Positions 1-64,000 are shown, counted from the stretch's first letter. The stretch is DNA of 64,000 nt from Pelagomonas calceolata (GCA_918797485.1 CAKKNE010000001.1:1736001-1800000), one strand, 5' to 3'. Notes: generated by a model from the letters alone, not told the origin. A program made the numbers and translations.

Positions 1-78
1 AACGAGTCTGGGGTGCGGTGGGCCGCTGGAAGGGGTCTAATTCACCGCAAAAGGACGCTTGGGACGCGAGCTGCTTTT

Positions 79-102
79 GCTAGTGTCTTACAATACGCTA
101 GC
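79..102 (+). promoter_or_regulatory. 24-bp dyad-ended upstream motif, copy 1
   Basis: GCTAGTGTCTTACAATACGCTAGC, 86 bp upstream of the ATG at 188. Confidence 0.65.
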
Positions 103-187
103 TTCACTGCTTTTTGGCCGCGCCCGCAGCGTGCAAGCCGTAAAAATGCATCATGATCAAAGTTCGCATAAATAAACAAGCAACAAA

Positions 188-1532
188 ATGCCGCCCCCGA
201 TCCGCGAGGTGACAGCTGCGCACCTCCAGACCCTCACGCAGCACCTAAAGCAGCGCCGCTGGCCCCAGCCGACGAAGTTCCGGAACCCGCCCTGGCTCGC
301 CGCCTTCGCCGACTGCACTCCTCAAGCATTGCAACAGCGCTGCAGCACAAACGAGACCCTCAAAATCCTCCGCGTCGAGGCTCAGGTCAACGAATCGGGA
401 GGCGACTACCACGGCGACGAGGTACGAAGAAGGGACGTGTCTATCAAATTGACGTCGGTGCTGAGCCTGCTCGAAGCGCACGGCGACGCGCAGCATTGGC
501 TGCGGGAGGCGACGGACGGCGCTGAATATTATTTGGCCCAAGCACCGTTGTACGCCATAACCTCGGAAGGTAGTGAGACGCGCCATGCGCTGGCGGACCT
601 CGTCCTATCATCAAAGGGCAGCCCTATGCCGCCCTGGCTCGCCGGGTCCTGCACGTTAAATCTGTGGCTCTCGCCTGGAGCAACCTCTTCCGCCCCGCAC
701 TGCGACGAGTCGCACAACGTCCTGACGGTGTTGCGTGGGCGCAAGACCGTGCTGCTGCTCCCGCCGTCATCTGGCGCTGACTTGGGCGCGCTGCCGGCGT
801 GGTCGGCGTCGCCGCACCACTGCCAATGTTCATCTGAAGAAGCGGCGCGGCACCCCTCTGCTTGCACGGTTACAATTGGTGTCGGTGAAGCTTTATTAAT
901 ACCAGCAGGGTGGTATCACGCCGTCGCTTCTCCTGCAGGAACGGTTGCGGTCAACTGCTGGTGGCAGCCTTCTGTGTGGAAATCAAATTTTACGGCGCGT
1001 TCACGCTGAATCTTCGCGTCGACCTCCACGCCATCGATGCGACGCCTGCTCGATGACGTGGCGATGCCGATTCCTCACCGCTCGACGGAGCCAGCACGGC
1101 ACTGGTTGATTTCCACACAGGCCGCCTTCACTGATGTGCCGGGCTCCGGAGGCGCTCGCGGCGCTGGCGTTCCGGAAACGCAGTCCGCAACTCGCGTTCT
1201 TCGCGAGGAGGGCATTAATTCGCCGGCAGCGAGCGGCCGTCGACGCGGCGGCCGGCGAGTTAAGACTCGCGGATTTATTGAGGGCGGCCTCTACGTACCC
1301 GACGCGGTGGCGCCGGCGCCTCGAAACCGCGCCGCCGGCGGCCTGCGCGGCGCTCTACGCGCTCTGGACGCGCGAGGCCGACGGCGCCTGCGAGCCCCTG
1401 CTTGAGGTGTTTGCGCCCGACGAGCGCGGCGCCGTCGTCGCGCGGCTGCGGCGCGGGCGCGACCGCTTCGCGCGCGCGGTCTTTCGGAAGTTGTGTCGGC
1501 GGTTGCGGCGGCGGCGGCGACGGCGTTTGTAG
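188..1532 (+). CDS. JmjC/cupin-like 2OG-Fe(II) oxygenase (exons 188-963, 1121-1532)
   Basis: NLWL..SAPHCDESHNVL..GRKTV..LLIPAGWYHAV..VNCWW motifs; removing 964-1120 joins WW|PPSLMCRAPE in frame. Confidence 0.8.
964..1120 (+). mobile_element. Introner intron (family 1), GC-AG, 157 bp
   Basis: TIRs CTGTGTGGAAATCAA (972) / TTGATTTCCACACAG (1120); TSD gcagcctt (964-971) vs gccgcctt (1121-1128); excision restores the frame. Confidence 0.88.
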
Positions 1533-1758
1533 TTGTTGTAATTTTTTGTCGGAAAAACCCGGGACGGCAGCGCGGAGTCAGCAGCGCGTGCCAGCGTTCA
1601 GCGGCCGCATTCGTCGCTGTCACCTCGTTTCGAATTATCGCACGGCTTCTGAGTAATCGCTTCTCGCATCTGCTGAAGTTTGTACAGCTTGCAGCACGTT
1701 TCAAGCACTGCTCCGGGCTGCTCTCTAATAAGGCTGTGGCACCACGCCCTATCACTCA

Positions 1759-2949
1759 ATGATGAATCGCCTCGTCGCCGTGCTCGCCGCCGCGACGGCG
1801 CTGGAGCCCGTCGCCCGCCGCACCCTGCTGAAGGGCGTGCCGGCGGCCGCCGCTCTCGCGACGCCCGCACTGGCAGCCGACAACGCTCTACAAAAGACGA
1901 GCTGCTTCGAAGTAATTCCAGACTCGTCATTAGCCTTGAAACCGAAGCTCACGCCCATCAAACCCGACAAATGTATTGGAGGCCTCAAGGCGGCCAAAGC
2001 TCTTTACCTCGGAGAGCATCACAACTCGTTAAGGGACCACCTCCTGCAAGCGGACATTTTGCGAGCTTTGAGACGATCAGAACCGAGAAGGCCCATGGCC
2101 GTGGGACTGGAGGCTATCCAAAGACGCTTCCAGCCCGTGCTCGACGACTACCTTCGAGGTGCTATTGGTCTCGAACAACTAGAACAACAAACCGAGTGGA
2201 GCACGAGGTGGACCTGGCCCTTTGCGAACTACGTGCCTGTGTTTGAAGCAGCTAGACTGAACAATTTCGAGTTACTGGCATTAAATGCGGATAGCGAGGA
2301 CTTGGGGGTCGTCGAGATGGGCGGGCTCGCGGGCCTGCCGAACGCGACGCTGGCGAAGTACATACCCGACCGTCGGGTCTTCGCGGACTTTACGAACACG
2401 ACTGCTTTCCGGGAGTACATCGCGTATGTGGTCGCACCGTCATACCGGTCACACAAAGAAATGGGCATCTTGCGACAGACGATAAGTGGACAACAATTAA
2501 AAGAGGACATGCCCTTCAAGAACTTTTATTCTGGGCGCATGCTCTGGGACAACAGCATGGCGAATACGGGAGCGGTGTGGACGCGGAAGAATCCTTCGGG
2601 GTTGTTAGTTTCCGTAATAGGCGCGGACCACGTGAAATTCGGGGGGGGTGTTCCCAATAGGTACGCCTACGCCGCGGGTTTGGATCTGGACAAGGTGCGC
2701 ACCGTGATACTAAATCCGTCGGCGGTCGACACGGCCGGGCCCCAGCTCGAAACTTTGCGAGCGGACGCGCCCGTGCCACTGACGCTCCAGATCCGCTTCG
2801 CGGCGGCGGCCGGCGACGGCGGCATTCCTGTCATTAATGGGGATGCGGTCGTCGACGTGGCCGCGGCCGCGCGCGTGAAGCAGGTGCGGCCGGGTTCAAG
2901 GGTGCTGCCCTTCAGTGACGTGCTGTGGCTGTCGGCCGAGGACGCCTAG
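1759..2949 (+). CDS. ChaN/Tiki-superfamily haem-binding-like protein, probably plastid or thylakoid targeted
   Basis: LYLGEHHN..DHLLQ..GLE..QRRFQPVLDDY..WTW..YVP motifs; signal peptide plus RRTLL twin-Arg-like leader. Confidence 0.75.
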   Translation: MMNRLVAVLAAATALEPVARRTLLKGVPAAAALATPALAADNALQKTSCFEVIPDSSLALKPKLTPIKPDKCIGGLKAAKALYLGEHHNSLRDHLLQADILRALRRSEPRRPMAVGLEAIQRRFQPVLDDYLRGAIGLEQLEQQTEWSTRWTWPFANYVPVFEAARLNNFELLALNADSEDLGVVEMGGLAGLPNATLAKYIPDRRVFADFTNTTAFREYIAYVVAPSYRSHKEMGILRQTISGQQLKEDMPFKNFYSGRMLWDNSMANTGAVWTRKNPSGLLVSVIGADHVKFGGGVPNRYAYAAGLDLDKVRTVILNPSAVDTAGPQLETLRADAPVPLTLQIRFAAAAGDGGIPVINGDAVVDVAAAARVKQVRPGSRVLPFSDVLWLSAEDA

Positions 2950-2961
2950 TGTTTTGTTAAA

Positions 2962-3705
2962 TTAATCGGTTACTACTATCTCACTCAAATCGCGAGCTAT
3001 CGCACTGCCCTCGCGGACAGCTACGATGCGCGTTCCAAACAACGGAAAGACAAACACACAGAGGTCCTCGTCGAGGTAGTCGACGGGGAACGTCGCGAAG
3101 AGCGGTATGAAGCCCGCCCGCGCCATCGGTCGGATCGTCTCGGCGGCGTACGAGTCGGCCGGGTCTGATGACGGCTGCGTTGCCCCCGGGTCCCACCAGC
3201 CGTCTCTCCAGTCCAACACGCAGCGGTCGCCGTCGCGGCGCCACGTTCCGCGCGTCGACAGGTAGCCCTCGCCCCAAAAGCCGGCGTATTTGACGTTCGA
3301 TTCCATCGGACCGCCGTCGCCGTCCACCCCGATGTCGTAGACCACGTCAAAACGGGAGCCGAGCAATCGGCCGAGGATATTTTTGATGTGTGGCGCGTGG
3401 ACGACGCGCCAGCGGCCCTTCGCCAGCCGTGCGAAGGAGCTGCCGATCGCTGGCTGAGCGGGCAGCGCGTCGACGGCGTCGTCGATCTCCTTCGTCGGCG
3501 CGCGCGCTTGCACGAGTTCCACGAAGCGGTCGCGCGCGTTGCCCGCAGCGGTCGCGGGTCGCGGCGCGGCAGCGAGGACGCAACTTGCAGCGAACGCTCG
3601 ACGCGTCACGTGTCGTCTTGGAGCTGAGAGGGCTGCGGAGTGCTGAGTGTGCAGGGCCACAGCTTGGCTTATGAGCAATATGGCGGCCGCATGAATTGCA
3701 GCCAT
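2962..3705 (-). CDS. PAP/fibrillin-like plastid protein
   Basis: Signal peptide; GRWRVVHAPH and DYLDEDLCVF motifs; start taken at the second Met (3705). Confidence 0.55.
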   Translation of the reverse strand: MAAIHAAAILLISQAVALHTQHSAALSAPRRHVTRRAFAASCVLAAAPRPATAAGNARDRFVELVQARAPTKEIDDAVDALPAQPAIGSSFARLAKGRWRVVHAPHIKNILGRLLGSRFDVVYDIGVDGDGGPMESNVKYAGFWGEGYLSTRGTWRRDGDRCVLDWRDGWWDPGATQPSSDPADSYAAETIRPMARAGFIPLFATFPVDYLDEDLCVFVFPLFGTRIVAVREGSAIARDLSEIVVTD

Positions 3706-3893
3706 TGCCGGCCGGCTGTCTCCTGACTGTAGACAAATTTGGATGATGCCTGGTGCACCAGAGACGACTGTGTGGCACGCCACCGCATCGATCAGCACGC
3801 AGCACGGGTTTTGTCGGATCTCTCGACCCGTTTGCACGCCATCGACGCGCGCCTCGACGACGAATCACGACATAATTATAGGCGCGCAATACC

Positions 3894-4961
3894 CTAGAGC
3901 AGCGGCACCTCCGTCCCGAGCGGCCGCGACATGAGGTGGTCGAGCGCGTCCTCGACGTTCAGGCGCCCGTCCAGGATCATCGCGACGGCCGTGAACAGGG
4001 GCAGGTCCAGATTGCACTTCGTCGCGAAGGCTTTTGCGACTGATGCCGTTGGGACGCCTTCCACCGTGCACGATTGTAATATGGTGTCGAGGGATTCGCC
4101 CTTGGCCAGGCGCAGCCCGCAGTTCCTATTACGAGACAGGTCCCCGAAGGCCGTCAGCATCAAATCACCGACACCCGCCAAGCCCGAGATCGTCTCGGGC
4201 CGCCCGCCCATGGCCACACATAACACGGTGAGCTCCCGCGTCGCGCGCGTGACGAAGGCCGCCAGGGTATTTATGCCAAATCCCGCGCCCTCGATCATGC
4301 CCGCGCCGATCGCCAATGGATTCTTCAGGGCGCCGCCCAATTCCACTCCCACGGTATCCTGGGACGCGTAGACGCGGAACCGTTTTGACGACAGGGCGAA
4401 CTGCACCTGGACCGCGTCGGCCAACTTCGCCGAAGCACACACTAACGCCGTCGGGTGCCGTTCGCAGATCTGGCGCGCGAAGGACGGTCCTGACAAAAAA
4501 GCCAGCGTTTGTGGTCTTTGAAACGCCCGCAGCATCGCCTCCGACAAAAAGCAGCCTTCCTCGAGATACAAACCCTTGGAGGTGCAGCAAAAAATGGCGT
4601 CGGCGGGGATGTCTCCTCGATATTTCTCGATGAAGTGGGGCGTCGCCTGGGCCGGGAGGGCGGAGATTACGAGGGTGGCGCCTTGGAGGGCTTCTGAAAC
4701 GTTTGCGGTGGCTTGCAGGCCTTCGGGCAGCTCGATGTCCGACAAGTATCTAGGATTGCGCCGCGTGGAAGTAATAGTAGCGGCCTGCTTTGGGTCCCGA
4801 CAATACCATCGCACGGAGTGCGACTTGCTAGCAGCTAGAAAGGCCATCGCGGTCCCGAAGTTGCCGCCCCCCAACACGCAGACGTTCTGGGGCTTCTGTT
4901 TCGGGTCGTGGTGGATGTCCTGCTCGAAGGCGGCGCCCGCCGCGGCGGCTTGGGCGGCCAT
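3894..4961 (-). CDS. gpsA: NAD(P)H-dependent glycerol-3-phosphate dehydrogenase (GpsA-like)
   Basis: GGGNFGTA, LSGPSFA, GVELGGALKNPLAI, GLAGVGDLMLT, SRN and VEG motifs. Confidence 0.93.
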   Translation of the reverse strand: MAAQAAAAGAAFEQDIHHDPKQKPQNVCVLGGGNFGTAMAFLAASKSHSVRWYCRDPKQAATITSTRRNPRYLSDIELPEGLQATANVSEALQGATLVISALPAQATPHFIEKYRGDIPADAIFCCTSKGLYLEEGCFLSEAMLRAFQRPQTLAFLSGPSFARQICERHPTALVCASAKLADAVQVQFALSSKRFRVYASQDTVGVELGGALKNPLAIGAGMIEGAGFGINTLAAFVTRATRELTVLCVAMGGRPETISGLAGVGDLMLTAFGDLSRNRNCGLRLAKGESLDTILQSCTVEGVPTASVAKAFATKCNLDLPLFTAVAMILDGRLNVEDALDHLMSRPLGTEVPLL

Positions 4962-5161
4962 GGTTATGCGCGCCGATGGCGTTTGGCTGCTCTGAGAGCT
5001 TCTCTGGCCAGCGAGTCTAGCGGGCGGCTGGCGGCGTTTAGCGCTGCAGCTCGACGTCTGCTGAGACGTTTAGAGCTATTAGTCGTGCAGTAAATTGCAG
5101 GACGTCCAGAGGGCTCGCTACTCGCAAATATATCCGCGGCAAAGCCAAGCAGCTCGTCGTT

Positions 5162-5185
5162 GCTAGTGCCTTACATGCCGCTAGC
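5162..5185 (+). promoter_or_regulatory. 24-bp dyad-ended upstream motif, copy 2
   Basis: GCTAGTGCCTTACATGCCGCTAGC between divergent starts at 4961 and 5352. Confidence 0.7.
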
Positions 5186-5351
5186 ATAACTCAGATTTCC
5201 TGTGATCCTGGAGTTTCCTGGGAGCCAGATCCGATTCCTCGATACGCCAAGGGCCGTCGTGATTCACGTTCAAGCCCTCGGAAAACGCCACGCTCGCAAA
5301 TCGCGCGTAAAGCGCCTGAAACCGAGAAAAACCGCTAAGATCGCAGCAAGA

Positions 5352-5836
5352 ATGCAGTCGCTGGCCGTCGTATTGATCTGCGCGCTCGGAGCAAAGGCAG
5401 AGATCCCGACCTGGGACGCCTCGTGCGTGGGCTGTCCGCTGAAATCGCTCGCGGACCACAAGGTCGAGTCGGCGGACGGCTTCCTCGCGACGACGCTGAC
5501 CGTCGACGTGATCACTCTCAAAACCCCCAACACAACTTTCAAGACGCGCGCCTACAATGGTACGCTCGAGCGCATACAAAATTTGACGGCGCATTTCGCC
5601 ATCGACGCGACGGATCTTGCACACAGGCGCGCTCGGCGGCCCGCGCCTCGTCCTGCAGGCGGGCGACAGAGTCGAGCTCACGCTCGTCAACAACTTGGAG
5701 GACCGCGACAACACTGGCGAGTGGAATCAGCCGCGGAAGCCGAACACGACCAACCTGCACCTGCACGGCATGCACGTTTCTGGTCGTCGTCGGCGCGGTC
5801 GCCGCGGCCGTCATCGCGGTAGTCGCGCTGCTTTAG
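5352..5836 (+). pseudogene. Truncated secreted multicopper oxidase (start of the N-terminal cupredoxin domain only)
   Basis: Signal peptide; spliced TRAYNG|ALGGPRLVLQAGDRVELTLVNNL..TTNLHLHGMHVS; homology stops at ~5782 and is followed by an out-of-frame hydrophobic tail. Confidence 0.7.
5560..5626 (+). mobile_element. Decayed family-1 introner intron, GT-AG, 67 bp
   Basis: TSD gtacgctc vs gcgcgctc; retains aaatttgacggcgc, cgccatcgacgcgacg and ttgcacacag; excision restores YNGALGGP. Confidence 0.8.
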
Positions 5837-6055
5837 GCATAGGTGCACACCGTAACACCACATACAAAACCACCCTTGCAGCTCGTCCGGACCGGCCCGG
5901 ACGCATCCCGAGGTAGCATATTGCTTTTTGTTTTTTACGGGGGGGGCGGGGGGGGGCAACTCGCGACGCGACGTATCATAGATATGACGGCCGCGACGAG
6001 TTGGGGAAACGGGGAGAGGGGAATTCAAGACGGCGGCCTTGCGCGGGTGCGCGTT

Positions 6056-9000
6056 CTAGGACCGTGACCACCAGCCGCTGCCCATCGACTTGGTCGAGCC
6101 TTGCGCGGTGGTGCCGCCGGTGCTGCCCCCCCACGACGGAGCATTAGGACCGGCGCCCCGCGGCGTCGACACGCGCACCGCGGCGGCAATTTCCTCGAAA
6201 TCGGGCCGGTCCGCCGGCTGGTGCGCCCAGGCGCGGACCATCAGCTTCCGGAGCTCGGCCGGCATCCCGGTCGGCACTGGCGGCCGCTCGCGCTTGTCGA
6301 CGACCTTTCGCGTGATCTGCACCGGCTTCAGCCCGCCCCACGGCACACCGCGGTCCCAGATTTCCCACAGCACGATGGCGTACGAGTACACGTCGCTCTT
6401 TTCCGTAAACGTGTTGTCTTCCAAGAGCTCCGGCGCCATGAAGGCCGGCGTGCCCGCCAGGCCCGCGCCGCCCATCGTCGCGGTGGCCGTCGTCTTCAGA
6501 TCCTCGCACTTCGACAAGCCAAAGTCCGTCACCTTACAGCGGAGATCGTGCGTGAGCAATACGTTCAGCGCCTTTAAGTCGCGATGCTCGACGCCCTGCG
6601 AGTACAAGTGCGCCATGCCCAGGGCGACGTCCGACACCCAGATGCGGCGCCGGTCCGACGTGATCTCGTCGTCGGTGTTGAGGGCGTCGCGTAGCGAGCC
6701 CCCGGCGCAGTACTCCATCACGAGGCCGAGGAACGTCGTATCCGTCGTGACCACGCCGTAGAAGTGGGCGACGCGCGGCGACCGCAGCCGCACCATGATC
6801 GCGAGCTCGCTCTTGAAAGAATTGAGCATTTTCTGGCGCTTCGTCGCCGTCATGCCCACGAGTGACATCTTCTTGAGCACGACACTGTCGCCTTGATACT
6901 CGCCCATGAAGACCTCGCCCTCGCCGCCGCGCGCGAACGGCTTGTCCTCGACGTAGTCGGGCACGACCTCGAACTGGGCGAGCTGGGATTCCTTGAGCTG
7001 GCGCACGGACTCCTTCTTCGTCTTGCGCCGCAGCGAGTCGCCGAGCCCGCGGATCTGCTGCCGCAGGCCCGCGTCGCGTTGCGCGCCGGCCTCGACTGCC
7101 TCCAGGATTTGCGCGTCGCGCGCCGCGCCCGCCTCGACGGCCTTCATGAGTTCGGCGTCGCGCGCCGCGGCCGCGTTGACGGCCTTCGCGATGCCGGCGA
7201 GCTCCGCCTTGTCGCCGTCCCGCCCGGCCAGCATTTGCTGCATCTTCGTGTCCAGGTTCCCGAGGCCCTCCTTCACTTCCAACCTGAACTCCTGGAGCTC
7301 GCTGGACAGTTCCGACGCGGCGACGCGGCCGTCCACGGCGACGCGCGCGACCGCGACGGCGTCCTCCGAGAGCGCCGCGGCGGCCTGCGCCTCGGACTCG
7401 CCCGTCGCGCGGACGCGCTCCGACACGAGCTGCCCCACCGACGCTTCGATGCGGTACGTCCGCTCCATCATGAGATGGTCGACCGACAGCCGGTAGATGT
7501 CCCGAAAGGTCTGCAGCTGCGCGACGATGCGCTTGTCGAGGCGGCCCAGCGACTTGACATGACTCTGCATCTTGAACGCGCGCTGCAGCCAGCCCTTCTT
7601 CCCGAACTTGCGCACGGCGCCGTCGAACTCGACGAGCAGGTCCACGAGCTCCCGCATCGCCTGCTCCACCAGCTCGCGGCCCTCCGCGAGCTTATCCGCG
7701 TTCCGGGCCATCATCTGGACAACGTTGAGCACGTCACAGACGCGCTTCGCCGCAACCAAAATATCATCCGCTTTCTCACCGAACTCCTCGGCCGAGCCAA
7801 GGCAGGACTGAGCCGCTTCGCAGAGCCGCCCGACGAGCGGGAGGCTGCTGCCGACGGAGAGCAAAGCGCTCGCGAGCGTCATGCCGTTCTGCACGACGCT
7901 CGACGTCTCCTCGTGGCGGGCGAACGCTATCGCGGAGCGGTCGTCGCCTTCCTCGAGGTCGCCGCCGCCGCGGGCCCTCTGTTTCGTATTCGACCCTTTG
8001 CTGCGACGGTAGAAGAAGAAGGCGGCGGCGGCTAGCAGTAGCGCGGCGCCCGCGGCAGCACCTCCGCCGGCGGCCATCACGTCGTCGCCACCGCCGCCGC
8101 CGCCACCGGAGCCGCCCGTCGCGTCGGTGGAGCTTTCGGCGCCGCCCGCGAGCGCGCCAGCGAGTGTGGGGCGCGGAGTCGCGAGTGTGGGGCGCGGCGT
8201 CGGCGCGGAGACGGGCTTGGCCGTGGGGTTACCGGGCGTCGCAGTCGGGGCAGGTGTCGGGCTCGGGATCGGGCGCGGCGTCGGCTGCCATGAGGGCTGA
8301 GGCGTCGGCTGCGGAACCGGGCTTGGCGTGGGTGGGCATTCCTGGCCGCTGTAGTCCACCAAAGTCCCCGCCCACACGTCGCCGTTCGTATCGGAGTCGT
8401 AGGTCGCGTGGAGGCCCGCGGGATACGTGCAGTACACGCGCGCGAGCGACGACGGGTTCATCCAGAGGGTCCAGGTGGACTCGAAGTCGCAGCTGTAGAG
8501 GTCGGCGCGGGCGTTCTCGTCCAGAACGAGGGCGCCATATTGGTAAATCCACATCATCATAGCGGCGTCGTAGAAGTCCGTCAGGGCGCCGAACGCGCAG
8601 TCGTAGAACGCCGCCGTCGTCCCGCTCCCGACCCAGACGTGATTCGCCGAGTTTTCGTAAAATTTGGTCGAGTAGAACGCGAGGCTGGCGGCGGGCATGC
8701 CGTCGTACGGGCCGGTGGCCATGATAGCGCCCATCATGCCCATGTGCCCGCGGAAGACCACGCGGCTCACCGTCAGCGTCGAGCCGGGTTCCATGCGGAT
8801 CGCGCCGGCGTCGGCGCTGTTGTGGCCGCTTCTGATCGTCAGGTCCGCGAGCTCGAGCGAACCCGCGCGCTCGTCCAGGACGAAGATCGGCCAATACCCG
8901 TTGTTCGACCCGGCGATGGTCGAGTATGCCTCACCGGCGCCGCGGATGGAGGCGCTCGCGCCGCTGGCTATCGTGTAAGTGCTGCCCTCGACCACGGAGA

Positions 9001-9406
9001 TGGTGACGTCCGGGCGAATCACGCAGTCCGCCGTCGCGACGAGCGCGTCCCAGCTGTCGCAGCCGGATGCGGCGTCCTCCGCGGCCGTGCGGTAGCCGCG
9101 GGCGTCGCTCCGCGCCCCGCAGCAGCACCCGTCGCAGCCGGCGTAGCCGTCCGCGGGCCCGCCGCCGTGGGGCCAATTCGCCTCGATCCAGCCGCACGCA
9201 CTGACGCCGTCGAGCTCCGACCAACCCTCGCCCCCGTCGGGGCTCGCGATGTAGTCGTCGCAGGTCATCGCCGGCATCGCGAAGTCGACGCAGGCGCAGC
9301 CGTCACCAGAAGCCTGCAATTTCCGAATCGTGCTGTCGGTCGCGAGGAAGCCACGCGCGGTGCCGACCAGTGCCAGGAGCCGCCGGAGGGGGGGCTGCCT
9401 TCGCAT
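6056..9406 (-). CDS. Single-pass receptor-like TKL kinase: beta-helix-like ectodomain, PT linker, TM helix, MLKL-like helical domain, coiled coil, kinase
   Basis: Signal peptide; PTP repeats; ALLLAAAAFFFYRR TM; ARGGEGEV, HRDLKALN, DFG, GTPAFMAPE and SDVYSY motifs. Confidence 0.85.
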   Translation of the reverse strand: MRRQPPLRRLLALVGTARGFLATDSTIRKLQASGDGCACVDFAMPAMTCDDYIASPDGGEGWSELDGVSACGWIEANWPHGGGPADGYAGCDGCCCGARSDARGYRTAAEDAASGCDSWDALVATADCVIRPDVTISVVEGSTYTIASGASASIRGAGEAYSTIAGSNNGYWPIFVLDERAGSLELADLTIRSGHNSADAGAIRMEPGSTLTVSRVVFRGHMGMMGAIMATGPYDGMPAASLAFYSTKFYENSANHVWVGSGTTAAFYDCAFGALTDFYDAAMMMWIYQYGALVLDENARADLYSCDFESTWTLWMNPSSLARVYCTYPAGLHATYDSDTNGDVWAGTLVDYSGQECPPTPSPVPQPTPQPSWQPTPRPIPSPTPAPTATPGNPTAKPVSAPTPRPTLATPRPTLAGALAGGAESSTDATGGSGGGGGGGDDVMAAGGGAAAGAALLLAAAAFFFYRRSKGSNTKQRARGGGDLEEGDDRSAIAFARHEETSSVVQNGMTLASALLSVGSSLPLVGRLCEAAQSCLGSAEEFGEKADDILVAAKRVCDVLNVVQMMARNADKLAEGRELVEQAMRELVDLLVEFDGAVRKFGKKGWLQRAFKMQSHVKSLGRLDKRIVAQLQTFRDIYRLSVDHLMMERTYRIEASVGQLVSERVRATGESEAQAAAALSEDAVAVARVAVDGRVAASELSSELQEFRLEVKEGLGNLDTKMQQMLAGRDGDKAELAGIAKAVNAAAARDAELMKAVEAGAARDAQILEAVEAGAQRDAGLRQQIRGLGDSLRRKTKKESVRQLKESQLAQFEVVPDYVEDKPFARGGEGEVFMGEYQGDSVVLKKMSLVGMTATKRQKMLNSFKSELAIMVRLRSPRVAHFYGVVTTDTTFLGLVMEYCAGGSLRDALNTDDEITSDRRRIWVSDVALGMAHLYSQGVEHRDLKALNVLLTHDLRCKVTDFGLSKCEDLKTTATATMGGAGLAGTPAFMAPELLEDNTFTEKSDVYSYAIVLWEIWDRGVPWGGLKPVQITRKVVDKRERPPVPTGMPAELRKLMVRAWAHQPADRPDFEEIAAAVRVSTPRGAGPNAPSWGGSTGGTTAQGSTKSMGSGWWSRS

Positions 9407-9750
9407 GTTTTTTTGCGTACTGCTGCGACCAATGGGGAGCTTTCTGATGCGCGACTGCGCGAAGGGCCTTTTTTCTCGCTGAGGTGCTGTAGGGGCTGCC
9501 TTTTGGTAGCGCCCCGTTCAAGTATCCCAGTTTGCGGCAGCGTGCTTGCGGCAGCGGGATCTCGGAGGAGGCGCTGATATCATATGAAGTACATAATCCT
9601 GAGGCGTCGTGCCCGGGTCTAGCACGAACACGGGTCCGCGAAGGCTCAGCGGACGCCTGCGCCCGGCCGCAACGAAATAATTCGCTGTTTTTTCTGGCTC
9701 GCGGGAGAGACAACTCCAAAATTTGGCAAGAAATATTAGTACATTTAAAA

Positions 9751-10669
9751 TTACAGCTCGTCCGGCTCGAAGTCCTCGTCGTCCCCGAAGTAGGCGCTCT
9801 GCATCGGGTCGACGAACTGGACGGGCTGCTTCTTGTGCTTCTTGGCCTGGTCGTTGATCACGTCCTGCATGCGCCGCATGCGCCACATCTCCTCGTCGAG
9901 GGGCATGAAGTGCTCGTTCGGGTGGAGGTACGTTTTCGGCGTTTTCGAGGGGCAGGCCTCGGCCCACTTCGTGCAGACCTGTGTGGAAACCAAGATTTTA
10001 CGGCGCGTTCGTGCTGAATCGTCGCGTCGTCCTCCACGCCATCGACGCGACGCCTGCTCGATGGCGTGGCGATGCCGGTTCCTCGCCGCTCGACCGAGCC
10101 AGGTCGGCCGCGTCATCGCCAAGAAATGACTTAGTGAAGAATTGTCGGGTGCACCCGACACACTGGTTGATTTCCACACAGGTGCAGACTCTGTTACTGA
10201 ATTTCTCCAGGGTCGACGCGTCGCGCTTGTACAGGGACTCGGCCATGTCCTCCATATGCTCATTTATTATATTTTCACAAGCTTTTTGTATGGTCCGGCA
10301 CTCCCTCCTACATTCACACATGTACTCCTGCTTCTCCATTTTGAGGGGCGCCCCCCGTTCGCTCTGCGTGATGTCGTACATGGCCACCCACTCCCCCAAG
10401 TCCTTGATGGGGTCGCAGATCTGCTGGATGCTGTCCTGGTACATGTCCTCGCTCGGCTTCTTGTAGGGCGCTTCTTCCCGTAAACGCAGGGCTTCCTTCC
10501 AGATCTCCTCGACCGCCAATTTACAAACCGTGCAGCCCAGATACTTGCCCGTCTTGAAGATGGGCCGCGCGTCGGCCGGCGGGCCGCCGGGCATGCCGGG
10601 GAACTGGGCATTTGTTGCGGCGGCGAGCAGCGCGAGCCGCGCGAGGTGGCGTCGCTGCAAAGGAGCCAT
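9751..10669 (-). CDS. Secretory/ER saposin-like protein, Canopy/DUF3456-like (exons 10669-10190, 9978-9751)
   Basis: Signal peptide; CTVC..C..CRRECRTIQKAC..VC Cys pattern; C-terminal PDEL; intron removal gives NR|VCTKW. Confidence 0.65.
9979..10189 (-). mobile_element. Intact family-1 introner intron, GT-AG, 211 bp (element 9979-10181)
   Basis: Perfect 8-bp TSD gtgcagac (9971-9978 and 10182-10189); TIRs CTGTGTGGAAA / TTTCCACACAG; donor supplied by the TSD, acceptor by the TIR. Confidence 0.95.
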
Positions 10670-11137
10670 CGCTGTGTTCTGGTGCCGCGTCGTCGGCGTC
10701 GCAGCGATTCGGGTCCGCACTCGCCACGCTCCTTTTGTGGCGCAGCGATGGAACAGCGCAGCGATTTGGCCCGGATGGCAGCAGTCCGGTATGGCTTGGA
10801 GCGGTGCGAGTGCTCACGCAACACCAAAGACGTTTGCTTGGTTTTGTGGAGCGGCTCTGCTTGTGTGTGCCAGTGTCGCGCCGAGCGCAAAACGGGTTTT
10901 TGCGACATGTCCCGTAGATCACTTGAGAGGTCTGCGTGAGCACCCCTGCAACGGGTTACAGGAGGCTCGGGATTCTGTTCGGGTTTGGGACCGATTGCTA
11001 ACGAGCAAAGGCTGCCCAAAGGCACCGCCGCCCCCCCACAGGGATCATCGAAGGCGCGCGCAGCAACACACGCACGCCGCCGCAGCGCACTGTCGCCACC
11101 CGTAGCCCACCGGACGCCGGGAGGCAGCCCAAGCCAA

Positions 11138-12748
11138 ATGGCCGAGAAGTACTTACATGCTGTTTCATGTAGGGGCGACCTCGACGCCGTCCGGCACTGT
11201 CTGGAGCACGCCCATCCAAATGTGGACGGCGCGCGGACGCGAGGAAGGACGGCGCTCTGGGAGGCCGCGGCGCGCGGCCATGCCGCGGTTTGCGCGGCAT
11301 TGCTCGACGCGGGCGCGAGTCCCGATGCCGAGGACTGGAGCGGTTCTTCGCCATTAGTGGTGGCTGCGAGACGGGGGCGTAATCGAGCCGTCGCGGCGTT
11401 CGTCCAACGCGGCCACGCGTCTTCCACCGCTCTGGAGGCCGCATCACTCAAGGGTCACGACGACGTCGTCCAGCAGCTATTACGGGCGGGCGCGCTGCCG
11501 ACCCCCACAGCTTTGAGGGATGGCTCCTTGAATTGCTTTGCGATGCTCTGCGACCATGCGGAAGAGGCCGCGCTATTCGACGCGATGGCGCATCACGAAT
11601 GTCGCGCCAAGGTCGCGTCGCGGATCGCCGCCCATTTAGATGAGGGCATCGAGCGTCGCATGTTCGATGGCGAGGACCTCCGGAAGGTTGAGAGGGAGAA
11701 AGCGGAAGAGTCGAAGCGGCTCGAGACCGTCAATGACGATGAAGACGACTACTGGAGCGACGTGATCGACTCGAAACCCTGTTTGCGGCGCGGCGTCGCC
11801 GCTTTACTAAGAAGGGACGTCCACGACGAGTTGAGGGATGAAGCCACGCGGTGGATCGTACTATCGAGAGTGGCAGCTCTGTGCGCGGGTAAAAACATGG
11901 AACCCTTCGCGCTGCACGCTTGTACGAGATCATTTGTCGATGGTAGGCGAACACTAGCCTTCACCGGGTTTAACGACGGCGGCGACCCTCTACAATTGCG
12001 GCAAGACGTCGAGGTCTTGTTGAAGAACGTGGCCGCGACCGCCGACGCGACCGAAGCAGCGGTGCGGGCCGTCTGCGGTCTTAGGAATCGCGAGAAGCGC
12101 CTCTCGTATGCGCCCGCGCCGCGCGCCGCTTTGTTATTGAGGGCCTGCGTCGCGCGCTTCCGTTGTAAAGACGAGGATTCAGTGGTGGCCGGCGGCGTGC
12201 TTACATTTGAAAGCCACGAGGACTTCTGCGACGCGACGCTAGCTCTATGCGACTGGTGCTGGGCGTTGAAACCTGAGATAACACCACCGCCGCCGCCAGT
12301 CGTATCTCCAGAGAGACAGCCGGACTGGTGCCCCGCGGGCGCGCCCATGAGACGGGTGCACGACCGTCGTTTAGCTGTGAACTTCCTGGGGGGCGGCCCG
12401 GCGCGCGTGTCTCGTCGACGGCGCCGACCTATACAACAACAGCAACGGAGACGGCAGTCGCTGCCGAAGGAGCTGGGGAGGGGCGAGCTCCTCGACTTCT
12501 ACGACGGCGGCTACGGTCTGGTCGTCGTGAAGATTGCGTTGGACGAGGAGGGCTGCACCTGCGAATTTAGGTTGAAGGGGCCCGTCGCCGCCTCCACGAA
12601 CGTGGGCGAGCGGCTCCTGGAGCCCGTGCTTGCTTTACCGGAAGCCCCGGTGAACTTCGAGGACCTCTCCTTCGTCGACCACCCGCCGACGGCGGCGACA
12701 TTACTACTGCTGGCCGACGAGCCCGTCTCGGAGGACGAGGACTTCTAA
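11138..12748 (+). CDS. Ankyrin-repeat protein
   Basis: GRTALWEAAARGH, GSSPLVVAARRG and ALEAASLKGH repeats at the N-terminus. Confidence 0.75.
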   Translation: MAEKYLHAVSCRGDLDAVRHCLEHAHPNVDGARTRGRTALWEAAARGHAAVCAALLDAGASPDAEDWSGSSPLVVAARRGRNRAVAAFVQRGHASSTALEAASLKGHDDVVQQLLRAGALPTPTALRDGSLNCFAMLCDHAEEAALFDAMAHHECRAKVASRIAAHLDEGIERRMFDGEDLRKVEREKAEESKRLETVNDDEDDYWSDVIDSKPCLRRGVAALLRRDVHDELRDEATRWIVLSRVAALCAGKNMEPFALHACTRSFVDGRRTLAFTGFNDGGDPLQLRQDVEVLLKNVAATADATEAAVRAVCGLRNREKRLSYAPAPRAALLLRACVARFRCKDEDSVVAGGVLTFESHEDFCDATLALCDWCWALKPEITPPPPPVVSPERQPDWCPAGAPMRRVHDRRLAVNFLGGGPARVSRRRRRPIQQQQRRRQSLPKELGRGELLDFYDGGYGLVVVKIALDEEGCTCEFRLKGPVAASTNVGERLLEPVLALPEAPVNFEDLSFVDHPPTAATLLLLADEPVSEDEDF

Positions 12749-12752
12749 CTAC

Positions 12753-13223
12753 CTAGGTTGTTACAGTTCGTGCGTAGACGCGCGCTAGAGCTAGTGTTTC
12801 GTTCGCGTCCGTCGCGTTCGCGAGAGCTTTTGCGAGGCACGCGCGGTAGTCCTCTGTGTCTGGCGGCGGCGGCGCAGCTGCCGGCGTCTCCGTCGGTGGT
12901 GGTCGTGGTTTTTGCCGGGGAGCCAACTCGTTCTGCGCATTAACTCGCGCGTCGAGCACCGCGATCTCGCGTTCGACCGCGGCGGTCGCGGCGACGGCGC
13001 GGGCGCGGCGCTCTTTCGCGGCGCGGACCGCGGCGCGGCGCTTGCGGTCCTCTGCCGCGGCACGCGCCGCGTCGACGGCCGCGTCTAGGTGATCGGCTCT
13101 GGCCTCAAGTGCTGTTCGCTCAGCAACTGCGTCTCTGCGCGCCTTCTGGAGCCGCTGGACGCGCCCCTGGAGCGCCCCGAGCGCCAGGGCCATCCGTTTG
13201 CCGTCAACCGCGTCAGCGTCCAT
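12753..13223 (-). CDS. Hypothetical coiled-coil protein
   Basis: Ala/Arg/Glu helical ORF; stop lies 5 bp from the convergent neighbour's stop. Confidence 0.5.
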   Translation of the reverse strand: MDADAVDGKRMALALGALQGRVQRLQKARRDAVAERTALEARADHLDAAVDAARAAAEDRKRRAAVRAAKERRARAVAATAAVEREIAVLDARVNAQNELAPRQKPRPPPTETPAAAPPPPDTEDYRACLAKALANATDANETLALARVYARTVTT

Positions 13224-13560
13224 CCTGGTTGTGCGTATTTTGCGCTGCAAATTGCCAACCGACCCAAGATGCTGTGTGCCATCGTCGCCGGCTCAAGCGC
13301 TCCGACCCAGGGCTGTGGGGGCTACATGAGAGAGGTACTATCGGCCCATGAGAGATAGAAGGCTGTGGCCACGGGTCCGTGCGGGTCCCAGCTTGGCAAC
13401 GCCGCCGCCATTGCTGCCATTGCCCGGCCCCACCATGGGCCGAATGCGGATAGAATAGGCTTGCGAGCCGTTGAACGACCCGCTCCGAGCGGTGGGCAGC
13501 CGTTCCCCCAAGGTTGGGGCTGCCTGCAGTGAGGGGGTTGCCAGAGCCAAGACAAGGACC

Positions 13561-16500
13561 ATGGCGCAGGGCCACCGCGACGCCCTCGCCGTCGCGCGGG
13601 GCACGGCCTGGGACCACGGCTATAGACTAGGCATGCGCATGGCCGAGGAAGCGCGGAATCCATTACCGCCGAAGCGCGCCCTCAAACCATCCACGAGAAA
13701 ACTCCTGGCCGCGTTCCCGCCAGCTGCGGAAGAAGTAGACCTAAGGAAGGAGCTCGATGGATTAAGTGACGCGGCGTTGTGGGAGGGAGCCTGCGCTCTG
13801 GCGGAAGATGCCGCGCGCGCCGACCAGCGCCGAGCGTTGGAGACTGGAGAAGAAGCCTACCCGCCGGGCGGCGCCGTCGCGGACTGGTGCCAACAATTTC
13901 TCGAGGGCACGTCCGATAATATCAAAGACGGGTGCGCGTGGACGTACCCGAAGCCGGCCACGCGCGGCAAGTCCGTCACGCTAGCTGGATGGAAAGGTTT
14001 GCGGCTGGAACCGCTACGAGCTTTGTCATTAGCCCTGGGCGACTCGCTGACCGCCGCAGATCTCTCGCAGACGTCCCTGACGGACAATGACGTCCAGGCG
14101 TTCTGTGCTCGGCTCTTCGCGTTACGAACCTTGAAGATGAGGGACTGCGAGAACGTCACGAACCAGTCCTGCATGAAGATCTCGCAGTGTATCCACGAGT
14201 GCCTCACGCAGTTAGATGTGTCGGGTTGTACGCAATTAAATAGTGACGCGTGTGGTTGGCTTGGTGGGATAGTAGGTGTGGGAGCGGCGAAGTGCCACAA
14301 GCTACTCTCGTTAGACATCTCGCGGTGCCCCCTGGTCAAGGACGACGCTCTGGCGAACTTGGCCCAGGGCTGTAAAAGGCTGCAAATGCTATCCGTCGCG
14401 AAATGTGAACGAGTGACGGACGCGGGTGTTATCTCACTCTCAAAGGGCTGTGCTTCCTTGAAGATTCTCGACGTGTCCGACTGCCAACTCGTGGGCGACA
14501 AGGCCTTCCGGTCGTTGGGGTTCCGGTGCCACCGTATGACAACGGTACTCGCGCCGCGAGCTGGTTTGCTGAAAAACACTTCGATAAGAGCCCTAGCGCA
14601 GGGCTGCCCCGGGTTGACCTGCCTCGACGTGGCCGGCGCGCAACACTTGAGTGAGTCGGTCTTCGGGGAACTGTGCTCCGGAGCGCTGGGGATGCGTTAT
14701 TTGAACGTCACTGGGTGTGAGGAGGTCACGTCGTCTGGTTTGAAGGCCTTGATCAAGGGCAAGTCTTTACTGAAAGGCGCCGGCACCGTCGTGGAAGCGC
14801 GGGCGTTCTTTGGGTTCTGTCCTCGGGAAGATGCTACTTCTGTGGAGCTGACCGAGGCCCAGCAACTCCTCGAGGAAAGGTCTTGTCGGGAGATCGTGGC
14901 CTACTTCCGAGCCTATCGGAGACGTTGTAAGGCCTCGGACGCGCGCGTGGAGTTGAGGCTGCACGGCGCGTCGCGCAAAATCGCAAGGAAGTGCATGGCG
15001 TGGCTTAGGAGGAGACGCCAGGCCAACAAGGAACGACTTAAACGAAGAGAATTCTACACGCGGGAACTCCAGCGGTTCTGGCGGGGCTACTGTGGACGGA
15101 GGGATATATGGAACGCGAAGGAGTATCAGCGCTTACTTAAGTTGCACACGAACCAGGTGATCGGCTTCCAGGCGTGCTACCGGGGCTATAAGATAAGATT
15201 GGTGGATCCCGCCGGGTGTCTGCCTGCTATTAGAAGACTAAGAGCGCAACTCAAGAAGTACCGACGAGATGTTGCTTCTACCAAAATACAAGCTGCTGGT
15301 AGGGGTGTACGCGCTCGCAGAAAGGCCTTAGTTATGTCTCAAATAAAGCTGAGGAATGAGAGGGACGAGCGCGTCGCCGCGGCGATTATTCAGTCCATAC
15401 TACGAGCTTTGCACGCTAGACATGAAGTCATACGACTCCGACTACGACGGGAGCGGTTGGCGGCCTTGCATGATCATGCCGCGCGCGTCGTCACCAAATT
15501 CATGAAATGGGCGGGCGGCCAGTCGTTGATGGCTCGTTTACAGGCCATCATGGAGCGCAAACGACGACTGCAAGAAGGAGCGTCGCTCGTCATGGAGCGG
15601 TGCACGCGCGGATTGTTCGGGAGGCAACGGGCTCGACGTAGGAGGAAGTTCATGGCGATGCTCAACGCGCAAGTGACGGTCATCCAGAAGTGTTATAGAG
15701 GTTCTAGGGTGATGGACTGGCGGAATCTGCGCATGAATCATATTGCGCGACATGTCTATGCGCGTCGCGACTTCGAGCAGGCGCAGCGAGCTCTGAACCG
15801 ACAGAAGAAGTTCGAGGCGTGGCAGGCTGAGTTGGCCAAGGATTCTTGTAGCGATTCGGATGGCGACGCGGGTGGCGAGCTGGGTGCCGAGTGGGTGGAA
15901 CGGCGGAATCTCGACGGTGGGCTCGTGTGGGTGCACAACGAGACGGGCGAGATCGTCACGGTGGATCCGCGCACGGATCCGGTCGACGCGGAGCTGATCG
16001 GTTGTAGCGTGCGCGTGTTCTGGCCGCTCGAGGAGCAGTGGTTCGAAGGGGTGTTGGCTCGCTTCCATAGGCGTAGAAGGAAGTACCGAGTAGAATATAT
16101 AGATGGGGACCACGAGTGGATCGACGTGGATGAGGCGGCGGACCGGTTGCAGCTGTACGACGCTTCCGGTTCGTGGTCTGATTTCAATGTGGCTGTCCGG
16201 CCTGCTTTGGCCGAGAGACAAAATAAGCGGGCCGAGAAGGCGGATATTAAGGTTAGGGCGCGGAGACTGGAGGAGGAGACGCGCGCGTGGACTGTATTAC
16301 CTGAGAAAGAAAGTGATGACGAGTATGACGACGACGACGACGAGGCGGCGCTGGAGCGCGCGCGGGCGAAGATGGAGGTGGCGAAGGTCGGGAAACGCGA
16401 AAGGTGGACCAACTCCCTCACGGGGGAGATTCGCTTCCTGGGACAGGAGGCGGCGTTCTGGATGGAGAGTCGCGACGCGGACAAGAACTTCTGTGCGAAC

Positions 16501-17354
16501 GCGGCGTCCTTTCTGGCGCGTCGCTGGCGTCGCCGGTGGCGGCGAGTCGACGCGGGGTCCCCAACGCAGGTTTCGAGCACGGAGAGACAGGGGAAAGAGT
16601 TTACTACGATCCCCGGTTCGCCAAGGATACGGACGTGCCGAATGTGCGCCGCTGGAAGCTCGAATGCCTCAACGCGCTGCGGCCCGCCGTTTACCTTGGT
16701 GCAGGTCTCGTGGAAGCGTGGGATACGGCCGCGGAAGGCGCGCGCGGCAAGAAGGCCCGGCAAGAGACGCTCAAACGCGTGCTCAAGAACGCCAAGACTT
16801 TTGTCAGGGACTTGTCGTCGGAGGTTCTGCGGGCCAAGGAGCTCTGGTCAGAGGAGGACTTCGCGGCCGACGCCGAGCTGGTGTACGCGGCCCACACTCT
16901 GCATCGTCTAAACGAGCTGAAGGTCGTAGCGGAGGCCGAGCAGGAGAAGGGCCTCGAGGCGAAACGAAAACTTATCCGGGAAGCCAAGCGCTTCCAGGGC
17001 GTCTGGTGCCGGGCCTGCCGCCACAAGTGCATGGACCAGCAGGCGACGCACTGTCCTACTTGTGGAGTGCGCTTCACGTCCAAGGGTGTCATCGCGGTCG
17101 GCGACATCGGTTCCGAGAACTTTCAGGAGCAGACGCGGGAGTCGCGCGCGTCGCTGGCGGATCGACTGGCGGAGCGCGCGTCGCTGGAGAGCCGCCCGGG
17201 GACGGCCGGACTCATCGAGGCGCCCGCAGAAGAAGTGCAGCCGCAGCCGTCGGTCACGTTCTCGCTGGAGACGGACGAGTCGTCGAACCCGCTGCAGCGG
17301 TCGTCCATCGAGTCGTCGTACACGTATGGGTCGGAGAGCGTGTCCCAGGAGTAA
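13561..17354 (+). CDS. LRR (FBXL/AMN1-type) + IQ motifs + WW + Tudor-like + WW + Zn-knuckle protein (exons 13561-16492, 16570-17354)
   Basis: Cys-containing LRRs (LDVSGC, LDISRC); IQxxxRG motifs; VRVFWP..WFEG..Y.VEY.DGD; intron removal completes the WW-like NF|CFEHGETGERVYYDPR. Confidence 0.8.
16493..16569 (+). other. Spliceosomal intron, GT-AG, 77 bp, GCGTCC at +12
   Basis: gtgcgaacgcggcgtcc...ccaacgcag; excision joins the two ORFs in frame. Confidence 0.8.
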
Positions 17355-17381
17355 ATCGCATGTTTGTCTGAGAATATGTAC

Positions 17382-18130
17382 TTATGCGTCCGGCGGTTCG
17401 CGGGCGCGGAGCACTGCTCGCGCGTCTCGCATTTCGTGCTCAATCCCCGTTGTGATGGGGTGTGCGCCGCCTAGCACGCGCCGCGCCGTCCGTGCCGTAT
17501 CCTCGAGCATCGTCACGGCCTCGCGGAGATCATCGAGCGTGGCGCCGTCGTCCCTCCAGAGCGACTGCGCGTAATTCCGCCGCAACTTTAGCGTGAGTTC
17601 ATGACTCTCGCCGATAGCACGCCGCGCCACGGGCATCGTTTTGCGCAGAAACGCCTTGGCTTCCTTGAAGCGCCGTAATTCGTTAAGGGATATCGCATAG
17701 TTGCTGGCTGCTATTGCGGTGTTCTCATGTTCTTCGCCATGGAGCTTCAGACGTCCGGAGTATATGTCTCGTTCCATGCTTAGGGCCTTCTCCATGTTAC
17801 CAAGCTCTCCATATGTGATCGCAAGATTGGTTTGAGCGGTGAGCATGGCGTGTTCCGATCCACCCAGGCGGCGCTCCATGGACAGCTCGGCCTCTCGCAC
17901 GGACAACGCGGTCTTGTGGTGTTTTGCGGCGGATAGACCGGTCCCCAGCTGTGTGATCGCGTCACGCCGAGCCCAGTCCGTCTCTGGCCGACCCACGTAC
18001 GTCTTCCAACACGCCCACCCGAGCGCGCATCGGACGACGCCGTGGTACTCTTGCTCGCACAGACTGCACGCATACCATCGCTTGAACCTCTCATTCTTGG
18101 CCTTGCCGTCCAAGTTGTTCTCCTCGGCCT
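17382..18130 (-). pseudogene. 5'-truncated member of a RING-variant/TPR (kinesin-light-chain-like repeat) family
   Basis: CSLCEQEYHGVVRCALGWACWKTYVGRPE; RRLGGSEH, HGEEH and RRVLGGAHP repeats; paralogous to 28015-28340. Confidence 0.7.
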
Positions 18131-18214
18131 TTCGGACCTGATCATCCGAATTGGACGTATCTTCCGCGCGAGCTGACTGCGGCGCGCGAGAAGCTCGCCA
18201 GCTTCGACACGTAA
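18131..18214 (+). pseudogene. 3'-terminal remnant of a second TPR-family paralog on the opposite strand
   Basis: Reads FGPDHPNWTYLPRELTAAREKLASFDT*, resembling the family C-terminus LGGAHP..MRDARAVL. Confidence 0.5.
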
Positions 18215-18230
18215 GAAACATTACAACAAA

Positions 18231-19709
18231 CTAGTCATCATCCGCCGGCAGCTCGAGCCCGAGCTCGTTGAGCAATAACGCCGCCGCGCCGGGCCCCGCC
18301 CCGTCCTGCGCCTCGACGCTCTCCAACAAATTCTTCACGAGGTTGAAGTCGACGTCGACGGGCGCATCATCATCATCGGTAGGCCGGTCGAAGGACTGCG
18401 CCATTTCGGTGGTGGCGAGCTCGGCCTCGAGCTGGGCCGCATACACATCATCCTCTTCCACTTCGTCGTCCGAGTCCGGCCCGTCCACGGCGACGGCGGT
18501 AGCATGCGCTCCGGCCGCGTCGCGGAGCCCCCGGAGGACGTCCATGACTTCGGCGTCCGGCGGACGCGCCGGCGCGGCCTCGCCCCGTAGCAACGCCGCG
18601 ACCGCTTCACCATCGACGGCCACCGGTTGCATCGTCTCCTCCTCATTATCTTCCTCGAGGAAATCGTGCACACCACTTACCACATCATTTGGAGTCGCGA
18701 CCGCAGAACACTTCCGCTCCAGCGTCTCCTGGTCTACTTGCAACCACGACGCGTCGTCCACGTCAGTCTCCGCCGGTTGCAGCGTGTCGCTCTTCAATAA
18801 TTCCCGTTCACGAGCCGAGGGCGCCTTCCTTATTATATCAAGTCCCGCCGCGAGCGCCGCGCCGATGTCGTCCGTCGACGCACTCAGCCGCGCGTAGGAT
18901 GCCTTTGAGAGTCTTACAATACCCTCCGTCGTGGACTTGGACGAAGGAGCTCGCCGCGGCGCCTTGGCCGCGGCGGGCCCGAGCAATCGAGGAGCCCTTC
19001 GAAAAACGCGCCACGCATGTGAAGGCATAGACACCACGACGTTCTGGCGCCGCCCCAGCACACACGTTTGAGCGCCTTCCTTTAACGACCGCTCGCGTCG
19101 CCTTAAAGCTGATGTTGCTTCCCTCGAGGCCGCGTTGTCCCTCGAAGAACAACAGAGCCCCAGACCTTTCTGAAGGGGTAACGGCCCGCCCGGTTCATCC
19201 AATACCACAGCAATACTACCAGCAACGAGCCAGGTCCGCCCCACGGCACTCTCCGGTTCGAGCCAATCGGGCAGGTGATCGGCCGCGTCGACGAGCAGGA
19301 ACTCCCCATCACTATCGGTCACGCGGCAGGCGACGCGCTCCATTCTTGTAAGATCTGCGAGGAGCGACACGAGGAGCCACTCGTCGTCCAAATCGCTGAT
19401 CGTGATCGACGCCGCGACGTGCGCCTTGCACTTCTGAAGTGAGGCGCAGGGGGCGCCGGCGTCGCGCCAGGCGTGAGCTCCGGACCACTCATTCATTTGT
19501 TTGGAAACGGTGTTTAGTAGTTGATCGATCGGAGCGTCGTCGAGCGGGTGCACCTCGTAGCGCACGCGGTCGTCCTCGGAGATCGGTGCGGTGCCCCTTT
19601 CTCGGAGCAGCTCGGCGGCGTCTCTGGACACGAAGGCGTCTAACGTGGGGCCGTCGCCGCCCGTTAAAGCCTGCAGGCCCTGGAGGAGCTTTTGCAGGTC
19701 CTCCTCCAT
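18231..19709 (-). CDS. ECD: Ecdysoneless/SGT1-family protein
   Basis: DDEWLLVSLL..DSDGEFLLVDAADHLPDWLEPE..RTWL; DDASWL; PVDVDFNLVKNLLES..GAGP. Confidence 0.88.
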   Translation of the reverse strand: MEEDLQKLLQGLQALTGGDGPTLDAFVSRDAAELLRERGTAPISEDDRVRYEVHPLDDAPIDQLLNTVSKQMNEWSGAHAWRDAGAPCASLQKCKAHVAASITISDLDDEWLLVSLLADLTRMERVACRVTDSDGEFLLVDAADHLPDWLEPESAVGRTWLVAGSIAVVLDEPGGPLPLQKGLGLCCSSRDNAASREATSALRRRERSLKEGAQTCVLGRRQNVVVSMPSHAWRVFRRAPRLLGPAAAKAPRRAPSSKSTTEGIVRLSKASYARLSASTDDIGAALAAGLDIIRKAPSARERELLKSDTLQPAETDVDDASWLQVDQETLERKCSAVATPNDVVSGVHDFLEEDNEEETMQPVAVDGEAVAALLRGEAAPARPPDAEVMDVLRGLRDAAGAHATAVAVDGPDSDDEVEEDDVYAAQLEAELATTEMAQSFDRPTDDDDAPVDVDFNLVKNLLESVEAQDGAGPGAAALLLNELGLELPADDD

Positions 19710-19832
19710 GGCTGCTCGTAGCGGTCGCGCTGCGGGTGCGGGAGCCGCGCGGAGGCTGGAATGTGTGCGAGATCAGCTCTGACAAGCGCTTGGGCCTCTA
19801 TACCAGCGTTTTTGCAGCTTGCCCGGCTTGGA

Positions 19833-19857
19833 GCTAGCGGTCTGTAAAGGTACTAGC
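19833..19857 (-). promoter_or_regulatory. Dyad-ended upstream motif, copy 3
   Basis: Reverse complement GCTAGTACCTTTACAGACCGCTAGC between the divergent ECD and TOP1 starts. Confidence 0.65.
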
Positions 19858-20104
19858 GACATCCGACTTGTGGGCTCGCCGCTGTGATTGCAACACAACT
19901 GCGCATCGCTGGGACCCGAGAACGCACGTAAGAGTCGCAGCGACCCCTGAGCTCCGCGGCCTGTGTGAAAAAGCGGGCCGCCGGACACCCCCGCAGCCCT
20001 ACAATCGACTTGGAGTGCCTCGCGCCCACAAGACGCCAACGCCGCGCGCCTGTGCGAAGACTGCGCCGCCGGACGTCCCGCCTGCGCCGCGAGCCGCCGC
20101 TACC

Positions 20105-22548
20105 ATGTCCGACTCGTCCAGCGACGACGACGTCCCGCTGTCCCAGCTCCAGGCGCCGGCCAAGCCCGCCGCGAAGCCCGCCGCGAAGCCCAAGCCCAAG
20201 AAGAAGCCGCCGCCGTCGCCGTCCTCGTCCGACGACAGCGACGACGAGCCCGTCAAGCCCCCGCCGAAGAAGCGCGCCAAGCCGAAACCGAAGTACAAGG
20301 AGTCTTCCGACGACGACGACTCCTCGGACAGCGACGACGAGCCCATCCAGAAGAAGCGCGCGGCCCGCAAGCCCGCGAAGCGCAAGGCCCCCGCGAAGAA
20401 GGAGCCGGCTCCGAAGCGAAGGAAATCCTCGACCGGCTCGACGGCGCGAAAGCCCAAGCAGCTCACGAAGGTCCAGCGCCTCGAAAAAGCGTTGGGCGCC
20501 TTCGAGTGGTGGAACGCGCCCGACCCGCCCGAGGGCAAGTCGTGGACGACGCTGGAACATGCCGGTGTCACGTTCGAGCCGCAATACGTCCCGCACAACG
20601 TGCCCTTAGTGTATGAGGGTCAACCTGTGAAATTAACTCCTAGACAGGAAGAGCTCGCGACGTTCTACGCGTCCATGCCCGAGGACGGGCCCCAACTCTC
20701 GGTCAAAGGTGGTCAGCGAGAAATATTCCAGAAGAACTTCTGGGACGACTTCTCGAAGGCGCTGGGCAGTTCGCACACCATCAAGAGCTTTAAAGGCTGC
20801 GACTTCACACGAATCAGTGAACATTTGGATAGGCAGAAGGCGATCCGCCGTTCCGCGTCGGACGCGGAGAAAAAAGCGACGAAGGAAATGAAGGATAAAC
20901 AATTACTCAAGTCCGGCTTTGCGTTGCTCGACGGCCACGTCGAGAAGGTCGGGAATTTTCGCATGGAGCCGCCCTCGTTGTTTCGCGGTAGAGGTAAACA
21001 TCCAAGAACGGGGGTCGTGAAGCAAAGGACGGAGCCGGATCGCGTCGCGATCAATGTGGGGCGGGATAGGGCACCTCCTAGATGTCATGAACCAGGTAGA
21101 TCTTGGTCGGACGTGCAGCACGACGACTCCGTGACTTGGTTAGCTACTTGGCGCGGAGGCGGCGTCCGTGACGTATATATGCATTCGAGTGGCGCCGCAG
21201 CGATGGCGTCGACGCGACGCGACGCCATCGACGCGACGCCATCGCCGCGACGCCATCGCCGCGACGCCATCGCCGCGACGCCGCACATAACGCGACCGCG
21301 CGCAGGCACGAGAACGTCATGAGCCAGAATAAATACGTGATGCTCGCGGCGAACTCGTCCCTGAAGGGCAAGAGCGACTTCAACAAGTTCCACAAGGCGA
21401 TGCAGTTGAAAGGGTGTATTGATAAGGTCCGAAGGGACTACCAGCGGCACCTCGACAGTTCGGATAGGCAGCTCAAGCAGCAGGCGACGACGATGTGGCT
21501 CATCGACGTCCTGGCGTTGCGCGTCGGTGGCGAGAAGAACGAGGACGAGGCGGATACCGTGGGTTGCTGCTCGCTGCGCGTCGAGCATTTTACCTTCCAC
21601 AGCGGTGGCAAGGACGTCGATCTAGAATTCTTAGGCAAAGACTCGATCCGCTTCAAGCAGTCCATCGACTTCCAGAACGTCGACAGCAACGGCCCGCGCG
21701 TCCACGCTAATTTAACGCAGTTCTGCAAGGGCAAGAGCAAGAACGAGCAGGTCTTCGATCTGATCACGCCGACGGAGCTGAACAAGCACCTGTCGTCGAT
21801 CATGCCCGGGTTAACTGCTAAAGTGTTCCGTACGTACAACGCTAGCGAGACTTTACAAAACCAGTTACCAAAAGCGGAGGACGTGAAGAAATTACCGACG
21901 CCCCAGGACAAGATCGTGGCCTACAACGAGGCCAATAGGACCGTGGCCATTCTCTGTAACCATCAACGGACCGTGTCGGCCGCGGCCGCTACCGGCTTGG
22001 AGGAGAAGGCCGATCGCCTGGAGCAATTGAAAACTCAAAGAAGGGAACTCCAGAGCTGGAAGGGTTTGTCGTCAAAAAAAATCCCCCTCCACTCCGGCGA
22101 GGATCCCTCCAAAAAAGCCGCGGAGCTCGTTGATAAAGCTAAACAAATGAAAAACGACGCGAAAACGGCCGACGAGAAAGTGGCCGCGACGAAGGCCTAC
22201 GAGAGCGCCATGGACAAGCGGCGCCAGGCGAACAAGGCCAAGCAGGCGGAAGCGCACAAGTTCAAGAATACGCCGGACGAGGACGCGATCGACAAGCGCA
22301 TCGAGATGTGGACGGAGAAGGTCAAGAAGATGGAGGTTGAGCTCAGGAACAAGGAGGAAAACAAAGAAGTTTCGTTGGGTACGTCGAAAGCCAACTACAT
22401 GGACCCCAGGATCACGGTCGCCTGGTGCAAGCGGTGTGATTTGGAGATCTCGCGGCTGTTCCCGAAGACGCTCAAGGACAAGTTCAACTGGGCCATGGGC
22501 GTCGACGGAGATTGGCGCTTCGAGGCGGCGGAGGTGAAGAAGAACTAG
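20105..22548 (+). CDS. TOP1: DNA topoisomerase I, type IB (exons 20105-21150, 21306-22548)
   Basis: WTTLEHAG, GNFRMEPPSLFRGRG, LALRVGGEK, AKVFRTYNAS, ILCNHQR and GTSKANYMDPRI motifs. Confidence 0.97.
21151..21305 (+). other. Spliceosomal intron, GC-AG, 155 bp, GCGTCC at +12, internal 14-bp tandem repeat
   Basis: gcgcggaggcggcgtcc...cgcgcag; excision gives WLATW|HENVMSQNKYV, matching TOP1. Confidence 0.85.
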
Positions 22549-22575
22549 TGGGGGCCCCACCTAAGATTATCAAAT

Positions 22576-23481
22576 TTAGACCGCGGCGGTCGCGTAGACG
22601 AAGTCGCCGGCCCGCGCCCAGTCGGGCACGACGGCGACGAGCTTCCGGCCGTCCGGAAATGCGGCGTCGAGCCGCCCGCCGGGCGCGGCGCCCTCGGGCA
22701 CCTCGAGCCGGGCCCGCTGCGTCCCCGCGTCCTTCAACAAGATGGCGGGCGTCTTGGCGAAGAGGGCCTTCCAGGCGGCCCGGGCGGGCTTCGGCCAGGC
22801 CTCGGCCCGCATCCGGTCCTTGGCGATCGCGTCATTTGACGTGGGCGTGAGCGCGCCATTCCGGACGACGCCGAGCGCCTCAACGACATCGCCCGCCTCC
22901 AGGGTCGCCTCCTCGGCCAGCAAGTTGCTCGTGTGCCTCTTGTTTCGGATTTGCACGTGGCACGACTCGCCGTGGCGCTGGAGGAAGGCCTCGAGCAGCG
23001 GCGAGACCCTCTTGACGACCGGCCGTGAGATGGCGTGGTCGGCGCTCGACCCGTTCGTGCGCGTGACCTCCTGCGTTGATATTGACTCGTCCCGCGCCGT
23101 CGCGTCCTTGTCCAGTTTGTACCCGTAGCTGCGTTCCCCGCTCCAAAACTCGGGCCACCGCGCGTCGGCGGCGTTCACGCGGATCTGCGCGCCGGTATCG
23201 TCCGTGAGGAAGAAGTCGACGGCCTGGGTCTCGCAGAGATCTTCACTGATGCGCCACCCGGCTGCCTCTTCACTGTCCCCGAGGAAGTACCACTTGATGA
23301 CGACCTTGTAGTAGACGCACGGCCTCCCAGATATAGGCGAAACGAGCGTGGCCCCGGCGGGCGCGCAGCGGCCGACGACCTTGGCCACGCTTCCGTCCGT
23401 TGCCTGTCGGGGCGCCACGCCGTCGAAGCGCTGCAGGACGGCCTCGATCTTTTGGGCTCCGGTCGAGAAGGAGCAGCCCAT
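22576..23481 (-). CDS. GIDE-like domain protein with an N-terminal MGC acylation motif
   Basis: LVSPISGRPCVYY..DFFLTDDTG..IRV..EEATLEAGDVVEALG; start taken at MGCSFS. Confidence 0.55.
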   Translation of the reverse strand: MGCSFSTGAQKIEAVLQRFDGVAPRQATDGSVAKVVGRCAPAGATLVSPISGRPCVYYKVVIKWYFLGDSEEAAGWRISEDLCETQAVDFFLTDDTGAQIRVNAADARWPEFWSGERSYGYKLDKDATARDESISTQEVTRTNGSSADHAISRPVVKRVSPLLEAFLQRHGESCHVQIRNKRHTSNLLAEEATLEAGDVVEALGVVRNGALTPTSNDAIAKDRMRAEAWPKPARAAWKALFAKTPAILLKDAGTQRARLEVPEGAAPGGRLDAAFPDGRKLVAVVPDWARAGDFVYATAAV

Positions 23482-24416
23482 GGTTTTTGTGCTGCCCCAA
23501 CAGATGCACACGAAGAGCAGAGCAATTTGCGCGCAGAGCCAATCTTTGCTCAGGCTCGGTGTTCGGGTTTGCCGCCGGTGATCGGGGTCCTGAAGCGCGA
23601 CGCCTAGGCGTGCCGGAAGCGCCCTACCCTTCCCCGGCGAGCGCCCCGACAACCGCCAGCACGGCCGGTCTCGACGCGCGGGGCCATCTCGCGGGGCCGG
23701 TCCGCACAAAAAAAGCTCCCAGACGTTGAACAGAAACGCCGTTGCCACGGGCCGCGGGCGCCTCGGCACGCGCCGGACTCGCACCGAGGACGGGGAACCC
23801 TGGCACTAACTCTAAGGGCGTCCCGGGGAGCCCATAACCCGAACCCGCGCTGGCGCCGAAAAGGACGTCCCAAGCGTCCAGTCAAGTCTCCGAAGACTGG
23901 CCGTAGAATGGTTGTAGAGGGGCTCACTCGGCGTGTTACTCAGCTTGCTTCAGCATCAAATTTACACGCTTTGCCAAACTTTCAAACCAAGGTGCAAAAC
24001 GTGAGCCAGCGTCCCATTTGGCGCCGCGCCCCAGCACTTCTCTCGGAGGTTTAGAGGCCGCCATCTCTCTAAAATCGCGCGCGCGGCACGCGTCGAGCGC
24101 TCAGCGAGGGCTAACACAACATTTGAAGCGTCAGAGCCGCGCGGTCCCGCGCCGCGGCGGAGCGGGGCGCCAAGGAGCTCCTAGCACCCCGATCCGCGCC
24201 GCGCGCCGCGACCGCGGGCGACGCGCGGCGGCGGCGCGCGCGCCGGCCTCGGAAACGGGCGGAAACACCATCAGCGCGACGCCCTTCCCCACGATTGAAT
24301 CTGATACTTGTTACGTGTTCGACGGCGCGTTCCCCGGGTGGAACATCAGAGTCCCCATCGGGGTCGACTGCGCGAAGATCACGGTCCCGAGCGACTCCCG
24401 CCTAAGCGGCATTATT

Positions 24417-24481
24417 GCACACCTCCCGCGTCCGTCCTTTGCCCCCGCGCCCCGCGAAACGCTGAGACGCGGCGCGCGCAG
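24417..24481 (+). other. Intron GC-AG, 65 bp, GCGTCC at +12
   Basis: gcacacctcccgcgtcc...cgcgcag. Confidence 0.65.
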
Positions 24482-24535
24482 GTCGAAGGCACGAACACGG
24501 AGGTCGTCAACGAAGGCCAGCTTTGGAAGATCACC

Positions 24536-24600
24536 GCGCGCCTCCCGCGTCCGTCGCTTTTTGCTCTCCGAGGGCCTTCAATCACCGCGCCGCATCGCAG
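24536..24600 (+). other. Intron GC-AG, 65 bp, GCGTCC at +12
   Basis: gcgcgcctcccgcgtcc...catcgcag. Confidence 0.65.
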
Positions 24601-24675
24601 GACGAGTCATCAGCTGCCGGAACTAAGATCACGAACACCGGCACCGAAAGCGACGGCAGCCCCGTCCAAATCGGA

Positions 24676-24734
24676 GCGCGCCCCCTGCGTCCCTCCGCCT
24701 CCGACGGTCTCGACGACGCCTCCCTCGCGCGCAG
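24676..24734 (+). other. Intron GC-AG, 59 bp, GCGTCC at +12
   Basis: gcgcgccccctgcgtcc...cgcgcag. Confidence 0.65.
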
Positions 24735-24791
24735 GTCTATTCGGCTACGACCGAGGTCACGGTGAGCGACCCGGGCAAAGCGGAGATCAAC

Positions 24792-24849
24792 GTGCGCGAC
24801 CCGCGTCCATTGCGCCCGCCCGCACGAACGAAGGAACTACGAAACGCAG
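24792..24849 (+). other. Intron GT-AG, 58 bp, GCGTCC at +12
   Basis: gtgcgcgacccgcgtcc...aaacgcag. Confidence 0.7.
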
Positions 24850-25119
24850 GTCCGTGGATTCCAAACCATCTTCGACTGCTACGGCACGCCCGTGGAGTTG
24901 GTCCCTGGCGACGTTGGTTGTTGTTACCGGCTTAGCACTGGACGACTGATAGCTGGTAGCTTTCTTGATTGGATTGGATTTGGATGCCCCTCAGGCTAGT
25001 CGTGAAGGGCTCCGCAGACCAGGAAACACGCCTCGCCAGCGGTCCCCCCACAGCCAACACTGTCCTAGGGCCCCTTATGGCTCCCGCTCGCGAGGCGCGT
25101 AAGACGTTCTTATAACGCC

Positions 25120-27269
25120 CTAGTTCCCCCGCCGCTTGCGGTTCCCCGTCCGCTTCTTCTTCCCGGACAGCCCGGCCGCGATGGCCGCGTCGCGCTCGGC
25201 CTTGGCCTTCTCGTCCTTGGCCTTGCGCTCGTCGGCCCTAGACTTCGCGTCGAGCTTCTGGGCGTCCTTGCTGCTGATGTCGCCGCCCTGGGCCCCCGTG
25301 AACTTGCCCTTGTTTTTGCGGCCGCGCTTGTTGTAGGACCGTTGTTTTTTCGCGATCCAGCGCTCCGGATCGGGCGGCTTCGGGTTCTTCGGGTCGTACT
25401 TGCCCTCCGATTGCAGTTTCGCCAGGTAGGCCTCGCGGCGCTTCTTCCGCCGCTTCAAAACAGCCGCCCGTTTCTTGGCCTTGGCCTCTGCCAGTTCTTC
25501 GGGCGTCTTCGCTTGCACAACAAGATTCAAGTTCTCTCGTCGCGACGTGCGCCAGGCCTTCGGGACGCCCGCTTCGAGTAACTTGTCGACGTCTTCCTGG
25601 GTCATGTCCTCATCCACCTGCGGGACTAGGTCCTGGGGCAGCTGATTGACCAATTCTTCGGCTTCGTCGGCGTCGTAAAAAGCTGCCAGGACCGCTTTCT
25701 TGGCGATGTCTTCCGGTTCATTGCCGGGGTAGATGGCTATCGCTTCCTTGCAGCCCTCGATATCATCAAATTTCAACCTTTGGGCAGCGACCCTCAGGGC
25801 ATTATCGTCGGGCTGCACCCGTACGGTTCTCAGTAACGCCACGGCTTCATTCTTTTTACCGGCTTTGTTCAGGAGTTCGGCTCGCGTCGCGACGACGCCG
25901 GGCCTGTCGGCTAATGAAGATTCAGATAAAGCTTGGGCCGCTTCCGCGTCGCGGCCGCAGTCGTGGTGCGCTTGCGCGAGGATGAACCTTAACTTATAAT
26001 CATCAACATTCTTCGTCTTCACCGACTCCAAGGCCTGCTCGATGGCCGGGATGAGGGCCTCGGCGTCGGCGATGCGTTTCTTGGCCAGGGCTTCGGGAGA
26101 CGTGTCGTCCTCACCTGTGTGGAAATCAAAATTTCATGGTGCGTTCGTCTGCTCGATGGCGTGAAGGCTCACGAGGTCCTCAGTGGTCGCTTTCCACGCA
26201 GACCATGACCCTTCGCCTTCTTCTTCTTCTGCTGCTTCTCGGGCTGCGCGTGGACCGCGATGAGCAGTTCGGCGTCGCACTGGTCTTCTGGACTGGTGAA
26301 GGGCGTCTCCAGCGCTGCTAGGGCGTCCTGGGTTTTGCCCATGGCAAATAGAGTGCGGGCCCACAGCAGTCTTCCTAGAGCCGCATGTTTGTCACTTAGA
26401 TCACTGAAATTTGAAGCAGCATAAGGTTTCAGGCGTTTGTGCGAATCAAATAGATCGGTCTCGTCCCGTCGAGCCGCTACGAGCGTACAGGTCGCGGCGA
26501 AGCGTACCGCCGCGTCGGACGGCTTTTGTTTTAACAGTGTTTTGGCCCGTTCCACGGCTTGTCCAGAGTCACCGCTCCGCTCGAGAGCGTAAGCTAATTG
26601 CGCGGCGTATTGAGCTGTTTCATCAGTTTTCTCTTGGAGCGAGGCACCGTCTTCCTCGACCGCGCGCTCGGCACCCGACAAGGCCTTTTCTAGAGTTGCT
26701 GTAGCTTCCGTCGCCCCACACTGGGCCTCGCAGCAGCCCCGGTTGTAGGCCAACTCGTGGTGCTGCTCCGGGTCGTCCGGCGGCTTGAGCCTTGAAATAG
26801 CTTCGCGGCCCTTGCCCGCTAAGGCACACGCGGCGTAATAGTTCGCTTCGAGCTCTCGTCGGTCCGCGGCCGACCGTTTCGGCTGGTCTTCCCTCTCATC
26901 AAATAATAATGAGGCATATATATCAGCGGCCTCCGCGTAGTTGCCTTGTTTGTACAGAGTTTGGGCGCGCACGTGTGCCACGGCCTCATTATCGACCGAA
27001 GCCTGTAAAGCGCCCTCCAAATCGCCTAGCCGATACTGGCAGTAGGCCTTCACGTCCTGTAAAGCTTCGTCATCCCCACAGCACTCGAGGCCCTCCTTGC
27101 ACCGATCTAGTTTCGCAAGAGCCACGGCCTTGCACCGCTTCGCGTCGGCGTCCTCGCCGTCGATGTTCAGCACTTCGTTGGCCTTCTTGAGGATTTTCGA
27201 GAACTTCTGGGCCTTGCAGGCCTTCTCGAGGTCCTCTCGGAGCTTCGCGAGCCGCTCGGCATCGGCCAT
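25120..27269 (-). CDS. SRP72: Signal recognition particle subunit SRP72 (exons 27269-26210, 26114-25120)
   Basis: N-terminal TPRs (KAYCQYRL, AQTLYKQG, ELAYNRGC); RNA-binding PKPPDPERWI.K..RS..GAQG. Confidence 0.9.
26115..26209 (-). mobile_element. Shortened family-1 introner intron, GT-AG, 95 bp
   Basis: TIRs CTGTGTGGAAATCAA (26115) / TTTCCACGCAG (26201); TSD eroded; excision gives KAKG|EDDTSPE in frame. Confidence 0.85.
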
Positions 27270-27538
27270 TGTTGTGTGCAGAGGGCGACGACACTAATGG
27301 TGTCGCGGTCGCTCCTCTGCGTGTTCTGCGGTGCTCGCGGCGGCGATGGCGTACCGCGGCGCTGCTTTTGCAGCCTCGCTCTCACGGCGGCGAGGGGCTT
27401 GCACTGGCGGCGCGCTGGACACACAGATGCAAGCGCTGCTCTGCGCTGCTCCTGTGGTGCTGTGCGGCTGCCACGGCCGTGTTGTTGCTCTCTACTTGCG
27501 CAGCGGGCTGAGTTGCAATGCCCGCAAGCCTGGCGCTT

Positions 27539-27562
27539 GCTAGTGTCTTACATGCCGCTAGC
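27539..27562 (+). promoter_or_regulatory. Dyad-ended upstream motif, copy 4
   Basis: GCTAGTGTCTTACATGCCGCTAGC between divergent starts at 27269 and 27780. Confidence 0.7.
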
Positions 27563-27779
27563 TCGGCACTCATCCATTTATTATAGCGCCGTCAGTTGCG
27601 CGACTCACGCCCGACCCGCGTTTCAGAGACTCGCGCCGCCGTCGCGAAGCCGCCGCCGCGCGTAACCGTCTTATTCCGCGACCGCCCCGCTCGATATTTG
27701 CCAAGGTCACTGAGAGACCACAAACTTGCCCGCCGCCGCCGACGACCCGGCGCCGCGTAGCTTAGTCACAGATTCAACC

Positions 27780-28013
27780 ATGAGCTCCTCCGCCGGCGTC
27801 TCCGAGCTCATGGACGCGGAAAAGAAGGCCTCGACCGTCGTCGCCGAGGCGCGCGCCGCGCGGTCCGACCGCCTCAAGGCCGCCAAGGCCGAGGCCGGCG
27901 CGGCCGTCGACGACCTGCGCGCCGCCCGCGAGTCCGAGCACGCGCTCACGACGTCGTCCGACAGCGACGCGAAGGAGGCGCAGGCCATCGCCGCGACGGC
28001 CGACGGCGAGATC
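27780..28013 (+). pseudogene. V-ATPase subunit G, 3'-truncated
   Basis: MSSSAGVSELMDAEKKASTVVAEARAARSDRLKAAKAEA is a typical subunit G N-terminus; broken after 78 codons. Confidence 0.7.
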
Positions 28014-28014
28014 C

Positions 28015-28340
28015 ATCGCGGTCGAGAAGTGCGCCGAGGACGTGAAGGGCCAGACGTGCTTCATCTGCACCCAGGCATTGCATTGGAAGACGAAGGAGGG
28101 CCTCGTGCGCGGATGTTCGTGCCGCGGGACGGCTGGTTTCGTCCACGTGTCGTGCTTGGCGGAGCAGGCGAAGATTTTGGTCGCGGAGGCCGAGGAGAAC
28201 AATTTGGGTGTCAAGGCGTTTAATCAGAGGTGGAATCGGTGGGCCATTTGTGGTCTGTGTGAGCAACGGTACCACGGCGTCGTAATGAACGCACTCGGGT
28301 GGGCGTGCTGGAAGATGTACGTGGGCCGGCCGGAGGACCA
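28015..28340 (+). pseudogene. Internal fragment of a RING-variant/TPR family gene
   Basis: CFICTQALHWKTKEGLVRGCSCRGTAGFVHVSCL (RING-CH-like); ALGWACWK.YVGRPE shared with 17382-18130. Confidence 0.75.
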
Positions 28341-28421
28341 CGGGAGACGGTGCGCAAATCAAATTTCACGGCGCCTCCACGCCATCGAGGCGACGTCTAT
28401 TCGATGGCGTTTTGCGCACAG
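28340..28421 (+). mobile_element. Family-1 introner remnant at a chimeric junction
   Basis: gtgcgcaaatcaaatttcacggcgc..cacgccatcga..tcgatggcg..tttgcgcacag; eroded TSD acgggaga vs gccggcga. Confidence 0.7.
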
Positions 28422-28793
28422 GCCGGCGAATGCGGCGGCGCCGATTCTTGCGCGGGAGCGTTGCTGGCTGTTTCGGATGTCCTCGGCGACGTCGCGGTGG
28501 AGCGTTTAAACCCGTGGACCTTCCCGGCGGCGGGCGAGCTACGATGCTTGCTGCACGGTGCAGGATTCCGGGACGTCGTCGTGACTTCGTCCCCTCGCCC
28601 GGTGCAATGCACTGCTGTGGAATGGTATAGAACGTTCGGGAAAGTGTTCTTGGAATCGGTTCCCGTCGCAGACCGCGCCGCGTTCCTCGACGACTACCGC
28701 ACCGCGTGTGCCCACCGCCTCGGCGGGGAGAACCGCCTCGACTTCGTCCGCCTGCGCTGGCGCGCCGTCCGTCGCGACGACCGCTCAAGATAG
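28422..28793 (+). pseudogene. C-terminal half of a class I SAM-dependent methyltransferase (Tam-like)
   Basis: AGECGG..NPWTFP..LLHGAGF..PRP..WYRTFG..FL..DFVRLRWRA; the SAM-binding N-terminus is absent. Confidence 0.6.
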
Positions 28794-28832
28794 ACTCATC
28801 GTCGCTCGCCAATAATTTCACAACCACAACTA

Positions 28833-29207
28833 TTACTCCCGCGCCCCATCGTCGCCGACGACTTCCGCCCCGTCTTGTAGAGGCGGCCCCGTCCTCGCGA
28901 GCTCGAACGGCTCCCGCCGCACGTCGGCCCGCAATGTGTCGCCCCGGCGCACGCCGTAGGCCGCCAACGGCGCTGAGCCGGGCCCGATCGCCTTCCCCTG
29001 GAAGTGGAACGCGACGGCGCGGTGCCGCGGCGGCAGCTGCGCGCCGGCCGCCGCCGCGAGCGCCGCGAAGCCACAGGTCGCGAGGTCCACGTCCACCTCG
29101 AAGGTCACGTCCTCGGTGCCGGGCACGAGGCCCGCCGCGCAGCCCTCGCGCTCGGCGTCCTCCCTTCGATTCGTCGCGCGGGCCCAGCAGAGGGCGATGC
29201 GCACCAT
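28833..29207 (-). CDS. Stand-alone divergent ubiquitin-like domain protein, paralog of the tail of the neighbouring ubiquitin fusion
   Basis: Shares PGT..F.VDVDL..LPP.H..V.FHF.GK..YGV.RGDT...DVRRE.F.L..TGPP..DDGARE with 29500-29880. Confidence 0.7.
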   Translation of the reverse strand: MVRIALCWARATNRREDAEREGCAAGLVPGTEDVTFEVDVDLATCGFAALAAAAGAQLPPRHRAVAFHFQGKAIGPGSAPLAAYGVRRGDTLRADVRREPFELARTGPPLQDGAEVVGDDGARE

Positions 29208-29413
29208 CCCGCCACACGTGCGAATGCGTTCGCGTCGGAGGCGTGCAGCAGTGCTTTTGCTGATTTGTGGCAGCAGCAAATGAGCGATCTAGGTCGCGGC
29301 TGTGGTCCGCACGGGTGATGCGCTGCCAAAAGAGGTACCCAGGAGGCGTCCACGACGTCGCGTTGCACCGCTAATCGACTGCTTGCCCCGCTGCGCAAGC
29401 AAATCAGCTGATT

Positions 29414-29436
29414 GCTAGTGTCTTACGGCCGCTAGC
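29414..29436 (+). promoter_or_regulatory. Dyad-ended upstream motif, copy 5
   Basis: GCTAGTGTCTTACGGCCGCTAGC, ~207 bp upstream of the minus-strand ATG at 29207. Confidence 0.65.
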
Positions 29437-29499
29437 TCAAGTTCAACACGGTTGGACCCGTGAGGAAGAGAATGACACAGATTACGCGAGGAAAGACGC

Positions 29500-30405
<906 letters not shown>

Positions 30406-30507
30406 CTACCAAAGTCTTTGCACGGTGCGGGGCTGCGCGCGAGGCGTCGCGATCGATCGAGGCCTCCTGTCCCAAGCGACTACTTCTATTAAGAATACAA
30501 AACATAC

Positions 30508-31188
30508 TTAGTCCGCCAGCGGCGCGGACACGTCCGACGCGGGAAAGCTCGCCGCCGAGCAGAACAGGTCCGGCCACGCCTTATCCGAAGCGAGCAGCGT
30601 CTCCCGCTTCGTCATCGTCACGACGAGGCGCTTCTTCCGTATTTTCACCTTGGCGTCGTCCAGCGGGGACCGCAAATTCGTGAGCGCGAGGCGGTGGACA
30701 CACCCATCGTACCTCACGGATATGGTGAGCGCCGTGTCCGCCGGCCTCGCAACGGACACGTCGGCCTCCGAAATAGCACTATAGTCCCACGCGTCCTCGA
30801 TCGAGACCTTGACTGTTGATGGCGTGTCGGACCAGGCATAGCGCGTCACGCGCTTTATCGTCTCGCTGTGGATCACGGGAGCCGAAGCGATGGGCGCGCG
30901 CGGTTTATTAACTGCTGTCTGCGAATCCACGGCGACGGGCTTCTTCGTCGCGGAGTCGAGTTTGCGAGGGCCGTTCATGGCATAATCCGAAGCCTGCAGC
31001 CCGTCCGTATAGCCGCCCGTCAAGTTTTGATGACCATAATAATACCCGTTCTCGCCCTTCTTCTTGGAGCGGGCCCAGGGCGCGTCCTTCGGCTTCGGCT
31101 CGGGCTTTGCGCGGAAGACGAGGAACGTCGCGAGGCCGACGGCGGCCGACGCGAGCGCTACCCAGTCGCGGGTCTCCAGCTTTATCAT
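30508..31188 (-). CDS. Membrane-anchored CS-domain (p23/CacyBP-like) co-chaperone
   Basis: N-terminal TM; GENGYYYGH; VTRYAWSD..VKV.I..L.L.NL..K.RLVVTM.K..W.DL. Confidence 0.7.
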   Translation of the reverse strand: MIKLETRDWVALASAAVGLATFLVFRAKPEPKPKDAPWARSKKKGENGYYYGHQNLTGGYTDGLQASDYAMNGPRKLDSATKKPVAVDSQTAVNKPRAPIASAPVIHSETIKRVTRYAWSDTPSTVKVSIEDAWDYSAISEADVSVARPADTALTISVRYDGCVHRLALTNLRSPLDDAKVKIRKKRLVVTMTKRETLLASDKAWPDLFCSAASFPASDVSAPLAD

Positions 31189-31525
31189 TTGTATGCTACG
31201 CGACACCTCGAGGCGTGGCGATGCAGAGAGAGCAAGTGTTGGAGAGCGTCTGCCGCGCCTCGCTCGCCGTCCGACGCTGTCGCACGTCGAATCACTGCAG
31301 CGTCGCGACAAAGCAAAGCTCGGATACAGTTTTTGCGTGGCTAGGTGCTGTGGTTTTGGCGGCCAGCCCTTGCAAGCCTGCAGAGGCTGTGGGCTACTTG
31401 TTGCTGTTACGCACGCGACGCGCAGGGCAACCCAGCGCCGGATTTTGCTAGCGCTCCGTGACGCCTACTACTACGCAAGGACACCGTGCAACTTATAACT
31501 GCCGCGCGCACGCCGCTGCAACACA

Positions 31526-32173
31526 ATGAGGAGATCAAGGCAACGCTGCGCGGCCCTCGTCGTGATAACCTGCGCGAGCGCCTACCTCCAACCCAGATCA
31601 ACAAAAAGAACAACAGCACTGCACGCGAAAGAACCTTTACTGAGAATAGGTCATGGGTATGACATCCACCGCCTCGACACGCGAGAAGAGGCCGGCCAGC
31701 CCATCGTCATCGCGGGCGTGCGCTTTGATGGGAGCGAAGGACACGCCCCAGATTTCGAATTAGGCTGCGTGGCACATTCGGATGGAGACGTCATCTACCA
31801 TTCTGTCGTCGATGCCATCCTCGGAGCACTGACGATGCCCGACATCGGCTGCCTCTTTCCCGACAACGATCCCCGATTGAAGGGCGCCGATTCGTCGATC
31901 TTCATGGAGGAGGCCTACAAGCGCATGACCGATAGAGGGTATCGGCTGGGCAACTGCGACGTCACGCTAATCTGCCAAAAACCAAGAGTGAACGTGGATG
32001 CGGTGGGCGGCGGTTTAGTGAAGGAGAAGATGGTCGGGAACGTGGCGGAGTTGCTGCACACTGATGTTAGTATGGTCAACGTGAAGGCTCGAACGCACGA
32101 GAAAGTCGACTCCGTCGGCGAATGCCGGGCGATCGAGTGCCACGTCGTGCTCACGCTGGAGCGAGAGGACTAA
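31526..32173 (+). CDS. ispF: 2-C-methyl-D-erythritol 2,4-cyclodiphosphate synthase, plastid-targeted
   Basis: LRIGHGYDIHRL, AHSDGDV..H..DAILGAL, DIG..FPD and NVKARTHEKV motifs; bipartite leader. Confidence 0.95.
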   Translation: MRRSRQRCAALVVITCASAYLQPRSTKRTTALHAKEPLLRIGHGYDIHRLDTREEAGQPIVIAGVRFDGSEGHAPDFELGCVAHSDGDVIYHSVVDAILGALTMPDIGCLFPDNDPRLKGADSSIFMEEAYKRMTDRGYRLGNCDVTLICQKPRVNVDAVGGGLVKEKMVGNVAELLHTDVSMVNVKARTHEKVDSVGECRAIECHVVLTLERED

Positions 32174-32302
32174 GTAGGTTACTCTAGTTTGTCAAACGGC
32201 GGCGTAGTGGTGGCGCACGCTGTCGCCGCCGCGCTCGCTCGCGAAAACCGAGTATTGACTGGCTCCAGGCTCCAGGTTACTCGGGAGGGGTAGGGGGAGT
32301 AC

Positions 32303-34009
32303 TCAGGAGCGGAACGGCCGCCGCATGACGGACGCCGGCCGCACTTTCGATAGCCTCCCAAGGACGTCCTCGAAGTCCGCGAAGGGGTCCTCTCTGATTG
32401 GAGATCTAGACCGGCTCCGCGCCACCTCCGGGATCGCGTACGGACTCAAATCGAGGTTGACGACCTCGATCGGCGTCGGTTCTAATGCCAAAGGCGCCTT
32501 CGCGCGCGGTTCCGGGATGACCTGGGGGTTTGGATTGCACGCCACGACCGTGCCGTCCTTCATTACTAATTTACAAGCGTCCTCGGGCGTGGCACATAAA
32601 ACCTCGAGCGCGTACGTGTTAAACCCATCCAGGTCTGGTCTTCTTTCACTTTGTAACAAGGCCACGCCCGTCTCCGCAGAGATCTGCCTTACGACTCTCT
32701 CTTCACTAACTTCACAGGGGCACTCCTTGACCAAAACCTGCCGTGACGTAATAGCTCGAGGACCTCTAGGAGCGTGAGCAAACCGCAGCGACCCACAAGG
32801 CCCCGTCTGGCAGTCCGCGTCCTTCATTTTCGCCCGTTGCGCGGCCTGGTAAGCCTTCAGCGCGTCCCGCACCTTCATGTCACTGTAAGAATCCGCATCC
32901 TCGACGGCGCCGGACATGGCTCTCGCGCGAGCTTGACAGGCCTCGAGCTGCCTCTTGACATCATTCAACTCCGCTGTGACGCGCGCGGTGTCGTCCTTCG
33001 CGCGCATGACCTCTTGCTTCGTCTCCCGAATGTTCCGATTCGCTTGCAACTGCTGCTGTCTGGCCTGCTCCTGGACCCTTTCGACCGGAGTCTTGGGGCG
33101 CGGCGACGCCGGCGCGAAGCTTGGCGTCGACCGCTGCACGTTGCTTGTCGACGGGCGCGCACCACCGCCGCTCGAGACACGCGCGGGACCACTCGAAGAG
33201 ACGCGCGGCACACCGCCGCCACCACCCGAGGAGACGCGCGCCGCCTTGCGCTGTCTTGATCCTAACGTGAAGGCGGCTCCTGACTCAGGATCGACGTGAA
33301 CGGTGTCAGACGCGGCCTGAGCCGAGCGAGAAGCGTAGGCCGCATCCAATTCGCGCGCTTGCGCCTGCAGCTCCAGATCATGTTGAGCTCTCGCTCTGGA
33401 AGCGGCATCTCGAGACAAGCGCTGGAAGTCCGCGAGGGCCTTCTCCGCCTTCTGGGCTCGGGTGTCGCCGCCGCGCTCCGCGTCCCGAATCGCCTTCTGG
33501 GCCTGCTCGAGCTGCTGCTTCATCCAGATGCGCTCCTCATGTAAAGCCGCGGGCGTGAGCGGTGTGAGTCCTAAGAAGCCCTGTTGGCCGTCCTCGCTCA
33601 ACCGGCCCGCGGCGTCCGACGAGGGTCCAAAATACTGGTCCCACTCCTTGCAGATCTTTTCTAACTCGAGTAATCTTCCAGCGTGTTGCGACTTGCCTTC
33701 GTTCAAGGAACAAGCGACCGCTCGCACTTCCCTCGCGAGGTCGTGGACGTAGCGCCCACAAGCCACTGGCGTCGTATACTTCCCCGACGCCTTCGCCTCG
33801 TAAAAGTCGCAGACCTTGATGAGGTCCACGACCTTCGCATCGCCTAGGTCGCCCTCCCTGAAGCTGATGCCACTCGCGACCGGTCTTGGCGCCTTGCGCG
33901 GATAATCCTGCTCGTACACGGCGATCGGCTCCCAGGCCTTCTTGTTGCGGCCGGCGGGGACCCAGGTCGGGCGGACGTTCTCGACGTCCCGCATCGGCGT
34001 TCTCGTCAT
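32303..34009 (-). CDS. Hypothetical coiled-coil protein
   Basis: Long ORF with heptad-rich and Ser/Gly low-complexity segments. Confidence 0.6.
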   Translation of the reverse strand: MTRTPMRDVENVRPTWVPAGRNKKAWEPIAVYEQDYPRKAPRPVASGISFREGDLGDAKVVDLIKVCDFYEAKASGKYTTPVACGRYVHDLAREVRAVACSLNEGKSQHAGRLLELEKICKEWDQYFGPSSDAAGRLSEDGQQGFLGLTPLTPAALHEERIWMKQQLEQAQKAIRDAERGGDTRAQKAEKALADFQRLSRDAASRARAQHDLELQAQARELDAAYASRSAQAASDTVHVDPESGAAFTLGSRQRKAARVSSGGGGGVPRVSSSGPARVSSGGGARPSTSNVQRSTPSFAPASPRPKTPVERVQEQARQQQLQANRNIRETKQEVMRAKDDTARVTAELNDVKRQLEACQARARAMSGAVEDADSYSDMKVRDALKAYQAAQRAKMKDADCQTGPCGSLRFAHAPRGPRAITSRQVLVKECPCEVSEERVVRQISAETGVALLQSERRPDLDGFNTYALEVLCATPEDACKLVMKDGTVVACNPNPQVIPEPRAKAPLALEPTPIEVVNLDLSPYAIPEVARSRSRSPIREDPFADFEDVLGRLSKVRPASVMRRPFRS

Positions 34010-34504
34010 GATGTGCTGTCGCGGTCGCGTTTGCGCGTGCAACCGAGCACAGGCTGCAGTTGTCCCTTTGTTTGAATCGTGCGCGGCGGCGCGCGTCGAG
34101 GCAAAGCTTGGTGCGCACGAGTGGGGCTGTGGGTCTTCGCTCCGCCGGTCACCTTGGCCTGGGCACGGTTATACGCGCAGCACGCAGCGTTTTAAGGCCG
34201 GCAGGTGAGATGCCAAAGTTAAAACAGGTTTCAAGGAGCTAGCAAGTTTAACCGGCATAGCAAGCGTCCTCTGTGCTCGATAGACGTCTATTGTGCCCTC
34301 AGATCGCAGCGAGACGCTTTCGTGCGGTGAAGCCAGAGGTAGAGGCACTAGCTTTTGAGAGGCAAAGTGCAGTTTTGAGGCTCTTGCAACACGGCATTTG
34401 TGGAGCAGAGCCGGCCATACGCTTCTGGAACAGCGGTGCACGCAGCCGCAGGCAAAAACCGGCAGAGATAGAGGCAATCAAGCACCGCTGCAGGCTGCAC
34501 ACGC

Positions 34505-35107
34505 ATGCGCCGCCGTCGCGCAGCGCTCGCAGCGCTTGCCGTAACTCATGCGCTGCAGTCAACGCCGCACCGCCTGCCACCGCTGGCGGCCAGTTCTCTC
34601 GCCTTGGATGAAGCGACAACACTGCCGTTCGGACCGGCGCGAGACGCTGCCGCCATGGCGATAGCCTTGGACGAAGCCCGCGCCGCCGCGTCAAGGGGCG
34701 AGGTGCCAGTGGGAGCTGTAGTTGTAGACGACACAACCGGCACCATCATCGCCCGCGCGGGCAACGCCGTCGAGGCGAGCCACGACGCCACGGCCCACGC
34801 CGAGCTAAGGGCTATGAGAGCTGCGGCCCAATTTGTAGAAAATTGGCGCCTCCAGGACGCCACGCTCTACTGCACGCTCGAGCCCTGCGTCGTGTGCCTG
34901 GGCGCGGCCTACGCGTTCCGCATTCCTTCTGTTGTGTACGGCGCGCCGGACCATAGGATGGGCGCGGCCGGGTCCTGGCTCGACCTGCCGTCCGAAACGC
35001 ACCCGTTCCATTCATTGAATATTCGCGGCGGCGTGCGCGCGGACGAGTCCGCCCAATTGTTGAAGGACTTCTTCCGGGACCGGCGGAAAGCGGGCCCCCG
35101 TATGTAA
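34505..35107 (+). CDS. tadA: tRNA adenosine(34) deaminase TadA, organelle-targeted
   Basis: GEVPVGAV, DATAHAE, NWRL and TLEPCVVC motifs; C-terminal FFRDRR. Confidence 0.9.
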   Translation: MRRRRAALAALAVTHALQSTPHRLPPLAASSLALDEATTLPFGPARDAAAMAIALDEARAAASRGEVPVGAVVVDDTTGTIIARAGNAVEASHDATAHAELRAMRAAAQFVENWRLQDATLYCTLEPCVVCLGAAYAFRIPSVVYGAPDHRMGAAGSWLDLPSETHPFHSLNIRGGVRADESAQLLKDFFRDRRKAGPRM

Positions 35108-35119
35108 TTACAGTGTGTG

Positions 35120-35908
35120 TTATTGGGACTGCATCATCGCCGCCGCGACCTCCACGTCGCCGCCCGCCGCCTCCAACCAGAAGCGGCAGGACTCCTCGGA
35201 CTTGCCCATGCGCGTCGCGAGCGTGCGGACCTTCGGCGTCAGGCCCGCGGGGGCCGGCGGCGGCTGGTCCTGCGCCCTCAACCGCCGCGCGAAGGACGCG
35301 TCCCGCGCGAGCCGCTCTCTCCTTTCCCTGTCGAGGCGCTCCCGCTCGGCGTCGGCCGCGAGCTGCTCCTCCTTGAGCCGTCTTGCAAAACTCGCGTCCC
35401 TTCGTAACCGTTCGGCCCGCTCGCGCGCGTCCGCCGCGTCGGCGATCGCCCGCAGCCGGTCCGCCTCGGCCTTGCGCGCGGCTGCCTCGGCTTGGCGCTG
35501 GCGCTCCACGGCCTCACGCTCCGCGGCGGCCTGGCGCTCCGCGGCCTGACGCTCCGCGGCCGCCTGGCGTTCCGCAGCCGCGCGCCGCTCCCGTTCCATT
35601 CGTTCCTCCTCGGCGCGCTCGCGCGCGTCGGCCCGCGCCGCCGCGGCCTCGCGCTCCGCCGCCGCGGCCTGTCGCAGCCGCGCGATCTCCGCATCTACAA
35701 AAGCGTCCTCGCCGTCCATCGTATTTGTTTCCGCGTTCGCGATGAGCGCGCGCGCAGTGTCCGCCGCGTCAGCTAGCTCCGGCGGCACGCGGGCGCACGT
35801 CAATCGAAACTCCGCCGCGCGGTCGACGACGTCCTCGTAGTTGGGTCTCAGGAGCGCGCCGTCGTCCTGGTCCCGCGGCAGGGCGCCTGCCAAGGGCTGC
35901 ATGTCCAT
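35120..35908 (-). CDS. Coiled-coil protein with MIU-like DASFARRL repeats and a C-terminal UBA-like domain
   Basis: Two RDASFARRL motifs; CRFWLEAAGGDVEVAA C-terminus. Confidence 0.55.
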   Translation of the reverse strand: MDMQPLAGALPRDQDDGALLRPNYEDVVDRAAEFRLTCARVPPELADAADTARALIANAETNTMDGEDAFVDAEIARLRQAAAAEREAAAARADARERAEEERMERERRAAAERQAAAERQAAERQAAAEREAVERQRQAEAAARKAEADRLRAIADAADARERAERLRRDASFARRLKEEQLAADAERERLDRERRERLARDASFARRLRAQDQPPPAPAGLTPKVRTLATRMGKSEESCRFWLEAAGGDVEVAAAMMQSQ

Positions 35909-35991
35909 TTTGTAGGTGTGTCGCTTTATGTATGGCAGCTATAATCGATCCCAGCCGTGGTTCAGCGCAAAATAAAGTGCTCCAAAACTAA

Positions 35992-36016
35992 CCTAGCGGC
36001 ATGTAAAGACACTAGC
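35992..36016 (-). promoter_or_regulatory. Dyad-ended upstream motif, copy 6
   Basis: Reverse complement GCTAGTGTCTTTACATGCCGCTAGG, 84 bp upstream of the ATG at 35908. Confidence 0.65.
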
Positions 36017-37600
36017 AAGCAAACTCGGAACGGAGCATGCAGTCGTTTGAGTATCCTTCGGTTCGCTAATGGGCCAAAGAGATCAATGGGACACGTACTG
36101 GGGGCCAAAAATAGTTTCGCGGCGCGGAGGCGGACGAGGCCACAGGGCGGCCGCGCCGGCTTAATCCTGTCAATCCCTGCCCAAGAGGTCTCCCTGGGGC
36201 CGCCTAGGGTCGGTACTATACACGTGCACGCGCCTACGCCGCATGCGCCGCCGCTGCAATCATTTTTGGTCGATTTCTCTCAGCAGACAAAGGAGTTTTA
36301 GCAATAAAAGGCCAAGGTTTGCTTCCAGGGCTCTCGGGGAGCACTAGACTGCCGCATCGATGGCGTATGCGGTACAGGCGCTTACCCACAACCAGACCTA
36401 CCCCGAGAGACCTCCAGGAGCCGATCTGCCCCGAAAAAAGCGCGTAATTTGGACCCGATGGCGCCCCGTCCCCGGCAAAAACGTCAATTACCCGAGAGCC
36501 CCCAGGAATCGTAATAGCGGTCTCGTTGGACCCCATGCTACCCCACCGATAGTCAACTACGAGTATATGACCTCTACACGCCGAGAAGGGTACTTTGGGC
36601 TGCCCACGCTCGGGACGTGAACATCTTGATCTGGACCTCGCACAAGTCGGTCGATCATGGAACAAATGATCGCATTATGGTCCATGGTGATGGTACACGC
36701 GCTGATGGTCGCAGGTCCGGGTCTGGAGCCAAATGTAGCCAGATCGTGGGCTCGCGAGACCGACGACCCGCGCCGAGCATCTTTGGGTCTCGGAGCAATG
36801 TAGTACACAATCAAGCCAGTTATCTGGCCCATCCAACTACTAAAGCGCCTGAAACGCAAATTTATTGTATGAACCACGGGTCTGGGGCCAATTCAGTGCC
36901 CCGCGTACGTACCGTCGTCCGCGGAGAACGGGCAAGTCGGTCGATCGTGAATAGAACAACGGCGTTATGGTCCACCTGGGTAGTGTCGTCGCTGATACTC
37001 GCGGCTTCAGGAGTTAAGGCATTTTTTATGTAAACGCGGGGGCGCGGAAATGCCGATTCGCGCGGCTCTAACGGAGCATCTAAAATATCTCAGTAGCCGC
37101 TGATCCGGCCTAAATGGAACCTAACCCCAACAAACGGAAGGAAACGAACATAAACGCGAGAGTTGTCTAGTAGAATTCTTCTCCCGCCCTCCGAGCGCGG
37201 GCCGTCGGCTCCGGTTCCGTCGAACTTGTATGAAAACTGGGCTGGAGTTGATATAATGTACCAACCGGACGGTAGAAGGCACCATCAATCGCTGGTGTAT
37301 TTTGGCGAGCCGGAAGACTCATCCGCGAATGTCGCAGACGGTGCCTTCCGGGAGGCGCGAGGGTATGTTCCCGAGCCGCTACTCTGGAATATTTGGTCTC
37401 GGCGAACGACTAGGATGTATTCTGAATTTCGGTCATTCTTTTGACGCTATCGGGGCGTATCTTTGAATTTGCTAGAGACCTTGTACGCTAGGTATTATCC
37501 TTACTCTGCAGTGCAGTGCTGCCGGCTGTAGAGCTGCCGCTACAGCGCGTTTCGTCGTGCCATCGATCACTGGACTCCAGCTGCAATAGCGCCGAGCAGC

Positions 37601-37954
37601 ATGGGCGCCGCTGGCAGCCATCCCGAGGACGAGCGCAAAATCGCAAACATCGTCGAGAAACTGCGCGCCGACGGCGCCGAGGCGGATTTCCGCTCGGCCG
37701 AGGACGCGGAGCGCGCCGTCGCGAGCGCCGCGGCGGCCGACGCGCGGCGCGCCAAAAAGCCGGCGCGGCGGACGCCGGCGCGTCGGGGGCCCGCGACACC
37801 ACCTCCCACGAAACGCGTCAAGGTCAAGCGCGAGGGCGAGCCGCGCCGCAGCGTTCGACAGGTCGCCACGCCGCGCACGTACAACGAGCGCCACCTCGAG
37901 GCGGCGGCGTGGGCGGGCCGGGGCACGCGCGACGACCCGTTCGTCGCCGCCTGA
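37601..37954 (+). CDS. Small basic hypothetical protein
   Basis: ATG-initiated ORF with GC3-rich codons and an RRSVRQV..RTYNE motif. Confidence 0.45.
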   Translation: MGAAGSHPEDERKIANIVEKLRADGAEADFRSAEDAERAVASAAAADARRAKKPARRTPARRGPATPPPTKRVKVKREGEPRRSVRQVATPRTYNERHLEAAAWAGRGTRDDPFVAA

Positions 37955-38192
37955 GACGTTGTGTTTGTGCGAACGCGCCCGGTCACGCAGCTCCGTGGCT
38001 AGGCGGCCTAGCTCTAAGCAAAGCAAAAAAGGAAATTTGGGGCGTACCAAAACGGGTGGGCCCGGGGGGAGCGGGAGGGGTACGGGGGACCCCGCGACGT
38101 AACTAGCCTGAGCCTGAGCATCCCGCGCCGGACCGCCTCAGACGCCATCGACGCGACTCAGTAAAATAACTTAAACGTCCCCACCACCACTA

Positions 38193-39503
38193 CTACGCCA
38201 CGGCGACGCCCGCCACCGCCGCCGCCAAGTCGTCCACGTCGTCCGCGTCGTCGAGCTCGTCCTCGTCGCACAGGTCCTCGTCGTTGTCCTCGAGCTCTCC
38301 TAATACATCGGCAGGAACGACCGTCGCGAGCTCGGCCAGCGCCTCGTCCGACAAACCGTTGCCGTCTAATTCCAACGCCTTGAGGGATGGCGCCGCTTTC
38401 ACGACGGCCCGCGCCAGCGCCAGCGCGCCGCGCGAGCCGATCTCCGACGCGCGGCAGACGAAGGTTGATAAAGCGGGGAACTGTGATGCGGAAAAACCCT
38501 TGGCCAACCGGCCCGCGCCGCGCGACGAGAACTCGTTTTCTTCCACTTGGAGCACTTCTAGCGTCGAAGCACAGGAAGCGAGCCATTTTGTGGAGGTGAA
38601 CGCGTCCGCCGTGAGTTCGTTGCCCGAGAAATCCAGAGCGCGCAGGTTGTCGCACTTTTCCAGTCCACTACACAACTCGCCGAAGCCGTCGTCCCCCAAT
38701 GAGCAGTCTCTGACATTGAGCACTTCGAGAGGTGAAGCGCCGTTCGCCGCGGACAGCCACTCGCCGAGTAACTGGCCCCCGTCCGTCCCAAACGTGTTAT
38801 CCGCGAGGTCGACGGTCACGAGCAATTGCCTTGCCCGTAACGCTTCCGCGAACACTAAGGAACCGGCTCTCCCAGCCCGTGTTCCGGAGAACCGCAGGTC
38901 CGTCAGATCCGGCGACTTCTGGACGATCTCGGCTATCGCTTTGGCGCCCTCGTCACCGCTCATATTGTTAAAATAGTGGAACGACTCCAAGGACGTGACG
39001 CCCTTGCTCGTCAACACATCTTTGAGCTGGTGGGCTGCTGCACTGCTCATGCCGTTGTTGCACGTCTTGAGGTGGACTAGAGGGGCGGCTCCCATGAACA
39101 ACGGTAGCAAAGCATCGAGACCTTTTTGCCCTAAGGCGTTGTCCGACACATCTAATGAAGTGATTCTTGATCGTTTGGCGTCGCCGTAGCCCGAGGCTTT
39201 TGCTAGTGCTGTTGCGAGCGTCTCTAACACTTCGAGCGCTTCGGCCTCGGGCCTTCCAGCAATAACGTCGCTCACGTCGACGTCCTTGACGCCTCTCAAC
39301 GACGCGAGCTTCTCGGCGATGGCCTTCGCGGCTTTCGCGCCGTAGGACTTGTTGCTCAGTTTTATTTTACGTAACGCTTGGCCGTTGCTCAATTCCTCCA
39401 CCAATTTGAGCGCGGCGTCCGGCTCCGCCACATGTTCTCTAGCGGGATTCGCGGCGCAGACGTCGAAGGCGTCGAGGGGCAGGGCGCCCTCGAAGCCCGC
39501 CAT
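38193..39503 (-). CDS. RANGAP: Ran GTPase-activating protein (LRR)
   Basis: LSNKSYG..A, SDVIAGRPEAEAL, LDVSDNALGQKG and NNMSGDEGA motifs; acidic tail. Confidence 0.88.
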   Translation of the reverse strand: MAGFEGALPLDAFDVCAANPAREHVAEPDAALKLVEELSNGQALRKIKLSNKSYGAKAAKAIAEKLASLRGVKDVDVSDVIAGRPEAEALEVLETLATALAKASGYGDAKRSRITSLDVSDNALGQKGLDALLPLFMGAAPLVHLKTCNNGMSSAAAHQLKDVLTSKGVTSLESFHYFNNMSGDEGAKAIAEIVQKSPDLTDLRFSGTRAGRAGSLVFAEALRARQLLVTVDLADNTFGTDGGQLLGEWLSAANGASPLEVLNVRDCSLGDDGFGELCSGLEKCDNLRALDFSGNELTADAFTSTKWLASCASTLEVLQVEENEFSSRGAGRLAKGFSASQFPALSTFVCRASEIGSRGALALARAVVKAAPSLKALELDGNGLSDEALAELATVVPADVLGELEDNDEDLCDEDELDDADDVDDLAAAVAGVAVA

Positions 39504-39666
39504 CGCTTATGCTGCCTCTGGTGCCGCTTGGTGTGCCGTGCCTACGATTGCTTGCGCTCGCAGGCCAAGCAACAGCGATGCAGCAGCAGTGCTGGCCTTG
39601 CCTCGCGCAGTCTACCTGCAGCGATGCTGCTTTTTGGAGCCAACTTTTTCGAGGCGATTTTTGCTG

Positions 39667-39690
39667 GCTAGTGTCTTACAGAACGCTAGA
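39667..39690 (+). promoter_or_regulatory. Dyad-ended upstream motif, copy 7
   Basis: GCTAGTGTCTTACAGAACGCTAGA between divergent starts at 39503 and 39920. Confidence 0.7.
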
Positions 39691-39919
39691 TAATTTTTTG
39701 AGGGCATCAGCCTGGGGCGTGGCTCGCGTACTATCTCGTATCCAGGGCAAGGCGAGAGTCAAAATCGTCGCTGTCAACAGTTGCGCTTCATTTCGACGGC
39801 TCGCGTACACGTGTGAAGTCGTGGTCAAGCCCTCTGCCCTGCCTGAAATTTTCCAATAATTAATTAGTGCGGCGGCGGCGCCTGGCGCGGTTACACGAGA
39901 GAGAGAAAGAAAACTAACC

Positions 39920-41251
39920 ATGCCCTGGACGCCCCGAGGCGGCAAGGCCCTGTCTCGCGCCGCGAGCGGCCGCGTGCCGGGCCCGAGGACGACGAACTCG
40001 TGCGTCAAAGGCATTATGCTCCTCATCATCTTCGTCATTATGCTCATGGTCGCGTCCTTCGAGCACTCGCTGGCGGCGGCGGCGCACAAGATCGGGCTCG
40101 ACAAGGACGTCGAATTCGCGGCGCATCTCGCGCAGCCGGTCGTCGAGCGCGCCGAGGCCTTCGTGGAGCAGGTCGAGACCGCGGCGGCGCGCGACGTCGC
40201 CTACGCACGTTCCCATCTGGCGCAGCCGGTCCTCGAGCACGCGGGCGCCTTCTTGGAGGCTCCTGTCGAAGAACTCGGCCGCGACTACCAGCTCGTTGCC
40301 GACGCGCTGCGGGTGTTGGCGCGGCCGGGCGCGGAACCGGACGCCCTGGAGGCGAAGGCGGCCGAGCTTGCCGACCTCGAGGCCGAGCGGGCCGTGCGCG
40401 CGGCGCAGGCCGAACTCAAGGCGGCGGCGGCGGCGAAGGCCGAGGCCGAGGCAGAGCGCTACGAAGCTGAACGGGCCAAACGCATCGCCGACGCGGAGAA
40501 GCGCATCGCAGCCAAGCGGGAGGCTCAGGAAGCGGCGGCGGCCGAGCGCCTCGCCGCGGAGAGGGCGCGGGCCGAACGCGCCGCGGAGGAGAAGCGCGTC
40601 GCCACCAAGCGGAAGAAGCAGGAGGCCGACCTCGCTCGCGCGAAGGCAGAGATAGAGAGTGTCGCGGCCGAGGCCCAGGCGCGCGCCGACGCCGACCGCA
40701 AAGCGGCCGTCCTATTTCGCGACACAGTTTTGTATGCTATCGTGACACCAAGTATAGTGCGAGCAAAGGTAAATACGGGAAATGATCGTCAAAAACTGGT
40801 GCAAGCATCATTAAAAGCGTGGCCCGCATTGCGAAGATTTAACGCTTCTTATCAATTAGATAGTTCGTGTGTGTCGATCCTGCAACAAAGACACATAACA
40901 ATAAGCACTAAATATTACTCAGAAGAACGAGGTGTGGGTTGGATCCACGCCGGCAAAGTCGGACACTGGTGTAGCTTTTTACGATATCTAGTCTATTGTA
41001 ACACATCTGATGCCGTCGTCTGTGTGTGGATTGATGGCCGTCGCGAAGGCCCCGGAGGCATCTACAAAATTCGCCGCGCCGGCCGCGAGACCGGCACCGC
41101 CAGCGAAGCCTGTAGCTACCCCCGAGGAGGCCGCGGCCTGGGCGGCACGCATCCCGAAGCAGGTGCGACCGCCGCCGCCGGGCGAGGCGTTGCCGCAGGA
41201 AGGGGTCGACACGCAGCCCGCGAAACCTGTCGCCGCGCAACCGTAGAGTAA
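39920..41251 (+). CDS. Type II membrane coiled-coil protein interrupted by a foreign AT-rich insert
   Basis: N-terminal TM; EA/KA-rich helix; removing 40712-41042 restores RKAAV|AKAPEAST through the stop at 41246. Confidence 0.6.
   Translation: MPWTPRGGKALSRAASGRVPGPRTTNSCVKGIMLLIIFVIMLMVASFEHSLAAAAHKIGLDKDVEFAAHLAQPVVERAEAFVEQVETAAARDVAYARSHLAQPVLEHAGAFLEAPVEELGRDYQLVADALRVLARPGAEPDALEAKAAELADLEAERAVRAAQAELKAAAAAKAEAEAERYEAERAKRIADAEKRIAAKREAQEAAAAERLAAERARAERAAEEKRVATKRKKQEADLARAKAEIESVAAEAQARADADRKAAVLFRDTVLYAIVTPSIVRAKVNTGNDRQKLVQASLKAWPALRRFNASYQLDSSCVSILQQRHITISTKYYSEERGVGWIHAGKVGHWCSFLRYLVYCNTSDAVVCVWIDGRREGPGGIYKIRRAGRETGTASEACSYPRGGRGLGGTHPEAGATAAAGRGVAAGRGRHAARETCRRATVE
40712..41035 (+). 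other. 324-bp AT-rich insert with a glycosyltransferase (GT25-like) reading frame, flanked by 7-bp direct repeats
   Basis: GGCCGTC at 40705-40711 and 41036-41042; translation ..DRQK..RFNA..GKVGHWCSF..CVWID. Confidence 0.65.
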
Positions 41252-41265
41252 TAACAATTTAAAAA

Positions 41266-41727
41266 TTACGGGTCCCGCCGCCGCGCCCGGCTCGGCGCCC
41301 GCGGCACGAGAGACGTAAAAAATAAGCCAACGCCGCGCGTCACGGCCACGAGGCCCCGCACCAGGGCGGGCGCCCAGTCGTCCCGCGCGCGGACGCAAAG
41401 AACAACAATCGCATCGCAGACACACGCGAGGAGCGGCCCGAGGACCGGCACGCGCCGCGCGACCGCCGCCGCGCGAGAGGGCGCGTCGAGTTGCTGGTGC
41501 GCCGGCGTGCCCAGCACCATGATGTCTCCAACAACCCCAAACAGGTCGTCCGCCGCGTCGACGACGGCGTCGTCGAGACGGTAGCGCTTGCCGCGAAAGA
41601 CGAGCGTCGTGCGCGCCGGCACGAGGCCGAAGTGTCTCGCCGCGGTGGTGACGGGTGATTCACCCACGGGCACGTCGAGTCGCTCCGTGGTCGTGCGCCA
41701 TTTGAATGTCAAGGTGCGCGTCGACAT
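41266..41727 (-). CDS. Protein with an N-terminal ubiquitin-like domain
   Basis: LTFKWR..FGL.P..TLVFRGKRY..IMVLGT pattern. Confidence 0.5.
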   Translation of the reverse strand: MSTRTLTFKWRTTTERLDVPVGESPVTTAARHFGLVPARTTLVFRGKRYRLDDAVVDAADDLFGVVGDIMVLGTPAHQQLDAPSRAAAVARRVPVLGPLLACVCDAIVVLCVRARDDWAPALVRGLVAVTRGVGLFFTSLVPRAPSRARRRDP

Positions 41728-41926
41728 CGTTTATACGGCTATGTCTATATGCCCTCAGCTCGAGCTCCTCGAGATGTGGCTGTGCTGGTGCGCTCGCAGG
41801 TGCAACAGCGCACGCACGGCTGTCGCAGCGATGCACGCTGTCGCAGCGATGGAAATGAATGGTAAGGATAAACAATTGGAGGTAACAAGAGCTCCCGCTT
41901 CGCAGCCTAAATCACCTGGTCGCTTT

Positions 41927-41951
41927 TCTAGTGCCTTTACATGCCGCTAGC
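41927..41951 (+). promoter_or_regulatory. Dyad-ended upstream motif, copy 8
   Basis: TCTAGTGCCTTTACATGCCGCTAGC between divergent starts at 41727 and 42053. Confidence 0.68.
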
Positions 41952-42052
41952 TCGCAGCGCGCGAGGCGCGACTCTCTGCAGCAGCGCGTTTAGCAGATCC
42001 TAGGGCCTCACGCATCATAACAGATCGCGCATCGCTGCGGCGACCACGAATT

Positions 42053-42850
42053 ATGGCCGACAGCACGAATGAGGCCACCAAACCGATCGGCTGGCTCCCC
42101 TTAGAGTCGAACCCCGAAGTCCTGAACCCCTTCTTGTGGAAGTTGGGCGTGCCGGGTGAGTGGGGCTTTTGCGATGTCTTCGGATTGGACCCCGAGCTGC
42201 TGGCCATGGTCCCGCGGCCGTGCATGGCTTTGTGTCTGTTGTTTCCGTGTGCGAAGATCGCGAAGGAGCGGAGACCGGCTCTGCGAGCAGCTCGACGGGA
42301 TCGAGTGGAAGCTGATAAAGCGGATCCCGACAATGACGAAGCACGTATTCGTAACGAGGCGGAAGGTGGCGTCTTCTTCCTCGAACAAGTGGAAGGGACC
42401 GGCAATGCGTGCGGCACGGTGGCATGCATCCACGCCGTCGGCAACGCCGTGGCCGGCCAGGCCTTCCACGTGCCCTGGGAGACGCCCCTCGGCAAGTACA
42501 TCACCGAAGCCTCCAAGGACCATACTCCTAAAGAACGGGGCAACCGGTTACTAGCTGCCACTGACTTGCATCAGGCGGCGGACGACACGGCGCGGTCGGG
42601 ACAGACGGAAGGCGCCGGGACGGACGACGCGGGAGATCGTCATTTCGTTTGTTTCTGTGAGCGCGGTGGTAGATTATTTGAATTGGATGGCCGAAATATC
42701 GGCGTCGACGACGAGGCGTTCCCCGTGGACCACGGCCCGACGACGCCCGAAAATTTCGTCAACGATGCAGCTAGGGTCATCCGCGACGAGTTCGTCGCCC
42801 TGGACGCGGACAACCCGAACTTTAACGTGGTGGCGTTCGTGCAGTTATAA
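42053..42850 (+). CDS. Ubiquitin C-terminal hydrolase (peptidase C12, UCHL3-like)
   Basis: WLPLESNPEV, Q..GNACGT, HFVCF and ELDGR motifs. Confidence 0.93.
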   Translation: MADSTNEATKPIGWLPLESNPEVLNPFLWKLGVPGEWGFCDVFGLDPELLAMVPRPCMALCLLFPCAKIAKERRPALRAARRDRVEADKADPDNDEARIRNEAEGGVFFLEQVEGTGNACGTVACIHAVGNAVAGQAFHVPWETPLGKYITEASKDHTPKERGNRLLAATDLHQAADDTARSGQTEGAGTDDAGDRHFVCFCERGGRLFELDGRNIGVDDEAFPVDHGPTTPENFVNDAARVIRDEFVALDADNPNFNVVAFVQL

Positions 42851-42856
42851 GAAGTA

Positions 42857-43720
42857 CTAGTTAGGCAACTGGAATTTCCTCGTCGCGCCGGCGTACGCGT
42901 CGAGGATGGCGTCGCGGGGGATGTGCTCGAAGAGCGCGCGCACGACCTTCTGCGCGGCCGCCGCGTCCTTGCCTTCGCGCGCGGCCATCGCGGCTTTATA
43001 GGCGTCCTTGGCGAGCGGCTTGAGCGTCGCGAGCATCTTTTTCAGCGCGGTGAGGCTCATCTTGGGCAGGAGCTCGTGGGCGAAGTTCTTCCAGCCGTCG
43101 TCGGCGCACTCCTCGGCCTCGCTCTGGCGCGGCTTCTTCGGCCGCCGCTTGGCCTTGGGCGCGGGCTTCGGCGGCGGCGGCGGCGCCTCGGGTTCGTCGT
43201 CGCTCGACGAGTCGCCGCCCGTCGGCGGCAGCGCGGCCGACGCCGAGCTCATCGCCGACGCCGCGCTCTTCCGCGCCGGCGGCGCCGCGGCCGCGTCGTC
43301 CTCGGACTCGTCCTCGGACGGCGGCGGCGCCGCGCTGGGCTTCTTCTTCTTCTTCTTCGGCCGCGCGGCGGGCGGCGGGCCCACGTCGTCGTCGCGCTTC
43401 TTCTTCTTCTTCTTCGCCGCGGGCTTCTTCGGCTGCGGCGCGGGCTTCTTCGGCGCCTTTCCGAGGTGCTCCGGCTTCGGCTCCGGCGTCGTCCGCCCGA
43501 GGCGCCGCGCGGCGTCGCCGCGGGGCGCGTAGCCGGCCTCGAGATTTGCGAACGGGTCTTTCGCTCCCGACTCGAGGTGGTCGCCGAGCGTGCGCGCGAC
43601 GCGTAGTTTGGCGCGCTCTTCCTTGTCCGCGATCGCTTGCGCCTCCAGGGCCTCGACGACGACGGGGTCGTCCTCGGCTAGCCCGAGCATGGCCGCGACT
43701 TCGGCGGCGGACTGGACCAT
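42857..43720 (-). CDS. Hypothetical Lys/Pro-rich protein
   Basis: ATG-initiated ORF with GC3-rich codons, closely convergent with the UCH gene. Confidence 0.6.
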   Translation of the reverse strand: MVQSAAEVAAMLGLAEDDPVVVEALEAQAIADKEERAKLRVARTLGDHLESGAKDPFANLEAGYAPRGDAARRLGRTTPEPKPEHLGKAPKKPAPQPKKPAAKKKKKKRDDDVGPPPAARPKKKKKKPSAAPPPSEDESEDDAAAAPPARKSAASAMSSASAALPPTGGDSSSDDEPEAPPPPPKPAPKAKRRPKKPRQSEAEECADDGWKNFAHELLPKMSLTALKKMLATLKPLAKDAYKAAMAAREGKDAAAAQKVVRALFEHIPRDAILDAYAGATRKFQLPN

Positions 43721-43974
43721 GGCTGCTAGCGGCGGTTAACGAGCGTGCACCGCCAATGGGTTTGTTGGTTGGCTGCTGCGGCGGCGTTACTTGCCCGGCG
43801 CTGCGTTTAACCAGCGCGCGCGTCCAACGCTCAGAGTCAGAGCTGCCTGGCTCGATAACTCGACGGTTTTGCGGCGCAAACGAACAGGTGACAGTTCTGG
43901 CGCAGCCGTAAGGACGCCTACAGCAAAATGCGGCTCGCGTGGCGAGCGGAGAGTCGCGTTCGATTCGGCACAGA

Positions 43975-43998
43975 GCTAGCGGCCAGTAAGACACTAGC
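43975..43998 (-). promoter_or_regulatory. Dyad-ended upstream motif, copy 9
   Basis: Reverse complement GCTAGTGTCTTACTGGCCGCTAGC between divergent starts at 43720 and 44312. Confidence 0.7.
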
Positions 43999-44311
43999 AA
44001 GCAAGCAAGAAAGCATCGACGAGTCCTCGGCAGCCTTTCCGGCAGCCGTAAAGACCAGTCGATTGCCGCGATGGGGGGCGCCGCCGAGCTCGGACGCCGG
44101 GTCACTTTGGCAGGCCCTATGCGAATGTGAGGCCGTAGCAGCCGCCGCTGGTGCTACGGAGCCAAAGCGCAGCCGCATCGACACCCCAGCACCCGCATCG
44201 GCCGGGCACGCGCAGCGACAGCGCCCGCATCGGCCACCGCGGCCACCGAAAGCCGACCCCAGGTCAAATTCCGGTCGCACGCGACGCGACGCGACCGCGC
44301 AGCGCGTCACC

Positions 44312-45436
44312 ATGGCCCACCGCGCGCACCTCCGCCGCGCCGCGGCCAACGCCGGGCCCAACTCATCGTGCGTCCGGCGTCCTTCCTCCCGCGCGCCGTC
44401 GACGCGCCACCACCATCGACGCGACGCCACCGCGCCGCGCCGTCGACGCGACGCGCCGCGCGCCATCGACGCGCCACACCACCGCAGGCTGAATCGCCCG
44501 CCGCCGCCGCCGCCGCGGCCGCCTCCATTGGCACACGACCCCGCCGTCCTCAAGACGCTGCCGCGCACGGGCAAGCGCGGCGCGCCCCAGGCCTTCCCGC
44601 ACCTCCTCTTCATGATGCTCGAAAGGGAGGAGGGCCGCCACATCAACTGGTGTTCCGATGGATTGAGCTTTGAGGTGCCGGACAAGGACGTCTTCGTCCG
44701 CGAGACGCTCCCGCGCTACTTCCGCCACAGCCGCTTCGCGTCGTTCCAGCGCCAGCTCAACCTCTACGGCTTCAAGAAAGTAAGTGATGGCGAGCTGCGC
44801 TTCGAGCACCCCGACTTCCTGCGGGACGCTCCACAAAGGGTCACGAAGGTGCTGCGAGCGCCGCCGCAACCGCAGAAGCCGCGGCCCAAGAAAAAGAAGG
44901 TCGTCCGTAAACCACCGTCATCGGACGACGACTATTCGGATGGAGACAAGACGCCGTCGCCGAAACGGTCGCGCTGCGACGTTTCCGCTTTATTTGGTAG
45001 AGACGAAGCTACTACGGCCGAGGCGCTATTTTCATTGAGCGCGCCGGCGAGTCCCGCCGGTACTGGCTCGGTCGGCTTCCCGTCGCCGGACGTGACGCTA
45101 CGCAAGGCCACGGAGAAGCTCCAGAATCAACCGCCGCCCGCGCCGCCGATCGCGACGCCGTCGCCGGCGTCGTCCTTCGGGTCGCGGACCAACCCGCGCG
45201 CGCCGCCGCCCTCGCCCCATGGTTTTGGCGCGGCGCTGGCCTGCGTCCGCGCGGCGTCGGGGTCGCTCGACTCGGACGAACTGCGGGACCCGTTGTTACG
45301 TCGCGGCCTCTCGGACGGCTCCGACGGCTGGCAGCGCGCCCTGGACGCCGGGCCCGCGCCGCCCTCGGAGCCGCTCTGGGCCCTCGATACGCCGACGGGC
45401 GGCTTCGGGGCCACGTTCTTCGGCGACGACGCCTGA
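44312..45436 (+). CDS. Heat-shock-factor (HSF) DNA-binding domain protein (likely exons 44312-44367, 44488-45436)
   Basis: FPHLLFMML..INW..DG.SF..LPRYFRHSRFASFQRQLNLYGFKK..FEHPDF. Confidence 0.9.
   Translation: MAHRAHLRRAAANAGPNSSCVRRPSSRAPSTRHHHRRDATAPRRRRDAPRAIDAPHHRRLNRPPPPPPRPPPLAHDPAVLKTLPRTGKRGAPQAFPHLLFMMLEREEGRHINWCSDGLSFEVPDKDVFVRETLPRYFRHSRFASFQRQLNLYGFKKVSDGELRFEHPDFLRDAPQRVTKVLRAPPQPQKPRPKKKKVVRKPPSSDDDYSDGDKTPSPKRSRCDVSALFGRDEATTAEALFSLSAPASPAGTGSVGFPSPDVTLRKATEKLQNQPPPAPPIATPSPASSFGSRTNPRAPPPSPHGFGAALACVRAASGSLDSDELRDPLLRRGLSDGSDGWQRALDAGPAPPSEPLWALDTPTGGFGATFFGDDA
44368..44487 (+). other. Probable in-frame intron, GT-AG, 120 bp, GCGTCC at +10
   Basis: gtgcgtccggcgtcc..ccatcgacgcg (twice)..accgcag; not forced by the reading frame. 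Confidence 0.6.
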
Positions 45437-45591
45437 GCCTCGCTTCACCACCACCGGCGGCGCCGCCACGGCCCCGCCCTATCCATATCCCGCGCCCACC
45501 CACGTAGTAATGCCCCCTTATGTTCACCGTCGACGGCGGGCCCGCGCCACTGCTCCTGATTCCTGCTGAGGGGTGCGGGACCATTCTAGGT

Positions 45592-45615
45592 CCTAGCGTA
45601 GATAAGCCCACTAGC
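45592..45615 (-). promoter_or_regulatory. Variant of the dyad-ended upstream motif
   Basis: Reverse complement GCTAGTGGGCTTATCTACGCTAGG, 173 bp upstream of the ATG at 45788. Confidence 0.45.
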
Positions 45616-45787
45616 GTAGATAAACTGAGAAGCTCAGCAGGAGTTGGCCTGAACGCCTCGTACATTGCCCAAATTGTTCTTCAGAAGCATAAGTGCTGCC
45701 TAGGGGTCCTACCTTCACGACGCAGCCGAAAAAGCGACGCAAATCGCCGTATAAACCTCGAAACGCAAGGAATCAGAAGACAGAGTC

Positions 45788-46451
45788 ATGATGCTCCGCG
45801 CGTTCTTGTTCCTCGCGCCCTCAGCGATGGCCCTCCAGCCCATGAAGCCCGTGAGCTACGACGCCTTCGAGCTGGCCGCAGCGGAAGCGCTGAAAGACGA
45901 ATTGCGGGCCAACTACCAGAAGCGCGCGGCGCGCGAGCGGTCCATGGCCGCCCAGGCCGCCGACGCGCTCGACGCGGCGCAGACCTTGGACCAGATCGAG
46001 GCCGCGCTGCCCTTGGCCGACGCGGCGGGCCTGCCGGCCGACGCGCCGGAGGTCCTGGCGGCGATCGCGCGCCGCGACCGGGCCCGGGCGACGGAGGAGC
46101 GCAACGCCGTAGCAACGCGGCGTCCCGAATCGACGCGTCGACGGCGTCACTGACGGCTCGCGAACGCAGGTGCTCGAGGAAATCAACAAGGCCGCGGACT
46201 GCCACGTCGAGAGCTGCGACGTCGAATTGCTCGCGGGGCTATTGGACGAGGCGCGGTCGCTCGGCGTCGACGCGTCGAATATCCTGGAAAAGGGCCGCGA
46301 GCTCGCCGCCGTCCAGGGCGACCGCGCGGCGAACGTGGCTGCTGCTTTGATCTTCAGCGACGAGGCCCACGCCATCTACGACCCCCTGGCGCCGCCGCGG
46401 AACAAGGCGCCGATCCTGGAGGACATCTCCGTCCTGGGCCCTGACCTCTAG
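45788..46451 (+). CDS. Hypothetical signal-peptide (likely plastid) helical protein (exons 45788-46108, 46170-46451)
   Basis: Signal peptide; intron removal joins ERNA|VLEEINKAAD. Confidence 0.65.
46109..46169 (+). other. Intron GT-AG, 61 bp, GCGTCC at +12
   Basis: gtagcaacgcggcgtcc..cactgac..cgaacgcag; excision joins the two ORFs. Confidence 0.8.
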
Positions 46452-46500
46452 AAGGTTTCCCCACTTGTGGTAGTACATAAAACAATTATCACATAGCACA

Positions 46501-47742
46501 TCAGGCCAGCCGCTCGATGGACGGCGGGAAGAAGAGCGCCCCTCTCAATAACCGGCAGTCGACGGGCGGCCCATCCAATGAAGCGGGCAATTTCGACCGC
46601 TGCGCCTCCCTGAGTGCAACGAGCGCCTTCCTCAAACAGCGCCGGACCACACCCAGCGCGCACCGCACGCTATCCCAGGCCGGCTCGACCCTCCGATTCT
46701 GCGCGAGGAGCCGGTCGCTGTCGGCGTCCGCCGATGATGTTGAAGCGGCGAGCTGGAGGTCGCGGTAGCGCTGGATGCCCGCCGCGAGCGGGTCGGATGA
46801 AGCCAGGACCTCGAGGTCGTGCGCGGCCCGCTCCAAGGCGTCGTGCGCCGCTTCCTCATCATCATCATCATACTCTCCTAAATAACGGCGCGCCGCGGGC
46901 CGCACGTGCTCCAAGACTTGGGCCGCGAGCGTCTCGAGCTTGACGTTGCCAGCGTCGAAGCCCGCGGCTTTGCAAGCCTCGGCGCGCGACGGCACGTGGC
47001 GCCGCTCGCCCTCGTCGTTCCGCGTGACGCGCGCCGCATCATATGAAGCGCGGAAGACCGGCGCGCCGCGTGTTCTCAGGTCCTCGACGGCACATGGACG
47101 AGTCCGAAAGCCTTCATTAGCGTCGGCCGCCCGCGCCGCCGCCTCGGACGCGAAAATCACGTAGACGTCGACGGCGTCTTTCTGATATAAGACTCCGACC
47201 TCCTTGACATCATCAAACACCTCGACAATTTGCGGCGTGTAGAAGACGAGCGCTCCTTCACCAAACAACCGCGCCGCCTCCGTATCAGCGTCCTCGACGT
47301 CCGCCTCCGCGCAGAGGACAGGTCTCGACACAGGCGCCTTCTTCGTCTTCTTCTTCGCAACCGCGCGCCGCTTCGCGGGCGGCGCCCGATCGATTACCGT
47401 CGTCTGCCGGCTCTTCGCCTTCGTGGCCGCGTCGACGGTCCGCGCTTTGGTGGTCGCGCGGTCTTTGGCTGTGGGCGCCACGGCGGCGAGATATCGTAAA
47501 CTACCGGTGGCCGCGAGCTCGCGGTCCTCCGTGAAGCCGTCGGCGTCGGTTTCGTCCGTGTACTCGTAAAGTTCGGAAATCGCGGCATTGTCCGGCGCCG
47601 CTCGAAAGGCATACGCGGCGTCTCCCAACTTGATTGTCATGCCTTCGTTGTCGAAGGTCACGCTGAGATCGCTACGCCCACTGTCAATGGCTGTGGCCAG
47701 GGCCGGCGGCAGGCGCAGGCGCGCGCAGGCGCGCCCGGCCAT
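46501..47742 (-). CDS. Hypothetical protein; N-terminus weakly reminiscent of Pol II elongation factor ELL
   Basis: Long ORF; TIKLGD..Y.F..ELY and TKARTVDAATKAKSRQTTVID segments; family call is tentative. Confidence 0.5.
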   Translation of the reverse strand: MAGRACARLRLPPALATAIDSGRSDLSVTFDNEGMTIKLGDAAYAFRAAPDNAAISELYEYTDETDADGFTEDRELAATGSLRYLAAVAPTAKDRATTKARTVDAATKAKSRQTTVIDRAPPAKRRAVAKKKTKKAPVSRPVLCAEADVEDADTEAARLFGEGALVFYTPQIVEVFDDVKEVGVLYQKDAVDVYVIFASEAAARAADANEGFRTRPCAVEDLRTRGAPVFRASYDAARVTRNDEGERRHVPSRAEACKAAGFDAGNVKLETLAAQVLEHVRPAARRYLGEYDDDDEEAAHDALERAAHDLEVLASSDPLAAGIQRYRDLQLAASTSSADADSDRLLAQNRRVEPAWDSVRCALGVVRRCLRKALVALREAQRSKLPASLDGPPVDCRLLRGALFFPPSIERLA

Positions 47743-48072
47743 TGCGTCTGCTGCAGCGCGGCGTTGAAGAGTGCTTGCAGTGAGGCTGTTAGACGCGTTC
47801 CAGCGCTTACCTATGCTCGAGGCTCGCACCCAGCCCCGATTTTTGCCTGAACTCCTATCTCGCGGGTTTTTACAGCTGTCCGCGTAATCCCCTCGACTGC
47901 GTGCGCGACGCCTCTCCGCGCGTCGCTGGGCTCGGAAAGCGGGTGTCTAGGCGAGCGGAAGTTCGAAAACCCGACAGCCAGGAGATTTTTCGCAGCAGAC
48001 ATTGTTGGGCGCATAACCACCAAAAACCGCTGCCCATGGTCGGCGACATGGGACCGTAAGACTCTCCCGACG

Positions 48073-51000
48073 ATGGCCAACTACAGGCAGCTCAAAATTG
48101 TTACAACGGCAGCGCTGCTGGCGGCCGCGGTGGGGCAAAATACTACTGCTGGCCCATCGGCGGTGCCGACGCCAGCACCGACACAAGTACCGACGGCCGT
48201 ACCGTCGCCGTCGCCGACGACGGCCGTACCATCGCCGCTGCCCACGCAAACGCCGACGCCAGAGCCCTCGGCCGCACCATCGCGGCTGCCGACGGCCGTG
48301 CCCACGAGCGTGCCGACCACGAGCGTGCCGACGCCGACGCCGTCGGCCGTGCCGTCGCCGCTGCCGACGCCCGGGCCGACGACGACTGCAGCGCCGACCT
48401 CCGTGCCAACATCAAAGCCGACGCCAGAGGGGACGCCTGCGCCGACGACGACTGCCGCGCCGACGTCCGCGCCGACGCCAATGCCGAGCACGGCAGCTCC
48501 GACGGAGGTGCCGGCTCCAAAACCGACGAACGCGACGGCGTCAACACAGCTGCCAACGCCCGGCCCGACGCCGCTACCGTCCGCGAATCCGACAGTACGA
48601 TCGCACGGTGCCGCCTGGGCCATCGACAAGGCGGGACCGATGTTGTGCATCGAGAATACCCCGCTGCAAGTTCATCAAGAATCAGGCAGCACCAAATACT
48701 CGATCGGCGCCCTCGACAGCGCGACGGGCGCGTACGAAGCTTTGTACGGCGGCGAGAATATGGAATGGACCGACGGCAAACACATCAACGCCGTCTCCCA
48801 GTGGACGAGTTCTACCGACGAGCACTTTGCGTTCGCGAGCGTAACAGAGCTGAACGTCGATGACGCCCCCAGCCTCCTGTGCCGCATAAACGTGAACGGC
48901 GAAGACTGCTTCTCAAACGGAAAGCTAGAGAAAAAAGCCAATGCCGGCGCCGTGATCGACGACACTTACTATTACGGGAAGAACGTCGGCAAGAGCGGAA
49001 CAGAATCGATATACTATGTCTCTGGCTTGGGTCAAGTGAACGCGACATTTCACACAGATACGAACTTCCTCGTCCGCGGGGACGACTCATTGTTTGAGGG
49101 CAAAATCCTGGACTTCGCGCCCCTCACGGAGCCGGACGGCGAGGACATGTTGATAGATGATGGGGTGGCAGGCAGATCGTACCTCATCGGCATCGGTGGC
49201 AAGTTCGAGGTCTTCGTGGCGCGCATCGGGACAGACGGCGCGCCGGAGAGCTACGCCGTGCTCGACGGCACGACCGTCGACTGGGGCAACGGGACAGAGG
49301 TATCCAAAGGCGAATTCGGCGCGGCATTCGCGTATCAGAGCCTGGATGGCGAAACGAACGACTTGAAATTCGCAGACAACGAAGGCGCCGGTTTATTTAG
49401 GTTGGAGCTGCCCTTAGTCATAGGGAACGACTGCTGGAATACTGGTACTGATGTGACACAGCACGCAGTATGTCCCGGCACGACGGCGAACCTCGTCTGG
49501 GTCGGCCTCTCGGAGAAGGCCGAAAGCAACGACGGCATGAACTGTCCATACCAGGAAGATCCCACGGCGGTGCCGACCACGGCGGCGCCCTCGACGGCCG
49601 AACCGTCCTACAAGCCGACAACGCTAGTGCCGACCTCCATGCCTGTAGCGGCAGAAACCTACAAGCCGACCCGGGAGCCCACCGAGGTACCGCCGACCCC
49701 GCAGCCTACCGTCATATCGACCTACGCCCCGACCGTGGCCGAGACGGCGCCCGCGGACGTCGCGAGGTTCAACTGCACGGCGTACGACGGCGCGTTGCTG
49801 CGCATCGAGGACCGGGACCTCACGCTGCGGATGGCGGACGGGAGCTTCGAGGCCGTGTGGGAGCTCCCGGGCGACGACGACGTGAAGGGCGTCGCGCTCC
49901 ACACGGAAAGCGAGGACGAGGACGAGACGCGGCTCTACGGCGCGTTCGGCGACAAGCTCTGCGAATTTGACGAAGAGGCAAAGCGATGTCTCGACGGCAC
50001 TTTAGAGTTCGAGCCCGACGCCGCGACGATCGTTGATTGGACCTACTACTACGGCAAGGACCTCGGTACTAGTGAAGGAAAACTTGCGTTCGTAGAAGAC
50101 GTCGACGACGGGCCGGACTTTTCAGATTCATACGACTTTCCCATGGCCCATTTCAATGGCACATTAAGGAGCTTCGTGCTTTTGCGGGAGGCCGAGGACG
50201 TCGACGAGGACATCGAGGACATGGATGGTGATGCCATCGGGAGCGGCGACGACGGCGAGTACCTGGTGGGTGTGAGCGACGACGGGAAGGTCGTGGTCAT
50301 CAAGCTCGACGACGGCGAGCCGGAAGAAAATTACGCCGTGCTCCACGCTTCGTACGACGGCGAGGGTCCGGTCACGGCCATGGTTTTTGATGGAGACGCC
50401 GTCTACTTCACTTCCGAGAGTGGTCTATACAAGATAGACCTCCCGATCGTCGTCGCCGAGTGGTGCTGGGACGGCGAAGACGTCGTGTGTTACTACAACG
50501 AGGACAAGCAAGAGCCCGAGGACGAGGACTACATGCCTCAAATTACATACGTGGGCCCGGCCGACGCAGGAGGCACATCAGGGTTGGTTTGCGGTTCATT
50601 AACCTTCGAACAAACGCAACCGAGCTACGCCCCCACGCCCGAGGCCGGGTTGGCGTTAGAGCCCTTCGATTGTACGGTAAATTTCCACCCGGTCCAGGTC
50701 ATGAAAACCGACGACGAGGACTACTATTCGGTCATGCAACTCGATCCGGCATCTGGTGAGTATGAGGAGGTTTATGATTTGGAGCACCTTATCACGGACG
50801 ACGGCCATGTAAATGCCGTGGATCTATGGTTGGATGGGGACAAGTACTACGTCGCCGGGTCGGTGCGAGCTGACGACGATGAGGACAGCAAGTTGTGCTT
50901 CTTTGACTCTGAGGACAAGGTGTGTCTTGAAGAAGACCTGGAAGAAACGAAGGCGAACGCGGGCTGCATTCTCAATGATAACTTCTACTACGCCAAGGAC

Positions 51001-54000
51001 CTGGGCGAGGGCGAGCGCTCGGTCTACTGGGTCGAGGGTATCGGGTCCAGTGAACCGGTCTTCCACAGCAAGGACGATGCTGAATTTGTCGTGGACGAGA
51101 ATCTGTACGAGAAGTCGGTGCTGGATTTCGTCGGCATCACCGAGAATGAGATGGAGTTCATCGACGACGGCGAGGAGGAGCGGTCGTACCTCGTGGGACT
51201 GGGCCAGGGCTTCGAGGTCGTGGTCATCCGACTGGAGGACGACGGCACGCCGGAGAGCTACGCCGTGCTCGAATCTGAAGTCGGGTGCGTCGACACGGAT
51301 AACCTTGGCCAGCCCGTCGACTGCGACGCGTACGAGGACGAGAAGGAGGAGTGGGAGGACGAGGGCGAAACGTCGGCCTTCGGCGCGGCGTTCAACTTCC
51401 GGGCGCCGGACTGGTCCATGGTCCAGACGTACTTCGCGTCGAACGAGGGCTGGGGCATCTTCGAGCTCGTGTACCCGCTCGAGGTCCCGGACGAGTGCTG
51501 GAATTCGGGCGAGGAGGACCACAGCGTGTGCGACGAAGGGGCCCAGTTGCTCTGGCGCATGCCGTCCGAAAAGTCGAAGTCGAACGACGGCATGAACTGC
51601 CCCCTCGGCGCGGGGGCGCCGCCGGAGGCGCAGCCGTCGCCGCAGCCCGTCGAACTCGTGTACGCGCCGACGCCGCAGCCGCAGGAGGAGACCGACGACG
51701 AGCCGCAGTACGAGGCCGGCGTCTTCGATTGTGATCACCACGGCAACCCGGTGCAAGTGCTGCGCGAGGACGACGACGAGCCGTACCGGGTCGTGGAGCT
51801 GGACGCGTCGAGCGGCGAGTACAATTTGTTGTACGAGATGGACTACTTGGATATCGACACGCATGTCAACGCCGTGGCGATGCATTCGGATGGGAACGGG
51901 GGCTACACGGCGCTGGCCTCGATCGGTGGTCGCGTGTGCCTCTTCGACGAGAGCGGCACGGAGTGTTTAGCCGAGGCCCTCGAGGTCTCAAAACCAAATT
52001 TAGGTGCGGTCCTCGGCGACGTCTTCTACTACGCCAAGGAGCCGGGCAATGGAGGGAGTAGGAGAATCTACTGGGTCGAAGATATTGTGGGAGAGGCGCC
52101 GGTCTTCCACAAGCACGACGATGCATTGTTTGAGATCCCCACGGGGCTATTCACGAAGTCCGTGCTCGACTTCGTGGCCATCGACGAGCAATCAGTAGAC
52201 TGGGTCGTCGATGATCATGATCAAGCTTCGTACCTCGTCGGCTTGGCTCAAAGGTTTGAGGTCCTTGTGATACGATTAAGTACGTCGGGAGAACCGGAGG
52301 CCTACGCTGTTTTACCGGGCGTCGTGGATTGGGAGGAGGACCCCGGAGACAACTCACCGTTCGGCGCGGCCTTCGCCTACCACTCGCCGACCTGGAATTC
52401 GTTGGAGACGTTCTTCGCGTCCAATGAAGGCTGGGGCATCTTCGAATTGCACTGGCCCCTCGCCGTGCCGGAGGCGTGCTGGAACACGGGCTTCGAGACT
52501 GATACCCATGAAGTGTGTGCTTCTACGGCAAATCTCACAAGATGGCACGACTCCGAGGAGTCCTCGTCAAACGACGGCATGAACTGCCCCCTCGGCCATC
52601 ATGTGGAGACCTACGAGCCTACCACGTCGCCGACTACGGCGCGGCCGACGCCCCAACCAACGAACTACACGTGCTCCGCCTGCTGGGACCAGCCCGTAGC
52701 ATCATTAGACTGCGCTTTGCATAGCGGCCCGCTCCGTTTGGATGGAGGCGCGGTCGTGGCGAATGGAGTTACCGCGGCGGACGTGTCCTACTTCGAGAAC
52801 GCGAACCCGGGCGGCCTGGCGCTCTACGAGGCGCGGGACGGCGCCTACCCCCTGCTGGCGGCGGGCGACATGCTCTGCCGCGTCGCCGCGACGGCGGACG
52901 CGTCCCAAGCGACGGCGCGGTGCTTCACGACCGGGCGGCTCGAGGTCGACGCGCCGCCCGCGGCCTGTGTTTTGGGCACGACCTACTTCTACGGCGACGC
53001 CGGGATGTTGTACGCGGTCCACAACGTCCACACGGACGCCGCCGTCTTTGAATCAACAGGCTTCGAATTTGGCAATGCTCTCGTCCGCGACGTGGCGCCC
53101 GTCGACGATTACTTAATTGGCGTCGCCGACGGCGCCGCATCCCTAATCGTCGTCAGGGCCGACTTCACGGGCCACGCGGCGCTCGCCGTTGACGACGCGG
53201 TGCCCGGCGTTGCGTTCGACGCGGCGTTCGCGTTCGACAACGGCGTCTACGTCGCCGGGAGCGACGGCACGTTGTACAATGTCGACGTTGATTTAACGAC
53301 GATCGACGACAATTGCTGGGCCGATTCCGGGGAGGACGCGCCGGCCTGCGCGGCGACGGCGACACTCAGTGCCGCGGCGCCGGCGCCGGCCGGGACCGGC
53401 TCCGGCACGAACTGCGCCGGCACGCTCGACCTAGGAACGGCGGCGCCGTCGTCGGAACCGGCGCCCGTCGCCGCGCCGACGCCGGGACCGTCGCCTAGTC
53501 CATCCACTGCGAATCCGACGGCGCGCCCGACCGCGGCGCCCTCCGCGAAGCCGACGACGGCGGCCCCCTCGGCCAAGCCGACGGCGGCGCCCTCCTTCAC
53601 ACCAACGCACGCCCCGAGCCTCTCAAGGCAGCTCGTGAGCGCTGCTGTTGTGCTCGAGTTCGACGAGGCCGACTACTCGGACGACCTGGGCCTCGCCGTC
53701 GGCGACGCGCTGGTCCAGGCGTCGCCTTCGGTCGTGGCGTGCAACTCCGTGACCTTCTCCACCACGGAGCGGCGGCGGCTCGCGGTGGAAACGAGGACGG
53801 CGGAGGCCGTCCTCGTCGTTGACGGAGGCGCCGACGTGGACGCCGTGGGCCAGGAGTTGTCCGATGCGGTCTCAAATGGAGATTTTGCGACGGCTCTAGT
53901 AGATGCCGTCGCTTCATACTCTTCCTTGGAGTCTGTGGATGCGTCGAACGCGGTCCAAGTATCCGCGTCGCTGGCCGCGCTCGAGGCCATTTCTGAAGTG

Positions 54001-54723
54001 GTCCCGACGCCTGCGCCCGTGCTGACGAAGGCGCCCGTCGCGTCCTCGCAGACGCCCGCGCCCGTCGCCAGCTCTCCAGCACCGTCGGCGCTCATCTTCG
54101 GCGCCGGGAGCCCCGGGAATTCTGGAGGCGGCGCCGACACGGCCGGCGGCTCTTTACAAATCATCCTCGGCGTGGTCTTCGCGGCGGTCGGCCTCGTGGT
54201 CTGCGGCGGCGCGAAGTGGTACCACGACCGCGAGAAGGCCAAGGACGCGCGGAGATTGGAAAGGTGGGACGACGTCGAGCGCGAGCTGGCGTCCAAGGAG
54301 CCGGACTGGGCGAGTCCGGCGCCCGGGGGCCTCGGCGACGTCGCCGTCGAGGAGGACAAGGTTCACGTCGAGGACTCCGCCACCAAAGCCCTGTACGGCT
54401 CACCAGATGCGCCGCCGCCCAAGCGCAGTTTCAACCCGTTTTCCAAAAGGAAACCGGCGGCCGAGCCGTCCTGGGCCGAGGCGCCGGAGCCGTCCTGGGC
54501 GGCGCCGGCGGCGCCGGCCCCGCTGGCGGCGGCGGCCGCCGCCGCCGAAACGTGGCAACCGAGCAGCGACGACGACAGCTGGCCCTCGGCCGCGGATAAT
54601 GCGCCCCCGCTCCGGGAGATGTCGCCTCCCCAAATGCCGCCGCCGGACTTTGTTGCTCCGCCGGATGTCGACGGGCTGCCGCTGCCGCCGCCGCCTCCCC
54701 AGCCCGCGAGGGAAGAAGGATAA
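48073..54723 (+). CDS. 2216-aa type I membrane surface protein with PT linkers and five Cys-bracketed beta-rich repeats
   Basis: Signal peptide; three repeats end in SNDGMNCP and two are degenerate; ERRRLA site; TM IILGVVFAAVGLVV; Pro-rich tail. Confidence 0.88.
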   Translation: MANYRQLKIVTTAALLAAAVGQNTTAGPSAVPTPAPTQVPTAVPSPSPTTAVPSPLPTQTPTPEPSAAPSRLPTAVPTSVPTTSVPTPTPSAVPSPLPTPGPTTTAAPTSVPTSKPTPEGTPAPTTTAAPTSAPTPMPSTAAPTEVPAPKPTNATASTQLPTPGPTPLPSANPTVRSHGAAWAIDKAGPMLCIENTPLQVHQESGSTKYSIGALDSATGAYEALYGGENMEWTDGKHINAVSQWTSSTDEHFAFASVTELNVDDAPSLLCRINVNGEDCFSNGKLEKKANAGAVIDDTYYYGKNVGKSGTESIYYVSGLGQVNATFHTDTNFLVRGDDSLFEGKILDFAPLTEPDGEDMLIDDGVAGRSYLIGIGGKFEVFVARIGTDGAPESYAVLDGTTVDWGNGTEVSKGEFGAAFAYQSLDGETNDLKFADNEGAGLFRLELPLVIGNDCWNTGTDVTQHAVCPGTTANLVWVGLSEKAESNDGMNCPYQEDPTAVPTTAAPSTAEPSYKPTTLVPTSMPVAAETYKPTREPTEVPPTPQPTVISTYAPTVAETAPADVARFNCTAYDGALLRIEDRDLTLRMADGSFEAVWELPGDDDVKGVALHTESEDEDETRLYGAFGDKLCEFDEEAKRCLDGTLEFEPDAATIVDWTYYYGKDLGTSEGKLAFVEDVDDGPDFSDSYDFPMAHFNGTLRSFVLLREAEDVDEDIEDMDGDAIGSGDDGEYLVGVSDDGKVVVIKLDDGEPEENYAVLHASYDGEGPVTAMVFDGDAVYFTSESGLYKIDLPIVVAEWCWDGEDVVCYYNEDKQEPEDEDYMPQITYVGPADAGGTSGLVCGSLTFEQTQPSYAPTPEAGLALEPFDCTVNFHPVQVMKTDDEDYYSVMQLDPASGEYEEVYDLEHLITDDGHVNAVDLWLDGDKYYVAGSVRADDDEDSKLCFFDSEDKVCLEEDLEETKANAGCILNDNFYYAKDLGEGERSVYWVEGIGSSEPVFHSKDDAEFVVDENLYEKSVLDFVGITENEMEFIDDGEEERSYLVGLGQGFEVVVIRLEDDGTPESYAVLESEVGCVDTDNLGQPVDCDAYEDEKEEWEDEGETSAFGAAFNFRAPDWSMVQTYFASNEGWGIFELVYPLEVPDECWNSGEEDHSVCDEGAQLLWRMPSEKSKSNDGMNCPLGAGAPPEAQPSPQPVELVYAPTPQPQEETDDEPQYEAGVFDCDHHGNPVQVLREDDDEPYRVVELDASSGEYNLLYEMDYLDIDTHVNAVAMHSDGNGGYTALASIGGRVCLFDESGTECLAEALEVSKPNLGAVLGDVFYYAKEPGNGGSRRIYWVEDIVGEAPVFHKHDDALFEIPTGLFTKSVLDFVAIDEQSVDWVVDDHDQASYLVGLAQRFEVLVIRLSTSGEPEAYAVLPGVVDWEEDPGDNSPFGAAFAYHSPTWNSLETFFASNEGWGIFELHWPLAVPEACWNTGFETDTHEVCASTANLTRWHDSEESSSNDGMNCPLGHHVETYEPTTSPTTARPTPQPTNYTCSACWDQPVASLDCALHSGPLRLDGGAVVANGVTAADVSYFENANPGGLALYEARDGAYPLLAAGDMLCRVAATADASQATARCFTTGRLEVDAPPAACVLGTTYFYGDAGMLYAVHNVHTDAAVFESTGFEFGNALVRDVAPVDDYLIGVADGAASLIVVRADFTGHAALAVDDAVPGVAFDAAFAFDNGVYVAGSDGTLYNVDVDLTTIDDNCWADSGEDAPACAATATLSAAAPAPAGTGSGTNCAGTLDLGTAAPSSEPAPVAAPTPGPSPSPSTANPTARPTAAPSAKPTTAAPSAKPTAAPSFTPTHAPSLSRQLVSAAVVLEFDEADYSDDLGLAVGDALVQASPSVVACNSVTFSTTERRRLAVETRTAEAVLVVDGGADVDAVGQELSDAVSNGDFATALVDAVASYSSLESVDASNAVQVSASLAALEAISEVVPTPAPVLTKAPVASSQTPAPVASSPAPSALIFGAGSPGNSGGGADTAGGSLQIILGVVFAAVGLVVCGGAKWYHDREKAKDARRLERWDDVERELASKEPDWASPAPGGLGDVAVEEDKVHVEDSATKALYGSPDAPPPKRSFNPFSKRKPAAEPSWAEAPEPSWAAPAAPAPLAAAAAAAETWQPSSDDDSWPSAADNAPPLREMSPPQMPPPDFVAPPDVDGLPLPPPPPQPAREEG

Positions 54724-54753
54724 GTACTCAGAAGTCTACACTACCACTACTAC

Positions 54754-55949
54754 TTACAACCCTAGCACAGTACCCGCAAACACCCGCGCGTTCCATAGCG
54801 CGTGGATCGCCACCGGCACGAGCAAGTTGCCCGACGCCAGGTACAGGTAGGACCACGTCGCACCCAAAGCCGCGAGCGGCAGCGCCGCCGTGAGCGACAG
54901 GTGGTGCGCCGCAAATAATAATGAGGACACCACCGTCGCGACGTCAGCCCGTCCACAAAGCCGCTCGAGCGCCCGCAGCAGGAAGCCGCGGTAGAGGACC
55001 TCCTCCCACCACCTGTGTGCAAAGACACCATCGAGCCGGCGTCGCGTCGATGGCGTGCCGTGAACTTTGATAGTTCCGCGCGGCCCACGCACGGCGCCGT
55101 GACGCAGGGCGCGACGCCGCCGACCAGAATCGACGCGACGCCGCGGCCGTCCTCGGGGTTCACCATTTTCGTGACTAGAGTGTCGTCATCAAATAAAGTG
55201 GGCGGCACGAGGAAGTGGTTCACGCCGTCGGCGACGTTGAAAATCAATGCGGACGCGCAGTAGCCGCCGGCGACCCACCAGAGCCAGTCCGTCTTCCACT
55301 TGAAGCGGTACCAGGCCGTGGCTTTTTCTCGGTTCCACCGGATGCGCCCGTCTCTCATCTCAAGAGCTGGGACGACCGCGAGCACGGACACGCCCACGAC
55401 GAGCCACGCCAGGTGGCCGCCGAGGACCTGCAGCGCGCGGCCCATGGCCGGCGTCGCGCTTGGGGTTGCGCGGTACACAAATCCGTCCACGAGCGCCGCC
55501 ACGTAGCCGCTCCAGCGGTAGGCGACGGCGAGCGCGCCGATCGTCGTTAGGAGAGCGCGCTTGCCGATTTCGGGTGCTGGTGGGAGCTCGCGCTTCCGAG
55601 AAGTGCCCTTTCTCCGCCTTAACACGTGGAGGCCAAGGAAGGCTCCGCCGAGCAGCGAGTCGAAGCCCACCGACTGCCACAGGCCAAACTCGTTCGGGAC
55701 GAGCTGGTAGGGGAGTAGGATTGAGCTGCGTCCCAAGGCTCCAGCGTGCGCGGCGTACGTCGCGAGCACAACTCCAGCTTGCCGGGCCGGACCCCAGCTG
55801 CGCGTTTTGTTTAATGTGTTGCCGACGGCTTTGTCTAGTTTATCTAGAGCCGTGGCGCGCCGCGGTGTCAGGCGTGAGCGGTGCGCGGCTGGGCCGCGGA
55901 GGGCGTGGGAGGCTGCAATGCAGAGCAGCAGTGGTGAGAGGGGTGGCAT
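54754..55949 (-). CDS. CPBP/Abi (CAAX type II) intramembrane protease, plastid-targeted (exons 55949-55093, 55012-54754)
   Basis: Spliced AP|WWEEVLYRGFL; FAAHH and HALWN motifs. Confidence 0.88.
55013..55092 (-). mobile_element. Decayed family-1 introner intron, GT-AG, 80 bp
   Basis: cacgccatcgacgcgacgccggctcgatgg core; ttgcacacag end; TSD gtgcgtgg vs gtggtggg; restores the EExxxR motif. Confidence 0.85.
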
Positions 55950-56032
55950 TTAGCACTCGTGCGATCAATAACGTTCAGCCGTAAGCGACCGCTATTGCAC
56001 ACTTGTGCGCGAGAGCAGCCCCAGGGCTGGAT

Positions 56033-56056
56033 GCTAGTGTCTTACAAGCCGCTAGT
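56033..56056 (+). promoter_or_regulatory. Dyad-ended upstream motif, copy 10
   Basis: GCTAGTGTCTTACAAGCCGCTAGT, 84 bp upstream of the minus-strand ATG at 55949. Confidence 0.68.
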
Positions 56057-56083
56057 GCTGTGGTATTTGGGAACACAATTTAA

Positions 56084-57184
56084 TCAGCTATCGAACATCT
56101 TCAGACCCGTGTTGATGTCCTTCTCGGGGAAGCCCGCCTTCTCGACGAGGGGCGCGAGCTTGGCGGCGGCGGCGTCGAGGGCGGCCATGTCGGACGCGTC
56201 GCAGGACCAGCCGAGCGAGGCGTAGTTTTGCGTCACCTGCGAGAGCGTCCGGCACCCCGGAATGGGAACGGCGCCTTTCGCACGGCACCAGTTGATGGCG
56301 ACTTGCGTCGGCGAGGCGTCGTGCTTCTTCTGCACGGCAGCGATGGCGGCGAGCAGCTCCGCCGATGCGGGCTGCGAGAAGAAGCTCTCCGCGAGCTTTT
56401 TGCGCGGGCCCTTGGGCGGATTGGCTAATGAATATTTGCCCGACAGCAGCCCCAATCCCAGCGGCGAGTACGCTAATATTTTCACGCCGAGGTCGTCGCA
56501 CGTCTGCTTCAGACCATTCGAGTTCGCGAAGGGGTACGCCAGAGAGTATTGGATCTGATTTGAGAGCAACGGGATGCCGCGCGCGGAGAGCGTCTTGGAG
56601 ACAGCTTTTACCGCGTCCGAGCCGTAGTTGCTGACGCCGACCGCCTTGACCAAACCCTTCTCGTAGCAGTCGCCGAGCCCGTCCCAGTAGGCCTCGTTCG
56701 CCCACGCATTGGGAAAATGTATCTGATAGAGCTCCATCGAGTCCCGACCGAGCCTCTTGAGGGACGCCTCGCAGGCCTTGACGACGTCGTCGCGGCTCGT
56801 GCGCCACGGGAGCGCTGCGAATTTAGACGCAACAGTCACCTTGCCGTGGCGCTTCTCGAATTGTCCCACGAGCGACTCAGATCTCCCAATGCCGTAGAGC
56901 TCGGCCGTGTCGACGAATCCATCCCTGCGCGCCGCTACGAACGAGAAGACCTTCTCGAGTTCTGCATCCTCCTTCGGGTCGTAGCCCCAAAACAAGCTGT
57001 CACCCCACGCCCAGGCCCCGATGCCCATCTTTGGGAGCGCGAGCTTCGCCTCCGTTGCAGCTACCGCCGGGTTCGGCAGCGCGACTTGCGCCAGCGACGC
57101 GCTCGCGCCGGCGATTGCGCCGCGACGGTTCACATTCAGCGCTGCTGCTGATGCAGACAGACCAAGCAGCAGTGCTGGCTTCAT
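56084..57184 (-). CDS. Aldo-keto reductase (pyridoxal reductase-like), plastid-targeted
   Basis: GIGAWAWGD, DTAELYG, LYQIHFP, VGVSNY and AYSPLGLGLLSGKY motifs. Confidence 0.9.
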   Translation of the reverse strand: MKPALLLGLSASAAALNVNRRGAIAGASASLAQVALPNPAVAATEAKLALPKMGIGAWAWGDSLFWGYDPKEDAELEKVFSFVAARRDGFVDTAELYGIGRSESLVGQFEKRHGKVTVASKFAALPWRTSRDDVVKACEASLKRLGRDSMELYQIHFPNAWANEAYWDGLGDCYEKGLVKAVGVSNYGSDAVKAVSKTLSARGIPLLSNQIQYSLAYPFANSNGLKQTCDDLGVKILAYSPLGLGLLSGKYSLANPPKGPRKKLAESFFSQPASAELLAAIAAVQKKHDASPTQVAINWCRAKGAVPIPGCRTLSQVTQNYASLGWSCDASDMAALDAAAAKLAPLVEKAGFPEKDINTGLKMFDS

Positions 57185-57336
57185 TGCTGGCAGTAGAAAT
57201 TGCCCAACGGCTTCAGCAGCTTTCGATATATGCACGAGGCACAAATGCTTGCAGGGTGCGATCGATACGTGCGTTCGCGTCCAGCTCTGCGGCGCTCAGC
57301 TGCTGAGCGCAGCTGCTGCCGGTGCTGCCGGCGTTT

Positions 57337-57360
57337 GCTAGTGTCTTACAGGACGCTAGC
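57337..57360 (+). promoter_or_regulatory. Dyad-ended upstream motif, copy 11
   Basis: GCTAGTGTCTTACAGGACGCTAGC between divergent starts at 57184 and 57697. Confidence 0.7.
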
Positions 57361-57696
57361 TCGGCATTTTTGCAGGCTCCCCCACCAGAGGGCCAGCGAT
57401 AGTGCAATTAGTGTTTTGTATACGGCACGATACGTGTGGTGTGCGGCACAACGCGAGGGCGCTGCACGAGCGTTGCCAGGGTAGCTGCCAGAGTGCAGCT
57501 CTCACAAGCACACACTCTACCGCTGAGCGCAGAGCAAAACGAGCTGGTCAAGTGGCCAAGCGTCTGAGTGGCCTCAAGGCTAGTTGGCTCGAAAACGGCC
57601 CGGCAAAAAGCGTACGGGGGCTCGGCGCGGGAGCAATCTCTCCCTCTCCATCTCCCGGCTGCCGAATCAATAAAAAACGCTGCCCCAGCAACAACA

Positions 57697-60159
57697 ATGG
57701 ACCAGCAGCAGCCAAACACGGACCCGGCGCAGCACGCCGCGGCCGAGATCATGCGCCGCTTACGGGCTAAGGAGCGCGAGCTCCGGGAGACGCAGGCCAC
57801 GCTGGAACGGGAGCGCGAGGCGCACGGCCGCAGCGCGAGCGCCGTGGCGCATCACCGCGAGGCGTCGGTCGTGAAGCTGTCCATCGGCGGCACCCACTTC
57901 ACGACGTCGAAGTCGACGCTGGTCCCCGCCTCTGGCTTCTTCTCAGTCCTGCTCAGCGGCCGCTTCCCGCCGGTGCTCGACGACTCGGGCGCCGTCTTCG
58001 TGGACCGCGATGCGCAGCATTTCCCCCAAGTCCTCGCCTTCCTCCGCGACGGCGCGATGCCGCGGTGGGGCAGCGACGAGGAGCGGGAGGCGCTCGAGCG
58101 CGAGGCGGATTTCTACCAGATCGAGGCGCTCATGCGCGTCGTGGGACCCGCGCAGAATATGGTTGCAGCCGCCGGTCCCACGAACGAGCGCATGCGCGAC
58201 GAGGAGAACGAGCTCCGGGCGCTTTTCGTGAGCGCGCGCGACGACCCTCGGATCTCGCACCCGCACACGCACCTCATAGACGTCTTCTCCTCACTCACGA
58301 CCTTCGTCGGCGGCGGCGTCGAGCTGGACGAACTACGTGACGTGCCGACGCTCGCGCGCTTCCACACGCACCGCCCACCGGTGGCCGGCGCGCCGTCGGT
58401 CGTCCCGAGCGTCGACGTCTTTCGCCGGCAATTCCAAAGCTTTGCGGGGGGGCTGCTCGACGGGTTTGACTGGGAGAACCTCGTCGCCGCCGGATCCTCT
58501 GCGTTAATACCGGCGCTGCCGCTGCCGCGCCGGCCTGAGACGTGGCGCACCGCCGCGCTGACTGATGCGGACTACGAGCGGCTTTGCTATTTGCATCTGG
58601 CCCCCTTTGGTCTCGACGACCGAGCGGACCTCGACTTTGTCACCGACGACCCGCGCTTCTTCGAGGCCCTACAGACGCAATGGGACAACGACGAAACCGT
58701 GCCCGAAGATGAGCAGGGCGGCGACGCTCCCCACAAGGACGTCGTCGACGTCGTCCGGGACATGCCTGTGTCGACTTCTGACGTTGATTTGTTCATCCAC
58801 GGCGTGGAAGACGAGTCGCAGGCGCTCGCGATCATCCGCCGCGTCCACGAGCACCTGGTGCGTAAGTGTCCGGACGACGGCTACGTCACGGCGTGGCGCG
58901 GCCGCCACGCCGTCACATTTCACGTCGGCTCGATGAAAGTGTCGCGGACAAACCCCGATCACATTCATGGAGACCCCCGCTCCAGACGGAGGCACTGCGA
59001 GAGCCACTGGTGCCCGCGGCGGATACAGGTGGTGTTTCGCCTCTACAAGAGCATCGCGGAGGTATTGATGGGCTTTGATCTGGACGCGTCCTGCTTCGGC
59101 TACGACGGGTTGCGGCTCTGGTGCCTTCCGCGGGCGCGCCGCGCCGTGAACGGCCGAATCAACGTCGTCGATCCGTCGCGTCAAAGCGTGACTTACGAGA
59201 CGCGACTCCTGAAATACGCGGAGCGCGGGTTCGCAATCGCGGTCCCCGGCCTCGAGCCGCAGCGCCTCGACGCGTCCGCCACGCTGCGGCCCTGGCACGA
59301 AGTGAATGGCCTCGCGCGGCTCCTCTGCGTCATCAAGCACCGCCAGGAGCGCGTCAACCACATCAAGGCCGGGCGAGAAATGAACAGTGGTGGCCGATGG
59401 GAGATGCCGCGCGACGGTCAGGCGCTGTGCGAACATAAGGGAGGCAAAGCGGGCATGGGCGAACGCGTCATGAACTGGTTCGGCGCCGCGGCTGCGCGCG
59501 GCATGGATCCTGACAAGCCGGACGGTAATGCTATAGTGTGCGTGGCCCCCGACGCGCAGAGTCGCACGATGACCGGCTGGCGCGTCCCCTCGAGTCTCTG
59601 CCGCTTGCTACAAGCCCTGAACCTCTTAGACAAACTACGCCCGGAGCCGGACGCCCCTGCTCCCTTTGAGGCTTCTGACTACGAGGACATCGTCGTGGAC
59701 GGAAGAACCACCAGGGAAGTCCTCCGCGCGATCTCGCGCAATTCTTTCTGGCACAACGACGCTTATACCCCACCTTTCGACGCCACGCGCTGTCGGCGCG
59801 CGCCCATCGTGGTCGCGTCGACGCGCGGCGATGCTACTCCTCACAGAATTGCGTTGGACTTCAACCTGCTCGTCGACACGCCTCCGAATCCGCTAATCAT
59901 TGGCCTGCCGGGACTGGGACGTCGGACCTCCGATGAACCCGACCTCACAGCAAGCTACACCTACGTGAGCTCCCTGGGGCGCCGCGTCGAGTGGATAACG
60001 GTGGACCCCGGCAGACAGTACATCGGCTCCTTCCGGCCGCTTGACAACGACTGGTTCAAGGACGCGTACCTCTCCAACGGCGCCGCCAAGTTCTCAGACG
60101 ACCTCCTCGCGTCGTTCAGTACGCCCCGACCCGAGCTGCAGCAACCGCCTCGGCAGTAG
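57697..60159 (+). CDS. KCTD-type BTB/POZ domain fused to a putative nucleotidyltransferase-fold domain
   Basis: VKLSIGGTHFTTSKSTL..FVDRD..F..L.FLRDG..EADFYQ; LVAAGSS..SDVDLF..FDLD..YETRLLKYAERGF. Confidence 0.75.
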   Translation: MDQQQPNTDPAQHAAAEIMRRLRAKERELRETQATLEREREAHGRSASAVAHHREASVVKLSIGGTHFTTSKSTLVPASGFFSVLLSGRFPPVLDDSGAVFVDRDAQHFPQVLAFLRDGAMPRWGSDEEREALEREADFYQIEALMRVVGPAQNMVAAAGPTNERMRDEENELRALFVSARDDPRISHPHTHLIDVFSSLTTFVGGGVELDELRDVPTLARFHTHRPPVAGAPSVVPSVDVFRRQFQSFAGGLLDGFDWENLVAAGSSALIPALPLPRRPETWRTAALTDADYERLCYLHLAPFGLDDRADLDFVTDDPRFFEALQTQWDNDETVPEDEQGGDAPHKDVVDVVRDMPVSTSDVDLFIHGVEDESQALAIIRRVHEHLVRKCPDDGYVTAWRGRHAVTFHVGSMKVSRTNPDHIHGDPRSRRRHCESHWCPRRIQVVFRLYKSIAEVLMGFDLDASCFGYDGLRLWCLPRARRAVNGRINVVDPSRQSVTYETRLLKYAERGFAIAVPGLEPQRLDASATLRPWHEVNGLARLLCVIKHRQERVNHIKAGREMNSGGRWEMPRDGQALCEHKGGKAGMGERVMNWFGAAAARGMDPDKPDGNAIVCVAPDAQSRTMTGWRVPSSLCRLLQALNLLDKLRPEPDAPAPFEASDYEDIVVDGRTTREVLRAISRNSFWHNDAYTPPFDATRCRRAPIVVASTRGDATPHRIALDFNLLVDTPPNPLIIGLPGLGRRTSDEPDLTASYTYVSSLGRRVEWITVDPGRQYIGSFRPLDNDWFKDAYLSNGAAKFSDDLLASFSTPRPELQQPPRQ

Positions 60160-60322
60160 GCTTCTACTAACGTGCATCTATGAAGCCATCCGAGTCGATG
60201 CGTATCGGACGGGGCGAGTTGTGCACACAGGAAGGGTAGGTAGGCTCGACTGCTTGCTCTTACTAACGTGACAGGGATAAGGGGGGGGCGGGGCCGCGCC
60301 CATAGACTTGGGTGGAGCGCGA

Positions 60323-61297
60323 TCACATGGAGAAGGCCCGGTGCCGCTCGTTGACGTAGTCCGCGTACGGCGCCGGCCAGGACCCGTCCTCGCTCTCGGA
60401 ATCGGACGAGGACCCGTCCTTGCAGACCTTGACCGCTTTCAACCGGCCGTTGTGCACGCCGAGCAGGAAGGACACGCGGTCGCCCACGGCCGGCCGCCAG
60501 CCGAGCTCCGCGTCCGACGGGTGCAGGAACAGGTCGCCGCGCTGGTGGCCCCGGTCTCTCAACAAAGGCTGGTCCGGCCGCACGAAGCCGTACCAGCCCT
60601 GCGCGCCCGGCCGCCGCGATAAGTGGACCACCGTGCCTCCTAACCTCCCATCCGGCCGCTGGTTGTCAAACGAGTCGGCCGGCGCTTGGAGCGGCGAGAG
60701 CACGGGCGGCTCGCGGCCCGTCGGCGTGCCGTGCGGCGTCACGCGTAAAGGCCGCTCCGGCGTGTGCTGCGGCGACGCGAAGCGCGGCGAGACCGGTGAC
60801 GACGACGCCGACGACGGCGCGAAGGCCGGCGCCAGAGGTGATAAAGCCCCGAGCTCGTTGTCCTCCACCGCGATGTGCGCCACTCGCTCGAGGGCGACAC
60901 ATAACTCCCCCGAATTGATGCGCGGCATGGGCATGGGCGCGCTCGTCGCCCGGTGCGTCAAAGGGACGTGCTCCCACGAGGGGCTCACGGTCCGCTCCGG
61001 CGTCCTCGGCTGCTCCGGAGGCGGCGGCCAGGCCAAACTATCAGGCGAGACTTGCGGCGCGGCCATGGGCCAGAGCTCGCTGCCCCTATGTCTTAATTCG
61101 TTTTCGCCGTGCGCATATGTGCAAGCGTCGCCGCGCGAACAATTCCCGTACTGCTCGAACTCTCCACAAAGACGCGTGCGCCAGGCGTCGGGGTCGCGCG
61201 ACTGGGCGCCGCGGTGCTCCCGCTTCATGAATGGGCTGGTAGGCGGCTCGGCGAGGCTCTGGCTGCGGCGCCGCGCGCGCGTGAGCTGATTTGGCAT
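60323..61297 (-). CDS. CCCH zinc finger + cold-shock (OB) domain RNA-binding protein
   Basis: RTRLC..GNCSRGDACTYAHGENEL; GWYGFV..DLFLH..GDRVSF..KAVKV. Confidence 0.75.
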   Translation of the reverse strand: MPNQLTRARRRSQSLAEPPTSPFMKREHRGAQSRDPDAWRTRLCGEFEQYGNCSRGDACTYAHGENELRHRGSELWPMAAPQVSPDSLAWPPPPEQPRTPERTVSPSWEHVPLTHRATSAPMPMPRINSGELCVALERVAHIAVEDNELGALSPLAPAFAPSSASSSPVSPRFASPQHTPERPLRVTPHGTPTGREPPVLSPLQAPADSFDNQRPDGRLGGTVVHLSRRPGAQGWYGFVRPDQPLLRDRGHQRGDLFLHPSDAELGWRPAVGDRVSFLLGVHNGRLKAVKVCKDGSSSDSESEDGSWPAPYADYVNERHRAFSM

Positions 61298-61965
61298 TAT
61301 GTCTATGTACTATGTCCAGGCGGGCATTTCTGTAGGTGCTAGGTGATCATCGAGGCTCGTCGGCGTCGGACGGCGGCCCAGTTTTGAACGCGAGCCAAAT
61401 GCTCTGGCCCTATCTTTGAGAGAGCTCTTTGACACACAGCCGTGCTGCGGGCCTCGTCTCTTTCGCTCAGCGGTGCGGCTATATTAGGAGTACTGCCTCA
61501 AAGGCCCCTCGCGCTGCCGATAGTGGGAGAACACGGAGCTTAAGCGGGCAGGCCAAATGGTGTCAAGCTTGCTTCTCACTCACATTTTGGTCAGTTCTCG
61601 GACCTGTCCAGCCCTCCGCAGTCGCGCACAGACACGCTCTGGCTCCCCTGTTACGCTTACCGCGGCTAACTCGGATGTCAAAAATCGTTACGGGTTTCTG
61701 GCGGCGCTGCAGTCAGCTTTATCGGCCTCCAGCGAGCGCCGTGGGCAAAGTTACACGGCGATTCTTGCTGCGATTTGTCTACTGGCATCGATAGCATCGC
61801 CTGAAGACAGCTCAGTGCTCGCCTAATTGCAAGGTTGGCGTAATCACAACGTCCTCCGGCTATCGGCCTCCACGTGCCGCGGGCAGCTAGAGGACCAGGA
61901 GAGCTGCCACGATCCTTCGTTTGGCTTCATAACGCAGCGCTGTCGGCGTGAAGCATCGAAACAAG

Positions 61966-63276
61966 ATGCCTCGCGACGCCGACGAAGCTGGCCGGCCGCC
62001 CCGCCCGGAATCGAAAACCGAGGAAACGCCGCGCGGCGCCGCATCATTAGCGGAACTCCTGACGAGCGACAAGCTCAAGCGACTAGCGTTGCCGTACCCC
62101 GGCTACCTCGCGGCCTGGCGGCTCGTCAAGGGCCACGGCAAGTGCATCCAGGGCGTCAATGGGAGAAGTACCCATAGGGGTACGTTATGCTATAGCTTCG
62201 ACTTTAAGCTGGCCGTGGGCACGCCCGTGCTAGCTGCCAGAGGAGGTACGATCGCGGCGGTCGTCGACCATTTTAGAGGAGGCGGCGCGAAGGCGCATTT
62301 GGCGCCCAGAGCGAACTTTGTGGCCGTGCGGCATTCAGACGGGAGTTATGCGCGATATTATCACCTCAAGGAGAAGGGATCTTTATATAAAGTCGGCGAA
62401 CGAGTCGGAAGAGGGCAACAAATCGCCTGGAGCGGCAATACCGGTTATACTGGTGGTCCTCATTTACATTTTGATTTAGTTAATTTATTACCGGAGGAGA
62501 CGTCTACGCTGCGCATCGTCTCCCCGAAGCACTGCCGTAAACGGTTGCAGTCCGTCGCGGCGGCCTTTTCTTGTGAACTGCCCTCAACACCATTAAGGTG
62601 TAAAGTGGTTCACGTCCCGAACGACGCCGTTGCGGGCGACGGCCTACGGATAGAAGGTCCTTGGATCGCTTTATCAGACAGAGACCCGGCCTCGACGTTC
62701 TCGGAAAAAATATCATTTTTGGCAGAGCAGGGCGCCTGTGCGGCGATTATTTCCAACAATAGATCCGGTCCCGAGCTCTTCGCGATGGGTGGGTGCGAGA
62801 CCGCGTCACCCGTGCCTGCTTGTCTCATCTCGAAGGAGCACGGCATCATGCTCAAGTCGTATCTGGCCGAAGGTAATAGTGTGATTCTCGAATTTGGAAG
62901 ACATCCGGCAGTGGAAGGCGCGAAGCCGATGGCGACGCAGTTGTCCGATTATCGAGCAACACCGGGCGCGTTCGACACGCCGCTGTCGTGCAAGTACGGG
63001 CCCGATCTGAGGTATGTGACACGAACGCTACCCGTCGAATTCGTCGACAAGTCGGGCGACGGCTTCGTGCCCAAGCAGGCGAAGACGTATCCGAAGCCGG
63101 TGCTCTGCGTGTCTCCTAGTTGTAGCATGAAGCGGCGGGGCCGGCGGCGGCGGCGCGACGGCCCCGTCGAGCCGTCGGAGCGCGGGCGGGACCGTCGCGT
63201 CGCCGTCGAGCGGCTCGACTCGCGGGAGTCGGAGCGGCGGCCCGACCCTTTAGGGCGCGCGCCGTCGCCGCGCTGA
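61966..63276 (+). CDS. M23 family metallopeptidase fused to a PA domain
   Basis: THRG..FDF..GTPVLAARGG..YYHL..SGNTGYTGGPHLHF; FSEK..GACAAIISNN..PACLISKEHG. Confidence 0.8.
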   Translation: MPRDADEAGRPPRPESKTEETPRGAASLAELLTSDKLKRLALPYPGYLAAWRLVKGHGKCIQGVNGRSTHRGTLCYSFDFKLAVGTPVLAARGGTIAAVVDHFRGGGAKAHLAPRANFVAVRHSDGSYARYYHLKEKGSLYKVGERVGRGQQIAWSGNTGYTGGPHLHFDLVNLLPEETSTLRIVSPKHCRKRLQSVAAAFSCELPSTPLRCKVVHVPNDAVAGDGLRIEGPWIALSDRDPASTFSEKISFLAEQGACAAIISNNRSGPELFAMGGCETASPVPACLISKEHGIMLKSYLAEGNSVILEFGRHPAVEGAKPMATQLSDYRATPGAFDTPLSCKYGPDLRYVTRTLPVEFVDKSGDGFVPKQAKTYPKPVLCVSPSCSMKRRGRRRRRDGPVEPSERGRDRRVAVERLDSRESERRPDPLGRAPSPR

Positions 63277-63374
63277 GGCATTTTTCTTATTTCGTAAGTG
63301 TTATAGGGTTACAAGGGATACTACACCGCTACCGGCACACGAGCGGGGTCGGCGGCGAGGGATCGGCCCCGCCG

Positions 63375-64000
63375 CTAGACTTGAAGCGTCTGGATGACGC
63401 GCGCGAGCTTGGAGCGCGTGCCCACCGGGATGCCCATGGCGCGCAGGTCCTCGGCCTCGAGCAGCGCGAGGGTCTCGACGTCGCGGATATCTTCTTGAGC
63501 AAGCACGGGCACGAGGCGCTGGAGGTCGAAGGCGGCCAGGGTGCTTTCGAGCGTCGCGCCGCCGCCCAGCGATGATGAGGGAGCGTAGGACGACGGCGGC
63601 GTGACGACTTGGAGCGACTCCTGTAAGGCAGCGGCGAGCTGCTCGTCCTCGGTCATCGCCGGGCGCGCCGGGGTCGTCTCGCGCAACGAAGCTTGTAAAG
63701 CGGCCGCCAGCTGCGCGTCGTCGTCGTGGGATACGTGGCGAATCTGGCGCGGCGCGCTTCGGCGCGAGGCCTCGAGGACCGCCTGGAGGCTCGCGTCGCT
63801 GTCGCCCGCGTAAGAAGCGTAGTTCTCGCGGCAGGAAGCCGCGATGGCCCGGTTCAGCGCCATCTCTTCGGCGTCAGCCGAGGGAGGCGCGCGGTGCGGA
63901 AGCACGGCGGCGGGCGGCCGCGGCAGGCGCGGCGCGCCCAACAGGCCCGTCGAGATCGAGCCCGTCGGCGCGGCCCGCGCCGGCGGCGCCCGCGCGGGGG
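63375..64000 (-). CDS. 3' part of a UIM-repeat + SAM domain protein (continues beyond the window)
   Basis: DDAQLAAALQASL and EDEQLAAALQESL UIMs; L..EDL..MGIPVG.R.KL SAM motif. Confidence 0.8.
   Translation of the reverse strand, partial: PARAPPARAAPTGSISTGLLGAPRLPRPPAAVLPHRAPPSADAEEMALNRAIAASCRENYASYAGDSDASLQAVLEASRRSAPRQIRHVSHDDDAQLAAALQASLRETTPARPAMTEDEQLAAALQESLQVVTPPSSYAPSSSLGGGATLESTLAAFDLQRLVPVLAQEDIRDVETLALLEAEDLRAMGIPVGTRSKLARVIQTLQV

Follow-up and report, generated by a model that had tools for sequence, protein, structure and literature searches.

A candidate downstream 5' splice signal of probable transposon origin in older introns of Pelagomonas calceolata

An eight-letter word, C-N-GCGTYY, recurs at about positions +10..+17 in many of the older introns of Pelagomonas calceolata; on balance we read it as a domesticated transposon end, kept by selection as a downstream 5' splice signal and probably read by U6. 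The word, with a shift of -2 to +1, is present in 19 introns, nine in the window (the whole 64,000-nt stretch analysed) and ten further ones among 120 metagenome loci; removal of the nine window introns leaves open frames. The initial annotation had recognised the hexamer GCGTCC, and its offsets (+12 in seven introns, +11 at donor 30329 and +10 at donor 44368) are confirmed in the sequence of all nine, as are the four GC donors among them and the CGCAG intron ends; the conserved unit, however, is longer, with a C two bases ahead of the hexamer in 19/19. This C, which was not a selection criterion, accompanies 9/9 matches at +11/+12 in the loci against a background of 0.35, and 11 of 13 distinct introns once the matches left out of the ten as unconvincing (L118 at +10 and +13, L181 at +10, L076:5581 at +14) are included; L165 was dropped as a duplicate of L103. 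Both strands of the window together contain 121 copies of GCGTCC (0.00095 per base) and 1445 bases of intron interior none, and only 2-5 other in-frame GY donors per intron lie within 30 nt. The word stands on the donor side in every motif intron, whereas either arm may lead in young insertions, and the columns 3' of it are mixed across introns. Such conservation suggests a function, and no description of C-N-GCGTYY at +10..+17 was found in the literature searched.

Four of the nine window donors are fixed independently of the word. The GT-AG intron of an LRR/Tudor gene (16493..16569, plus strand; word C-N-GCGTCC at 16502-16509, +10..+17) is crossed by 41, 52 and 78 junction reads in three raw polyA runs and by a contig. 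In topoisomerase I, the GC-AG intron at 21151..21305 (plus; word at 21160-21167) has 54, 31 and 72 RNA reads for the joint 21149>21305, with three letters of slack, and is further supported by the Pfam halves. Spliced proteins of relatives (P0005, P0006, P0008, P0009 and P0010) fix the GT-AG intron at 46109..46169 (plus; word at 46118-46125), and removal of the GT-AG intron that follows the second codon of a ubiquitin-fusion gene (30100..30329, minus; word at 30321-30314) restores an MQ/IFVK start and Pfam ubiquitin, the joint 30329-30100 not being among the RNA joints listed. The independent fixing claimed for TOP1, ubiquitin, 16493 and 46109 is thus borne out, by RNA reads or by proteins and the MQIFVK frame. 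The other five donors are putative. Four of them, on the plus strand at 24.4-24.85 kb, are inferred from frame restoration only: three GC-AG introns at 24417..24481 (word at 24426-24433), 24536..24600 (24545-24552) and 24676..24734 (24685-24692), and a GT-AG intron at 24792..24849 (24801-24808), in a gene that is almost silent (RNA depth <0.5). At the first of these the public model P0002 takes the GT within the motif as donor and then loses the frame; gene prediction would gain from the word if the frame-based reading is right. The fifth is an inferred in-frame GT-AG intron of 120 nt in an HSF gene (44368..44487, plus; word at 44375-44382, hexamer at +10), its acceptor found by model; in the read-through strain proteins P0040 and P0127 its 5' end is common, the interior differs and one protein enters it in another frame. 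A motif-blind model, partly trained on these introns and placing donors poorly, recovered 8/9 window acceptors and missed that of 24536..24600.

With five of nine donors placed on frame alone and a public model donor inside the motif, the pattern might be an artefact, a product of how donors were placed in a genome rich in GC. An annotation-free count of GT/GC ahead of the hexamer in the loci is also negative: GT stands at +12 ahead of 25/506 GCGTCC sites with no peak, codon periodicity dominating. Raw loci counts give 6 at +12, modestly above the 0-5 at other offsets, and a post hoc filtered version, 6/66 at +12 versus 0-5 elsewhere, is weak. Against an artefact, six donors were fixed without the motif (two by RNA, two by protein, two by orthologues) and all have the word, and the hexamer is absent from the interior bases counted above. 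RNA junctions and orthologue-fixed loci largely refute this explanation, which we regard as extremely improbable. The two orthologue-fixed introns, L081 and L090, lie in two lineages whose exons differ by 15-18%, and each is missing from the other lineage and from outgroup proteins; the remaining eight of the ten are model predictions. Pfam gave continuity for loci L121 and L127, and nothing across the junctions of the motif introns tested in the loci.

Huff et al. are said to have described, in 2016, pelagophyte introners as MITE-like elements with TIRs and TSDs. The resident introner of the window has the left TIR CTGTGTGG and an 8-bp TSD, and its insertion is shown to give a donor from the first two TSD bases (GT or GC), which places the TIR start at +9 and leaves the context of the donor arbitrary. 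Young copies are seen at 9971..10189, readable as an intron on either strand, with a perfect 8-bp TSD on both sides and the TIR CTGTGTGGAAA, and at 964..1120 (plus; TSD 7 of 8). A decayed intron at 26115..26209 (minus), supported by RNA junction reads, retains a TSD of 4 of 8, the left arm CTGCGTGG at +9 and an intact right arm. A putative intermediate lies in an Rce1-like protease gene (55013..55092, minus), whose 3' exon matches the Pfam Rce1-like domain from residue 2 onward: one base has been inserted into the TSD copy within the intron, giving a GTGCG donor and the arm at +10 (CCGCGCGG), still without the T and YY of the word.

The word lies in the left-TIR register of this introner, and other features of the 19 introns point the same way. 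The 3' exon begins with GY in 16/19, and the base at exon -1 is G in only 5/19. In nine of the 19, the interior resembles those of young introners more closely than genomic controls do (p<=0.05), among them 21151..21305, with tandem remnants of the introner interior hairpin (p 0.02), and the 30329 intron (p 0.04), whose hexamer at +11 is in the exact register of an 8-bp TSD; the other ten have no such match. Short as they are, the remnants are in keeping with decayed descendants of the introner and not with current members. The window's nine had been described as introns outside the TIR introner family, a separation that these remnants blur. Common interior hairpins may alternatively represent a second signal and not ancestry. 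TSD identity is 66/72 in young copies versus 13/63 in the window's nine, in which the word is kept in 9/9. Over the whole set, TSD matches number 39/133 versus a null of 34.9, neither of two plain tests being significant (p 0.10 and 0.20); an indel-tolerant match, the third TSD test tried, gives 53 versus 43.1±4.1 (p 0.014). Inverted-repeat mirroring covers only the first 5-6 positions. One comparison set ("old +11") was picked by having GYGT and therefore provides no test of that part.

The register, the interior remnants, the TSD trace and right ends that mirror the first five TIR positions would also be expected of a neutral relic, namely a left TIR, not yet decayed, from an introner family now extinct (CNGCGTCC, 9-bp TSD). 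Against such a relic, the flanks of the word are at chance, both in the TSD count and in the mixed columns after it; the right-arm base facing the first Y, at position 7, is complementary in 1/19; the word marks weak donors; and a search of 345 kb for a young CTGCGTCC...GGACGCAG family, with the right arm GGACGCAG and a TSD, found 0 intact copies. Absence of a matching young right-TIR and TSD family had been named in advance as a point to check, and in these 345 kb it holds. We consider a purely neutral origin improbable.

A stronger though still unlikely competitor keeps the function but reverses the causality: the splice signal would belong to the host and predate the introner, which would owe its success to a TIR that happened to resemble the word; the reader would be another snRNA or a protein, either U1-associated or an RNA-binding factor of the B complex. 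The presence of the word in two lineages so far apart is in keeping with this, as are the ten motif introns without an introner-interior match and the imperfect pairing with typical U6, whose rank other snRNA windows equal. The exact TIR register, including the unselected C, argues against this competitor, as do the GY-starting 3' exons, the non-G at exon -1, the faint TSD trace and the lineage restriction of both orthologue-fixed introns.

Our preferred reading, a TIR domesticated as a splice signal, joins two options that the initial annotation had set apart, signal or relic. Both are likely true, TIR origin as well as selection, and the either/or is a false choice because of the TIR register, the remnants in 9/19 and the faint TSD trace. 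Retention on the 5' side only, which had been taken to favour function, is supported in that the word is donor-side only and tied to weak donors. During ageing, the intronic TSD copy would be overwritten toward GYGCG, often with one added base that shifts the register to +12, while the interior and right arm would decay and the left arm would change from CTGTGTGG to CNGCGTYY; alternatively, the starting point may have been an extinct sister family already nearer to CNGCGTYY. The word would be kept for the help it gives to weak donors, and introns that have evolved a canonical GTRA donor could dispense with it.

The donors accompanying the word are indeed weak, as first described, although they are not random in the way that "highly degenerate" implied: a consensus GYGCG emerges (G+3 in 15/19, C+4 in 15/19, G+5 in 14/19). 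Nor is the word confined to GC donors: the motif introns comprise 13 GT and 6 GC. As for U2-type spliceosomal introns, sequences with GT/GC...AG ends are removed from mRNA, as seen in the RNA joints at 16493 and 21151 and the spliced proteins at 46109. The statement that all nine non-introner introns carry GCGTCC is true throughout the window; beyond it, three old introns lack the motif, and all three have canonical GTRA donors. A purine at +3 with A at +4 occurs in 1/19 motif introns versus 3/3 of these (Fisher p 0.0026, in a small and partly unconfirmed set). The duplex of the donor with U1, computed with a non-pelagophyte reference, averages -2.3 kcal/mol in motif introns, a poor pairing and weaker than the -3.4 of young introners. 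A search of the nine window introns for a branch point, expected near -18 to -40, gave CTGAC in one (46109..46169, at -17), TCGAC at -18..-22 in four and none in four. The U12-type donor RTATCC (consensus in PMC3033335) was sought as well and is present in 0/9. The word is not required for splicing, because GG replaces YY in 26209-26115, an intron confirmed by RNA, and because young GTGTGG introners pair poorly with typical U6 and a second family is without GYGT.

As reader of the word, the U6 segment of the extended U6/5' splice-site helix of the B complex is the best-supported candidate in our pairing analysis, and it is the least certain step of the explanation, leaning slightly to the doubtful side even if the rest holds. 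The U6 sequences came from twenty loci in eukaryotic contaminants of bacterial genomes, with no recognised pelagophyte among them. When hexamers are ranked by their duplex with the 14 nt preceding the donor-pairing box in a typical non-pelagophyte U6, GCGUCC ranks 45th of 4096 and 5th of 384 at the same GC, while GCGUCU ranks only 520th and the young-introner GTGTGG 2929th. Intron positions +7..+20 average -5.5 kcal/mol against the same U6, compared with -3.4 for +23..+36 and -1.7 for young introners. The pairing requires a bulge, and presumably lies 3-4 nt out of register if human numbering applies. Of 326 snRNA windows, 9 rank as high as the U6 segment, and the full complement of the word occurs in 0/12 U6 genes of other eukaryotes. 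An Rfam scan of the window for snRNAs found none, with one chance match, and neither an snRNA motif nor two pelagophyte patterns matched in a viral collection; 53 matches to a 15-mer in that collection were taken as chance phage matches and left unused. Because C and U vary at the positions that would face a G, while G and U are invariant at the others, the expected partner strand would resemble 5'-GGACGY-3'.

The word might instead pair with the intron's own 3' end (RCGCAG), joining the ends as in euglenid nonconventional introns. With the two ends aligned in TIR register, bases 1-3 of the hexamer could pair with the 3' end in 17-19 of 19 introns and the T in 14/19. The conserved YY, however, is left unpaired (complementary in 1/19 and 7/19), the word is predicted to pair with the last 12 nt at a probability no higher than 0.23, below 0.05 in 15/19, and two introns ending in GCACAG break the pair without compensation. 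End-to-end pairing was rejected on the unpaired YY and the low predicted probability, and we hold it to be very improbable.

The word may matter for the GC-AG introns of these algae. In the pelagophyte Aureococcus, 39.6% of introns are GC-AG, an excess termed an enigma by Iwata and Gotoh, and the unexplained intron-recognition information, over 45%, is the largest among 61 species (PMC3033335). The donor scoring described there covers -3 to +6 only (PMC3033335), and a signal at +10..+17 would therefore be invisible to it. If common to Aureococcus, the word would be a candidate for the missing information, and an extra signal for weak splice sites could help explain the tolerance of many GC-starting introns. 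More generally, and only as a tentative proposal that may well prove wrong, pelagophytes may possess a second sequence-specific donor signal at +10..+17, transposon-derived and read by a U6 that has co-adapted along with U4, so that part of donor choice passes from U1 to the extended U6 helix. If true, this would explain both the 14-40% share of GC-AG introns and the lineage's record "information deficit", and would be an example of introner domestication, offering a testable path by which the end of a transposon becomes a splice signal of its host.

Intronic help to weak donors is also known from downstream enhancers such as TIA-1 U-tracts and G-triplets; those are of low complexity and loosely placed, whereas here one word is confined to a 4-nt range. 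In human structures, intron nucleotides to at least +13 lie within the extended U6 helix (PMC10943123), where U6 5' of the donor-pairing box touches the intron beyond +6, with SNU23 at +9/+10 and PRP38 at +13, and strong U6 complementarity is reported for spliced-leader RNAs (PMC10943123, PMC11208138, PMC11170887). As described in the relevant sections of those papers, the helix in cis introns is protein-stabilised and depends on the sequence of the individual intron, with no mention of a conserved consensus, whereas here one fixed word would serve many. In Entamoeba a lineage-specific 5' signal has its counterpart in a changed snRNA, U1, which reads the normal donor window (bioRxiv 10.1101/2022.06.08.495308), while the present word lies about 10 nt downstream of the donor; in Aureococcus the 5' end of U1 is canonical (PMC3033335). 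Euglenid nonconventional introns use short TIR-derived motifs at a fixed distance from their ends as a splicing code (PMC11282704, PMC11170887, PMC12501133), and a TIR-derived motif at a fixed distance from the intron end is the likeness to our case; their ends, however, are non-canonical and pair with each other, as far as those accounts go, whereas here the introns are GY-AG and YY is unpaired with the 3' end. Closest are the pelagophyte introners, of which 956 putative ones are reported in P. calceolata, with a GT/GC donor from the TSD, an AG from the element and the TIR just inside the donor (PMC9860276, PMC9481584). These three traits are alike here. The published elements are young, repeated and two-armed in the passages describing them, whereas ours are old single-copy introns that retain a modified left arm only, an arm for which those passages of the introner papers propose no splicing role.

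A word at about +10 to +17 of introns is a real, position-fixed intronic feature of a pelagophyte. One protein encoded in the window matches a Pelagomonas calceolata protein at 100% identity. Re-reading of the sequence reproduced all nine donors of the initial annotation (16493, 21151, 24417, 24536, 24676, 24792, 30329 on the minus strand, 44368 and 46109), together with the hexamer offsets and CGCAG ends assigned to them. Raw polyA reads (three runs of one sample, window 12500-32400) show splicing of the GT-AG intron 16493-16569 and of the GC-AG intron 21151-21305 in the topoisomerase I gene, and confirm a tenth intron on the minus strand, 26209-26115. The junction of 46109-46169 is fixed by the spliced proteins of relatives, with read-through in three other proteins, and that of 30329-30100 by the ubiquitin start; the HSF intron (44368) is in frame, its other support being indirect. 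The density of GCGTCC in the window is 0.00095 per base, and 1445 bases of intron interior contain no copy, so its presence in all four fixed introns is not due to chance, and the base two before it is C in 9/9 window introns. Expression of the gene at 24.4-24.85 kb is close to nil in the three runs, so that its four donors, three of them GC and one GT, are placed by reading frame; in the public gene model the donor of its first intron is a GT within the motif, after which the frame is lost. This gene (24240-24998) has a single database hit and no Pfam match, and its four introns, with 17-20 nt in common at their 5' ends, may be products of exon-intron duplication. Two diverged members of a high-copy RINGv/TPR gene family (17385-18230 and 27784-28506) lie in inverted orientation, with numerous reads that cross-map.

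Beyond the window, 121 metagenome loci were retrieved by the window's promoter-like word, and 120 (280,680 bases; one duplicate dropped) were used. That 23-nt word, GCTAGTGTCTTACA-N3-CGCTAG with at most two mismatches (window 79, 5162, 27539, 29414, 39667, 43998, 56033 and 57337), lies directly upstream of many genes, occurs in ~3500 metagenome stretches, is retained at an orthologous site in a related lineage (L084/L124) and is likely a pelagophyte promoter element. A gene model with a bonus for GCGTYY at a single offset per run returned six introns at +12, three at +11, two each at +13 and +10 and one at +14; offsets 8, 9 and 16 gave none, and 6, 15, 18 and 21 gave 3, 3, 3 and 5, eight of these 14 rows being +12 introns displaced by whole codons and six being others. 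The counts taken by themselves show a modest excess at +12, and a simple test of these loci without annotation gave no donor peak ahead of the hexamer. Stronger than the offset counts is an unplanned check, in which loci hits at +11/+12 carry C two before the hexamer in 9/9 cases against a background of 0.35. The word is C-N-GCGTYY, longer than the GCGTCC hexamer.

Two orthologous metagenome contigs of different pelagomonad lineages, L081 and L090 (exon identity 82-85%), each carry an intron absent from the other, which fixes both junctions independently of the motif; the donor is GC in one, followed by GCGTCC at +12, and GT in the other, where GCGTTT stands at +12. Nine related proteins are uninterrupted across the first position, as are, across the second, those that align well there. 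The two introns occupy sites of one gene that are separated by 66 nt, and this difference points to recent, independent gain or loss of introns. Ten loci introns were kept, comprising every one at +11 or +12 and one of the pair at +13; eight of them are predicted only. With the window's nine they form a set of 19.

The claim that all introns outside the introner family (introners being intron-making TIR/TSD transposons) carry GCGTCC fails beyond the window. Thirty well-scored introns of a motif-blind model of the loci were classified by reading: about 18 are young or decayed introners, 6-7 have the word and five have neither feature. Two of these five look false, and the three credible motif-less introns are in L121, L127 and L106, with Pfam continuity for the first two. 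GTRA donors are found in 3/3 of them against 1/19 motif introns (p 0.0026). Motif-intron donors, initially called highly degenerate, do pair weakly with a typical U1 (not the alga's own) but follow a GYGCG pattern. The RNA-confirmed intron at 26209 has GG in place of YY, yet is spliced, and a second introner family lacks GYGT; the word is thus not a requirement and would act as a helper. This family (window 5520-5626 and 28354-28421; L108, L119 and L144) has arms GTGC(A/G)CAAATCAAA and ends TTTGCRCACAG, and an interior hairpin is common to it and the main family. Four window introns have TCGAC at -18 to -22, which might be a relaxed branch point derived from the introner interior hairpin. A young introner with a perfect TSD (L121:2751-2984) lies within an apparent older intron, close to its 3' end, which follows as ACGCAG 23 nt downstream; this is a possible nested insertion.

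The TIR of the resident introner is CTGTGTGGAAA; its TSD is 8 bp long and supplies the donor with its first two bases, so that the arm begins at +9. C-N-GCGTYY matches the first eight bases of this arm in altered form, and starts at +10 in 13 of the 19 introns, at +9 in four, and at +8 and +11 in one each. The 3' exon begins GY in 16/19, and exon -1 is G in just 5/19, as for TSD-derived donors; the interiors of 9/19 resemble young-introner interiors above genomic controls. Of the TSDs proposed for testing, plain searches across the 19 stayed at chance level (p 0.10 and 0.20), and a signal emerged with one indel allowed (53 against 43.1 ± 4.1, p 0.014; the third test tried). Intron 55092-55013, in a minus-strand Rce1-like protease gene, has one extra base in a TSD copy, giving a GTGCG donor and a displaced arm; it illustrates a possible route to the +12 register, though without the T and YY.

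A neutral relic would be expected to decay together with its neighbouring bases. TSD identity is 66/72 in young copies versus 13/63 in the window's nine, and the columns following the word are mixed in motif introns; the word itself is intact. The right arm mirrors its first Y in 1/19 introns. A simple young transposon family with matching right TIR and TSD would have refuted the candidate signal; none with a GGACGCAG arm and TSD was found within the 345 kb searched. Either arm may come first when young elements insert, but in every case the word lies on the donor side, and this speaks for RNA, not DNA. Spliceosome signal and relic TIR had been posed as alternatives; each is likely, and the two need not compete, as the word is most likely a transposon end retained as an auxiliary 5' splice signal, a function suggested by its conservation.

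The predicted reader of this signal is the U6 segment 5' of the donor-pairing box. In the available portions of two accounts of human structures, these U6 nucleotides touch intron bases past +6, SNU23 lying at +9/+10 and PRP38 at +13 (PMC10943123, PMC11208138); a further source, likewise in part, describes strong pairing of the segment with spliced-leader RNAs, but pairing with cis introns only in individual cases (PMC11170887). In duplexes with this segment of a typical non-pelagophyte U6, which may differ from the alga's, GCGUCC ranks 45th of 4096 hexamers (5/384 at equal GC), GCGUUU 126th, GCGUCU 520th and the young-introner GUGUGG 2929th; 9/326 windows of snRNAs rank GCGUCC as high. The pairing requires a bulge, and the full complement is absent from 12/12 fetched U6 genes of other eukaryotes, none the alga's own; a protein reader is therefore nearly as likely. 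End-to-end intron pairing, considered as another reader, leaves the conserved YY unexplained. Eukaryotic snRNA, SRP, tRNA and 5S gene clusters within several public bacterial genome bins (L054-L073) are contamination.

Full-text literature search found no published account of the word; Huff et al. 2016 lay outside its scope and may bear on novelty. In the sections available, Guerin et al. count 956 putative introners, which have TIRs and GT/GC donors (PMC9481584), Sibbald et al. attribute ~14% GC-AG introns in P. calceolata to GC content, and Gozashti et al. tabulate pelagophyte introner families without sequences (PMC9860276). The accessible text of Iwata and Gotoh treats the Aureococcus GC-AG excess as an enigma and confines donor scoring to -3..+6 (PMC3033335), and the puzzle is restated in what was available of PMC3167603. 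Among known kinds, the word would be placed with introner domestication, and with the extended U6/5' splice-site helix or a downstream enhancer.
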